Shown here in pieces: positions 1 through 34,897 of a DNA stretch of 34,897 nucleotides. The position numbers were made by a program, and so were the translations under genes. Source of the stretch: Candidatus Woesearchaeota archaeon (GTDB taxonomy: Archaea > Nanobdellota > Nanobdellia > SCGC-AAA011-G17 > JACPIM01); contig CAZELK010000009.1 of assembly GCA_964513145.1 (NCBI GenBank), positions 1 through 34,897 on the forward strand. The letters are read 5' to 3'. A model generated the notes under the pieces. That model was given only the letters and a program-made list of their open reading frames with translations. It had not been told where the DNA came from and did not search any database. Each line of letters starts with the position of its first letter. Within the stretch, counting starts at the first letter, position 1.

Positions 1-2
1 AT

Positions 3-392
3 ACTAGCAATGCGACCTATACAATTATTTTAACAAACACTGGCACAGCAACAGATCCAAAAGAAGAGTTATTTAGGAAATATGAGTCTCTCAAAGATTT
101 GCCAAATTTCAATACTAATATCGATAATTTCAAAGACCTTATTGGGGAAGTAGGTGCATCATTGTTTAAGCATAAATTAGCAAGAGCACAATTAGAAGTA
201 GAGCCGCTTAGATTTATTAAGCACTTGGAAAATTTATACAAGGAATTTATACCAAATTTAGCTTACGGGTTGGGACAAATTGTTAATAAATGTAATGTAG
301 TTGAACCAAGAGATGAATATAAAACCTTCATAAAATCTGGTTCAGAATTGATAAATGAAAGATACCATCCTAAGAAAGACGAAGACGATTAA
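3..392 (+). CDS. Hypothetical protein, 5'-truncated by the window edge
   Basis: The frame is open from position 3 (TSNATYTIILTNTG...DLPNFNTNIDNF...KKDEDD*). The track's TTG start at 99 is probably internal. No motif recognised. Confidence 0.6.
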   Translation, partial: TSNATYTIILTNTGTATDPKEELFRKYESLKDLPNFNTNIDNFKDLIGEVGASLFKHKLARAQLEVEPLRFIKHLENLYKEFIPNLAYGLGQIVNKCNVVEPRDEYKTFIKSGSELINERYHPKKDEDD

Positions 393-443
393 CATTTTTT
401 ATTTTTTATAAAATTTTATATATTGCTATTATTTTTATTATGT

Positions 444-770
444 ATGCTTTTGGATATACTTGAGAAAGAAATAAAAGAAGCAATTGAAGCATACAAAAAG
501 ATTTGTGAGGACCCGGTAAATATAGCTGCTATAGATAAGAAATACATAGGTGAAGTAAAAAAGTCAGAATTTATATCAAAATTTATAAGAGCCAATACAA
601 AAAATAGGCAAAAAAAAGCACAATTAGAACAGGAAAATTACGAGAAAATAAAAGAGCAATTTGCTTTTTACATAGGTTACATATTATTCGAAAAATTAAA
701 TTTAAGTATTGATATTCCAGAACAGGCAAAAACTCTTGTTGGGAAACTTATTATTGATCATTACAATTAG
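444..770 (+). CDS. Hypothetical protein (~108 aa)
   Basis: ATG at 444 is in frame with track ORF 423-770. Lys/Glu-rich helical composition; no motif recognised. Confidence 0.55.
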   Translation: MLLDILEKEIKEAIEAYKKICEDPVNIAAIDKKYIGEVKKSEFISKFIRANTKNRQKKAQLEQENYEKIKEQFAFYIGYILFEKLNLSIDIPEQAKTLVGKLIIDHYN

Positions 771-1570
771 CCTTCAATATATTTCTGCATTCCTTTTACA
801 AAAGTATTGGTTAACTCATAATATCTATCATAGTCTTTTCCAGAAATAAATTTAATGTCTCTATGAACAATTTTTTTAAATAAAATATAAAGTTCTCTCA
901 TTACATCAGCATATTTTTTGTTTATATGTCCTTCTTTTACAAGTCTTCTTTCTAATAAATCAGCAACATGTTCAGGACTAGGTGGAATTTCACCAGCTTT
1001 CATCAAAGCAGCATGTGCAGCATCAATTGCAGCCCAGTATAAGTCTACAGCAGCAGTTAACAAATGTTGCTGAGATCTGTTTATAGAAGCAGGAGCCATT
1101 GTAAAATAAGTAAAAATTGATTCTTCGCTAGGTCTTATCCTTCCTTGCTCTAATAAAATTTGCAAAGGATCAAAAAAACCAGTATCAATCAAAGCAACCC
1201 CTGATCTTAATATATTAATTGCAACAGGGTCACCAGCTCGCACATATTCCCAGAAAGCAGTAAACTTCATTGATTGAATATGTAATCTCTGTGGATCAAC
1301 ATTGGAAACAACTTTTTCAGTTATAATCCTGTAAGTTTCAACTAATTCCTTGGAAAACTTTATTTTTACATCATCTAAAATAATCAAAATATCAATGTCT
1401 TTTTTCGGAGACATAGGAGATTTAACAGTTGACCCAAATAAAATTAATCCGCGTATAAAAGTCCCAAACTCATCATAAAGTAATCTGGCAAATTTTCTCG
1501 CAATATCTATATCTTTAGAATAATATTTATCAACATTTTTTTGTTGCTTTCTTTCTACCTGAAATTTCAT
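767..1570 (-). CDS. Fused minimal nucleotidyltransferase (MNT) + HEPN-domain protein
   Basis: N-terminal LILFGS...KDIDILIILDD (GS and DxD of Pol-beta-type NTases). C-terminal helical HEPN-like region (LYWAAIDAAHAALMKAG...PEHVADLL...FKKIVH). GAGGT RBS upstream. Confidence 0.85.
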   Translation of the reverse strand: MKFQVERKQQKNVDKYYSKDIDIARKFARLLYDEFGTFIRGLILFGSTVKSPMSPKKDIDILIILDDVKIKFSKELVETYRIITEKVVSNVDPQRLHIQSMKFTAFWEYVRAGDPVAINILRSGVALIDTGFFDPLQILLEQGRIRPSEESIFTYFTMAPASINRSQQHLLTAAVDLYWAAIDAAHAALMKAGEIPPSPEHVADLLERRLVKEGHINKKYADVMRELYILFKKIVHRDIKFISGKDYDRYYELTNTFVKGMQKYIEG

Positions 1571-1613
1571 ATCAACCTCTTTTATTTAAATTAAAAATTA
1601 TCTAATATAAAAA

Positions 1614-3419
1614 TCATTCTAATTGTGTTTCGCTCCATAAAGTCCAGTCTTTTGAAGGTGCTAAATCACCTACAAGATAATTTGGCACTCCAGTCCTTCC
1701 AAAATAACTTCCCTTTATATCAGTCCATGTATTAGGTATTCCATCAATTCTATATATTGGTGAATTTAAAACACTGTACGCCCCTGTTTGAGCTTGCCAG
1801 CCTTCTCCCCCCCTTTGGTTTCCTGCCTCAATTACCATCTTTCCTTTAAACCCTTCTTCTGTTATTTTATCAACAAATTCTTTGATAGGCGCATTTCCTT
1901 GACCAGGAGTTATATGAATATCCTCATAACCAAAATTATCATTTATATGTACATGCCCAATTAATCCATTTTTATTTAATTCACTGACTTCATTAAGAAT
2001 ATACTTATTAAAATCTTTTTCACTTCCTTTAAAATATTGTCTCCATGTATTTACATGCCCGATATCAAAAGTTGCCTTGATTCTGTCTTCTGCAATTTGT
2101 TCAGCTTCTTTTTCATTTTTAGCCAGCCCTTTTTGTAATAATTGTGTCTGCATTTCCTTTCTGGATTTTTCTATAATATTTTTTAATTCTCTTGGGTGGC
2201 TTCCATATGTTTGTGCAAAAACATTTTCAGGTGAAATAACCAAAGGTCTTTCTAATTTCATTGCTTTTTCTTTTTGATATGCATATATAGCAGCTCGAGC
2301 AACAGTATCCGCAGTCTCTTTCAAGGCAAATTCTTCCATTGGCTTAATATGTTTTTTTTCCTCTTCTATTTGCAAAACACCCCTTTGTCTTGAATCCGCA
2401 ACTTCATATGCTGCTTTGTATTCATTTTCAAATCTCTTTTCAATCTCATGTAAATATTTGATTGGATTTTCAAGAAAATTTTCATATTCTGGCGAACCTT
2501 GTCTAGGAATCATTCTTTCCCTGGTTCCCTCTTCTAACCTTTCAATCCATGTTGCAGCCATAAGTTTTGCCTTTTGAATGTCATTTTCAGCCCGTTTTTC
2601 AATATCCTTAGTAACACGGTTTATAAATTTATATTCATCTTCTAATTTTTTTGCCTTGATCCTGACTTCCTGTGCCTGACCTTTCTCAAATTCAAACTCC
2701 TTTTCTTTAATAAAATTAAAAATATAATTTACAGGTTCTTTTCCCTTCTCTTTAGCTTCCCTTTCTAAGTCATATATCTTTTTATTTTCCCATGATTGAA
2801 CAGTACCGTCTGGATTTCTTAAAACATTTCCTTTATCATCTTTAGCTGGAGAAGGAATTTCTGCACTTCTGCTGTATCCCTGAATTTGTCCTGTCCTGTC
2901 ATCAACAAAATATAAAGGTGCCTTCTCTTTCTCTCCTGGAAAATGTTCAAATTCTTTTCCACCTTCAAATATAGGTCTTTGAAATTCTTGTGTATGCACA
3001 GTTATAGATCCACCTCTTGCAACATCAGCAGCAAATTCAATTGTTCTTTTCAACTCTTTCAGGCTTTCTTCTTTTACTTCTGGTGAAAAACCCCTCTGGC
3101 TAAACCCGGACAAAGGTGGTGCATTTGCTGGATTATGAACAGATAATTCGATTTCATTTACTTTGGCTAATTGTCTTAATTCTTCCCTTTCTTCTTTTCC
3201 ATAATGTTCAGGCACACCTTGCCCCTGTGCCCTTGAACCAGAACCAGTTGCAATAAAACTTAATTCAACATTTTTCGTGCCTGCAAATATTTTCGCTTTT
3301 AATTCATCAAGCTGTTCTTTAAATGGGTGTGTACTGACACTAATATAATCAGTGCTCAGACCTGTATTTTTGGCAAATTGCCTGTCCATTGAATGCCAGT
3401 AATCAGTGTCCATGTTCAT
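1614..3419 (-). CDS. Xylose-isomerase/AP-endonuclease-2-like TIM-barrel protein with a large helical insertion
   Basis: Metal-ligand motifs SVH, TVH, PEN, FDIGH, HVHIND, DIH and VIE are present. About 250 charged helical residues lie between TVH and PEN. Confidence 0.8.
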   Translation of the reverse strand: MNMDTDYWHSMDRQFAKNTGLSTDYISVSTHPFKEQLDELKAKIFAGTKNVELSFIATGSGSRAQGQGVPEHYGKEEREELRQLAKVNEIELSVHNPANAPPLSGFSQRGFSPEVKEESLKELKRTIEFAADVARGGSITVHTQEFQRPIFEGGKEFEHFPGEKEKAPLYFVDDRTGQIQGYSRSAEIPSPAKDDKGNVLRNPDGTVQSWENKKIYDLEREAKEKGKEPVNYIFNFIKEKEFEFEKGQAQEVRIKAKKLEDEYKFINRVTKDIEKRAENDIQKAKLMAATWIERLEEGTRERMIPRQGSPEYENFLENPIKYLHEIEKRFENEYKAAYEVADSRQRGVLQIEEEKKHIKPMEEFALKETADTVARAAIYAYQKEKAMKLERPLVISPENVFAQTYGSHPRELKNIIEKSRKEMQTQLLQKGLAKNEKEAEQIAEDRIKATFDIGHVNTWRQYFKGSEKDFNKYILNEVSELNKNGLIGHVHINDNFGYEDIHITPGQGNAPIKEFVDKITEEGFKGKMVIEAGNQRGGEGWQAQTGAYSVLNSPIYRIDGIPNTWTDIKGSYFGRTGVPNYLVGDLAPSKDWTLWSETQLE

Positions 3420-3903
3420 GTCCTTCTTTTTTGTCTTTTTTATAAAGATCTGTTATTTTTTTAAAACCAAAACTATTACTTAAATTTTCTTCACCAATTC
3501 CAATAGTAACTTTATCTGAATTTAAACCAGAACTTGTCTTCTGGTTAAAATCTTCATGTTTATGGGAGTTATAATTGCTGTACATTTTATAAGTTTCATC
3601 TTTATGAATTCCGTAAACATCACCAAAAACATTTTTTTGCTGCTCTTTAACATCTTCTTTATCAGCAAGTTTCTGAACTAAACTGTCTAAATTCTTTTCT
3701 TTGTCTTCTTTTTTAGGCACATCTCCTGATTTTTCTAAAGTTTCTTCTTCAAGTTCTGCTTTTTTAATTTCTTCATTAATCAACTTTAAAAAATCTTTAT
3801 TCTCTTCTCTAGTTAAAAGGTCTTTGAGAATTTTTTGCCTTTCAGTCGGGTGTAATTTCTCTAGTTCCTTTAAATTCAATTTGGGTTTTTCCTGCAATTT
3901 CAT
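3403..3903 (-). CDS. Charged coiled-coil hypothetical protein
   Basis: 166-aa Lys/Glu-rich ORF whose end overlaps the start of the TIM-barrel gene (operon-like). Confidence 0.7.
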   Translation of the reverse strand: MKLQEKPKLNLKELEKLHPTERQKILKDLLTREENKDFLKLINEEIKKAELEEETLEKSGDVPKKEDKEKNLDSLVQKLADKEDVKEQQKNVFGDVYGIHKDETYKMYSNYNSHKHEDFNQKTSSGLNSDKVTIGIGEENLSNSFGFKKITDLYKKDKKEGHEHGH

Positions 3904-3977
3904 ATCAATTAAATCATTTAGAAGTTTATTAATTCTTTTATGAAAAGGGTTATAAACATTAGAGAAAGATAATATTT

Positions 3978-4280
3978 ATGGGTTTTTTAGATTTTTTTGA
4001 TAAAATGAGTAAGTTGTTTGAAGACAATGTTCTTGGTCATAAAAAATTTAATGAAGATGATAGATATATTAAAGCAATTTATGCTGCTTTGCAGAATGCT
4101 GAAAAAGATTTAAGGGTTTATAGCGAAGCCTCGTATAAAACTGAGATTATGTCAAAAGATCCGGAAAAAGAATACTTGCCAAAATTAGCTAAAGGATATA
4201 AAGAAGAAAAACTAAATAATAAAATAGCTGTATTAAAAAAACTTAAAAAAGATATAAATAATATTTTAAGAGAATTCTAA
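3978..4280 (+). CDS. Hypothetical protein (100 aa), intact paralog of 18910-19214
   Basis: Aligns end to end with 18910-19214 (KKFNE.DRYIKAIYAAL..AEKDLR ... VLKKLKKDINNILREF*). Starts with amphipathic MGFLDFFDKM. Confidence 0.75.
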   Translation: MGFLDFFDKMSKLFEDNVLGHKKFNEDDRYIKAIYAALQNAEKDLRVYSEASYKTEIMSKDPEKEYLPKLAKGYKEEKLNNKIAVLKKLKKDINNILREF

Positions 4281-4458
4281 AGACTAATTCCTAAAGAGGT
4301 TTTTGAAAAGATTAGTTATTCTCAATTTAATTTTCGTAAAAAAGATTTTGGTCTGCGTCGTATAAAGATTCTGTTTGAATAACAGTGATTTTGAAAATAC
4401 TAAAAAATTGATTAGATCTGTTGAGACATTTATTGAAAAAGAACTATGTTTAAATTGA
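4281..4458 (+). pseudogene. Possible decayed HEPN-like C-terminal fragment
   Basis: Frameshifted pieces RLIPKEVFEKISYSQFNFRKKDF and NNSDFENTKKLIRSVETFIEKEL* resemble the end of HEPN domains. No start codon; resemblance by eye only. Confidence 0.3.
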
Positions 4459-4518
4459 AAGTGTATTTAATATAATCAATAAAAGAATAAAAATATATTT
4501 TTTCATATTAAGAATCTT

Positions 4519-6999
4519 TTATGCCAAAGTTGCAGTTACTTCTTTAGTACAAAAAGCTTGTAGACCACCGCCATTACATAAAATATAATTCTGACCATTT
4601 GCAACACGAGAACTAGTGAAACGTACTTTTAAATGATCTCCATTTTCACCGCTAAAAGATTCGATAAAATCTCTTACGCCTTCATTTCCCACATCATTTC
4701 TCACTTTTATCAAAGTAAACCTAAGAGGAGTATTAATATAGTCATTTTGTGAATACTCAATTTCTATAACATAATTATTATTTACAAGAAGTTTTACGCT
4801 ATGGAGTTCTAGCAAAGGTCTTGGTATATTATTTGTTGGTCTACAATAACCAGAATATTTTGTACAACCAATATTGCACTCTTCAAAGCCCCCGCCGCCT
4901 GTAGAAGTAGTACACTCTCGGGGAGCTTTAAAATCACAAACCTCATCAGAATCTATAATACCATTACCGCACCTCGGAACAGCTTCGCATGATAAGCCAT
5001 TCATTCCCCAATCAGTTCCTAAGTCATTACCCCAATAGGAACGGTCAACATCCACACATGACAATCTACCCAAGTTTCCTGTACTCGGAAGGATCATTCC
5101 ATAGTCTAGAACATTATAAGAATTGGAGTCAGAGATATAAACAGCTACGCAATGTCCCGGATCGTAATTTATATTATAACAAGTCATAAATACTCTATTT
5201 GCCGGAACACCCAAAGTACGTAAAAGCGAAACTTGTAATGCTGACCAGTCAACACAATTTCCTGAAGCTCCTTGGACTAAAGCATAGTCTGGTGTGGGAT
5301 CATGTCCACTTTCAGGATCGCAAGAAGTAGAGGCATAGCGCACCCCATCCTGCTGAAAATAAAGATTTTTCACATTAAAAGCTATTATTTTTACAGCCTC
5401 ATCATAAATACCATTTTTAACTTGTTCAAACATATAATGATCACGAAGAACCCACTGATTAATTTTTTCTTTAATAAGGGGGTGTCCAATATTTAAATTA
5501 TCATATTTAAGACCTATACTCCATTCTTCTTCAGTATAAGAAAATAGACCTGACCAATGTTCAATTTGTTCATAATAAGCACCGCAAGGTACATTTAAAT
5601 TTCCTCGTGAAGTGCCATAAGGACAAGCACCACAATCAACAGCGCAATTTACACAAGTTTCATCTAACCCGCAAGCGCCATTGCCACACGTTCCACTTGT
5701 AGGTGCTGATGGTGCAGGTGCATTTAAAACTGAAATTGGAGTTCCCACTGGTGGAGTTCCTGCTGGTTTTGAACCGCCAGTAGCAGATAGTCCCCCAGAA
5801 GAACTACCAGACGACCCAAAAGGTACTTCTGATGTTCCTGGGACTCTTTTGCCTTGTGCTGGGGGCAAAGCCACAGTTCTGCCAGTTAAAGCCACAAAAC
5901 TTCCTGGCGCAGCAGTTCTGCAGTCAGCATCAGTATTTGCATTGCAGTCAGCATCACATCTTTTATCTTGCAAACCATCACAATATCCATCAGAAGAACC
6001 TGAAGTACAGTCTTGGAAACATGTATTATAATTCTCGCCAGAATCGCATACATAATCATAGTCACATTGTGATGCAACAAGACTAGAGACTAATTTTGAA
6101 AACAAAACTTTGGGGTTATTTGATTGAATTTTATTTCCTTCATTAGAAACAATGTCTGCTATCCCAGTTGAAAGTTCTTTGTTCCATAATTGTGGTGGGA
6201 TATAAGAAAATTTAAGTTGATAAGTTCTTTCAACAGAACTCTTAGGTAATACTGTAATTGAAAATATCTTTCCATTAAACAAATCATTTGATGATTGTAT
6301 AGATAATTCATCAGGTAAAACTTCTATAAAATCCGGAACAGAATCTGTTAATGTCCCAGTTAATTCAGTATCACGATTATTATCAATTTTAAGAGTTACA
6401 GTTATAATTTCATTTTCATTTACAGTAATCTTAGATAAAGATTTTGTGATTTTGATATCAGAAGCAAATTTTGAGGGTTCAGTTATTTTATTATTAATTG
6501 TTGGTATTTTTGAAGTGCTTTTTTTAGTACTTGCTTCAATTTTATATTTTCCATTCTCAGATAATTTTTCCATAAAACTACATTCAACACTATTGCATTC
6601 TTTTTCCTTAACAATAGAAACAACTTTATTGAATTTATTTAATTTTAATAATTTTAAATTTGTTATAATTAATTTATTTGGATTGGAAATTAAGTCTGCT
6701 TCTATTGTTCTTGTTTCACCTTGTTTTAAATTTTTGTTAAAACTGCAGTCTAATACTGAACTTGTTTTAGTTTTGCATGTTTTGCTATCATCTCTTTTTT
6801 CTGAGTTTGGTTCTGAAATACTAAGCCTTAATTTAGTTTCTTTTTGGTTTTGTAAAGTAAATTTAGTTTCTTTTTGTCGAGTATTATCGTCAGTTTTAGC
6901 TTCACCAGTAATATTATTAATGTCGAAAAAATAAAAAGAGCTCATTGATATTAATAAAATTAAAATAGAACCTAAAACAATTTTAGTATCTCTTTCCAA
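4519..6999 (-). CDS. Large exported multidomain protein with a transglutaminase-like Cys-His-Asp domain and Cys-rich repeats
   Basis: TTG start with GAGGTG RBS; N-terminal TM/signal segment; DUF11-like Ig domain (ITVTLKIDN...LTDSVP); Cys-rich CGNG-type repeats; GNCVDWSALQVSLLRTLGVPA...GHCVAV...VLDYG core. Confidence 0.75.
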   Translation of the reverse strand: MERDTKIVLGSILILLISMSSFYFFDINNITGEAKTDDNTRQKETKFTLQNQKETKLRLSISEPNSEKRDDSKTCKTKTSSVLDCSFNKNLKQGETRTIEADLISNPNKLIITNLKLLKLNKFNKVVSIVKEKECNSVECSFMEKLSENGKYKIEASTKKSTSKIPTINNKITEPSKFASDIKITKSLSKITVNENEIITVTLKIDNNRDTELTGTLTDSVPDFIEVLPDELSIQSSNDLFNGKIFSITVLPKSSVERTYQLKFSYIPPQLWNKELSTGIADIVSNEGNKIQSNNPKVLFSKLVSSLVASQCDYDYVCDSGENYNTCFQDCTSGSSDGYCDGLQDKRCDADCNANTDADCRTAAPGSFVALTGRTVALPPAQGKRVPGTSEVPFGSSGSSSGGLSATGGSKPAGTPPVGTPISVLNAPAPSAPTSGTCGNGACGLDETCVNCAVDCGACPYGTSRGNLNVPCGAYYEQIEHWSGLFSYTEEEWSIGLKYDNLNIGHPLIKEKINQWVLRDHYMFEQVKNGIYDEAVKIIAFNVKNLYFQQDGVRYASTSCDPESGHDPTPDYALVQGASGNCVDWSALQVSLLRTLGVPANRVFMTCYNINYDPGHCVAVYISDSNSYNVLDYGMILPSTGNLGRLSCVDVDRSYWGNDLGTDWGMNGLSCEAVPRCGNGIIDSDEVCDFKAPRECTTSTGGGGFEECNIGCTKYSGYCRPTNNIPRPLLELHSVKLLVNNNYVIEIEYSQNDYINTPLRFTLIKVRNDVGNEGVRDFIESFSGENGDHLKVRFTSSRVANGQNYILCNGGGLQAFCTKEVTATLA

Positions 7000-7112
7000 A
7001 ATAATAACACCTCTTCAATAAAGTCTCAAATTTAGTATATAAAGAATAGTTATAACTTAAAAATAACAACTATAGATAATTCTGTTAATTCCTGACTTCG
7101 CCACTTAGATAG

Positions 7113-7225
7113 TTTTCCGTTAACGCTTTTTCACAAAAAAGGGTTCTTTGGTTAAGCTTTTTCATTTTTCCGTGAACGCTTTTCGTAAAAGGGTTCTTTT
7201 AATGAAACTTTTTTCTAAAAAGCTT
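7113..7225. repeat. Head-to-tail cluster of ~4 palindromic mini-repeat units
   Basis: Units of form TTTT(G/C)NT(T/G/A)AA(G/A)CTTTT-N1-4-AAAAG(C/G/T)TT. 7113-7163 matches 33023-33073 at 50/51 nt. Confidence 0.85.
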
Positions 7226-7370
7226 CTTGACATCTTTTTATCCATTATTAGTCAAAGATAGTTTAGAGATTATATAAATATTATTAACTAAATTTTACAA
7301 CTATCTGTCAAGTTAAACATATATTTTTTGAGTTATTATTCATTTTTTCAGTATTTTTAGTAATGATTAT

Positions 7371-7421
7371 TGTTTTATTATAAAACAGAAAGATTTAAAT
7401 ATTGTTTTATATTAAAACAAT
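7371..7421 (+). promoter_or_regulatory. Two TGTTTTA-N3-TAAAACA palindromes flanking a TTTAAATA TATA box
   Basis: Perfect 7-3-7 inverted repeats at 7371-7387 and 7403-7419, TATA at ~7394-7401, ATG at 7423. Confidence 0.65.
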
Positions 7422-7422
7422 T

Positions 7423-8697
7423 ATGGATAACATTGAAAATGTATTTGAGGAATGGAATACTTACGCAGGAGACAGAGAACTCATAAGGAGAGATATAAAC
7501 CTTGAGATTATTAAATCCAATTCTGGGCTTAAAATAATATCAATTTCAGGTATAAGAAGATCTGGAAAAACTAGCATATTAATTATTTTACACAACTTAT
7601 TAAAAAAACAAAATGAAAAGGTTGCTTATATTAATCTTGAAGATAGCAGAATAAAAAATGATAAAGAAGTTCTTGATAAAATTATTAAATGGTTTGGTGA
7701 TAATGGATATCTTTTATTAGATGAAATTACAAGTGTTAATGATTGGGAAAGCTGGCTTTCAAGAAATCATGAAATGTTAAAAGGAAAACTAAAGATTATA
7801 GTCAGTTCATCAAGAAGCAACCTTGTCTTTCCAACAAAATCTTTGAGAGGAAGAATATTATCAAATGAACTATATCCATTATCTTTTAAAGAATTCTTGG
7901 ATTTCAAAAAATTTAAAATAGAAAAAACAACTGCTGGAATTGGAAAAATAGAAAGGCAATTAACTGAATATTTGGTCTATGGAGGGTTTCCTGAAACAGT
8001 TTTAATTGAAAATAATTTTGAAAAAATAAGGTTAATAGATTCATATTTCAAAGACATAATAAGCCTGGATGTTGCAGAAATTGCAAAAGAAAATCTTTCA
8101 ACAATAGAATTATTCGGAAAATATGTAATTGAATCAACTTATTTTTCAGCTTCAAAATGCTTAAACTTTTTTAAAAGTGCAGGATATAAAATAGCAAAAC
8201 AAACTTTGCTTAATACTGAAAAAAGCTCGCAAGAAGGATATCTTTTCTTTTTTATTTCTATTTATTCCAAAACAATAAAAGACAGGTCTCAGTATCCAAG
8301 AAAAGTATATTTAGGTGATACTGGATTCATGTATGCAATTTCTGGGAAAAAGGATTTAGGAAAATTGTATGAAAATGCAGTATTTTTAGAATTAAAAAGA
8401 AAACTAATTAATAATTCAGAAATAAATTATTGGAAAAATAAACAAGGCTCTGAAGTTGACTTTGTCATTAGAGAAGGGCTTAAGACTAATAAAATAATAC
8501 AAGTCTGCTATGATATCAACAATGAAAAAACTAAGCTAAGAGAAATTAAAGGAATTATTGCATGCTCAAAAGAACTTAAATCAAAAAAAGGATTAATTAT
8601 AACAAAAGATCTTGAAGAGGAAAAAATAGTTGAAAGTATAAAAATTAAGTTTATTCCTTTATGGAAATGGTTATTAGAAAACAAAGAGTTTGACTAG
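7423..8697 (+). CDS. AAA+ superfamily ATPase (COG1373; AAA_14 + DUF4143)
   Basis: Walker A GIRRSGKT, Walker B LLLDEI, YLVYGGFPE, KVYLGDTG, LYENAVF, YWKNKQGSEVDF (PD-(D/E)xK-like tail). ATG at 7423 preferred over TTG at 7402. Confidence 0.9.
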   Translation: MDNIENVFEEWNTYAGDRELIRRDINLEIIKSNSGLKIISISGIRRSGKTSILIILHNLLKKQNEKVAYINLEDSRIKNDKEVLDKIIKWFGDNGYLLLDEITSVNDWESWLSRNHEMLKGKLKIIVSSSRSNLVFPTKSLRGRILSNELYPLSFKEFLDFKKFKIEKTTAGIGKIERQLTEYLVYGGFPETVLIENNFEKIRLIDSYFKDIISLDVAEIAKENLSTIELFGKYVIESTYFSASKCLNFFKSAGYKIAKQTLLNTEKSSQEGYLFFFISIYSKTIKDRSQYPRKVYLGDTGFMYAISGKKDLGKLYENAVFLELKRKLINNSEINYWKNKQGSEVDFVIREGLKTNKIIQVCYDINNEKTKLREIKGIIACSKELKSKKGLIITKDLEEEKIVESIKIKFIPLWKWLLENKEFD

Positions 8698-8698
8698 G

Positions 8699-8808
8699 CT
8701 TTTTTTGGTTAAGCTTTTTCGTTTCTCCGTTAACGCTTTTCATAAAAGGTTCTTTGATTAAACTTTTCCTAAAATTTAGTTTTTGATTAAACTTTTTTTA
8801 AAAGTTTA
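8699..8808. repeat. Cluster of ~4 palindromic mini-repeat units filling a convergent intergenic gap
   Basis: ttttggttaagctttttc / ccgttaacgcttttcataaaaggtt / ctttgattaaacttttcctaaaattt / ttttgattaaactttttttaaaagttta; the cluster ends next to the TAG of 8809-10401. Confidence 0.85.
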
Positions 8809-10401
8809 CTATAGTGGCGTAATCATCCCATGAGCTTTCTTGTAAACATCATACAAAATTGAAGCCATGCTTTCTGCTTGTTTTTTTGCAGCACCCTTTT
8901 CATTGTCTTCCTGTTCTTTTGTTAAAGGTAAGGCTTTTGTGTCTGGTTTGGATTTTATATTAAGAATTTCTTTAAAACCTTCATAAACAGATTTGAATGG
9001 AACAAAAAGATTGTCTTGTTCTTTCTTCTCTTTTAAAAATTCAATCGCCCCGTCAACAGTTGCACTTTTTTTTAAAGCTTCAATTGCTTTGTCTTTTCCT
9101 ACTTTTGCTTTTTCCATAATAGAAATAACATCATCCTTGTTTACAGGAATGTTTTTTTCATCAGCTTCCTCTAAATATTTAAATAAAGAGTCTCCTAAAG
9201 ACTCTAAAGAAGCATTCAAGGAATTTAATAAGGCAAAATCTTCTTTTTCTAATTTATTTTTATAAGAACTAATTTCTTCTTGTGTTGCAACATACGCCTT
9301 GATAAAAACTTCTGTTCTTCCCATATGCACAGCCCCTCTTTGATATTCTTTTTGAAAAGACATTTCAGGCAATGCAACAAATCTTATTTTAACAAAAACA
9401 CATGGAAAGTATTTTTTAAATTCTCTGTCAACTTCAAAACCATTTGGTGTATTTTCAGTATAAGCAGTTCTTATCCCTAATAATTCAAGTTCTACCTTGC
9501 TTGTTTCAAAAGAACTGACTAAATGTGGGTCTTCAAATTTTTCATCATATCCCATTTGCAGCCTGGTTATATTCCTTAAATAAGGCTTCAGCCAGTTGAT
9601 ATACATCCTTATGACATTAAAATGCTGTCTTAAATATTTAAGTGTAAAATTTTTTCTGTCTCTTAATTCTTTTTCAGTTTTTTCCCTCCATACTAAAAAT
9701 TGTGCTAATTTTCTTGATAAAACCTCAAGAACTTTAATGTTAATCCCCTGCTTTTTCCAGGGCTCTAGCATCTTGCTGATGTCATTTTCTTTTTGTGGAT
9801 TAATTCTATAAAATAAATCTGGTAAAATGACAAAGCCAACCTGGCTAGCCAGTCCAGTGACAGATCCGGGATTTTTTGCTCCGCCTTCAACTAAATCTAT
9901 CCATACTGATTTCAATGCAACACTTAAAGAATCATCTTTTCTTTTGTAGCCATCATAATATTCCAGTCTTTCATCTAAAATTCTTAATTCTCTAATGATC
10001 TGAAATAAATCTTTTATCATTTTTCCTATAGTTGCTAAATAACCAGAAACTTTTTCCTGTTGAACAGATTTTCTTTGTTCTATGCTTCCCCAAAAACTGG
10101 AAGATTCTCCAGCAGAAAATATGTCTTTAAGTTTTTCAACCTTGCCTCTGTCACCGCTTAATCTTAAGCCGAAATCCTCCTTATTCTCCATAAACCTGAG
10201 AAACCAATAATAATTAGCCTCAACCCCGCTTCCAAAATTATCTATAATTAATCTATATCCCCCTTTAGGAACCTTGCCCTTAATCTCTTCTCCTAAAGGT
10301 TTAACTTCCTCTTTTTTTTCCTCTTCTTTTTTAAGACCTAAAAAATTATCTAAAATAGAGCCAAAGAATTTTGGTTTTTGTTGAGTAATTTGATCAGCCA
10401 T
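8809..10401 (-). CDS. Uncharacterised helical protein with a UBA-like insert
   Basis: Long ORF (~530 aa) with ordered motifs (EANYYWFLRFM, WIDLVEGGAKNPGSV, LKYLRQHF) and a UBA/NAC-C-like segment at ~9028-9150. Confidence 0.7.
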   Translation of the reverse strand: MADQITQQKPKFFGSILDNFLGLKKEEEKKEEVKPLGEEIKGKVPKGGYRLIIDNFGSGVEANYYWFLRFMENKEDFGLRLSGDRGKVEKLKDIFSAGESSSFWGSIEQRKSVQQEKVSGYLATIGKMIKDLFQIIRELRILDERLEYYDGYKRKDDSLSVALKSVWIDLVEGGAKNPGSVTGLASQVGFVILPDLFYRINPQKENDISKMLEPWKKQGINIKVLEVLSRKLAQFLVWREKTEKELRDRKNFTLKYLRQHFNVIRMYINWLKPYLRNITRLQMGYDEKFEDPHLVSSFETSKVELELLGIRTAYTENTPNGFEVDREFKKYFPCVFVKIRFVALPEMSFQKEYQRGAVHMGRTEVFIKAYVATQEEISSYKNKLEKEDFALLNSLNASLESLGDSLFKYLEEADEKNIPVNKDDVISIMEKAKVGKDKAIEALKKSATVDGAIEFLKEKKEQDNLFVPFKSVYEGFKEILNIKSKPDTKALPLTKEQEDNEKGAAKKQAESMASILYDVYKKAHGMITPL

Positions 10402-10456
10402 ATTCACCTTCTTTGCATAGAATTAAATATAACCTTGTTTTTAATTCTTTCTAAAA

Positions 10457-10825
10457 ATGTTGAAAAAATATCATTTAATAATCTTGGGCATAGTATTTAT
10501 AGACCAGATCTTAAAGTACTTCTTATCATTTAAAGTAAAAAACTATGGTGCTTCTTTCAGTATATTGCAAAACTATCCAGCCTTATTGACAATAATTTCA
10601 ATAATTGCTTTAATAGCCTTTATTCTTATATTTGTTAATTATCCGGAAGACAGGTTTTCTATGTCTTTTCTTATTGCAGGTACTTTAAGTAACTTAATTG
10701 ACAGAATCTTTTTAGGATATGTAGTTGATTATATTAGCTTGCCTTATTTATTTGCATTCAATATTGCAGATTTAGCAAACACAATTGGTGTCGTGATTTT
10801 AATGATAAAATTATTGAAAAAATAA
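10457..10825 (+). CDS. lspA: Signal peptidase II (lipoprotein signal peptidase)-like aspartic peptidase
   Basis: IDQILK, KNYGASFSIL, AGTLSNLIDR, GYVVDYI and FNIAD: all the conserved LspA blocks, with TM segments. Confidence 0.85.
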   Translation: MLKKYHLIILGIVFIDQILKYFLSFKVKNYGASFSILQNYPALLTIISIIALIAFILIFVNYPEDRFSMSFLIAGTLSNLIDRIFLGYVVDYISLPYLFAFNIADLANTIGVVILMIKLLKK

Positions 10826-10837
10826 TTAAAAAAAGAA

Positions 10838-10868
10838 AGCCCAATAAACAATTAATCTTTATTGGGCT
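10838..10868. terminator. 11-bp perfect hairpin between convergent genes
   Basis: AGCCCAATAAA-9 nt-TTTATTGGGCT between the lspA stop and the stop of 10889-13207. Confidence 0.55.
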
Positions 10869-10888
10869 GAATTTGGTGGAGCCAAAAA

Positions 10889-13207
10889 TTAAAAAAACTC
10901 ATTAGATAAATCTTTCTTGGTAAATTTTATTTCTCCTTTCTTTCCTTTTCCGCCTTTTTTAAGTACAAAATATACTGCTGCTAAAACTATTATAATTAAT
11001 ATTATTAATACAGCCATGCCTGCCCTGCTAGTAGGTTGCTCTGAAGTTGTTGCTGTTTCAGTCTGAATAGTTTCTTGTATTGGAGGTTGAACTACTGGCT
11101 TAATTAAAACATCTACAATTCCATCTGTAATCCCTCTCAATGTTACTATTAGATCATTCTTTCCATCTGCATCCAGGTCAATTTCTTTTGTCTCTCCTAT
11201 TTTCAAAGTTACATCAACTGGTGTTGACTCAAATCTTAAAGTTACTTCTTGCACATTTACTTCCAGGAAAGTTATTGTATGCCTTGTCTCACCATCAAGT
11301 GTAAATGACTTAGATTCACCATTTATACCAGAAATTTTTGCTTCAACTGGTGTTTCATCAGTTCTTTTGCTTAAATCTATATCAGCAATTTTCTCAACTT
11401 CTTCAGCTTCAGAAATCACCAAATCTTCTCCTTCAAAAAAAGCTGAAAATTCCAAAGTTTTTGTTGCTTTTAGCTTGACTTGATCTTCTATTTCACAGGC
11501 TATCGTATATTTGCCAGCCTCACCAGTATCAAAACTGGTAAAAGTAGCTTTGCCATCTAACGGACCTTTTTCAACTTTTCCACCACTTGGTTTAGTTAAT
11601 ATTATCTTAAATGAAACTGGAGAAGTATCATTTGATTCACATGTTGCCTTAATAGAATTTAAAGTTGCTAATCTTGTTTTATCTAAAGTAAAGGACGAAA
11701 TTGTAGGAACTAGCCCATCTAATGTAAAATTAAATCCTGCCCCATTGTTTGATAAATTTTTTATATTGCCTGCTGAATCATTAACAACTAGCATAAAATT
11801 AATTACAACATTATCCTGATAAGTAAATGCTGTACTTCCATTTCCACCAAATAAGAATGACCCATTCCATACAGAGTTGTTATTATTTGCGCTTGATTGA
11901 GTAACTAATCTATTTAATGTTAAGTTTCTAGGATTTAATCTTGTTGTATTTCCTGCACCTGATCTATTATGAGTGCTTGTTTCAGATAAACTTACTACTG
12001 TACCATTTGCTGTCCAATATAATTTAACAGAATCAACATTTGGTTCTGTTATAGTTACTCTAAAGTTTAAGCTGGAATCATTTTTTAAATAGATTGGGCT
12101 TCCTCGTAAAGTACCATTAAGACCATTTAATTCTAAAATTGTTGATCCATCTGTCACATTAAATAAAGAATTGGAAGAAAGATTAAAATTAGGAGTTTTA
12201 CCATCTATAGTTATATTAAATCCAGCCCCGCCATTTGAAAAGTTCTTGATATTGCCAGCAGAATCATTGGCAACTAACATAAAATTAATAGTAGTTCCGT
12301 CAACAAATAATGATAAGTTGGTAATGCCTTCATCACTTCCCCCGCCAACTAAAAAAGATCCATTAAATACTGATGCATTTAGACTTGAAGAAGGCTGAAC
12401 AATTTTATTTAAAGTTAAATTATTAATATTTATTCTTGTTCTAAAATCATTTAAACTGACTGGAGTATTATTAGTCGTCCAAAAAACCCTGACAGTTTCA
12501 ACAAAAGGATCTGTAAGCGTCACTCTTAAAGTTAAATTAGTATTGTTTACAAAATAAGCATTTGCAGTTGCTGTTGAAGTTCCGTTAAGACTTGCTTGCA
12601 AAGGAGTTATTGTTCCATCTGTTATGTTTAATAATGAAAAATTAGGTTGTATTCTGTCTATAGTTAAAGTGATATTTGAAGAATAATTGAAAGTACCTGT
12701 ATTATTGGTTGCTGCTGCACAAGCTATTGAAAAGTTGCCATCACTTAAAGTATTTACACCTGTCCACCCGCCATTTGCATTATAAGTTATAGTACCATTA
12801 GATATTCTAAAGTTTACTGAGTTAGAGGTATTAGTAGCATTAACTTGTAATACTTTAATTGTAAAATTAGAACTGTTTACTACATCATAAGTAGAAGATA
12901 TATTTAACCCAACATATGTGCTATTAAGATTATGATAAAAACTAACATTTGTAATTATAGCTGCTGAACCATTTTCAGGTAATGTTCTGTTATTTGACAT
13001 TTGTGCAGTACATGTAAAATTTAAATTTTCTCCTGTAGTAATATTAAGTTTATTTAATAATCTGCCACCTTCAGTAATATTATTGATTTCAATGCTGTAA
13101 AGACCTTGTGAAATATCCATGCTTTCTCCAGATCCAGCCCAAACAAAGATTACAAATAAGCTAATAAGAATAAAAAAACTACTAAATTGCATTAACCTCT
13201 TATTCAT
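10889..13207 (-). CDS. Membrane-anchored surface glycoprotein with duplicated Ig-like domains
   Basis: N-terminal signal; two ~155-aa repeats ending NDSAGNIKN.SN.GAGFN.T.DG; very many N-x-S/T sequons; DLDADGKND motif; Thr-rich linker; C-terminal TM and basic tail; GGTGA RBS. Confidence 0.8.
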   Translation of the reverse strand: MNKRLMQFSSFFILISLFVIFVWAGSGESMDISQGLYSIEINNITEGGRLLNKLNITTGENLNFTCTAQMSNNRTLPENGSAAIITNVSFYHNLNSTYVGLNISSTYDVVNSSNFTIKVLQVNATNTSNSVNFRISNGTITYNANGGWTGVNTLSDGNFSIACAAATNNTGTFNYSSNITLTIDRIQPNFSLLNITDGTITPLQASLNGTSTATANAYFVNNTNLTLRVTLTDPFVETVRVFWTTNNTPVSLNDFRTRININNLTLNKIVQPSSSLNASVFNGSFLVGGGSDEGITNLSLFVDGTTINFMLVANDSAGNIKNFSNGGAGFNITIDGKTPNFNLSSNSLFNVTDGSTILELNGLNGTLRGSPIYLKNDSSLNFRVTITEPNVDSVKLYWTANGTVVSLSETSTHNRSGAGNTTRLNPRNLTLNRLVTQSSANNNNSVWNGSFLFGGNGSTAFTYQDNVVINFMLVVNDSAGNIKNLSNNGAGFNFTLDGLVPTISSFTLDKTRLATLNSIKATCESNDTSPVSFKIILTKPSGGKVEKGPLDGKATFTSFDTGEAGKYTIACEIEDQVKLKATKTLEFSAFFEGEDLVISEAEEVEKIADIDLSKRTDETPVEAKISGINGESKSFTLDGETRHTITFLEVNVQEVTLRFESTPVDVTLKIGETKEIDLDADGKNDLIVTLRGITDGIVDVLIKPVVQPPIQETIQTETATTSEQPTSRAGMAVLIILIIIVLAAVYFVLKKGGKGKKGEIKFTKKDLSNEFF

Positions 13208-13268
13208 TAATTCACCTTAAATTATGTATAAAAATTTATATATATACTTATCGATTCCAAAATCCAAA

Positions 13269-13961
13269 ATGGAAAAAGCGCAAAAAATCAACCAAATTTA
13301 CAATATTTTATACAAAAGTTTCGAACCGCAGGGCTGGTGGCCAATTAAAAATAATTATTTTTCTAATGATTTTTCCCATCCGGATTCAGAAGAAGAAATT
13401 TTAGAAATTTGTATCGGGGCAATTTTAACTCAGTCAACAAATTGGAAAAATGCTGAAAAATCATTGCAGGAATTAAATAAATACAAACTTATAGATTTAA
13501 AAAATTTAAGGAAAATAAATACAAGTAAATTAGCTGAAATAATAAAGAGTTCTGGTTACAATAATCAAAAATCCATGAAAATAAAAGAGTTTGTTGAATT
13601 TTTAAATTCAAAAAAAGAAATTACCCGTGAAAATTTATTAAATATATGGGGCGTAGGTCCGGAAACAGCAGATTCAATATTATTATATGCATACAGGCAG
13701 CCATATTTTGTAATTGATGTATACACAAAGAGAATAATGCAAAGGCTCGGATTTAAAGAAAATAAATACGAAGAATTGCAGTTATTATTCATGAATAATT
13801 TAGAAAAAGATTTTAAAATATATAATGAATTTCATGCTTTGTTGGTTGAATTAGGGAAAAAATACTGCAAAAATAAACCATTATGCCAAAATTGTCCATT
13901 GAATAAAATCTGTAAATTCGGTAGCATAGGTAGCATAACCAATTTTGCTGATTCATTTTAA
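13269..13961 (+). CDS. Endonuclease III-related HhH-GPD DNA glycosylase with 4Fe-4S motif
   Basis: GAILTQSTNWKN, LLNIWGVGPETADSIL (HhH), VIDVY, CKNKPLCQNCPLNKIC. ATG at 13269 is the likely start. Confidence 0.85.
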   Translation: MEKAQKINQIYNILYKSFEPQGWWPIKNNYFSNDFSHPDSEEEILEICIGAILTQSTNWKNAEKSLQELNKYKLIDLKNLRKINTSKLAEIIKSSGYNNQKSMKIKEFVEFLNSKKEITRENLLNIWGVGPETADSILLYAYRQPYFVIDVYTKRIMQRLGFKENKYEELQLLFMNNLEKDFKIYNEFHALLVELGKKYCKNKPLCQNCPLNKICKFGSIGSITNFADSF

Positions 13962-14234
13962 GTCTTTGTAAAGTTTGTCCCATATCTCATCTTCCTTGCT
14001 CCATGCTCTTTTCATGCTTTCTTTAGTTAAGGATTTCCAAAATTGTTCTTCATCATCATCGATTTCTTTCAAAACTTCAGATTCTTTTTTCAAAATAATT
14101 TCATTATTTTCTTCTATTATGACTAATGTTGAAGATTCCTTAATGCCCAAATCCTTTCTTATTTCTTCAGGTATAACTATTTGCCCCCTTTCATTGACTT
14201 TGACAGTTCTTATTTTTTTATTCATCTTAATCAT
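13953..14234 (-). CDS. AbrB/MazE/SpoVT-family DNA-binding protein (orphan antitoxin-like)
   Basis: VKVNERGQIVIPEEIRKDLGI; acidic Trp-containing tail (WSKEDEIWD). No toxin follows it. Confidence 0.85.
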   Translation of the reverse strand: MIKMNKKIRTVKVNERGQIVIPEEIRKDLGIKESSTLVIIEENNEIILKKESEVLKEIDDDEEQFWKSLTKESMKRAWSKEDEIWDKLYKDLK

Positions 14235-14366
14235 AAATATAAATACTCAGAATTTATATGGCTTTATTATTTTGGCTTTCTCAAGAAGTCATTAGATAGA
14301 GTTTTATATAATTTTAGCTTGCACAAATATCAAAATTTCTGCACGAGAATAAATTAATATAATGAC

Positions 14367-15032
14367 TCAAAAATTAGCTTCGGAATTACCGATTAAGACT
14401 TGACCCTCATAATTATTCCACAGAACCTGTAGCCAACCAATAGCGCCAGGCTCTTCTTTATTCTTCATTTCTAAAACCTTTTTCATATTTTCTATCATAA
14501 ATTTTTTAGATTTTTCATGTGCTCTAAATGTATAATCTCCATTTATTAAAAATTTCATAAGTTCATTTGATGGCTCCAAAAAAAGGCTTGCCGTCTTATC
14601 TTTTGAAGGCGTGGCTGAATATCTATCATCTATCCAAAAAGAGAAAGGAGTAGTATAGCCTATAAAACATCCTTCATTATCTTTTACCATAACTTTACCA
14701 AAATTTACTCCTGCGTGGCATGCTCTAGCATACACAATTTTATCTTTTAATAAATGAATATTCTTATCTATCGAGAAAATAATTTCTCCGTTATGTCCTT
14801 CTAAAGAAGAACTACTTCCATGACCATTAATAAGAACTAATTTGGGGTCTTTTTTACGAACAAACTTTTCAACATTTTCAGAATTTGCTTTTTCACCTTC
14901 AAAATCTGTAATATCTATTCCTAATTTTTTTGCCTCTTTAATTATCAATAAAGAATAGTAACAAAGGTATTCAGTACCATCGTCATACTTGGGTCTTGTA
15001 ATCAGAACAATTTTATTATTCATTTGATTCAT
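14367..15032 (-). CDS. Putative clan CD (caspase/gingipain C25-like) cysteine peptidase
   Basis: Hydrophobic strand + NGHG (LVLINGHG), hydrophobic strand + AC (IVYARACHAG), then CFIGY: the order and spacing of the caspase-hemoglobinase His-Cys dyad. No signal peptide. Confidence 0.65.
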   Translation of the reverse strand: MNQMNNKIVLITRPKYDDGTEYLCYYSLLIIKEAKKLGIDITDFEGEKANSENVEKFVRKKDPKLVLINGHGSSSSLEGHNGEIIFSIDKNIHLLKDKIVYARACHAGVNFGKVMVKDNEGCFIGYTTPFSFWIDDRYSATPSKDKTASLFLEPSNELMKFLINGDYTFRAHEKSKKFMIENMKKVLEMKNKEEPGAIGWLQVLWNNYEGQVLIGNSEANF

Positions 15033-15270
15033 TTATGGTTTCTATTAATTTACCGCTTGTTAATGCTCGTATAAAACTCATTTGCATATCTATTATTTGT
15101 AAGCCAATATCATCCCCTTTTTGGATATGTTCCATCAATTGAGATTTATTGAATGTTCCCTTATCCCCTATAGAAAGTTTAAAATTTGGAGGCATAATTT
15201 CCATTCTAGCCAAAATCAATTTTTGTAATTCGGGAGTTATTTTTTTCCTTTCTTCTTTTTCTTTGTTCAT
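15016..15270 (-). CDS. Small hypothetical protein (84 aa), operon partner of the peptidase
   Basis: Overlaps both neighbours and shares a gap-free motif with 15267-15461. Confidence 0.75.
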   Translation of the reverse strand: MNKEKEERKKITPELQKLILARMEIMPPNFKLSIGDKGTFNKSQLMEHIQKGDDIGLQIIDMQMSFIRALTSGKLIETINESNE

Positions 15271-15461
15271 ATTATTTCTAGCTCTTTGAGAGTATTTAAA
15301 ATTTTTCTGCCTTTTTCTGAATTACTTTTTATCTCAAAATATGCAACATTCCAAGTATAGGGTTTGTCATCAATTACTGCAATAATATCCTCATTTCTGA
15401 CTTTTTCAGGCAAGTTAGAGAAAATCTTAAAAAACTTAACCCTTGATTCTTCAAAATTCAT
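15267..15461 (-). CDS. Small hypothetical protein (64 aa), first gene of the three-gene operon
   Basis: ATGA overlap with the next gene; TATA-like TTTAAATATATAAA upstream. Confidence 0.75.
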   Translation of the reverse strand: MNFEESRVKFFKIFSNLPEKVRNEDIIAVIDDKPYTWNVAYFEIKSNSEKGRKILNTLKELEII

Positions 15462-15635
15462 AATTATTTTCCATTATTTATATATTTAAAGATTATTATA
15501 TTTATTGCAATGTAGACAGAAATTATTGTACAAGAAAACAACTAGTTTTTATGCAAAGCACTTTGCCCCATGCTCAAAGATTCTTAATTCTGCATAATAG
15601 GTCTGATTTTTTATGTACTTATCAAACAAAGTCTG

Positions 15636-16061
15636 TTATTTTCTTTTTGGAATAAAATTCATAAGAACACCATTTTTACAATATCCGCAACCCAAAAAAT
15701 CATCCTCATTTTTAACTATAACCCATCCTTTTTTATTTAAATCACATTCTAAATTACTTCCATTTAGCCATTCTTCTTTTTTATTGATTTCTAAAACATT
15801 TTTAGTTGCCTTGCTTCCAATTAACTGCGTTCCAGAAATGCTCAGTCTTATTCCGCTTTGTTCAATCTTGCCAAAATACAACCCAAAAGAATTTACATTA
15901 AACCTGCTTAAATCTACTTTAGCTAAATCCTTTGTAATCAAAAAAATTTTATTGTCTTTATTTTTATAAAATAAACAGTCTAATTCTAAAGTTTTTATGC
16001 CAAACTGATTTTTCAGTTGTTCTAAAATTGTTTTTGTTTCTCTATTATTTAGATTAATCAT
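15636..16061 (-). CDS. RsmF/NOL1-NOP2-associated PUA-like ribosome-biogenesis protein
   Basis: FGLYFGKI...IRLSISGTQLIG...WLNG...GWVIVK...LGCG...NFIPK resembles the stand-alone C-terminal domain of RsmF/YebU. Confidence 0.7.
   Translation of the reverse strand: MINLNNRETKTILEQLKNQFGIKTLELDCLFYKNKDNKIFLITKDLAKVDLSRFNVNSFGLYFGKIEQSGIRLSISGTQLIGSKATKNVLEINKKEEWLNGSNLECDLNKKGWVIVKNEDDFLGCGYCKNGVLMNFIPKRK
16026..16050. repeat. 25-bp direct repeat, copy 1 (copy 2 at 18788-18812)
   Basis: AATTGTTTTTGTTTCTCTATTATTT is identical at both sites; it encodes NNRETKTI on the minus strand. Confidence 0.8.
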
Positions 16062-17250
16062 TTAACAGCCATTTCCAAACAGGTATAATTTTTATATTAT
16101 TTAATCTGTCTTCCTGATTTAAAGTAATCATTATTCCATTATTAATTTTTAATTTAGACATGGCTTCTTTTATTCCATTAATTTCTCTCTCTTGATTTTC
16201 CTCATTAATTTCCAAACAAACTTGAATAGCTTGTATTGCTTTTCCCTTGTCTTTTATAATAAAATCGCACTCATTTTTCTCCCTGAAATAAAATATTTCT
16301 TTATGCTTCCTTCTTAAATTTAAAAAAACAATATTTTCAAGCATTTTTCCTTTATCATCTGAGAAAGAGACAGAATTAACATTGGAAAAACCATTGTCTA
16401 TAGAATAAACTTTTTTTGGATTGATTTGCTGTTGTTTATAGGAATAACTAAACCTGGGAATTGTAAATATTAAATAAGCATTTTCCAAATAAAAAATATA
16501 GTCTATAACACTTTGTACAGATTTTATTTTAAACATGTTTTTTATAGAATTATAAGAAAATTCCTTTCCAACATTGCTTATAAGAAAAATTGCAATTTTG
16601 ATCAGGATGCTAGTATTTTTTATTCCAAATCTTACTGCTATGTCTTTCATTATTACATCAGAAAGTAACTCATTGAGTATAGCTGGATTATTATTTTTTA
16701 AATATTCGGGAAATCCCCCCTTAACCAGATACTCTTCAATAAATTTAACTGATGGATTTTCATTTTTAAAACTCAGAAATTCTTTGAATGAAAATGGAAA
16801 TAATTCGCTTTGTAAATGTCTGCCCGTTAATTTCGTGCCAAGCTCTCTGCTTAAAAGCGAAGCATTTGAACCAGTTATAATAATCTTTTCTTTTTTATCA
16901 ACTAAATATCTGATAAATTTTTCCCATTTGTCAATATTTTGTATTTCATCAAAAAAATAAATACCATTTTCGCCATATAACTCTGTTATTATTACTTCTA
17001 CCTTGTTAAAATCAGTTAATTCAAATCCATCCAGTCTGGGATCCTCTAAATTTAAATAATACCAATTTTTTTGTTTTCTCGATATTTGATTTAAAAAAGT
17101 GCTTTTTCCGCATCTTCTTACTCCAGTTATCAAAACAGCGAAAGAATCAGATATCTCAATATTATTTTCTCTTAAAATTCCAAGATCCAAATTATTCAGA
17201 AATTCTCTTTGAGAGATTATTATTTCTTTTAAAATATCCTTTGAAATCAT
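16054..17250 (-). CDS. AAA+ superfamily ATPase (COG1373)
   Basis: GVRRCGKS, YFFDEIQ, ITGSNA, YLVKGGFPE, KVYSIDNG, LENIVF, ECDF, PVWKWLL. Confidence 0.9.
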   Translation of the reverse strand: MISKDILKEIIISQREFLNNLDLGILRENNIEISDSFAVLITGVRRCGKSTFLNQISRKQKNWYYLNLEDPRLDGFELTDFNKVEVIITELYGENGIYFFDEIQNIDKWEKFIRYLVDKKEKIIITGSNASLLSRELGTKLTGRHLQSELFPFSFKEFLSFKNENPSVKFIEEYLVKGGFPEYLKNNNPAILNELLSDVIMKDIAVRFGIKNTSILIKIAIFLISNVGKEFSYNSIKNMFKIKSVQSVIDYIFYLENAYLIFTIPRFSYSYKQQQINPKKVYSIDNGFSNVNSVSFSDDKGKMLENIVFLNLRRKHKEIFYFREKNECDFIIKDKGKAIQAIQVCLEINEENQEREINGIKEAMSKLKINNGIMITLNQEDRLNNIKIIPVWKWLLND

Positions 17251-17260
17251 GAATAAAAGT

Positions 17261-17326
17261 ATTCATTCCCAATATATAAAAGTTTCTATTACCAATAGAA
17301 GAAAGTTTCTATTATAAATAGAAAGA
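17261..17326 (-). promoter_or_regulatory. TTCTATT-N3-AATAGAA palindromes at 23-bp period over the ATPase promoter
   Basis: Perfect copies at 17284-17300 and 17307-17323; degenerate copy at 17261-17277 overlapping the TTTATATA box. Confidence 0.65.
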
Positions 17327-17415
17327 AATTATGTCAAATAACCCGGCAAGAAAATATGCCAAGAATAGCTAAAAAATTCAAAAAAAGAAAAATTAGATAA
17401 TCACAGATATAATTT

Positions 17416-18630
17416 TCAAATTTTGTTTATTTCCTTTTCTACACTAAACATAGGTCTGAATTTTACTTCATTTTTCTCATCATAGAGTTTCTCTGAAAAA
17501 ATGAATTTTTGTTTTGGTTTGTATTTTTCAATAAAACTCAAAAAAGATTTTGTAAATTTGGGGGCTTTTAAGTCTGATTTGATTTCTATTGGGATTATAT
17601 TGCCTGATTTTTCCAAAATAAAATCAACTTCAGCCTTGGATTTTGTTCTCCAGTATTTTATATCAAAGCCCAGTTTTGCTATTTCAGAAGCAATAAAATT
17701 CTCATATAACATTGGTTTATCAGGTCTGTTCTTAAGATCCTGAAAATTCTTAATTATTATATTTCTAAAACCATTGTCCAAAAAGAATATTTTTGGGGTT
17801 TTCATAAGCTCCAGTCTTTTATTTGTATAAAAAGGCTGGCTTCTCAGGCATATAAAAGTTTTCTCAAGAATATTAATTTTATTTAATAAATCCTTATAAT
17901 TAAACCCAGTAATATTCGAAAGCTCATTGTAATTAATTGTGCTTCCTACTTGCAAAGCTAAGGCACTGGCCAGTTTGCTTATTTTATAATCATCCCGTAT
18001 ATTAAGTATTTCTCTTATTTCCTTCAGAAGATAAGTATTGTAAATATTTTTTAGAACTGTTTCTTTCTCTTTTTTGCTTTCACTCAATACAACCCTGGGA
18101 TAGCCCCCATATATGCAGAATTCTTCAAAATAAGAATAGATCTTTTCATTAATTATATCAGTTAATTTTTTATTAAGGTAAATATTATTATATAAAATTG
18201 GCTCTTTATAACCAAGATATTCTTCAAAAGAAAATGGATAAAGAGTAAATACAAAAATTCTTCCTACTAAATATTTTATGCTGTTTACACTTAAATCACT
18301 TGTAGAAGAACCAGAAATAATTATTTTTATGTTATAATTATCATAAATATACTTCAGATTTTTTCCGCCATTTTTAGAATACTGAAATTCGTCAATAAAT
18401 ATATAATCATTATTTTTTATATAAAGTTCTATAAATGATTTTAGATCTTCATTAAATAATTCCAGTATTTCTCTATCTTCAAAATTTAAAAAAACTGCCT
18501 TTTCAAGACCCTTAAATATAGAATTCATTAATGTTGTTTTTCCGCTCTGTCTAGGCCCGACTATTGCCATAATCTCCCTTTTATTTATGTACCTTCGAAG
18601 TTCCAATTCTAAAGTTCTTTTTATATACAT
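17416..18630 (-). CDS. AAA+ superfamily ATPase (COG1373)
   Basis: GPRQSGKT, IFIDEFQ, ISGSS, FCIYGGYPRV, KIFFLDNG, LYENFI, YWRTKSKAEVDF...PIEIK. Confidence 0.9.
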   Translation of the reverse strand: MYIKRTLELELRRYINKREIMAIVGPRQSGKTTLMNSIFKGLEKAVFLNFEDREILELFNEDLKSFIELYIKNNDYIFIDEFQYSKNGGKNLKYIYDNYNIKIIISGSSTSDLSVNSIKYLVGRIFVFTLYPFSFEEYLGYKEPILYNNIYLNKKLTDIINEKIYSYFEEFCIYGGYPRVVLSESKKEKETVLKNIYNTYLLKEIREILNIRDDYKISKLASALALQVGSTINYNELSNITGFNYKDLLNKINILEKTFICLRSQPFYTNKRLELMKTPKIFFLDNGFRNIIIKNFQDLKNRPDKPMLYENFIASEIAKLGFDIKYWRTKSKAEVDFILEKSGNIIPIEIKSDLKAPKFTKSFLSFIEKYKPKQKFIFSEKLYDEKNEVKFRPMFSVEKEINKI

Positions 18631-18636
18631 TTTAAC

Positions 18637-18680
18637 CCTGCTAAAATTAATATATAATTAATAATAGCAGGTATATAAAT
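18637..18680 (-). promoter_or_regulatory. CCTGCTA-N21-TAGCAGG inverted repeat plus TATA box
   Basis: Arms at 18637-18643 and 18665-18671; TTTATATA at 18672-18679 (minus strand), upstream of ATG 18630. Confidence 0.5.
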
Positions 18681-18708
18681 CTTCTGCTTTTAAAGCATAA
18701 AAATTCAG

Positions 18709-18754
18709 AGTTTCTATTACCAATAGAAGAAAACGTCTATTATAAATAGAAAGA
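18709..18754. repeat. 46-bp direct-repeat copy of the operator segment 17281-17326
   Basis: 43/46 nt identical, including both TTCTATT-N3-AATAGAA palindromes. Confidence 0.85.
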
Positions 18755-18787
18755 GCAATTATTAAAAAATCATGCCAGAATACAAAC

Positions 18788-18812
18788 AATTGTTTTTGTT
18801 TCTCTATTATTT
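18788..18812. repeat. 25-bp direct repeat, copy 2 (stranded 5' end of the RsmF-C-like gene)
   Basis: Identical to 16026-16050. On the minus strand it is preceded by ATG AAT GCC TTA (18824) and a TTTTAAAA box (18845-18852). Confidence 0.75.
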
Positions 18813-18909
18813 AAGGCATTCATAAAAATCTATAACTTCGCTGGTTTTAAAACATTTTACAAAGCTTCTTGAAAGATAAATTAATAAATAAAATAAACAG
18901 AATAAATCT

Positions 18910-19214
18910 ATGGGTCTTTCAGATTTTCTTGAAAAAATAGGTGTGCTCGTTGAAGAAAATATATTGGGTTATAAAAAATTTAATGAGAATGATAGATATA
19001 TCAAAGCAATTTATGCTGCTTTGGCTGGGGCTGAAAAAGATTTAAGAAATTGGAATGAAACTATATATAGAGATGAGATTAGATCAAAAAAAAGCCAGAT
19101 GAGGAAAACTTGCCAAAAATAGTTAAGGCTATGAAAGAAGAAAAATTACAGTATAAAGTGAGTGTATTAAAAAAACTTAAAAAAGACATAAACAATATTT
19201 TAAGAGAATTCTAA
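18910..19214 (+). pseudogene. Paralog of 3978-4280 interrupted by a frameshift in an A8 run
   Basis: The reading frame shifts at A8 (19086-19093). The shifted frame gives KPDEENLPKIVKAMKEEKLQYKVSVLKKLKKDINNILREF*, matching the paralog's C-terminus. Confidence 0.8.
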
Positions 19215-19216
19215 TG

Positions 19217-19612
19217 TTAATGCCAAAATCCTCCAGAAGCTATTGCCACAAATTGATATTTCAGATATTGCAGACGAGTAAGGAAACCATCTAATGCAGT
19301 TTTATCTGAAAAATCAGATTCTTTAGCTTCTTCCCAATATGAATTTATAACTTTTAAATGATTAATTACTATTGCTTCAAAATTGCTTTTACCTTGAATT
19401 TCACCTCTCATTTCCAAAGGTATATTAATTATTTTTTCTATTTTCTTTGAAACTGTTGAAATCTCCCCATATAAAGTATCAAGTAATGTCTTATCATCCT
19501 TGCTCATGACCTTGCTTTTTCTTGTTTTATATCTTTCAACTATTCTATTTGCAATAATATTAATATCCTTTATTCTTTGGTCAATTTCTTTAATTAATTT
19601 TATCTCTGGCAT
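19217..19612 (-). CDS. Hypothetical helical protein (131 aa), distant paralog of 19760-20203
   Basis: Shares the Y..RK...[ML]S.DDK.LL motif and a C-terminal G[FY]W with the neighbour. Confidence 0.65.
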   Translation of the reverse strand: MPEIKLIKEIDQRIKDINIIANRIVERYKTRKSKVMSKDDKTLLDTLYGEISTVSKKIEKIINIPLEMRGEIQGKSNFEAIVINHLKVINSYWEEAKESDFSDKTALDGFLTRLQYLKYQFVAIASGGFWH

Positions 19613-19759
19613 TAAGATTTTTATTATAAGTAATGTACTTAAATTTATTGTTTCACTATAACATAACTAATATTTAAATCAAAAAAGAAAAAAGGTTTAA
19701 TTTACATTTATATAAACAAAGACACATTTAAAATTTATTTTTTGTCCAATATTGACTAA

Positions 19760-20203
19760 TTAAGGGCTTTTTGTCCAATAACCTAATTCCAAAAAATCAA
19801 AATATTGACTAATTAAGACTAGATTCGTACATAAATCTTTCAAAAGAACTCTTTCTTGATCTGTACATAAATCTTTCAAAAGAACTCTTTTAGATTGTTC
19901 ATTGAAACTTATTTTAAAATCTTTATAAGTTTTATTTGCCTTTTTAATTAGTTCTCTAGCCCCGTCAAAACCCTTTTTTGGAAATTCTATTGGTGTGCTT
20001 GATATATTCGTTTCTTTTTTAATAAGAGTTAAAGCTTCTTTTACATCTTCCATAAAATATTTCAATAATTTTTTATCATCAGTTGACAATTCATTTTTCT
20101 TTCTTTTGTTATAATTTACTATTAATTGCATAGAAGAAGCAGTTATGCTTTCCATCAATTTATTTAAACTATTTACAAATTTTTTAAATTCATATTGTTC
20201 CAT
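19760..20203 (-). CDS. Hypothetical helical protein (147 aa) with a 12-aa tandem duplication
   Basis: RVLLKDLCT occurs twice; motif shared with 19217-19612. Confidence 0.65.
   Translation of the reverse strand: MEQYEFKKFVNSLNKLMESITASSMQLIVNYNKRKKNELSTDDKKLLKYFMEDVKEALTLIKKETNISSTPIEFPKKGFDGARELIKKANKTYKDFKISFNEQSKRVLLKDLCTDQERVLLKDLCTNLVLISQYFDFLELGYWTKSP
19827..19890. repeat. In-frame tandem duplication (28 identical nt, 36-nt period)
   Basis: GTACATAAATCTTTCAAAAGAACTCTTT at 19827-19854 and 19863-19890. Confidence 0.9.
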
Positions 20204-20214
20204 GTCTTTAAAAA

Positions 20215-21357
20215 TTAAAAAGCCTCAGCCAGTTTAATACATACTCCATTTAGTTCATTATTGTTTTCATTTGATTCTGTAACAGTATTGTTTGCGTCTA
20301 CTCTCAAATTCAAACAATATTGTCCATATCTAGGAAATATTCCACTATATAACGCTATAGATAATTTATCTGTCGTAAAAGACTTAGTTTCTCCAGGCAA
20401 ATAAGTATTTGGTTCCGGCGGAATTGTCGAAAAGACCACCCCATTAGTTAGAACTAAATAAGTAAAAATTTTACTTTTACTAATACTACTTGCAGAACCT
20501 AAACCTTGATTTTTGATTTCATAAACTACCCTAAGGTAAGGAGGATTGGTAACTCCATAATATATTCTATTAAGGTCTAAACGAATTGTTGTCGAAGTAA
20601 CGTCATTTCCTTTATCGTCTATAAATTTGGCACTCTGTACTACAAGATCTGGCATTGTGCAGGTTCGTGATTCCTCAGGTTTTCCAGTAGTTGTTCTGCA
20701 ATTATTTCTGTTAGTGCATGTTCTTGTTTGACTTCCTGATGATGAACAAGTAACCCAATCTGAACATTGCCAGTCTGGAGTGCAAGGTCCTCGAGAAGTT
20801 ATGCTGCATGATTGTGTTTCAGCAGGTTTTCCTGTATTTACACCACAATTATTTCCATCTGTGCATGTTCTTGTTTGTTGTCTTCCTCCTCCAAATAATC
20901 TATTGCAACTGCTCCAAGCAGAACATTGCCAGTTTGTAGCACATGTTGGTGGTATGCAGCTTTGTGTTTCAGCAGGTTTCCCCGTATTTACACCGCAATT
21001 ATTTCCATCTGTACATGTTCTTGTTTGTTGTCTTGATGAAGGGCAAGTAGATGGGTTCCAATCAGAACATTGCCAGTTTGACGTGCAAGAAGCTATGCAT
21101 TGATCATAACAATTTTGATTAAGTAATGGTAGATAATCACAAACAGTTCTTCTGCTAAAAAATCTTCCAACACTTCTGCAATTAGTTCGCACAGGATGCG
21201 CATAATCTGTACATTGTTGTGTGCATTGATTAGCTGTTACTTGTCCTGTAAAACTTTCAGTATTAACTGAACTTGTATCAACAATATCAAAAGAAACTAG
21301 AGATATAAATAAAATTAAAATTGCACCGAAAATAAATAAGCTCTCTTTATTTATCAT
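20215..21357 (-). CDS. Exported Cys-rich protein with three TSP1-like repeats and a C-terminal CARDB domain
   Basis: ATG 21357 with GAGGTG RBS; N-terminal TM; three W-Q-C-S-x-W...QTRTC repeats; PDLVV...EIKNQG...VDANNTVTESNENNN. DNA 20813-20884 matches 20963-21034 at 68/72 nt. Confidence 0.8.
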   Translation of the reverse strand: MINKESLFIFGAILILFISLVSFDIVDTSSVNTESFTGQVTANQCTQQCTDYAHPVRTNCRSVGRFFSRRTVCDYLPLLNQNCYDQCIASCTSNWQCSDWNPSTCPSSRQQTRTCTDGNNCGVNTGKPAETQSCIPPTCATNWQCSAWSSCNRLFGGGRQQTRTCTDGNNCGVNTGKPAETQSCSITSRGPCTPDWQCSDWVTCSSSGSQTRTCTNRNNCRTTTGKPEESRTCTMPDLVVQSAKFIDDKGNDVTSTTIRLDLNRIYYGVTNPPYLRVVYEIKNQGLGSASSISKSKIFTYLVLTNGVVFSTIPPEPNTYLPGETKSFTTDKLSIALYSGIFPRYGQYCLNLRVDANNTVTESNENNNELNGVCIKLAEAF

Positions 21358-21474
21358 AAAATATAAACACCTCTCATATAAAAGATAAATTTTGCTATAT
21401 ATATATATTGTTATAACTAAAAAATAATAAAAATTCTTAGTTAACTTTAAAAATTCATTAATTAACCTTAGCTT

Positions 21475-23118
21475 ATGCATAATATAATATTAAAGTACGC
21501 CCTGCAGAACGCAGTAAAATATGAAGGCAAAGCCAACTTAAACGCAGTAATAGGAAAAGTATTCTCAGAAGTAAAAAATATAGATAAAAATAAAATAATT
21601 GAAGAAGCTAAAAAAATAATCAATGAAGTTAATTCTTTAAATTTAAATCAGCAAATTTCAAAATTAAATGAAATTGCCCCGGAATTGTTGGAATATAAAA
21701 AAGAAGAAAAAGAAAGGCAGATTCCAGACTTGGAAAATGCAGTAATGAAAAAAGTAATAATGAGAGTAGCCCCAAATCCAAATGGTCCTTTATCATTGGG
21801 AAGAACAAGGCCTTCTTATTGGAATTATGTAATATCAAAAAAATACAGTGGTAAATTCTACCTGCGTTTCGATGATACAGACCCGAAAACAAAAGTCCCA
21901 ATAAAGGAAGCTTACAAATGGATCATAGAAGATTTAAAATTTTTAAATATTAAACCTAATAAAATAATAATTCAGTCAAAAAGATTAAAAATTTATTATA
22001 ATTATGCTGAACAATTAATAAAAAAAGATCTGGCTTATGTCTGTAATTGTAATATAGAAGAATGGCGTAAATTAATACAAAAATCTATGGAATGCAAATG
22101 CAGGTCTTTGCCAGTAAAAGAACAACTGGAAAGATGGAAAAATATGTTTAATAAATACAAAGAAGGTCAGGCTGTCTTAAGAATAAAAACAGATATTGAT
22201 GCCCCGGATCCTGCAGTTAGAGACTGGCCAGCATTCAGAATAATAAATAAATCATTGCACCCGTTAAATAAAAAAGCAAAAGTATGGCCATTATTGAATT
22301 TCGCATCTGCAATTGATGATTATGAATTAAAAGTTACCCACATTTTAAGAGGTATAGACTTAAAAGTTTCTGATGTAAGGCAGAATTATATTTATAAATA
22401 TTTCAACTGGACATATCCAAAAACAATGTATCATGGAAAATTATTAGTCCAAGGTATTAAAAGTACATCTCAGACTAAAAAATTAATCAATGAAGGAAAA
22501 TTAAGTGGCTGGGATGACCCGAGATTAGGAACAATAAAATCATTAAAAAGGCGTGGTTTCAGGCCAGAAGCTATAAAAAAATTTCATAAAGAAATTGGCT
22601 TGACTAAATCAGACATTAACGTCTCTATAGATACATTGGCTGCTTTTAACAGGGAGATAATAGATAAAGAAGCAAACAGGTATTTTTTTATAGAAAATCC
22701 TAAAAAAATAATTATTAAAAATGCACCAAAATTAAACATAAAAATAGATCTCCATCCTGACTTTCCGAAAAAAGGTTCCAGGAAATTTAGAACAAATGAT
22801 GAATTTTACATAGAGGAAAATATAGAAAATAATAAATTTTACAGATTAATGCATTTGTTTAATTTCAAAAACAATGAATTCAATTCAATAGAATTAAACA
22901 AGGATTTAAACGCAAAATTGATTCATTGGCTTCCTGTTTCTAAAGATTTAATAAATATAGAAATAATAATGTCAGATAATTCAATAATAAAAGGTCTCGC
23001 AGAGCCTTCAGTAAAAAAACTCAAAGTAAATCAAATGGCACAATTGGAAAGAAAATTCTTCGTAAGATTGGATAAAAAAGAAAAGGAGAAATTAGTATTT
23101 TATTACTCGCACAGATAA
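21475..23118 (+). CDS. gltX: Glutamyl-tRNA synthetase (archaeal type)
   Basis: RVAPNPNG, LRFDDTDP, AYVCNC/CKCR, DPAVRD, VWPLLNFA, THILRG, GWDDPRLGTI, RRGFRPEAI. Confidence 0.95.
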   Translation: MHNIILKYALQNAVKYEGKANLNAVIGKVFSEVKNIDKNKIIEEAKKIINEVNSLNLNQQISKLNEIAPELLEYKKEEKERQIPDLENAVMKKVIMRVAPNPNGPLSLGRTRPSYWNYVISKKYSGKFYLRFDDTDPKTKVPIKEAYKWIIEDLKFLNIKPNKIIIQSKRLKIYYNYAEQLIKKDLAYVCNCNIEEWRKLIQKSMECKCRSLPVKEQLERWKNMFNKYKEGQAVLRIKTDIDAPDPAVRDWPAFRIINKSLHPLNKKAKVWPLLNFASAIDDYELKVTHILRGIDLKVSDVRQNYIYKYFNWTYPKTMYHGKLLVQGIKSTSQTKKLINEGKLSGWDDPRLGTIKSLKRRGFRPEAIKKFHKEIGLTKSDINVSIDTLAAFNREIIDKEANRYFFIENPKKIIIKNAPKLNIKIDLHPDFPKKGSRKFRTNDEFYIEENIENNKFYRLMHLFNFKNNEFNSIELNKDLNAKLIHWLPVSKDLINIEIIMSDNSIIKGLAEPSVKKLKVNQMAQLERKFFVRLDKKEKEKLVFYYSHR

Positions 23119-23176
23119 TTATGTATTAAAAAGATAACATTTATATATAATTAAATTATATCAATAGTATAATAAA

Positions 23177-23386
23177 ATGGAAGCAATAACAAAAACAAGA
23201 AAAATTGGAGGCTCTTTGATAGTTACCATACCAAAAGTAATTGTAGAAAATCAGGATTTAAAAGAAGATCAGATAATAAAAATTAATATTGAAAAAATTA
23301 AAAAAAGTGGATTCGGAATTTCCAAAGGTTTAGCTTCCTTCTCAAAGGAAGATAAATTCAAAGGACAATTAGAAAGAAAAGAATGA
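23177..23386 (+). CDS. AbrB/MazE-type antitoxin (VapB-like)
   Basis: TRKIGGSLIVTIPK; ATGA overlap with the PIN gene. Confidence 0.85.
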   Translation: MEAITKTRKIGGSLIVTIPKVIVENQDLKEDQIIKINIEKIKKSGFGISKGLASFSKEDKFKGQLERKE

Positions 23387-23769
23387 ATTATGTCATAGAT
23401 GCTTATGCGTGGATTGAATACTTTAATGGCACAAAAAGTGGTGAAAAAGTAAAAGAGATCATAGAGAACTCTAAAAACATAATTTATACAAACATTATTA
23501 CAATTTCTGAATTAGTTAGTTCCTATAAAAGAAATTCTTTAAGTTTTGAAGAAGAAAAAAAGTCGCTTTTGTCATTGTCAAAAATTTATAACATAGACAT
23601 TCAGTTTGCAGAAGAAGCTGGGGAGCTTCACTTTGAAATGAGAAAAGAAAGAAAACATATGGGGTTAGCAGATGTTTTTGTTTTATTAACAACGAGAAAA
23701 TTAAATGCTAAAGTAGTTACTGGAGATGAAGATTTTAGAAATTTAAAGGAAACAATTATGATAAAATGA
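23383..23769 (+). CDS. vapC: PIN-domain toxin (VapC family)
   Basis: VIDAYAWIEY, TISEL, GLADVF, VTGDEDF: acidic PIN active-site residues. Confidence 0.9.
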   Translation: MNYVIDAYAWIEYFNGTKSGEKVKEIIENSKNIIYTNIITISELVSSYKRNSLSFEEEKKSLLSLSKIYNIDIQFAEEAGELHFEMRKERKHMGLADVFVLLTTRKLNAKVVTGDEDFRNLKETIMIK

Positions 23770-24371
23770 TAGACCTGCAGTCATTTATTTTAACTTATGT
23801 AAACGAATTCTCTTATATAGGTATTTTTTTATTGTTAATAATCATAGCAATAATACCAATACCTGAAGAATTGGTCTTGATTTTAGTAGGCTATTTCGCA
23901 GGTTATGGTTTTGCAGAATTTGATAAGATACTGGTTATAGGAGTTATTGGTGTATTAATTGGTGACAATCTGTTATTTTTAATAAGCAAGCATAGTAGCT
24001 ATTATATAAATAAAGTAAAAACCCTCATGCCTAAGAAATTTGCAAAATATGAAAAACATATGAAAAAGCATATGGGTAAAACAATCTTTTTATTGAGATT
24101 CGTTGTCGGGTTAAGGTTCTTAAGCCCTGTAATTGCAGGTTCTGCAAAAGTAAATAATTTCAAATTTTTCTTGTTTGATTTTTTTGCAGTTATAATTTTT
24201 GTACCTGTATTTTTATACTTGGGTTATAATTTCAGTGCAGTTATATCAATAATAATAAATAAAATTTTGTTAATTAAGAATTTCACGATTGGTATGGTTC
24301 TCGTTGCTTCAATTTTTATTATAAAGCCATTATATAAGAAAATTTTATTAAGAATAAAAAATTATTTTTAA
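23766..24371 (+). CDS. DedA-family membrane protein
   Basis: PIPEELVLILVG, IGDNLLFLI, LRFVVGLR...AG; multiple TM segments. Confidence 0.9.
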   Translation: MIDLQSFILTYVNEFSYIGIFLLLIIIAIIPIPEELVLILVGYFAGYGFAEFDKILVIGVIGVLIGDNLLFLISKHSSYYINKVKTLMPKKFAKYEKHMKKHMGKTIFLLRFVVGLRFLSPVIAGSAKVNNFKFFLFDFFAVIIFVPVFLYLGYNFSAVISIIINKILLIKNFTIGMVLVASIFIIKPLYKKILLRIKNYF

Positions 24372-25816
24372 ACCCTTATTGAATAATCAGAAACCCCGAT
24401 AAAATGATGGTATTTTTGAAGCACAGGATCAATTTGTTCTCTTAAAAATTCTTCAGTTTGTCTTTCAGCAGCTCCTGAAAATTTCTCTGGATGCAGAAGC
24501 AGATTATCTAAAAATTGCTTGTCAACCCCGACCCTGGAATCATTTGCAAGTCTTTCAAATAAATCATTTGTTTTTCCTTCTTCTTTTATTTTTTTGCCTG
24601 CAGCCTGGCTATGTTCCCTAAGTAATTCATGTATTTCTTGTCTATCTCTGTTTTTAGAAGCTTCAATTAAAATTTCTTCTGTAGCAATAAAAGGAAGTTC
24701 TTCATCTAAATGCTTTTTAATTTGGCTTGGATAAACTACCATGCCATTGGTAATATTTAAATATAATTTTAAAATAGCATTTGTTAGTAAAAATGTTTGC
24801 GGTATATCCATTCTCCTTATTCCCGAATCATCTAATGTTCTCTCAAAAAACTGGCTGGCATGTGTATGTGCAAAATTCAAAGGAAGACCCATTAATTTTC
24901 TTGAAAATCCGCACATTCTTTCACTCCTCATTGGATTCCTTTTATAAGCCATAGCAGAACTCCCAACTTGTTTTTCTTCAAAAGGCTCTTCTTGCTCTTT
25001 CAAAAGAGCCAAAACTCTTAAATCAAATCCAAACTTATGTGCAGATTCTCCGATTGATGCTAAAGATTCAGCAATTATAGTATCAAGCCCCCTTGTATAA
25101 GTTTGCCCAGTTACAGGAAATATTTTATTAAATCCTAATTTTTCTGCAATTTTTTTATCTAATTCCTTTACCTTCTCATAATTCCCGTCAAATAATTCTA
25201 AAAAACTGGCTTGTGTTCCAACAGTGCCCTTTGCTCCCCTTGCCATAATTAAATCCTCAGCATGTTCAATCTGGTTCAAATTAAATAGCAAATCAAGTAA
25301 ATATAGTGTGTTTCTTTTTCCTGCAGTTGTTGGCTGTGCTGGCTGCAAATGTGTATATCCCAAAGTAACTAGCCCCCTATATTTTTCAGCAAAATTTCTT
25401 AAATTATAAATTGTATTTATTAATTGTTTTTTTATAATAAGTAAGCCTTCTCTTTGTTGAATTAATTCAGTATTGTCAGTCACAAAAGCAGATGTAGCCC
25501 CAAAGTGAATTATTTTCTTTGCTGTTGGACAATGTCTTCCAAATTCATCTATGTGAGCCATTACATCATGTCTAATTTCTTTCTCGCGTTTGGCAGCAAA
25601 TTCATAATCAATTGGTTCTTCTAATGCTTTGTTCATTTCTAAAACCATATCTTTGGAAATTCTATTTAACCCCAATTCTAGTTGTGATTCTGCTAAAGCA
25701 GTCCAGCATTTTCTCCAGGTAGTATATTTAAAATCATCAGAAAATAATTTTTGCATATCTTTGTCAGTATAACGGCTTACCAATGGCTCTTGATAAATAC
25801 TATGGTCAATCATCAA
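24368..25816 (-). CDS. purB: Adenylosuccinate lyase
   Basis: PLVSRY, RHDVMAH, IHFGATS, GYTHLQPAQPTT, KGTVGTQASF, GSSAMAYKRNP signature. Confidence 0.95.
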   Translation of the reverse strand: MMIDHSIYQEPLVSRYTDKDMQKLFSDDFKYTTWRKCWTALAESQLELGLNRISKDMVLEMNKALEEPIDYEFAAKREKEIRHDVMAHIDEFGRHCPTAKKIIHFGATSAFVTDNTELIQQREGLLIIKKQLINTIYNLRNFAEKYRGLVTLGYTHLQPAQPTTAGKRNTLYLLDLLFNLNQIEHAEDLIMARGAKGTVGTQASFLELFDGNYEKVKELDKKIAEKLGFNKIFPVTGQTYTRGLDTIIAESLASIGESAHKFGFDLRVLALLKEQEEPFEEKQVGSSAMAYKRNPMRSERMCGFSRKLMGLPLNFAHTHASQFFERTLDDSGIRRMDIPQTFLLTNAILKLYLNITNGMVVYPSQIKKHLDEELPFIATEEILIEASKNRDRQEIHELLREHSQAAGKKIKEEGKTNDLFERLANDSRVGVDKQFLDNLLLHPEKFSGAAERQTEEFLREQIDPVLQKYHHFIGVSDYSIRV

Positions 25817-26062
25817 ATTAAAATAAAATATTAGCTATTTAAATAATTTGTAACTAGAAAATATAATTGTAGTATATGGTTATTCTTTCAGTTACTTTGT
25901 CTTTCATAAGAATTCTAAAGACCCTTACATTTTTAATCTTTTTGGTAAATCTTTAAAATAATCGCCGCTGCCCACCATATGCTAGTTGCATAGGTTTGTA
26001 GAACTTAAATTGTAAGGTCTATCTCAATAAAATTTATATAGAAACTTCTAATATAAAATATT

Positions 26063-26319
26063 ATGTATGAAATTTATCCCGCAAACAAAAGGGTTGAAAA
26101 GAAACTAGAAGAAATAAAAAATTCTAGAAATGATATTCTTGAAAAATTAAAAAATCTGAAAGAAAATCCTCGAGAAAATTCTGGTGCCCATCCTTTACAT
26201 GGACGTTTGCAAAGTAAATGGGTTGTTGGTTAGGCTCAAATTTAAGAATTATTTACCTAATTGACGATAAAAATAAAAGAATAGATGTTATAGCCGCAGG
26301 CTCGCATAAAATATACTAA
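26063..26319 (+). pseudogene. Frameshifted RelE/YoeB-like toxin
   Basis: MYEIYPANKRVEKKL...AHPLHGRLQSKW, then a 1-nt deletion relative to the intact copy (TGG-GTTG vs TGGAGTTG) gives a stop at 26231-26233. The shifted frame continues CWLGSNLRIIYLID...AGSHKIY*. Confidence 0.85.
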
Positions 26320-26468
26320 ATATCTAATTTTTTGAATTTAACTCCTTTCTTAAGATTTTCTTCGCTTTCTCTAATTTGATCCATTAATTCTTCATCTTGA
26401 AGAATTTCAATAGTTTCTTTCATACCTTCATATTCCTTTCTTGAAATTACAATTACGTCCTGTTTCAT
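26316..26468 (-). CDS. Minimal YefM/Phd-like antitoxin (50 aa), not in the ORF track
   Basis: MKQDVIVISRKEYEGMKETIEILQDEELMDQIRESEENLKKGVKFKKLDI*; matches the YefM C-terminal pattern. Its stop overlaps the toxin stop. Confidence 0.75.
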   Translation of the reverse strand: MKQDVIVISRKEYEGMKETIEILQDEELMDQIRESEENLKKGVKFKKLDI

Positions 26469-26511
26469 ATGTAATTAACAGATTTTAAAGTTTTTAAGAG
26501 TTTTGGTCTGC

Positions 26512-26563
26512 TTTAAACAAAATGGAACTACGCAATATGAATAACACCGCGACTCGAAGTTTC
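26512..26563. repeat. att-like duplicate of the tRNA-Ser 3' end plus trailer
   Basis: 48/52 nt identical to 27325-27376; the core 26519-26556 matches 27332-27369 at 37/38 nt. Confidence 0.85.
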
Positions 26564-26657
26564 CTATCATGTCGAGTAACTGGGATTTTAGTATGTAAAA
26601 GTTCTGAACTTAGAAATTCAATAAGATATATAAATAATTGTAATTTATTTTTTATTA

Positions 26658-26921
26658 ATGTATGAAATAGTAACTAAAAGTAGGAAAGCTGAAAAGCAAT
26701 ATTATGAAGCTCTTCAATCAAATTCAACCATATCAGAAAAATTAGAAAAACTAAAAGAAAATCCAAGAGATTGTTTAGATGCTCATAAATTAAAAGGAAA
26801 ATTAGCTGGTTTGTGGAGTTGTTGGTTAGGCTCTGATCTAAGAATAGTTTACAGAATTAATGATGAAACAAAAGAAATTATAGTTTTTTCAGTAGGAACT
26901 CATAAAGAAGTTTATAGATGA
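26658..26921 (+). CDS. RelE/YoeB-family toxin (intact)
   Basis: LKENP...AHKLKGKLAGLWSCWLGSDLRIVYRI...IIVFSVGTHKEVY. Confidence 0.85.
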   Translation: MYEIVTKSRKAEKQYYEALQSNSTISEKLEKLKENPRDCLDAHKLKGKLAGLWSCWLGSDLRIVYRINDETKEIIVFSVGTHKEVYR

Positions 26922-27082
26922 GTTTTAAGTTTCCAGCTCTTCACTCCCTTTTTTTCAGCTTCTTTACTTTCTTTTATAGCTTCCATCATTTCTGGATCTC
27001 TAAGTATACCGACTTCTTCTAAAAGTTCTTCATATTCTTTTTTTGGTATTCTAACCATTTCTTGCATTTCTTGTTTTGCCAT
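26912..27082 (-). CDS. Minimal YefM/Phd-like antitoxin (56 aa), not in the ORF track
   Basis: MAKQEMQEMVRIPKKEYEELLEEVGILRDPEMMEAIKESKEAEKKGVKSWKLKTHL*; overlaps the toxin 3' end by 10 nt. Its upstream region resembles that of 26316-26468. Confidence 0.75.
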   Translation of the reverse strand: MAKQEMQEMVRIPKKEYEELLEEVGILRDPEMMEAIKESKEAEKKGVKSWKLKTHL

Positions 27083-27371
27083 AAGTTTATATAGATTTCA
27101 ACATTTTTAACCTTTTTGGTCAAATTTTAAGAAATTACTTTGTTGTTATAATATCTTCTAAATTTACGGAAAATTCTTCTTATTTGTTTAAACCCAGTTC
27201 CTTCATTAATTTTATTTGTTCTAGTTCTGTCATTCTTATTTCTGGCTTTTCATCTTCTATATAATGATCAATCTATTCTTTTTTTAATTTCTGAACCATA
27301 CAATATGCATAGTTCTGCTTACTATTTAAATAAAATGGAACTACGCAATATGAATAACGCCGCGACTCGGA

Positions 27372-27420
27372 CTTTCAATAACTTTTAACGTTTTTGATAA
27401 AACTTTTTTTAAAAGTTTTC
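27372..27420 (-). other. tRNA intron 3 (49 nt, T-loop 59/60)
   Basis: Central helix TTCA/TGAA and bulges AA|G and AG|T; contains an AAAACTTTT-AAA-AAAAGTTTT hairpin. Confidence 0.88.
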
Positions 27421-27451
27421 TTTGAACCGAGAGGCCTTGTTAGGCCTGGCT

Positions 27452-27493
27452 TCCTTGAATATTATTTTTGCTTAAGCTTTTTCTAAAAGCTTA
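27452..27493 (-). other. tRNA intron 2 (42 nt, canonical 37/38)
   Basis: Central helix CTTG/CAAG and bulges AG|T and GA|A; contains a TAAGCTTTT-AGA-AAAAGCTTA hairpin. Confidence 0.9.
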
Positions 27494-27510
27494 CTCAAGG
27501 CCAGTGCAAT

Positions 27511-27560
27511 CTCCTGTAAAATTTTTAGTTTTTTGCTTAAGCTTTTTCTAAAAAGCTTAT
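27511..27560 (-). other. tRNA intron 1 (50 nt, D-loop 20/21)
   Basis: BHB with central helix CCTG/CAGG and bulges GT|A and AG|A; contains a TAAGCTTTTT-AG-AAAAAGCTTA hairpin. Confidence 0.88.
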
Positions 27561-27605
27561 ACCAGGTTATGCGATCGCGGCATTAATAAAAAAGAAGTTC
27601 TTCAA

Positions 27606-27613
27606 TTTATAAA
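27606..27613 (-). promoter_or_regulatory. TATA box of the tRNA-Ser gene
   Basis: TTTATAAA 25-32 nt upstream of the tRNA 5' G, with an A-rich BRE-like segment upstream. Confidence 0.7.
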
Positions 27614-27614
27614 C

Positions 27615-28772
27615 TTAATTTTTTAAGTATTTATCAAAAAATTCATAAGCTTGTTCGTGATACTTGGTAGGAAAAGCGTGTGATGCATTTGGTATAAATA
27701 AAGAAACAAAATTAGATTCATTATCTAGTCTTGAATATAACTCATTTAATGGTTTGAGCTGTGTTTCAGTTTCTTCTTTTGGAAAAATCGGGTCATTTTC
27801 AGAGTAAATAACCATTAAAGGTCTTGGTGAAATTAAAGCCAATATGCCGTTTGTTTTAACATATTTTGCTACTCCAGGTAATAAAGTTAACCAAGTATTA
27901 AAAATTCCAGTAGTATAATTCGGTCTCTGGTTAGCTACAGCATTTGATATTACTGTCGCTTTGATTCTGTCATCAAGAGCAGCCAAATACATGCATCTTG
28001 TTCCGCCAAAAGAATGTCCTATGCATCCGATTTTGTTTTTGTCAATATTTTTTAATGAATATAAATAATTCAATGCTGACAAGTCTCCCTGAAATGTAAG
28101 TCCTAAAGGAGAATGCCCGTAAACAAGCACTGCACGTACACTAAAATCTTCTAAAACTTCAGGAGAGTTTTCTGAGATTGTTGCCTTGTTCTCACCAAAT
28201 AAAGGAGCATCTATTGCTAAAACAACATATCCTCTTTCAGCAAGTTCTTTTCCATAAAATAAATCTTTGTTTCCAGCATTGCCAGCAACTTCATCTTTGC
28301 CATATTCATAAAAACCGTCATGCTGGTGCATTGCCAAAATTGCTGGTGATGGAAATGTAATGTTTTTCGGCACAAGCAAATAAGCATAAGAACGCGTTGC
28401 ACTTGAAGTATATATTTCGATCTTTTTTTGTATATATTTTCCCATGTCAACCTGGTTTATTGCATCTCTTTCTGGACTTTCTGGTGATGTAAAGGGAATA
28501 TTCATGAGCTCAGTTATTTTATCTCTTACTTTTTCATCATATTTTTCTTTGTCATCTTTGTTTCTTATTTCTTCAATATTAAATAAAGGTTTTTTGTTTT
28601 TATAAGCTTCAACTACTGCTGGAAAGATATTATAACGGTTATTGTTTTCATTAATAATAACCTTCTCTAATTGCGCTGGCTCAAATTTATCTGTATTCTT
28701 TGTATTATTTATAAATAAATATAAAAAGAAAAATAATAAAACAACAAGTACTAAATAAAAAATTTTCTTCAT
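27615..28772 (-). CDS. Membrane-anchored alpha/beta hydrolase (dienelactone hydrolase/acetyl-esterase-like)
   Basis: N-terminal TM; GHSFGG nucleophile elbow, END and SHAF triad positions. ATG 28772 has a TTTATAAA box 23-30 nt upstream. Confidence 0.85.
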   Translation of the reverse strand: MKKIFYLVLVVLLFFFLYLFINNTKNTDKFEPAQLEKVIINENNNRYNIFPAVVEAYKNKKPLFNIEEIRNKDDKEKYDEKVRDKITELMNIPFTSPESPERDAINQVDMGKYIQKKIEIYTSSATRSYAYLLVPKNITFPSPAILAMHQHDGFYEYGKDEVAGNAGNKDLFYGKELAERGYVVLAIDAPLFGENKATISENSPEVLEDFSVRAVLVYGHSPLGLTFQGDLSALNYLYSLKNIDKNKIGCIGHSFGGTRCMYLAALDDRIKATVISNAVANQRPNYTTGIFNTWLTLLPGVAKYVKTNGILALISPRPLMVIYSENDPIFPKEETETQLKPLNELYSRLDNESNFVSLFIPNASHAFPTKYHEQAYEFFDKYLKN

Positions 28773-28808
28773 AAAACTAAAATCCAAAGTGAATTTATAA
28801 AGTTTTTT

Positions 28809-28858
28809 AAAATAAAAAATAAAACAAATAAATAAAAGAAAAAAAGAGTTTTTAACTC
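28809..28858 (-). terminator. Short hairpin plus long U-tract downstream of the S-layer gene
   Basis: GAGTT-AAA-AACTC followed by TTTTTTTCTTTTATTTATTTGTTTTATTTTTT on the minus strand. Confidence 0.6.
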
Positions 28859-28870
28859 AATTTTTAATAG

Positions 28871-28897
28871 TTTTGATAAAACTTTTAAAAAGTTTTA
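28871..28897. repeat. Single palindromic mini-repeat unit overlapping the S-layer stop codon
   Basis: TTTTGATAAAACTTTTAAAAAGTTTTA; nearly identical to the unit in tRNA intron 3 (27391-27419). Confidence 0.8.
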
Positions 28898-31219
28898 TGC
28901 ACTTCTGCTCTTCACAGATGGCGAGCTTACAGTACCAGTTAAAGTTACTTGAGCACCACTTAATTTGTAGTCCTCAAAGTCACTGAATACTTTGGTTGCC
29001 ATTCTTGTATCAGCAGCATCTGTACCAGCTATTAACAATGCAACTTTATCGCCATTGCTTGCTAGTTTAAGCATTGCTTCACCTGGAGCTAATGGCCATT
29101 CGCCGCATTTAACACCTAAAGCTGATACCCTTTCAACTAAAGGATCTGCACAAGGTCCGCCAACTAAGATTAAGCTAAATGCTGTTGGATCACTTACTTC
29201 TGTATCTTTCAATGTGTTAACAGTTATCTTTGCTGGAATATAAGTTACTCCACCACCTGATACTGTTGCAGCTGATCCCTTGACAACTACATTAGCTTGT
29301 ACTTGGTCACCAGGTATTTCTAAAACTACTTTGTCTGAAGCACCATTGCTCTTAGGGTCTCTTACTATAATACCATATTTTGTTCTGTGGTCTTCATCTT
29401 TAGTACCTAATTGTGTAAAAGATAAAGAACCATTTTTCTGCCAGTGTAATTCTCCAGCTTCTTCTTTTGAAGCAGTTGCTCCTAAAGAAGACCAGTTACC
29501 ACTAGCTACTGTAAAGTTCATCATTAAGTCATCTGTAGTTGCATCCAATTCAGTAGATGAATCTCCCCTAGTCCAGACATGTAGTGTGTAGTTAGATAAG
29601 GAAGTTCCTAATGTAAATGGAGCTTCATCATTACCACTAGCACCTGTACTAAAATTAAATCTTACATTATTGTCTTTAGTTCCCAGGAAATTCATTCTCA
29701 AAAACTGGGCTCTGCTTGTATTGGAAATATTCAATGCTCCCAAATATTTTACATTAGGGTTTGCATTAACATCTCTGTAGAATATATCTAATTCTCTGGC
29801 TACTGCCCCTACAGTTCCGCCAGATGTTCCAGTACTTGCAACAGCTAACCATACTTCACTTGTCTTAATATCATTGTTATTTAAAGTTCCATTTGAATTT
29901 ACTTGTGGTAAAGTTCCTGGAATAACAAATCTTTCATCACCAGGTGCATGTATATAAATTGCACTTGTACTTGAGCCAGCTCTTGCTAATTTTGATTTTG
30001 CTGTATCTGCACTGCTTTGGTATTCAATTGTAACTGTCAAATAATCTGTATCAGGTACAGTTAAGCTGTCAAAGCATATTTCAGCATAATTATTAGGCAA
30101 TGTATAACATTCACCTAAGCCAGCTGGGTTGTCTGTGTTGTCATCTTTTATAAAGTCATTTTGAATACCTATAAATGGACCTGTTGGATCACTTTCACCA
30201 CTTGAAATAGTGGTTGAAGCCAAAGCCCCTAAATTACCTAATTTCCATGTCCAGTCTGGGTTATTCTTGTTCTGACCTACATAAGCATCTCCATCAGCAA
30301 AAGTATCTTGTGCATTCTTTCCTACAATTAAAGAAGCTGATCTTTCTGATTTTGATGTTGCATAGAATGTATTATCATTCTTTACTTCAATGCCATTTAC
30401 AATTTTGCTTGAATCTGATGCAATAGTATCAACTTTTCCATCAACATCAACCAAAATAGCACCACTGCTGCCTACATTTTGTAAAGTAACTTTCTTGCCT
30501 TCAACTGTTACTACATCTCCTACTTTCATAAAGTATTCTGTTCCAACAGTTGCAGTAAATTTGGTTTGGCTTGTGTCTACGCTTGTAACTTTTAAGGTCT
30601 TGCCTAAAAATTTAATTTCCAAAGGTTCTGAAGCAGTTGCTTTAGAAACATTTAATTGGTCATCAAATACATAATAATATTTAATAGCACCCTTTGCTGT
30701 TTCTAAATATACATTGCTTTCATAATCATCATCTGAACTAGTTAAACTAGTTTCTATAGATGGTGAAGTTTTAAGCAAAACTAATTCATCATGTGTATCA
30801 ACATCTTCATCTACAAAATTTATTGACCCTTTAAAAAAACTATTAATATCTGTTTTTTCCAAAGAATAATCTAAAGCTACTGATGTCGAGTTTGCTATAC
30901 CTAAATCAATAGGAACATCTTCAGTAACTCCACCAGTTACAGTAACTGCTCCTGCAGAACTTACTGGGGTTTTAGATAAAAATTGCAATTTTGCTGTTAC
31001 ATCCCCTACACCTAATATATCTGAAACGTCTGCTTTACTTCCAACAACAAGAGCCGTGTCTTGACTGAATACACCCTCTTTCGAAACAAATGGCTGTGGA
31101 AGATTAGCCAAATCTAAACTTGCTGCTTGTGCGACCGCACCTGTGACTGTTGCTCCTAACATCGCAACACCAACACCTAAAGCAGCCACTCTTCTAATGG
31201 CTTGTTTTAGTCTTTGCAT
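28895..31219 (-). CDS. S-layer protein (Methanococcus-type S_layer_N/S_layer_C architecture)
   Basis: ATG 31219 with GGAGGTG RBS; signal RRVAALGVGVAMLGAT; PQPFV...LVVGSKA..SD; C-terminal LILVGGP..DPL...LLIAGTD..DTR; many sequons. Confidence 0.9.
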   Translation of the reverse strand: MQRLKQAIRRVAALGVGVAMLGATVTGAVAQAASLDLANLPQPFVSKEGVFSQDTALVVGSKADVSDILGVGDVTAKLQFLSKTPVSSAGAVTVTGGVTEDVPIDLGIANSTSVALDYSLEKTDINSFFKGSINFVDEDVDTHDELVLLKTSPSIETSLTSSDDDYESNVYLETAKGAIKYYYVFDDQLNVSKATASEPLEIKFLGKTLKVTSVDTSQTKFTATVGTEYFMKVGDVVTVEGKKVTLQNVGSSGAILVDVDGKVDTIASDSSKIVNGIEVKNDNTFYATSKSERSASLIVGKNAQDTFADGDAYVGQNKNNPDWTWKLGNLGALASTTISSGESDPTGPFIGIQNDFIKDDNTDNPAGLGECYTLPNNYAEICFDSLTVPDTDYLTVTIEYQSSADTAKSKLARAGSSTSAIYIHAPGDERFVIPGTLPQVNSNGTLNNNDIKTSEVWLAVASTGTSGGTVGAVARELDIFYRDVNANPNVKYLGALNISNTSRAQFLRMNFLGTKDNNVRFNFSTGASGNDEAPFTLGTSLSNYTLHVWTRGDSSTELDATTDDLMMNFTVASGNWSSLGATASKEEAGELHWQKNGSLSFTQLGTKDEDHRTKYGIIVRDPKSNGASDKVVLEIPGDQVQANVVVKGSAATVSGGGVTYIPAKITVNTLKDTEVSDPTAFSLILVGGPCADPLVERVSALGVKCGEWPLAPGEAMLKLASNGDKVALLIAGTDAADTRMATKVFSDFEDYKLSGAQVTLTGTVSSPSVKSRSA

Positions 31220-31334
31220 TAATAAACACCTCCGTGTCAACTCAATATATTTTATTAATATTTCAATAATCTTTTTTAGCGAAACTTTTCAAGTCTCTTA
31301 GATTATTTTAATTATAGAATTTTAAGTTATTATT

Positions 31335-31344
31335 TATTTATAAA
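31335..31344 (-). promoter_or_regulatory. Probable S-layer TATA box (long leader)
   Basis: TTTATAAATA about 120 nt upstream of the start codon. Confidence 0.45.
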
Positions 31345-31465
31345 CATTTATACACTCTAGAAGATATATTTTAGTAAAATCCTTAAAATACAGGGCTTAT
31401 GAACCTAATGCATAAAGAATTTAATGTTTAAACAAAAAAATAATATTACTACTAATAAATAATAA

Positions 31466-31903
31466 TTAACATAACTTAATCATTGCAACAAAAGTTATAG
31501 TTTCTTTTTTAAACCTGTATGGGCTGCTTTGAATGCCTTTCGAACATTTTCCTTCTTTAAAAAATTCAAAGGAATCTGTGCTTAATTTAAATTCAAAATT
31601 TTTATTTCCAGAACTTAATGTAATAATTTTATTCAATTCTTTTGTTAATTTCATGCAGCTGATTTCTTGGGAAACTCCTTTTTTTACTCCAGTATAGCAT
31701 TCATAAATTAAATCCTTTACATCAATCTTGCTTTTTTCTTTAATAATCGCATTCAAAAGATTATTGGCAATCAAACTTGATCTTATATCATCCTTAGTAT
31801 CATCAGTATTAAAACTAAACCTTAAGGCAACTACTAAAATTATGACTAATAAAACTACCAATACTGCTAGTCCTATTATTTCAACCTGTCCTTTTTTGTT
31901 CAT
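31466..31903 (-). CDS. Type IV pilin-like protein (class III signal peptide)
   Basis: MNKKG|QVEIIGLAVLVVLLVIILVVAL. Confidence 0.75.
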   Translation of the reverse strand: MNKKGQVEIIGLAVLVVLLVIILVVALRFSFNTDDTKDDIRSSLIANNLLNAIIKEKSKIDVKDLIYECYTGVKKGVSQEISCMKLTKELNKIITLSSGNKNFEFKLSTDSFEFFKEGKCSKGIQSSPYRFKKETITFVAMIKLC

Positions 31904-32160
31904 AAATATAGCATTCTCCAAAAATTTGATAATTCAACCCAAAACAAATTAGTAACACCGTATTTTCTTTTATATTCTTCAGGAATTTTATCTTTAGCAA
32001 TTGGCTCACCATAATGTGGATTTGCTTTGATTAATTCTTTTTTCTTATCAATTGAGTTAAGGATACTTCTTTCAATTTTAGAGTCAACTGCAAGAGTATT
32101 CAATTCTTTGTACGCTTCTTCAGCCTCAAAAGAAAGAACAACTTTAACAATTTTATTCAT
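31900..32160 (-). pseudogene. C-terminally truncated RelE-like toxin
   Basis: NPHYGEPI...LFWVELSNFWRMLY stops at the R-x-x-Y strand and lacks the final strands and the H..Y motif seen in 26658-26921. Confidence 0.6.
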
Positions 32161-32429
32161 AATTCAAGACCCTTGGTAATTGCATTTCTCATACTTATAT
32201 TTGTATTATGAATCCATGAAATTCCTTTTAACGATACTACAATTTTATTGCTTTGTTCAAGATATTCAAGAATGATCATTAATGTATTGTGGTTAACTTG
32301 TTTTGGTAGTTTTCTTTTTAGTTCAGCAATTGTAATTATACTTTCATTAATATTTTTAAGAGCATTTTCTACCATAAGAACAGTATTCAATGTTGGGGAA
32401 TGTTCTAATACTTCCATTTTAGTCACCAT
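32157..32429 (-). CDS. Winged-HTH-like putative antitoxin/regulator
   Basis: PTLNTVLMVE...ITIAELKRKLPKQVNHNTL..ILEYLEQSNKI...GISW; ATGA overlap with the toxin-like gene. Confidence 0.6.
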   Translation of the reverse strand: MVTKMEVLEHSPTLNTVLMVENALKNINESIITIAELKRKLPKQVNHNTLMIILEYLEQSNKIVVSLKGISWIHNTNISMRNAITKGLEL

Positions 32430-32482
32430 TTGTTATTAAATAATACCTATTAAGTATTAACTTATATATAAATATTTCCAAT

Positions 32483-33019
32483 TTAATCTGCACCTTGTAT
32501 TTTTAATAACCCAATCCTGAATTCATTTAAGTTGGCAAAATACAAAGAAACTGGCAAACTTACACTATATGTTGCTTCTTTTTTGTCTAAAGCATCATAA
32601 ACTATAATAAAACCACAATTTTCTGGAAAAGAAACTTGTTGAAGCTTATCCAAAGTGCATTCTGTATTTTTAGCTTCATTTTTTACTTCTGGATAAATAA
32701 ATTGAATAATAATTTTTTTAGTTTTGAATTTATTTAAATAATAAGCCTTATTTTCCTTCATTATTTCTTTTAAAGCAAATAACTTAATCACATCCAGGCA
32801 ATCATCATTTTCGCATTTTGTCTCAGGAAGATACCCAAAAGAATGAAGTAAAATTAAATTGTCAGTGTCTGTTATTTGGTTTCCTAAACTATCCAAACCC
32901 CTTGCAAAAAATTTATAATAAGCAAATATGCCTCCGACAATTAAAAATATAATTATCAATAAAACAAGCAAGGTTTCTCCTATTTCAACCTGTCCTTTTT
33001 TATAAAATATATCTTTCAT
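32483..33019 (-). CDS. Type IV pilin-like protein (class III signal peptide)
   Basis: KKG|QVEIGETLLVLLIIIFLIVGGIF; Cys pairs in the globular part. Confidence 0.75.
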   Translation of the reverse strand: MKDIFYKKGQVEIGETLLVLLIIIFLIVGGIFAYYKFFARGLDSLGNQITDTDNLILLHSFGYLPETKCENDDCLDVIKLFALKEIMKENKAYYLNKFKTKKIIIQFIYPEVKNEAKNTECTLDKLQQVSFPENCGFIIVYDALDKKEATYSVSLPVSLYFANLNEFRIGLLKIQGAD

Positions 33020-33021
33020 AG

Positions 33022-33115
33022 TTTTTCCGTGAACGCTTTTTCACAAAAAAGGGTTCTTTGGTTAAGCTTTTTCTTAAAATTAGTTTTTCCATTAAAGCTT
33101 TTTTCAAAAGGTTTA
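33022..33115. repeat. Cluster of 3 palindromic mini-repeat units filling an intra-operon gap
   Basis: Begins at the TAA of 33113-33982 and ends ~2 nt before ATG 33019; 50/51 nt identical to 7113-7163. Confidence 0.85.
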
Positions 33116-33982
33116 GAAGACATTTACACACCCATCTCTTTTAATTTGTTCATTTTGTTGATTAAGCACGCCTTTATATTTCAAAGGGTCATTTTTAAAG
33201 AAATTAAATGTTTTTTCAAGTTCACTATATTGGGTATTGCACCTTGAGTTTGCCTTAAGTAAAGATGCCTTCTTTTTGTAAATATCAGACATTAATTCTA
33301 ATCTTTGTAAAGTCTTGTTTTTTAAGCATTTATACCCTTCGTAGTCAGTAAATAAAGCCCCGAATAACATGCTTTCATCATAAAATTCCTCTTGTTTTTT
33401 CTCTGGATAAAAAGTTACTAAATTTTTTCCAGCATCTACAACTAAAACCCTGTTTTCTTTGTAAGTATTAAAGTAATTGGAATTTGTAAAATCAATTATA
33501 ACATCATTTTTGTTTACCTGATTTAAGCTGTTAAATTTCCTAAATTTATCAGGCATGTCAAAGAAAAAACTGTCGCTCCCTAAAATAAAAAACCTTTTCT
33601 CAACATTTTCTGCATAATATATATTGTCTATTTTAAAAGGAAAAACCCATGCCTTTGTCCATAAATTAAATTCATTGCTGAAATTGCCCCTTGCATAAAT
33701 TAAATTTTTTGTATCCTTTTTTAAGCCCTTATAAAAAACATTTCCGCATTTAAATTCAAAAACAACATCATTAGGTAATTTTACAACCTTATTTGAGGAA
33801 AGCCCTACAGAAAGTGAATCAATCTGGTTGTTTATATTGTCTACAATCTCATTAACTCCTATTTCATTAAATAAATCAATCTGCTTCCATGAAAAATAAA
33901 TAAAGAATAATAATAAAATGCTTCCAGCAACAGCAACAAATATCCAATTAAATGTTATTTCAACCCCTTTTTTATTCATCAA
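33113..33982 (-). CDS. Type IV pilin-like protein (class III signal peptide)
   Basis: MMNKKG|VEITFNWIFVAVAGSILLLFF. Confidence 0.75.
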   Translation of the reverse strand: MMNKKGVEITFNWIFVAVAGSILLLFFIYFSWKQIDLFNEIGVNEIVDNINNQIDSLSVGLSSNKVVKLPNDVVFEFKCGNVFYKGLKKDTKNLIYARGNFSNEFNLWTKAWVFPFKIDNIYYAENVEKRFFILGSDSFFFDMPDKFRKFNSLNQVNKNDVIIDFTNSNYFNTYKENRVLVVDAGKNLVTFYPEKKQEEFYDESMLFGALFTDYEGYKCLKNKTLQRLELMSDIYKKKASLLKANSRCNTQYSELEKTFNFFKNDPLKYKGVLNQQNEQIKRDGCVNVF

Positions 33983-34017
33983 AATCCAGTATAAAACTAG
34001 CTATAAATATTTTTGCC

Positions 34018-34515
34018 TTAAGATTTGCTTAATTCAACATAACTGCCTTTATTTTCTAAGTTTAATTTTATATTTCCGTTATTAATAACACATAAGGGAT
34101 TTTCATCAACAGCAATTTTATCAATTTTAAAGAAACTTTTCGAGCAATAATTAAGAGGTATTAAAAAAATATTATAATCCGAATCTTTCATAACATCATA
34201 AAGCCCATTTTCGATTTGATCAAGTTTAAATTTATCCAATTCTTCATCAAAATTCTTAAAGCAGACATATTTTATATTTGTAGGTAAATTTAAATTAATT
34301 TCAGTACTGCTTCCAGCATCAAAATTATAATATCTGTTAACCTGGTTTCTTAAATCATTGACAAAAATTCCTGCTTGTGCGCAATTGCTTTGTTTTATTA
34401 AGTTATTAATTAAGTAAAAGCCAAAAATAAAGACAAAAGCCGACACAATCGTGATAAAAATAAATATAAATGGCCTGTCTAATTGTCCTCTTTTACAAAA
34501 ATCTCTTTTTTTCAT
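34018..34515 (-). CDS. Type IV pilin-like protein (class III signal peptide)
   Basis: KRG|QLDRPFIFIFITIVSAFVFIFGF; LPTNIKYVCF and NPLC motifs. Confidence 0.7.
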   Translation of the reverse strand: MKKRDFCKRGQLDRPFIFIFITIVSAFVFIFGFYLINNLIKQSNCAQAGIFVNDLRNQVNRYYNFDAGSSTEINLNLPTNIKYVCFKNFDEELDKFKLDQIENGLYDVMKDSDYNIFLIPLNYCSKSFFKIDKIAVDENPLCVINNGNIKLNLENKGSYVELSKS

Positions 34516-34561
34516 ATAATTATAAATTATTTTTTATTAAATTTGGAAAATTAAATAATTC

Positions 34562-34828
34562 CTATCTAAGTTTACGTTCTCTTTTAACCTCTTCCCAAGC
34601 TTCAATAGCATTAATAGTTGGGCTTCTCATTATTACTTCTAACATTAAGTCCTCTGGAGTCTTAATAACATATATTTGCTTAGATAAAACAATATCTCCT
34701 CCCGGCATGTGCTGCACTATAAAAATATCATTTTCTTTTAGGTTATCTTCATCTCTTATATTTTTAGGAATAGTTATTTGTCCTTTCTTTCCCAATTTTA
34801 CTTTCTCTTTGAAAGTTTCATGTATCAT
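34562..34828 (-). CDS. AbrB/MazE/SpoVT-family DNA-binding protein
   Basis: VKLGKKGQITIPKNIRDEDNL; GGAGGA RBS upstream. Confidence 0.85.
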   Translation of the reverse strand: MIHETFKEKVKLGKKGQITIPKNIRDEDNLKENDIFIVQHMPGGDIVLSKQIYVIKTPEDLMLEVIMRSPTINAIEAWEEVKRERKLR

Positions 34829-34896
34829 ATGACATCCTCCATGCCATGAATGGCGTGGTTTCCAGCAGAGGTCAAATATGTCTGACTTGCATATAG
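34825..34896 (-). CDS. C-terminal end of an upstream gene cut by the window edge
   Basis: Open frame LYASQTYLTSAGNHAIHGMEDVI* ending in an ATGA overlap with the AbrB start. Confidence 0.45.
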   Translation of the reverse strand, partial: LYASQTYLTSAGNHAIHGMEDVI

Positions 34897-34897
34897 T

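Follow-up and report, generated by a model that had tools for sequence, protein, structure and literature searches.

Known Systems of Short Palindromic Repeats and tRNA Introns

A REP/RAYT system includes a cognate RAYT (Y1 HUH transposase) gene that is usually flanked by the repeats, and a MITE has terminal inverted repeats matching those of an autonomous transposon, together with a target-site duplication. Arrays of the ToxI type are composed of tandem ~36-nt repeats lying directly upstream of a gene of the ToxN family. Rickettsia palindromic elements are ~100–150 nt long, are read through in frame, and persist wherever the host tolerates them, including in RNA and protein genes. A bulge-helix-bulge (BHB) intron is recognized by a 4-bp helix between two 3-nt bulges at the exon–intron borders, and its removal restores the cloverleaf structure.

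The genome of a tiny groundwater archaeon contains a dispersed hairpin-plus-tail repeat of 28–33 nt (~30 nt) that resembles several of these systems. Like the bacterial REP/BIME/REPIN sequences, which RAYT transposases mobilize, the unit is a short, imperfect palindrome of ~30 nt with conserved flanks, is extragenic and multi-copy, is located at gene 3′-ends and within operons, and shows arrays, a lineage-specific copy number, and conserved stems with variable loops. Unlike them, it occurs in an archaeal host of a genus without RAYT, forms head-to-tail arrays rather than inverted doublets, begins exactly at stop codons, occupies tRNA introns, and crosses phyla and domains. It shares with IS200/IS605 and PATE elements a hairpin basis and possibly a strand polarity, and is found physically within the TnpB elements of this genome; however, it is an insertion in these elements and not their left- or right-end hairpin. 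Rickettsia palindromic elements and the unit are both small, tolerated palindromes, but the units are only 30 nt long and are kept from coding sequence.

Related tRNA introns at differing positions or in differing tRNAs of one genome have been described as transposed introns in the Thermoproteales (Fujishima et al. 2010, as summarized in PMC4090602 and 10.64898/2026.10.13.758758), and the papers searched report likeness between tRNA introns only. By contrast, the module described here recurs between genes and at gene ends as well as in introns, each of which owes only its 5′-part to it. For Asgard archaea, a census of tRNA genes from 2026 gives no general arrival route for introns (10.64898/2026.10.13.758758).

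Structure of the Unit and Its Copies in the Window

The 5′-arm of the unit reads (T/G)AA-X followed by a T-run, the loop is free and 0–6 nt long, the 3′-arm consists of an A-run, the reverse complement of X, and TT(A/C), in that order, and the tail comprises A-X′, an A-run, and C. The window (the whole stretch of DNA analyzed, 34,897 nt) contains 13 full and two half units, all on the minus strand (Table 1), and no clean unit was found on its plus strand. A strict pattern matched five times, as against 0.00 expected from 100 dinucleotide shuffles. The original prediction had described the unit, its single orientation, and its clusters, a 50/51-nt match between clusters 26 kb apart, clusters that nearly fill intergenic gaps, and the lack of a transposase, integrase, or reverse transcriptase gene in the window. 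These observations are confirmed, and its interpretation as a whole is partly supported: positions 7113–7163 and 33023–33073 are 98% identical (50/51), the gaps 8698–8808 and 33020–33112 are almost wholly taken up by arrays, and tests of the 22 larger ORFs of the window detected no domain of a transposase, integrase, or reverse transcriptase.

Table 1. Positions of the repeat units and of the interrupted tRNA gene in the window.
Feature	Position	Strand	Remarks
Degenerate unit-like hairpin (AACCCTTTTCATAAAAGAATTAATAAA)	3925–3951	-	Found by the loose pattern only; membership uncertain
Array of three units	7113–7226	-	Units 7197–7226, 7165–7195, 7113–7145; upstream of gene 4519–6999
Half-unit of this array	7147–7163	-	Lacks the 5′-arm
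Array of three units	8699–8808	-	Units 8780–8808, 8753–8778, 8722–8752; separates convergent genes
Half-unit of this array	8699–8720	-	Lacks the 5′-arm
tRNA-Ser(UGA) gene	27358–27581	-	Three predicted BHB introns (D-loop, 37/38, T-loop)
T-loop intron, 49 nt	27372–27420	-	Intron unit 27391–27419, then tail
Canonical 37/38 intron, 42 nt	27452–27493	-	Opens with UAAGC of intron unit 27465–27493
D-loop intron, 50 nt	27511–27560	-	Intron unit (B1) 27529–27559, then exon-complementary tail ending CAGGAG
Single unit	28871–28896	-	28871–28897 with the stop codon TAA
Head-to-tail array of three units, with the TAA of a stop codon	33022–33115	-	Units 33084–33114, 33057–33083, 33022–33055; fills the gap between genes 33113–33982 and 32483–33019

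Among 190 parsed units, the closing pair of the stem covaries (T:A in 134, G:C in 21), the inner stem pairs show compensatory changes, and the 3′-arm covaries with the tail around a TTAA center. Loops differ between nearly all copies, and stems and tail are conserved. Because the stem pairs covary while the loops vary freely, it is likely that something reads the hairpin; likewise, the divergence of the loops beside unchanged stems and tails suggests that most copies are old and selected rather than recent.

Copy Number, Distribution, and Turnover

A genome-wide motif search, proposed with the original prediction as a check, lifted the unit above chance: a genome-wide pattern matched 54 times in the genome of the window (G000), as against once when read backwards, and about 54–66 units are present in total. 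The four genomes of the genus g1 (G000 and its congeners G001–G003) contain 54–108 copies each; elsewhere, 66 were counted in G008 and 62–71 in G019 and G047, and in the same order, sister genera included, the majority of 150 genomes contain 0–5. The copy number of the unit has burst in certain lineages only. Near-identical to exact units are present in Woesearchaeota, Aenigmatarchaeota (in genomes of 50% GC), Nanoarchaeota, and Nanohaloarchaeota, and, beyond DPANN, in Methanosarcina, in Clostridia MAGs, and in plasmids of cultured Komagataeibacter; the complete Komagataeibacter plasmids argue against the copies outside DPANN being artefacts of assembly or binning. Viral carriage was considered and rejected: an exact B1 unit was found in just one of 2.9 million IMG/VR contigs. 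A virus-like 13-kb contig contains two units, each arranged in the order stop codon, unit, Shine-Dalgarno sequence, start codon. No known RNA family was found at the units in the window or at the bacterial and Methanosarcina loci, and a generic scan for perfect AAN-stem hairpins gained little.

Comparison of orthologous sites in relatives revealed both filled and empty ones. The unit at the end of the S-layer gene is present in G000 and G001, and the site is empty in G002, where TAAGCAAAAAA is left. The array between convergent genes is absent behind the orthologous gene in all three congeners, and only TAATCAAAAAA is kept there in G002. The 33-kb site contains three units in G000 as against one unit and a different hairpin in the congeners, and the S13/S4 and S4/S11 spacers contain a unit in four of four congeners, comprising four different subtypes and reversed in G002. 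Two unit insertions in a TnpB element of G000 are missing from its 70%-identical homolog in G008, and a second copy in G000, whose TnpB is broken (contig C1), contains one further tandem unit. In the DNA of population contigs, the 33-kb array shows back-joints from 33073 to 33022, which are copy-number variants, as well as variants in T-run length; certain arrays were found in G000 only. At the DNA level, the family is both multiplying and turning over, and filled and empty sites, arrays particular to G000, the 98% identity of two clusters, array-length variants, and lineage bursts all bear out the idea of a dispersed repeat family that turns over. Orthologous sites occupied throughout, with no empty allele, had been named as a finding that would tell against this idea; since empty sites exist, that is not the situation here.

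Stop Codons and Other Host Sites

Three sites in the window had been claimed to begin at or beside a stop codon, and they do: TAG 8809–8811 is directly followed by the TAAAC of a unit, and TAA 28895–28897, the stop codon of an S-layer-like gene (28895–31240), and TAA 33113–33115 are each the first three bases of a unit. Genome-wide, a unit starts at or within 3 nt of the stop codon, in phase, in at least 17 (about twenty) genes; the T-run begins 4–8 nt after 17 ORF stops, i.e., the stop codon lies at or just before the first bases of the unit. Where a unit has no 5′ TAA, the ORF terminates at a TAG in the loop, in the same frame, and in the variant TGAGC...GCTCA the TGA serves as the stop codon. 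Random landing on non-coding T[AG]A would account for ~3 of 40 loci as against the at least 17 observed, which is a rough estimate rather than a formal test. A very widely shared recognizing machinery is indicated by the phase lock to stop codons and by covariation at two levels, within the stem and between 3′-arm and tail. In addition, at least eight tRNA genes contain units in their introns, leaders, or trailers. Most units read in the sense direction of the host transcript; reverse-oriented units occur in tRNA leaders, in tRNA introns, and in one operon spacer. Positions behind a stop codon or within an intron, leader, or trailer are harmless places, in agreement with the proposal that the unit is tolerated where it does not disturb the host.

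A promoter or terminator was also considered and rejected. Real tRNA promoters in this genome are TTTAWATA boxes located ~25–35 nt upstream, from which the unit core CTTAAGC / GTTCACGG differs, and the spacing between units and start codons is variable. An A-run, not a T-run, comes after the hairpin, the S-layer gene has a separate hairpin and T7 run beyond the unit, and a T5 run within tRNA introns would do harm.

The explanation that we favor, with a probability of roughly 0.55, is that the unit belongs to a widespread hairpin-plus-tail repeat family that spreads, settles in spare parts of transcripts, and enters existing introns. Copies survive almost only in stretches that are transcribed yet dispensable, namely the bases at and after stop codons (operon spacers included), tRNA introns, leaders, and trailers, and the omega-RNA or right-end loop of TnpB elements. 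In tRNA genes, the unit fills the interior of a predicted BHB intron from the first base, and an exon-specific 3′-tail supplies the splice motif. Loss of the hairpin is precise, with the tail left behind, and arrays lengthen and shorten through tandem duplication. A conserved machinery probably recognizes the hairpin and tail, holding stems and tail constant as the loops drift, and units would enter introns that are already present instead of creating them.

Several observations speak against this explanation. No enzyme is linked to the units, and no clear target-site duplication accompanies them. Stems and tail are conserved in copies that differ in their loops, units keep their place throughout the genus in the ribosomal-protein operon spacers and the 33-kb gap, the phase lock to stop codons is much closer than would be expected if any harmless place sufficed, and most units are in sense orientation. 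The old conserved stems, the site conservation and phase lock, and the sense orientation would be explained no less well by a role in RNA. It is possible, although we consider it rather unlikely, that the unit is primarily a functional RNA module, in which the hairpin at a stop codon or between cistrons would act on the mRNA upstream of it, by stabilization or processing, or would adjust how the following gene is coupled. The hairpin would be read by a conserved RNA-binding protein, and copies would spread only secondarily; in introns, it would serve either as the capping stem (h′) or, once the intron is excised, as its handle. Such a role is suggested by the unit lying in phase at native stop codons, by host genes that include S13, S4, RpoD, L13, the S-layer protein, aCPSF1, Kae1, and ArgRS, by the occupation of the S13/S4, S4/S11, and 33-kb gaps in four congeners with compensatory stem changes, by the TGA-stop variant and the gene order of the virus-like contig, and by stems that are conserved while loops vary. 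However, only about 2% of genes have a unit, no general signal after stop codons was found, tail-only motifs are not enriched at stop codons (1 vs. 2.1 expected), and orthologous genes manage without a unit. The reverse-oriented copies and the S-layer gene, which retains its own terminator-like hairpin, also fit this role poorly, and because most genomes of the order contain just 0–5 units, the role is not an essential conserved one.

Candidate Mobilizing Enzymes and Strand Polarity

The original prediction proposed as a check to look for a Y1 HUH or reverse transcriptase gene flanked by the unit, and neither gene was found in G000: Y1_Tnp (PF01797) was matched neither in G000 (98.8% complete) nor in G001–G003, all of which are unit-rich, and no reverse transcriptase (PF00078, RVT_1) was found in G000. 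Eleven of 40 relatives do encode Y1, unrelated to unit counts, and the presence of RVT_1, TnpB, or GIY-YIG does not track unit abundance. Since none of these gene families follows the number of units, the term “REP/MITE” serves only as an analogy. Membership of the REP or MITE class, as originally proposed, is not supported, given that no Y1/RAYT gene was found in the genus, that a clear target-site duplication is lacking, and that the arrays are head-to-tail. Apart from the hairpin, which is the sole inverted repeat, neither a clear target-site duplication nor a terminal inverted repeat was found, and the tested window ORFs contain no DDE transposase domain; the direct repeat TAAGC...TAAGC lies inside the unit itself, and CC/GG variants do not preserve it. 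Nor do the arrays resemble ToxI, as no ToxN-family Pfam match lies downstream of them and most units are single or intronic; gene 32483–33019 has no Pfam match, and gene 4519–6999 matches Transglut_core only. In five TnpB copies, the left- and right-end hairpins are different, GC-richer sequences than the unit, which is located in the loop of the right-end (omega-RNA) hairpin and at the tnpB stop codon. TnpB and TnpA are absent from the unit-rich congeners.

The units of G000 run along one strand for longer than genes do, with six switches among 41 loci as against 13.7 ± 2.7 expected (P ~0.003), and on a contig with cdc6 near its start all units point away from cdc6. Strand runs were not seen in G155, another DPANN genome with 36 units, and the complete chromosome G154 contains few copies for a strand comparison. 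These data hint at a strand lock in G000.

An improbable reading of this evidence is that the unit is a single-stranded DNA element of the REP/PATE type, the hairpin of which is cut and pasted in trans by a Y1 HUH enzyme (RAYT or IS200/IS605 TnpA), with the tail and the stem foot serving as the cleavage and guide pair. The imperfect stem, the covariation of 3′-arm and tail at TTAA, which resembles pairing between guide and cleavage site, the long strand runs in G000, the units within IS605-type TnpB elements, and the Y1 genes of some relatives are compatible with it. Nevertheless, no Y1_Tnp match was found in the unit-rich genomes G000–G003, unit counts are independent of Y1 or TnpB presence, the end hairpins of the TnpB elements differ from the unit, and G155 has no strand runs.

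Introns of the tRNA-Ser(UGA) Gene

Judged from base pairing, the three interruptions of the tRNA-Ser(UGA) gene are probably all BHB introns. The D-loop intron forms a central helix of CCUG with CAGG, the tail CAAG of the 37/38 intron pairs with CUUG of the anticodon-loop, and the tail UUGAA of the T-loop intron pairs with UUCAA. In silico removal of all three yields an 83-nt cloverleaf that ARAGORN identifies as tRNA-Ser(tga), and G000 encodes one EndA homolog. In all unit-bearing introns, the unit begins at intron base 1–2, the 3′-end of the intron repeats the 5′-exon flank over a short stretch in inverted form, and the 3′-part of the splice motif is exon-specific and lies outside the unit. 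Orthologs of the gene are present in relatives: in the genus g1 they contain three introns, in G005 and G008 the 37/38 intron only, and in G007 the 37/38 intron is absent. In other genera, the intron positions agree and the interiors differ, being composed of other units or unrelated subtypes.

The original prediction saw in the unit a direct link to the origin of tRNA introns, and this part of it is not supported, since the 3′-segment of the BHB motif lies outside the unit and the three positions recur in other genera with different interiors. As the same positions hold other units, it is likely that the introns were colonized and not created; the unit looks like a colonizer of introns, and present evidence does not show that it creates them. 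Seeding of introns, in which insertion of the unit into the loop of an RNA gene, at the DNA or RNA level, would create an excisable BHB intron and a dispersed repeat would be the source of archaeal intron gain, is accordingly doubtful: the unit stands at intron base 1–2 in every case, intron presence varies among genera at all three positions, the 3′-end copies the exon flank, and the arrival route of Asgard tRNA introns is stated as open (10.64898/2026.10.13.758758), but the unit does not contain the exon-specific 3′-part, the unrelated subtypes at shared positions are best accounted for by a single old intron whose interior has changed, and G000 has no PF00078 match.

An equally doubtful and more far-reaching version holds that the unit is a mobile seed of BHB introns, which would insert at stop codons and in those loops of strongly transcribed RNA genes that are exposed. 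Wherever the insertion brought with it a short stretch of the flank in inverted form, the tRNA-splicing endonuclease could excise the unit as a new intron. A route fitting these sites would be ligation of excised intron RNA into RNA broken in a loop or, at a stop codon, by a cut in the ribosomal A-site, with the product then copied back into DNA. If true, this would be a visible source of intron gain across DPANN and perhaps in other archaea.

One 30-nt module can thus be traced in introns, at gene ends, in the RNA of a mobile element, and at filled and empty sites in sister species, as well as across phyla. Because it is traceable across such sites, intron remodeling, and possibly intron gain, can be tested by comparative genomics and RNA sequencing. 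The tRNA-Ser(UGA) gene is missed by both ARAGORN and Rfam, and default ARAGORN reports only eight tRNA genes in the 98.8% complete genome; since standard tRNA finders miss genes of this kind, annotations of such archaea understate the tRNA sets present.

Structure and abundance of the hairpin unit

The 5′ arm of the unit consists of (T/G)AA-X followed by a T-run, the loop of 0–6 nt, the 3′ arm of an A-run, the reverse complement of X and TT(A/C), and the tail of A-X′, an A-run and C. Stems and tail are conserved, and the loop is different in nearly every copy. The closing pair covaries among 190 parsed units (T:A in 134, G:C in 21), a set in which one subtype is over-represented, having served to retrieve many of the loci, and the inner stem pairs alternate among GC:GC, AC:GT, GCC:GGC and ACC:GGT. 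Unexpectedly, complementarity to the tail, centred on TTAA, is also kept in the 3′ arm (GCTTAAGC, CGTTAACG, CCTTAAGG, GGCTTAAGCC).

The window, which is contig C9 in full, carries 13 full units and two half-units lacking the 5′ arm, all on the minus strand and none on the plus strand; a strict unit pattern matched five times there (0.00 expected). In the whole genome (977,603 bp, 18 contigs, 29% GC, 98.8% complete; the public runs containing it are groundwater metagenomes), an HMM trained on these 13 units returned 66 non-overlapping matches at ≥11 bits, and an independent pattern returned 54, against one with a reversed control. The 50/51 identity claimed in the original prediction for two clusters (7113–7163 and 33023–33073) was reproduced, as were the contacts of units with stop codons at 8809, 28895 and 33113.

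Units at gene ends

In the genome, 17 ORF stop codons lie 4–8 nt before the T-run of a unit, so that the stop either coincides with the TAA of the unit or immediately precedes it; where the initial TAA is missing, the ORF continues in the same frame to a TAG in the loop. The native stop was kept in three comparisons with congeners. The genes concerned are mixed (S13, S4, RpoD, L13, S-layer protein, SecD/F, aCPSF1, Kae1, ArgRS, surface proteins and TnpB). No general consensus was found after stop codons, and tail-only motifs are not enriched at them. The phase lock to stop codons, the sense orientation of the units and their conserved occupancy in the ribosomal-protein operon fit a functional role as RNA, which stays the main rival to the reading developed below.

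Turnover and mode of spread

At the end of the S-layer gene, a unit is present in the genome and in congener G001; in congener G002, TAAGCAAAAAA is all that is found, as if the hairpin had been deleted between TAAGC repeats. The array at 8699–8808 is absent from three congeners, TAATCAAAAAA remaining in G002, and the gap at 33 kb holds three units in the genome versus one in congeners. The S13/S4 and S4/S11 spacers carry a unit at the stop in 4/4 congeners, as four subtypes and with the orientation reversed in G002. A TnpB element on contig C7 has two units, one at the stop and one in the right-end hairpin loop, and its 70% identical homolog in the related genome G008 has neither; a broken TnpB copy on contig C1 has one extra tandem unit. 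Population contigs contain back-joints that add a 51-nt doublet, as well as T-run length variants. We conclude that the unit family spreads and turns over: hairpins are excised through slippage, arrays grow and shrink via tandem duplication, and selection spares copies only in dispensable transcribed segments.

None of the enzymes tested (Y1 HUH, TnpB, RVT_1 and GIY-YIG) tracks unit abundance, and no Y1 TnpA was found in the genome. Units form strand runs, with 6 switches versus 13.7±2.7 under a gene-strand null (P about 0.003), and on a contig with cdc6 near its start every unit points away from that gene. Another DPANN genome has no such runs; thus, a strand lock is at most partial. Of five IS605-type TnpB genes in the genome, four are intact and one is broken (see table), and hairpin units lie inside the omega-RNA/right-end region of two copies.

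Coordinates of the tRNA-Ser(UGA) introns and of the TnpB genes. Intron helices, given as 4-bp, were read directly from the sequence and pair the exon with the intron 3′ end.
Feature	Position	Strand	Helix
D-loop intron of tRNA-Ser	27511–27560	minus	CCUG/CAGG
37/38 intron of tRNA-Ser	27452–27493	minus	CUUG/CAAG
T-loop intron of tRNA-Ser	27372–27420	minus	UUCAA/UUGAA
TnpB genes (four intact, one broken)	C7:19128–20324, C12:5546–6628, C7:13956–14984, C1:67979–69073, C1:189794–190245		

Units in tRNA introns

ARAGORN and Rfam detected no tRNA in the window. An acceptor stem (GCCGCGA/UCGCGGC) is nevertheless present at 27581–27358 on the minus strand, and in-silico deletion of all three introns leaves 83 nt that ARAGORN calls as tRNA-Ser(tga). 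In each intron the unit begins at base 1–2 and is followed by an exon-specific tail of 10–20 nt. Genome-wide, ARAGORN with default settings detects no more than 8 tRNA genes and the Rfam tRNA model gives 26 matches, partly truncated; at least eight tRNA genes have units in an intron, the 5′ leader or the 3′ trailer, and a single EndA homolog is encoded. In an unrooted comparison, tRNA-Ser(UGA) has three introns in the genus, only the 37/38 intron in the related genomes G005 and G008, and no 37/38 intron in G007; intron interiors differ between these relatives.

The original prediction linked the repeat directly to the origin of tRNA introns. Units do lie in the tRNA-Ser introns, but an origin of introns from the repeat is not supported: the splice-motif part of each intron lies outside the unit, and different units occupy the same positions across genera. 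We therefore read the units, from sequence comparison, as colonizers of introns; that they also seed new ones is less probable. Transposition of tRNA introns among Thermoproteales has been found, as outlined in PMC4090602, and a 2026 census of Asgard tRNA introns leaves the route of their arrival open (10.64898/2026.10.13.758758). In a full-text literature search of incomplete coverage, no paper was found to describe an intergenic repeat that is shared with tRNA introns.

A tRNA-Ala gene that closely follows the 3′ end of the 16S gene within the rRNA spacer (C3:57145–57426) has two introns, one containing a reverse-oriented unit-like hairpin. [quoted passage not shown] The 3′ flank of tRNA-Ser was found once in G008.

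Distribution beyond the genome

Unit counts per genome are 54–108 in the genus, 66 in G008, 62–71 in the related genomes G019 and G047, 10–26 in a few other lineages and 0–5 in the majority of 150 genomes from the order. Among species-representative genomes, the exact unit of subtype B1, found at 27529–27559 in the D-loop intron, occurs on more than 114 contigs, from Woesearchaeota, Aenigmatarchaeota, Nanoarchaeota, Nanohaloarchaeota, Methanosarcina and Clostridia; the Aenigmatarchaeota carriers include 50% GC genomes, in which it opens a tRNA-Leu 37/38 intron. Complete plasmids of cultured Komagataeibacter carry a close variant. On plasmid NZ_CP036407.1 of the acetic acid bacterium Komagataeibacter saccharivorans, a near-perfect unit (GAAGC...GCTTCACCAAAAAC) at 57371–57412 lies in an unannotated spacer adjoining a tyrosine recombinase gene. 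In IMG/VR, only one contig (13 kb, virus-like, IMGVR_UViG_3300038312_000228) has the exact unit. Six or more units are present on it, two in the order stop, unit, Shine-Dalgarno, start. Its unit density is several times that of the genome, and it encodes two nucleases, one SegE-like of the GIY-YIG type and one ERCC4/HhH, as well as a TFIIB-ribbon protein.

Other repeats in the window

Three paralogous AAA_14/DUF4143 ATPase genes are present. That at 7402–8697 has unit arrays on both sides and is not syntenic in congeners; those at 16054–17250 and 17416–18630 are preceded by a common 72-nt repeat (17281–17352 and 18709–18780). Segments of ~330 bp at 3952–4280 and 18884–19214 are 74–80% identical and contain small paralogous ORFs (3978–4280 and 18910–19122), and a gene for a CARDB-domain surface protein (20215–21480) contains three tandem ~150-bp repeats (20658–21089, 74–91% identical).

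Follow-up and report, generated by a model that had tools for sequence, protein, structure and literature searches.

Proteases of the caspase fold are increasingly recognised as executioners in prokaryotic immunity, both as CHAT proteases in CBASS and type III CRISPR systems and as activators of gasdermins. The members known so far are large, fused to sensors and drawn from well-studied bacteria. The CHAT group includes SAVED-CHAT, the Csx29 protein of the type III-E Craspase and the anti-sigma protease DdvA, while bacterial gasdermin systems encode a caspase-fold protease beside the protein that it is presumed to cleave, with regulated death as the proposed outcome. Other clan-CD proteases offer further points of reference. 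The gingipains RgpB and Kgp are secreted, multidomain enzymes with a prodomain in cis, Ig-like domains and a T9SS signal. Separase (family C50) and legumain are gated by securin and cystatin, small, separately encoded pseudosubstrate or inhibitor proteins that are a conceptual precedent for control of such an enzyme in trans. In type II and tripartite toxin-antitoxin (TA) modules, HEPN-MNT for example, small genes lie upstream of the enzyme gene and overlap it. We know of no TA toxin that is a clan-CD protease, and a literature search for one found none.

The locus described here lies in a contig of a Candidatus Woesearchaeota archaeon (CAZELK010000009.1, positions 1 to 34,897); the whole of this 34,897-nucleotide stretch is referred to as the window, and its GC content is about 27-30% (AT-rich). 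It holds what appears, from sequence comparison and structural modelling, to be a new family of clan CD within a three-gene architecture that is itself new, with a logic that would resemble that of TA or defence modules. A search of the literature, subscription journals excepted, returned no description of the three-gene module. The features of the locus are as follows.

13953-14234: AbrB/MazE-like gene that flanks the cassette.
14367..15032, minus strand: p221, 221 aa, a predicted minimal cytoplasmic clan-CD (CHAT/gingipain-like) cysteine protease (open reading frame, AlphaFold2 model, VIA and Foldseek comparisons).
14718..14720, minus strand: codon for Cys105 (YARAC), the predicted catalytic cysteine (invariance and strand positions in the model).
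14820..14822, minus strand: codon for His71 (NGHG), the predicted catalytic histidine (same grounds).
15016..15270, minus strand: p84, 84 aa, second gene of the cassette, a small soluble protein (open reading frame and AlphaFold2 model).
15267..15461, minus strand: p64, 64 aa, first gene of the cassette, a small soluble protein (open reading frame and homologues upstream of p84 in about 70 loci).
15475..15505, minus strand: candidate archaeal promoter, AT-rich and TATA-like, 14-45 nt 5' of p64 (a reading of the sequence).

The three genes are translationally coupled on the minus strand within 14367-15461, exactly where a preliminary description made from the sequence had placed three overlapping genes of 64, 84 and 221 aa. 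The stop codon of p64 and the start codon of p84 share an ATGA overlap. The overlap between p84 and p221 is 17 nt when counted from the first Met of p221 and 8 nt from the second (15023); the N-termini of homologues favour the second as the likely true start. A sigma-70 scan 5' of p64, with a model of bacterial type applied to an archaeal host, gave a score no higher than those of shuffled sequences. The preliminary description was also right that the 221-aa protein has no signal peptide: no 19-aa stretch of p64, p84 or p221 reaches a hydropathy of 0.9, and none of them has a transmembrane segment or a signal peptide. The AbrB and ATPase genes reported on either side of the module are present as an AbrB/MazE-like gene and three AAA_14/DUF4143 ATPase genes, and the other flanking genes encode an endonuclease III homologue and a PUA-domain protein. 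We considered the AbrB gene as a member of the cassette and rejected it: it is set off by a separate intergenic region and its adjacency to the cassette is not conserved elsewhere. The window also carries genes for the housekeeping enzymes GluRS and adenylosuccinate lyase and for surface proteins. Searches of Pfam, NCBIfam, PADLOC and PHROGs gave no above-noise match for p64, p84 or p221. The module had been said to fit no named system, and PADLOC-DB 2.0 indeed gave no match to any of the three proteins at E<=1; the PADLOC matches at the locus are confined to the neighbouring AAA_14 ATPases, which match PDC-S01.

The AlphaFold2 model of p221, computed from a 111-sequence alignment, has a pLDDT of 95.9 and a pTM of 0.92, and with very high confidence the modelled protein adopts the clan-CD caspase-hemoglobinase alpha/beta fold. 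Its best VIA match is the CHAT domain of SAVED-CHAT (8tl0_A), with Z 16.2 and an rmsd of 2.8 over 178 aligned residues. Further VIA matches are RgpB (Z 14.9), Kgp (14.6), legumain (14.0), metacaspase-4 (13.6), separase (11.4-13.0), MALT1 (12.2) and GPI8 (12.1); Csx29 and DdvA match at Z 8.7-12.4, and the C14 caspases and metacaspases span Z 10-13.6. All of the top 34 rows have the caspase-hemoglobinase fold (Z 8.9-16.2), the non-catalytic c-FLIP and Raptor included. Foldseek agreed at E ~1e-5 and returned 48 matches at E<=1e-3, with clan CD throughout among the matches listed. In the model, the strand at 65-69 runs into N-G-H71-G and that at 99-103 into A-C105; a His and then a Cys directly after consecutive core strands is the canonical clan-CD arrangement. 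The segments LVLINGHG and IVYARAC, in which a His-Cys dyad had been suspected, thus prove to carry residues that are invariant in 111 of 111 database homologues and in all 80 genome-derived homologues, CPR bacterial copies among them. The 111-sequence alignment has as further invariant positions N69, G70 and G72 around H71, A102, F123-I124-G125-Y126, P154-S155 and N207, while in the 80 genome-derived homologues D145 is 100% conserved and position 17 is always D or E (D17 in p221). The early view of p221 as a stand-alone caspase-fold protein is borne out by the model and its matches, and sequence and model together support an intact, invariant His/Cys dyad.

The relatives of p221 form a family of their own. 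A word-indexed search found 281 of about 217 aa and 45-67% identity, none of which has a protein name; where a source is named, it is Pacearchaeota or Nanoarchaeota. When the representatives of 1.84 billion clusters (50% identity) were searched with the family profile, 1,884 clusters matched at E<=1e-3, of which 879 pass E<=1e-10 and 277 pass E<=1e-30. None of the best 150 of the 1,884 exceeds 246 aa and most are about 215 aa, and there are therefore no fused forms among those 150. The CHAT profile (PF12770) gave no match to p221 at E<=1 and is absent from the 25 families most often matched over the 111 members. Peptidase_C25 (PF01364) gave a sub-threshold match in 5 of the 111 (best E 0.013, far below the gathering score). 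No match to the Peptidase C14 profile was found for p221 or among the families listed over the 111 members, and the family profile found no sequence relative among solved structures. Because the CHAT, C25, C14 and solved-structure searches yielded no sequence match above threshold, p221 represents an orphan clan-CD family cut down to its catalytic domain.

Set beside the described enzymes, p221 has in common with the CHAT proteases the placement of the His/Cys dyad, a prokaryotic conflict context and a cytoplasmic location, the likeness being structural only. It differs from them in its lack of a fused sensor (SAVED, TPR or TM), in place of which there are two dedicated small proteins, and at about 215 aa it is essentially a bare catalytic domain. 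Unlike the type III-E Craspase, it shows no TPR fusion in the best 150 clusters and no gRAMP/Cas7-11 association among the neighbours listed. The spacing between its His and Cys is 34 residues, close to the 33 of the gingipains, and its conserved Asp residues would be compatible with the Arg/Lys specificity of those enzymes. From the positions of D17 and D145 we infer a preference for a basic P1 residue. In contrast to the gingipains, p221 is cytoplasmic and single-domain, has no hydrophobic N-terminus, and would have any inhibitory partner encoded in trans.

In the family alignments, p64 has a conserved P18-x3-R22 (K/R in 100%) with invariant W37 and G51, and p84 has P27-x3-K31 (K/R in 92%) with an invariant G56, so that a P-x3-[K/R] loop is common to both families; the conserved Pro that the preliminary description had seen in each protein is this P18 or P27, four residues before the K/R. 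The AlphaFold2 model of p84 (pLDDT 86.4, pTM 0.70) has the topology helix, beta-hairpin, three helices, with K31 at the beginning of the hairpin after an exposed loop. Comparison of that fold with the PDB and a viral library gave nothing above noise (best VIA Z 4.8; best Foldseek E 0.56 and 0.31), and there was no structural match to known inhibitor, antitoxin or DNA-binding folds. The p64 profile had no significant match among solved sequences. The clan-CD fold is common to p221, separase and legumain, but p64 and p84 have no sequence or fold relation to securin or cystatin, and those pairs act in the eukaryotic cell cycle or lysosome, unlike the cassette. Compared with the partners in bacterial gasdermin systems, p64 (64 aa) and p84 (84 aa) are far shorter, match no Pfam family and lack a membrane-active signature.

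The two small proteins had been described as mutually homologous, a claim that fails for the single pair and holds up better for the families. BLASTP of the window's p64 against its p84 gave no alignment (E>100), and the hhalign probability fell from 24% with 12 sequences per family to 5% when about 75 were used. The family HMMs nevertheless recognise each other: the p84 HMM scores >=5 bits in 41% of p64 sequences (shuffled 1.0%, background ORFs 0.3%) and the p64 HMM does so in 18.5% of p84 sequences (shuffled 1.4%, background ORFs 0.3%), where the background is 2,014 small ORFs from the same loci and the relatedness of rows within each family makes these fractions overstate independence. Both hhalign and MAFFT returned the ungapped register that had been proposed. 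Two kinds of intermediate link the families, because each matches both HMMs: the one upstream small protein of the distant-relative locus L011 (per-comparison E 1e-5 and 3e-4) and a 76-aa orphan in L092 and L095 (1.4e-18 and 6.7e-4). At the level of the families, p64 and p84 are probably paralogous.

The module recurs well beyond the window. A pattern scan of 185,579 species genomes yielded 74 loci. By record title, the archaeal ones belong to Pacearchaeota, Woesearchaeota, Nanoarchaeota, Aenigmatarchaeota, Micrarchaeota, Nanohalarchaeota, Parvarchaeota and Altiarchaeota; further loci come from several MAGs (Methanosarcinales or Euryarchaeota) and from three CPR bacteria (Staskawiczbacteria and Liptonbacteria). 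Homologues of the small genes were found with iterated HMMs seeded from the first loci, and wherever a locus extends far enough upstream the order is, with hardly an exception, p64-p84-p221 on one strand. The triplet, whose conservation the preliminary description had proposed as a check, is thereby kept in the same order in about 70 DPANN, Altiarchaeota and CPR loci. The genes overlap by 4 nt at 67 of 80 p64-p84 junctions and at 33 of 79 p84-p221 junctions, the remainder of the latter lying within a few nt. At one locus (L032) p64 and p84 stand in one frame with a single TAA between them. The nearest genes outside the cassette are highly diverse and no conserved fourth gene occurs among the neighbour families listed, which argues that the three genes are an autonomous unit. 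A p221 protein search of 61 related genomes found a match in 12, in 10 of which it belongs to the core family, and both small genes are present in 10 of these 10. The p221 of L011 belongs to a distant subfamily outside the 10 core-family genomes, and the candidate relative at L012 (genome G048) was discarded as a false positive with, by eye, a PIG-L/LmbE-type motif.

Of 401 high-quality genomes sampled evenly from the phylum, 32 (30 of 281 genera) carry p221 at E<=1e-10, with 1-3 copies in each. A maximum-likelihood tree of 70 p221 homologues requires 22 label changes, against a mean of 24.3 for shuffled labels, the submitter labels being noisy. On this tree the CPR bacterial copies form one clade (support 99/95), the Altiarchaeota copies are nested among those of DPANN archaea, and the two tandem copies of L041 fall in different deep clades. 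Taxon labels are scrambled on the tree. By the evidence of its sequences the cassette is accessory and has spread by horizontal transfer between DPANN archaea, Altiarchaeota and CPR bacteria. It also decays. Four further genomes among the 61 relatives have small-gene matches only, and the six small-gene-only regions examined (from three of those genomes and from G004) are remnants or lone small genes. The small genes stand alone in L090-L092, L095 and L096; in L093, p84 is followed by an internally deleted p221 of 74 aa, and in L094, p64 is followed by the N-terminus of p84 fused to unrelated sequence. The p221 gene is split in L003, L078 and L086, a deletion has fused p64 to p221 in L074, and the source genome itself carries a start-less p64 remnant on contig C5.

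Clustering of all ORFs within 6 kb of the cassette showed which neighbours recur: MNT at 22 loci, HEPN at 14, Bro-N at nine, Fic/DOC at six, AAA_14/DUF4143 at four, and NYN, ORF6N, RadC-JAB and DUF2779 at three each. Within 1.5 kb of the cassette the density of MNT genes is 0.095 per kb, compared with 0.013-0.049 per kb beyond that distance at the same loci, and a TA-type neighbour lies within 3 kb at 26 of 65 loci. MNT/HEPN pairs are abundant across archaea generally. The nearest housekeeping genes include those for tRNA-guanine transglycosylase, TyrRS, PRPP synthetase and ribosomal protein S8e; other nearest genes encode MNT, Bro-N, Fic, PIN-like, DUF3800 and PD-(D/E)XK proteins. No Cas, cyclic-oligonucleotide or gasdermin genes occur among the neighbour families listed, the last a further difference from gasdermin systems, where the two partners are adjacent. 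The comparison, made within cassette loci, gives a moderate association of the cassette with TA islands or variable islands.

We tentatively favour the view that the cassette is a protease-based TA or defence module, with p64 and p84 controlling p221 as its pseudosubstrates or its substrates, a function that we regard as a real possibility short of being probable. The cassette resembles type II and tripartite TA modules: its small genes precede and overlap the enzyme gene, and it is autonomous, patchy, multi-copy, horizontally transferred, often decayed and clustered with TA genes, HEPN-MNT among those that adjoin it. The gene order, that of type II TA operons, favours a TA-like reading, and a role in conflict is suggested because the cassette is patchy, multi-copy, decaying and spreading horizontally beside TA-type genes. 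Against this, p64 and p84 match no antitoxin family, and the reading is weakened because a TA-type neighbour is found in only 26 of 65 loci and many neighbours are housekeeping genes. The defence or regulated-death role first proposed for the module has thus kept its support from a patchy, mobile, decaying and TA-adjacent distribution, and has found only a moderate island association.

In the mechanism that we propose, p64 and p84, probably ancient paralogues, would be made in step with p221 and bind it. The P-x3-[Lys/Arg] loop of each would enter an acidic S1 pocket of p221, so that the small protein would either inhibit the enzyme as a pseudosubstrate or be sacrificed to it as a substrate; D17 and D145 would be the acidic residues of this basic-P1 pocket, an idea modelled on MALT1, the metacaspases and the gingipains. 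Were the small proteins lost, cleaved or outcompeted, for example in stress or infection, p221 would be freed to cut cellular targets after basic residues, and the cell would be arrested or killed. The gating of separase by securin and of RgpB by the gingipain prodomain are precedents, and the positions of the conserved residues are what suggests the pseudosubstrate role here. The more specific proposal, that the cassette is an unrecognised immune or addiction system made of a bare caspase-fold executioner with two paralogous pseudosubstrate gates and exchanged between archaea and bacteria among ultra-small DPANN and CPR episymbionts, is rather unlikely.

The small genes might instead encode regulators of a mobile element. 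In a switch like that of ImmR/ImmA, p64, p84 or both would act as small repressors or other regulators, to be cleaved by p221 so that neighbouring element genes are derepressed. Small genes that are upstream of the protease gene and co-translated with it would suit such a switch, as would the recurrence nearby of Bro-N and ORF6N, which are of antirepressor type. The p84 profile also has a weak, non-significant resemblance (E 0.36-1.6) to OmpR-type winged-helix proteins and sigma region 4; its matches among solved sequences are confined to non-significant OmpR, sigma-E and S100 rows and one designed protein. Yet the p84 model has no match above Z 3.6 to helix-turn-helix or winged-helix folds, although these are abundant in the PDB, and there is no Pfam helix-turn-helix match. 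Among the neighbour families listed there is no recurrent integrase or other core gene of an element, and housekeeping neighbours are frequent. Viral, phage or plasmid relatives are likewise missing: tblastn found nothing for p64 or p221 in phage records and nothing for p221 in plasmid records, and a scan of viral contigs found no cassette relative. An element switch is therefore unlikely. One p64-like ESM Atlas cluster is labelled mostly Uroviricota, a label that the empty phage, plasmid and viral-contig searches leave unsupported; other ESM Atlas matches were to unnamed clusters only.

Clan CD also holds transpeptidases (legumain/AEP, GPI8 and PorU), and p221 might mature, cyclise or conjugate p64 and p84, with the small proteins or their fragments as the product. 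AEP ligases and the GPI transamidase are indeed among the fold matches of p221, at Z 12-14, and the strict co-occurrence of the protease with two conserved small proteins that bear a conserved basic site is what such an enzyme would call for. The cassette, however, lacks genes for a transporter, for immunity or for modification, p64 and p84 are soluble domains with a fold, unlike leader-core peptides, and a patchy, decaying distribution suits a selfish module better; we consider a processing or ligation role quite unlikely.

An ordinary proteostasis or regulatory protease with host targets, served by p64 and p84 as adaptors and with no part in conflict, would fit the high identity within the family (45-67%) and the housekeeping genes among many of the neighbours. 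It is made improbable by occurrence in 8% of the sampled high-quality genomes of the phylum, in 1-3 copies, by the pseudogenised remnants and by the disagreement of the tree with taxonomy. That p221 is a non-catalytic caspase-fold scaffold with a non-proteolytic role in the cassette is highly improbable, for while pseudo-proteases of this fold exist, c-FLIP and Raptor among the VIA matches, the His, the Cys and their flanking Gly/Ala are invariant in >190 sequences, which would not be expected of a pseudo-enzyme.

In p221 the caspase-type protease of prokaryotes is met as a bare catalytic domain, in a family of its own with about 1,900 clusters that is invisible to Pfam, NCBIfam, PADLOC and PHROGs, and in DPANN and CPR hosts about whose means of defence and addiction little is known. 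The apparent transfer of the cassette between episymbiont archaea and bacteria is of interest in its own right. If the TA or defence reading is true, p221 would be a new class of effector for TA biology and the cassette a minimal, tractable model of how a caspase-like protease is restrained in trans; if the cassette is an immune or addiction system, it may be the simplest caspase-type regulated-death module known.

The cassette of p64, p84 and p221 departs from its usual form at the following loci, among others:

L041, 137-2520: two p221 genes in tandem
L074, 5811-6164: p64/p221 fusion ORF, 117 aa

In our maximum-likelihood tree of 70 homologues of p221, the putative caspase-fold protease, the tandem copies fall in different deep clades, which suggests that the two cassettes (the first of which runs off the contig at its upstream side) were inserted independently at one hotspot rather than duplicated. 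The fusion ORF joins the N-terminus of p64 to the C-terminal helices of p221 and is a deletion remnant; an intact cassette lies 1.4 kb downstream of it. Several cassette-bearing MAGs (L027, L038, L043, L049, L054, L064 and L082) have the record title 'uncultured Methanosarcinales archaeon', but the p221 proteins they encode group within DPANN sequences; these titles may therefore be mis-assignments, or the contigs may have been mis-binned.

We also found relatives of the two small proteins, p64 and p84, outside the cassette, one of them in the genome of the window itself (G000):

G000 contig C5, 27888-28055 (L089, 3886-4059), minus strand: second p64-like open frame, profile E 3e-20
L091, 3904-4349 (genome G060, contig C16): p64 homologue and 89-aa protein
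L092, 2595-2825 (G060): p84-like orphan, 76 aa
L095, 3582-3812 (genome G031): p84-like orphan, 76 aa

The frame on contig C5 has 57 codons and lacks a start, and neither p84 nor p221 adjoins it; a gene pair resembling, by eye, winged-helix plus nucleotidyltransferase lies on one flank and a putative RtcA-like gene on the other. It is probably the leftover of a second, lost cassette. At L091 the place of p84 and p221 is taken by the 89-aa protein, whose gene overlaps that of the p64 homologue by 4 nt; it has two CxxC pairs, appears zinc-ribbon-like by eye and could be an alternative partner of the p64-type protein. The two 76-aa orphans are identical and come from different genomes, and the same gene pair, apparently nucleotidyltransferase and winged-helix (by eye), adjoins both. 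This common block suggests a recent transfer.

Two further regions of the window deserve comment:

15636-17250, minus strand: PUA/pre-PUA protein and AAA_14/DUF4143 ATPase
10889-13207, minus strand: 772-aa protein

The ATPase matches the PADLOC candidate system PDC-S01 (E 2e-113), and the end of its gene overlaps by 8 nt that of the 141-aa, NIP7-like PUA protein, which may be its partner. The 772-aa protein has a signal-like N-terminal segment, a C-terminal TM anchor and extremely abundant N-x-S/T sequons, a richness that makes it probably a heavily glycosylated surface protein.

A distant subfamily is found in a genome of the same family as the window:

L011, 1184-2259 (genome G005): caspase-like gene and one small-protein gene

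The caspase-like protein (255 aa) carries His/Cys motifs and ends in a hydrophobic tail, and putative membrane proteins are encoded on the flanks of the pair. The single upstream small protein, of 103 aa, matches both the p64 and the p84 HMMs, and this arrangement, with one partner, may be the ancestral form.

Follow-up and report, generated by a model that had tools for sequence, protein, structure and literature searches.

The window, by which we mean the complete 34,897-nt stretch of woesearchaeotal (DPANN) DNA analysed here, contains on its reverse strand a tRNA-Ser(UGA) gene that is interrupted by three introns (Table 1). When joined, the four exons (21, 17, 31 and 14 nt) yield a complete type II cloverleaf of 83 nt with a GC content of 60% in a genome of 29% GC, and ARAGORN accepts this sequence as tRNA-Ser(tga), recognising a long variable arm, G73, the T-loop TTCAAAT and an acceptor stem of 7 perfect base pairs. 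The coordinates and the strand of the original prediction, which had been made from the DNA letters without database searches, are correct. The features that characterise a type II tRNA-Ser (long variable arm, G73 and a serine anticodon) are all present and are kept in the orthologs described below, and no CCA end is encoded after exon 4. The correctly spaced TATA box that had been proposed was likewise found upstream of the gene, with a TATA-like box located at -31 to -36 in eight of nine orthologs. A split or permuted tRNA was ruled out, as the four exons are colinear at a single locus with a single promoter.

Table 1. Features of the tRNA-Ser(UGA) locus on contig CAZELK010000009.1 (positions in the window) and the splicing endonuclease gene of the same genome (G000).
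Feature	Coordinates	Strand	Length	Description
tRNA-Ser(UGA) gene	27581-27358	-	224 nt	Whole gene, Woesearchaeota (DPANN)
TATA box	27606-27613	-		TTTATAAA; -32 to -25 relative to the mature 5' end
Exon 1	27561-27581	-	21 nt	Acceptor 5' strand, D-stem 5' strand, D-loop to position 20
Intron 1	27511-27560	-	50 nt	Site 20/21; AAGC-type hairpin module (27559-27530), third arm copy, CAGG+AG
Exon 2	27494-27510	-	17 nt	D-stem 3' strand, anticodon-stem 5' strand, anticodon TGA, G37
Intron 2	27452-27493	-	42 nt	Canonical site 37/38; AAGC-type hairpin module (27493-27465), CAAG+GA
Exon 3	27421-27451	-	31 nt	Anticodon-stem 3' strand, long variable arm, T-stem 5' strand, T-loop to position 59
Intron 3	27372-27420	-	49 nt	Site 59/60; AAAC-type hairpin module (27419-27391), third arm copy, TGAA+AG
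Exon 4	27358-27371	-	14 nt	T60, T-stem 3' strand, acceptor 3' strand, discriminator G73
3' flank	27325-27357	-	33 nt	Conserved with the G008 ortholog (other genus); repeated at 26512-26544
Second copy of gene end	26512-26563	-		Last 5 nt of intron 3, exon 4 and 33-nt flank; 92% identical
EndA	G000 C7:33752-34318		188 aa	PF02778 (N-terminal) and PF01974 (catalytic) in one ORF

In its unspliced form, the gene escapes detection. No tRNA was reported at the locus by ARAGORN with intron search or by Rfam at the gathering score, and the Rfam tRNA model (RF00005) gave no match there in a genome-wide search at E <= 1. The suspicion that standard annotation may miss this tRNA was therefore well founded as far as ARAGORN and the Rfam tRNA model are concerned. 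Throughout the genome, whose assembly is 98.8% complete, between 15 (ARAGORN) and 24 (Rfam tRNA model, E <= 1) tRNA genes are detectable. A bulge-helix-bulge (BHB) pipeline described below adds multi-intron genes for Val(UAC), Ala(UGC), Ile, Arg, Ser(GGA) and a CAU-anticodon tRNA with at least three introns, although this inventory is incomplete.

Neither a second tRNA-Ser(UGA) gene nor a second copy of the exon carrying its anticodon was identified in the 98.8%-complete assembly. The possibility, raised together with the original prediction, that the locus is a pseudogene backed up by another intact tRNA-Ser(UGA) gene is thus left unsupported by the genome-wide search. One match to exon 2 (C1:78459-78475) lies within a long ORF and was discarded as a chance match. 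TCA accounts for 28.8% of the serine codons in 538 long, mechanically called ORFs. The other serine tRNA genes of the genome are Ser(GGA), which contains two introns (20/21 and 37/38), and the intron-less Ser(CGA).

The 3' flank of the gene, TTGCGTAGTTCCATTTTATTTAAATA, is conserved between two genera and absent from two sister species, and its opposite strand can be read as a TATA-like box followed by ATG. The flank, exon 4 and the end of intron 3 form, with the second copy of the gene end, a 52-nt direct repeat (26512-26563 and 27325-27376), which bounds a 761-bp segment (26564-27324) encoding a RelE/YafQ/ParE-family toxin (26658-26921, plus strand) and a small ORF in convergent orientation. 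Another toxin-like unit, which is degraded, is located at 26063-26468, and no integrase gene was seen in the ORF list of 25800-27700. This organisation resembles a small cassette that was inserted downstream of the tRNA gene together with a duplicated tRNA tail.

The intron boundaries were examined by independent means. An alignment to the intron-less ortholog of G038, which belongs to another family of the same order, was conducted with cheap long gaps and without any splicing motif to avoid circularity, and placed three insertions base-exactly at the predicted boundaries. A blind genome-wide pipeline, which proceeds from acceptor-stem pairs to a T-arm, removes AT-rich gaps only where a 3-4-3 BHB is possible and submits the result to ARAGORN, recovered the gene with the same three introns. 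With pairing defined between the four exon nucleotides ending 2 nt before the splice site and the four intron nucleotides ending 2 nt before the 3' site, the central helices (CCTG/CAGG, CTTG/CAAG and TTCA/TGAA) are paired at 4/4 positions and flanked on both sides by 3-nt bulges, within which the cuts fall. Such complete pairing occurs by chance in 1.85% of windows shifted by up to 8 nt, which corresponds to about 6e-6 for all three junctions. Alignment, pipeline and shifted-window test therefore agree with the proposed introns at 20/21, 37/38 and 59/60, each with a 4-bp central helix and 3-nt bulges.

The unconstrained minimum free energy fold of the 224-nt precursor (-64.7 kcal/mol) retains the acceptor, D, variable and T stems as well as the central helices of introns 1 and 2. 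In all three introns, a 9-bp hairpin begins at intron nucleotide 1-2. Introns 1 and 3 contain a third copy of the hairpin arm near their 3' ends, with which the first arm can alternatively form a classical intron-side helix comprising 11 pairs over 12 positions in intron 1 and 10 pairs over 11 positions in intron 3, and these two of the three introns may thus be able to adopt the full hBHBh' form. The intron-side helix of intron 2 is only 2 bp long, and the exon-side helix at 20/21 consists of 2-3 bp. Folding energies favour the local hairpins over the classical helices (-7.4 versus -4.4 and -7.6 versus -6.8 kcal/mol), and the competition envisaged between a hairpin within 1 nt of the 5' splice site and the intron-side helix is therefore real. 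Runs of four to five T residues, which are potential archaeal termination signals, are present on the sense strand inside the introns.

The genome encodes one candidate splicing endonuclease, EndA. A single PF01974 match was obtained genome-wide, and a phmmer search against all ORFs revealed no paralog; additional matches in the Pfam and phmmer searches for a second subunit were weak (E 0.014 and 0.069). Its best relatives of solved structure are the M. jannaschii alpha4 enzyme (1a79) and the catalytic subunit of N. equitans (3iey_A). The alignment with the M. jannaschii enzyme spans 147 residues (42-188) without an indel, leaving the N-terminal 41 residues outside, where an unusual N-terminal feature is possible. 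Within the aligned region, broad-specificity loops of the CSL, ASL or NEQ type were not found, and a 6-residue gap coincides with the basic loop that precedes the catalytic His in N. equitans (loop position from PMC3488258). The question of the subunit type, which the original prediction had posed, can thus be answered in favour of one alpha4-like gene, and EndA looks like a plain single-unit enzyme of this type. Since introns 1 and 3 can form the full intron-side helix and the sole EndA resembles an ordinary alpha4 enzyme, the further suggestion that the competing hairpins imply relaxed substrate recognition is weakened. Relatives of this EndA were identified by tblastn in more than 200 Woesearchaeota and Nanoarchaeota metagenome-assembled genomes, the best 80 of which are 59-73% identical over nearly the full length. 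The genome also contains a gene for the RtcB ligase on C6. This gene is interrupted (C6:75368-78150; L002 and L003), with profile positions 1-44 located approximately 1.4 kb upstream of positions 49-426, the latter within an 879-aa open frame; as judged from this profile arrangement, the interruption is an intein or other intervening sequence.

A 24-nt core is identical in introns 1 and 2, whose overall identity amounts to 80%, compared with a mean of 57% and a maximum of 66% in 300 shuffles. Intron 3 matches the core at 83% of its positions, and its global identities to introns 1 and 2 (72% and 67%, respectively) lie at the edge of the shuffles; it belongs to a sister subfamily, in which AAAC arms replace AAGC and the partner arm has changed to match. 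The view that all three introns are versions of one sequence is thus strictly correct for introns 1 and 2, and intron 3 fits it at the family level.

All three introns carry a module consisting of a hairpin and an A-tail, which is also dispersed throughout the genome. As blastn-short searches with the introns at E = 10 returned mostly AT-rich noise, they were replaced by a strict regular expression and an nhmmer profile, both controlled against the reversed genome. The regular expression identified 37 copies (2 in the reversed genome) and the profile 63 matches, 38 of them at E < 0.01 (3 and 0 in the reversed genome, respectively). An intergenic copy at C2:97268 shares the identical 24-nt core with introns 1 and 2. 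The same modules occur in introns of the Val, Phe, Arg, Ala and Ser(GGA) tRNAs, and module-containing introns are located in the D-loop, anticodon loop and T-loop of several other tRNAs. The two main subfamilies of the module are distinguished by a stem pair that has changed in a compensatory manner from G-C to A-T, and copies with 93-100% identity over approximately 30 nt are found in many genomes of the order. At the level of sequence comparison, the introns are thus demonstrably homologous to a dispersed gene-end module, as anticipated by the claim that they can be traced to a genome-dispersed repeat.

While 10 of the nhmmer matches lie in recognised tRNA genes, 31 are located downstream of an ORF on the same strand, 22 of them within 40 nt. 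Modules near gene ends are predominantly in the sense orientation (20 sense-only versus 4 antisense-only), and most of them begin within a range of -2 to +5 nt relative to the stop codon. In the window, tandem stacks of two to four different modules lie directly behind protein genes on the minus strand (8700-8810, 7100-7230, 28869-28894 and 33040-33110) and include the types AAAC, AAGC and ACCC...GCGTT[A/C]ACGG; one stack begins right at the stop codon (28895) of an S-layer-like gene. BHB-like pairing around the modules passed a loose criterion in 26 of 63 cases, compared with a mean of 15.8 and a maximum of 23 in permutations. As this excess approximates the number of intron copies, it provides no evidence for BHBs at gene ends. 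A search of the 98.8%-complete genome for the Y1 (RAYT-type) transposase family PF01797 gave no match at E <= 0.1. The presence of three sense copies within one essential gene argues against the modules being efficient terminators, and an RNA 3'-end hairpin or purely selfish spread are possible roles of the gene-end copies.

Nine orthologs with zero to three introns, which provide the comparison with less interrupted genes called for by the original prediction, were spliced in silico and all identified as tRNA-Ser(tga). Their exons show compensatory changes in the anticodon stem (T-A/A-T/G-C) and in the T stem (T-A to C-G and C-G to A-T). All three introns are present in the three species of this genus, whereas G005 and G008 contain the 37/38 intron only, G007 and G013 contain the 20/21 and 59/60 introns without that at 37/38, and G038 and G042 are intron-less. 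In an aEF-2 tree, the genus is resolved as (G000,(G001,(G003,G002))) with G008 as its sister, while G007 and G013 form a separate, well-supported clade; the polarity of intron gain and loss is read from this single marker, in a tree with an unresolved backbone.

The orthologous introns end in C[AG]GGAG at 20/21 and in TGAAAG at 59/60, and Ser(GGA) and Ser(GCU) paralogs, both in this family and in others, have introns with the same 3' ends but very different interiors. At 20/21 and 59/60, the interiors comprise at least five hairpin-plus-tail types. Within the genus, the 78-nt interior of G001 at 20/21 is 92% identical to that of G013 from another genus (g7), but only 50% identical to that of the genome studied here, which corresponds to the level of shuffled sequences. 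At 59/60, the interior type of G002 differs from those of both G000 and G001. Across genera, interiors are 88-92% identical between G001 and G013 at 20/21 (L008 and L020) and between G000 and G005 at 37/38 (L006 and L009), while the aEF-2 proteins of these genera are only 70-73% identical. Such conservation of interiors is far above the expectation for neutral AT-rich DNA. This identity could be explained by selection acting on the modules, by concerted evolution involving dispersed copies or by lateral transfer via the near-identical exons. The recurrence of the same sites and 3' ends with unrelated interiors in other genera and paralogs implies that the BHB ends predate the present interiors. 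The intron sites and guide ends thus appear to be old, at the family to order level, with interiors that turn over and seem to have been replaced more than once within the genus.

Taken together, the locus probably represents a functional, single-copy tRNA-Ser(UGA) gene whose long-standing introns have been remodelled or occupied by a dispersed repeat, as opposed to three fresh births, and whose transcript would be spliced by the alpha4-like EndA and RtcB. Transcription from its own TATA promoter would yield a precursor of about 224 nt, in which each intron, built from the hairpin module, a spacer, the 4-nt guide and 2 nt, would be presented as a BHB by pairing of the guide with the four exon nucleotides upstream of the 5' site. 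The single 188-aa EndA would cut in the 3-nt bulges and RtcB would join the exons. In introns 1 and 3, the third arm copy would allow the first arm to reside either in the local hairpin or in the classical intron-side helix. The module family, which is mostly found behind stop codons in the sense orientation, would supply interiors that are swapped between module families even within a genus.

A repeat-disrupted pseudogene, with UCA codons read by another tRNA, would account for the failure of standard finders to report a tRNA at the locus and for the fragment copy of the gene's 3' end 813 bp away. It is nevertheless highly improbable, given that this is the sole UGA-anticodon serine gene of a 98.8%-complete genome in which TCA represents 29% of serine codons, that the exons are intact and conserved across nine genomes with compensatory changes, and that the promoter is conserved and the BHB geometry exact at all three junctions; these observations support a real, hidden three-intron gene. 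The original prediction regarded the introns as a possible snapshot of intron genesis, in which the repeat inserted three times into an uninterrupted gene and acquired site-matched BHB ends on each occasion. Such births would be in agreement with the 24-nt core, which is identical in introns 1 and 2 and in intergenic copies such as that at C2:97268, and with the lack of one or more introns in some orthologs. Against them, the same sites and 3' guide ends are found with unrelated interiors in other genera and in the Ser(GGA) and Ser(GCU) paralogs, the CAGGAG ending is common to old and new interiors, and the 20/21 interior of G001 is shared with genus g7 at 92% identity over 78 nt. Three independent acquisitions are accordingly not supported, given the recurrence of the sites and the exchange of the interiors, and we consider this scenario improbable, while the part of the genesis reading that relates the introns to the dispersed repeat stands.

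Alternatively, the modules could be selected functional parts, serving as a binding site, as a fold that presents the BHB or in RNA 3'-end protection, which spread by selection and not by mobility. This possibility, which we regard as conceivable although somewhat unlikely, draws on the high identity of module copies across many genomes of the order, on interiors far better conserved between genera than aEF-2, on the compensatory stem change between subfamilies, and on the fixed sense orientation at stop codons in a genome where no Y1 (RAYT-type) transposase was found. However, orthologous introns have wholly different interiors (five types) and intron-less orthologs exist, which indicates that no particular module is needed for tRNA-Ser(UGA), and the arrangement of different modules in tandem behind individual genes resembles accumulation. 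We are more doubtful still about the proposal that, in the Woesearchaeales, the module acts as a non-autonomous element, mobile or spreading by copying, that both seeds and overwrites BHB introns. Such an element might persist where its far-end sequence pairs with the 4 nt before the insertion point, a pairing that would easily arise in near-palindromic loops such as the D-loop (CCTGG), the T-loop (TTCAA) and the anticodon loop. The occupation of the same sites by different family members in orthologs provides a tractable system for allele comparison, for assays of EndA on natural variants and for the search for insertion polymorphisms.

The introns of this tRNA-Ser(UGA) have their closest counterparts in the Thermoproteales, whose tRNA genes can be interrupted by as many as three BHB introns, at both canonical and non-canonical positions (Sugahara 2008 and Fujishima 2010, as summarised in PMC4033280 and PMC8450103); three is also the published maximum per tRNA gene (PMC4033280, PMC8450103). 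The 'transposed' intron groups of Thermoproteales consist of similar introns that recur within a genome at several positions or in several tRNA species, a pattern also seen here in the 80% identity of introns 1 and 2 and in the modules within introns of five other tRNA species. Unlike in the Thermoproteales, the host is a DPANN archaeon with a GC content of 29%, most copies of the shared module lie not in tRNA genes but at protein-gene 3' ends, and EndA is alpha4-like and not a heterotetramer with a Crenarchaea-specific loop.

Disrupted tRNA genes have also been described in DPANN archaea with alpha4, (alpha-beta)2 or epsilon2 EndA (Fujishima 2011, PMC3239211; Hirata 2012, PMC3488258; Kaneta 2018, PMC5829648), including heavily tRNA-disrupted members with an alpha4 EndA, whose incomplete tRNA sets imply undetected disrupted genes (Kaneta 2018; PMC5829648). 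The present genome resembles these ultrasmall archaea in its many non-canonical and multiple introns, and differs from N. equitans in that its EndA, by alignment, lacks the basic loop before the catalytic His. This genome challenges the rule that numerous non-canonical introns call for an EndA with special loops. If the module is indeed a mobile element that seeds and overwrites introns, the lineage would also be an example of an alpha4 EndA that copes with rampant non-canonical introns. Furthermore, a genome that seemingly lacks about half of its tRNAs hides tRNAs behind multiple introns, which renders DPANN annotation and inferences about 'missing tRNAs' unreliable. In the literature searched, no description of tRNA introns built from a dispersed gene-end hairpin was found.

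Bacterial REP and BIME sequences are gene-end palindromic repeats that are mobilised by RAYT Y1 transposases. The module shares with them, as a resemblance only, the short hairpins, the fixed orientation behind genes and the frequent tandem stacks of subtypes, but differs in its archaeal host, in the lack of a detectable Y1 transposase in this genome and in the presence of copies inside spliced tRNA introns. A census of tRNA introns in Asgard archaea reported D-arm introns missed by annotators, BHB-capable sites and recurrent gains; it identified no donor or copying route and left the route of arrival open (bioRxiv 10.64898/2026.10.13.758758). If the module is a mobile or copy-spreading element of this kind, the lineage studied here would supply the missing donor and route for the arrival of archaeal tRNA introns; in contrast to the Asgard census, a candidate donor, or a shared sequence family, is visible here both inside and outside of tRNA genes.
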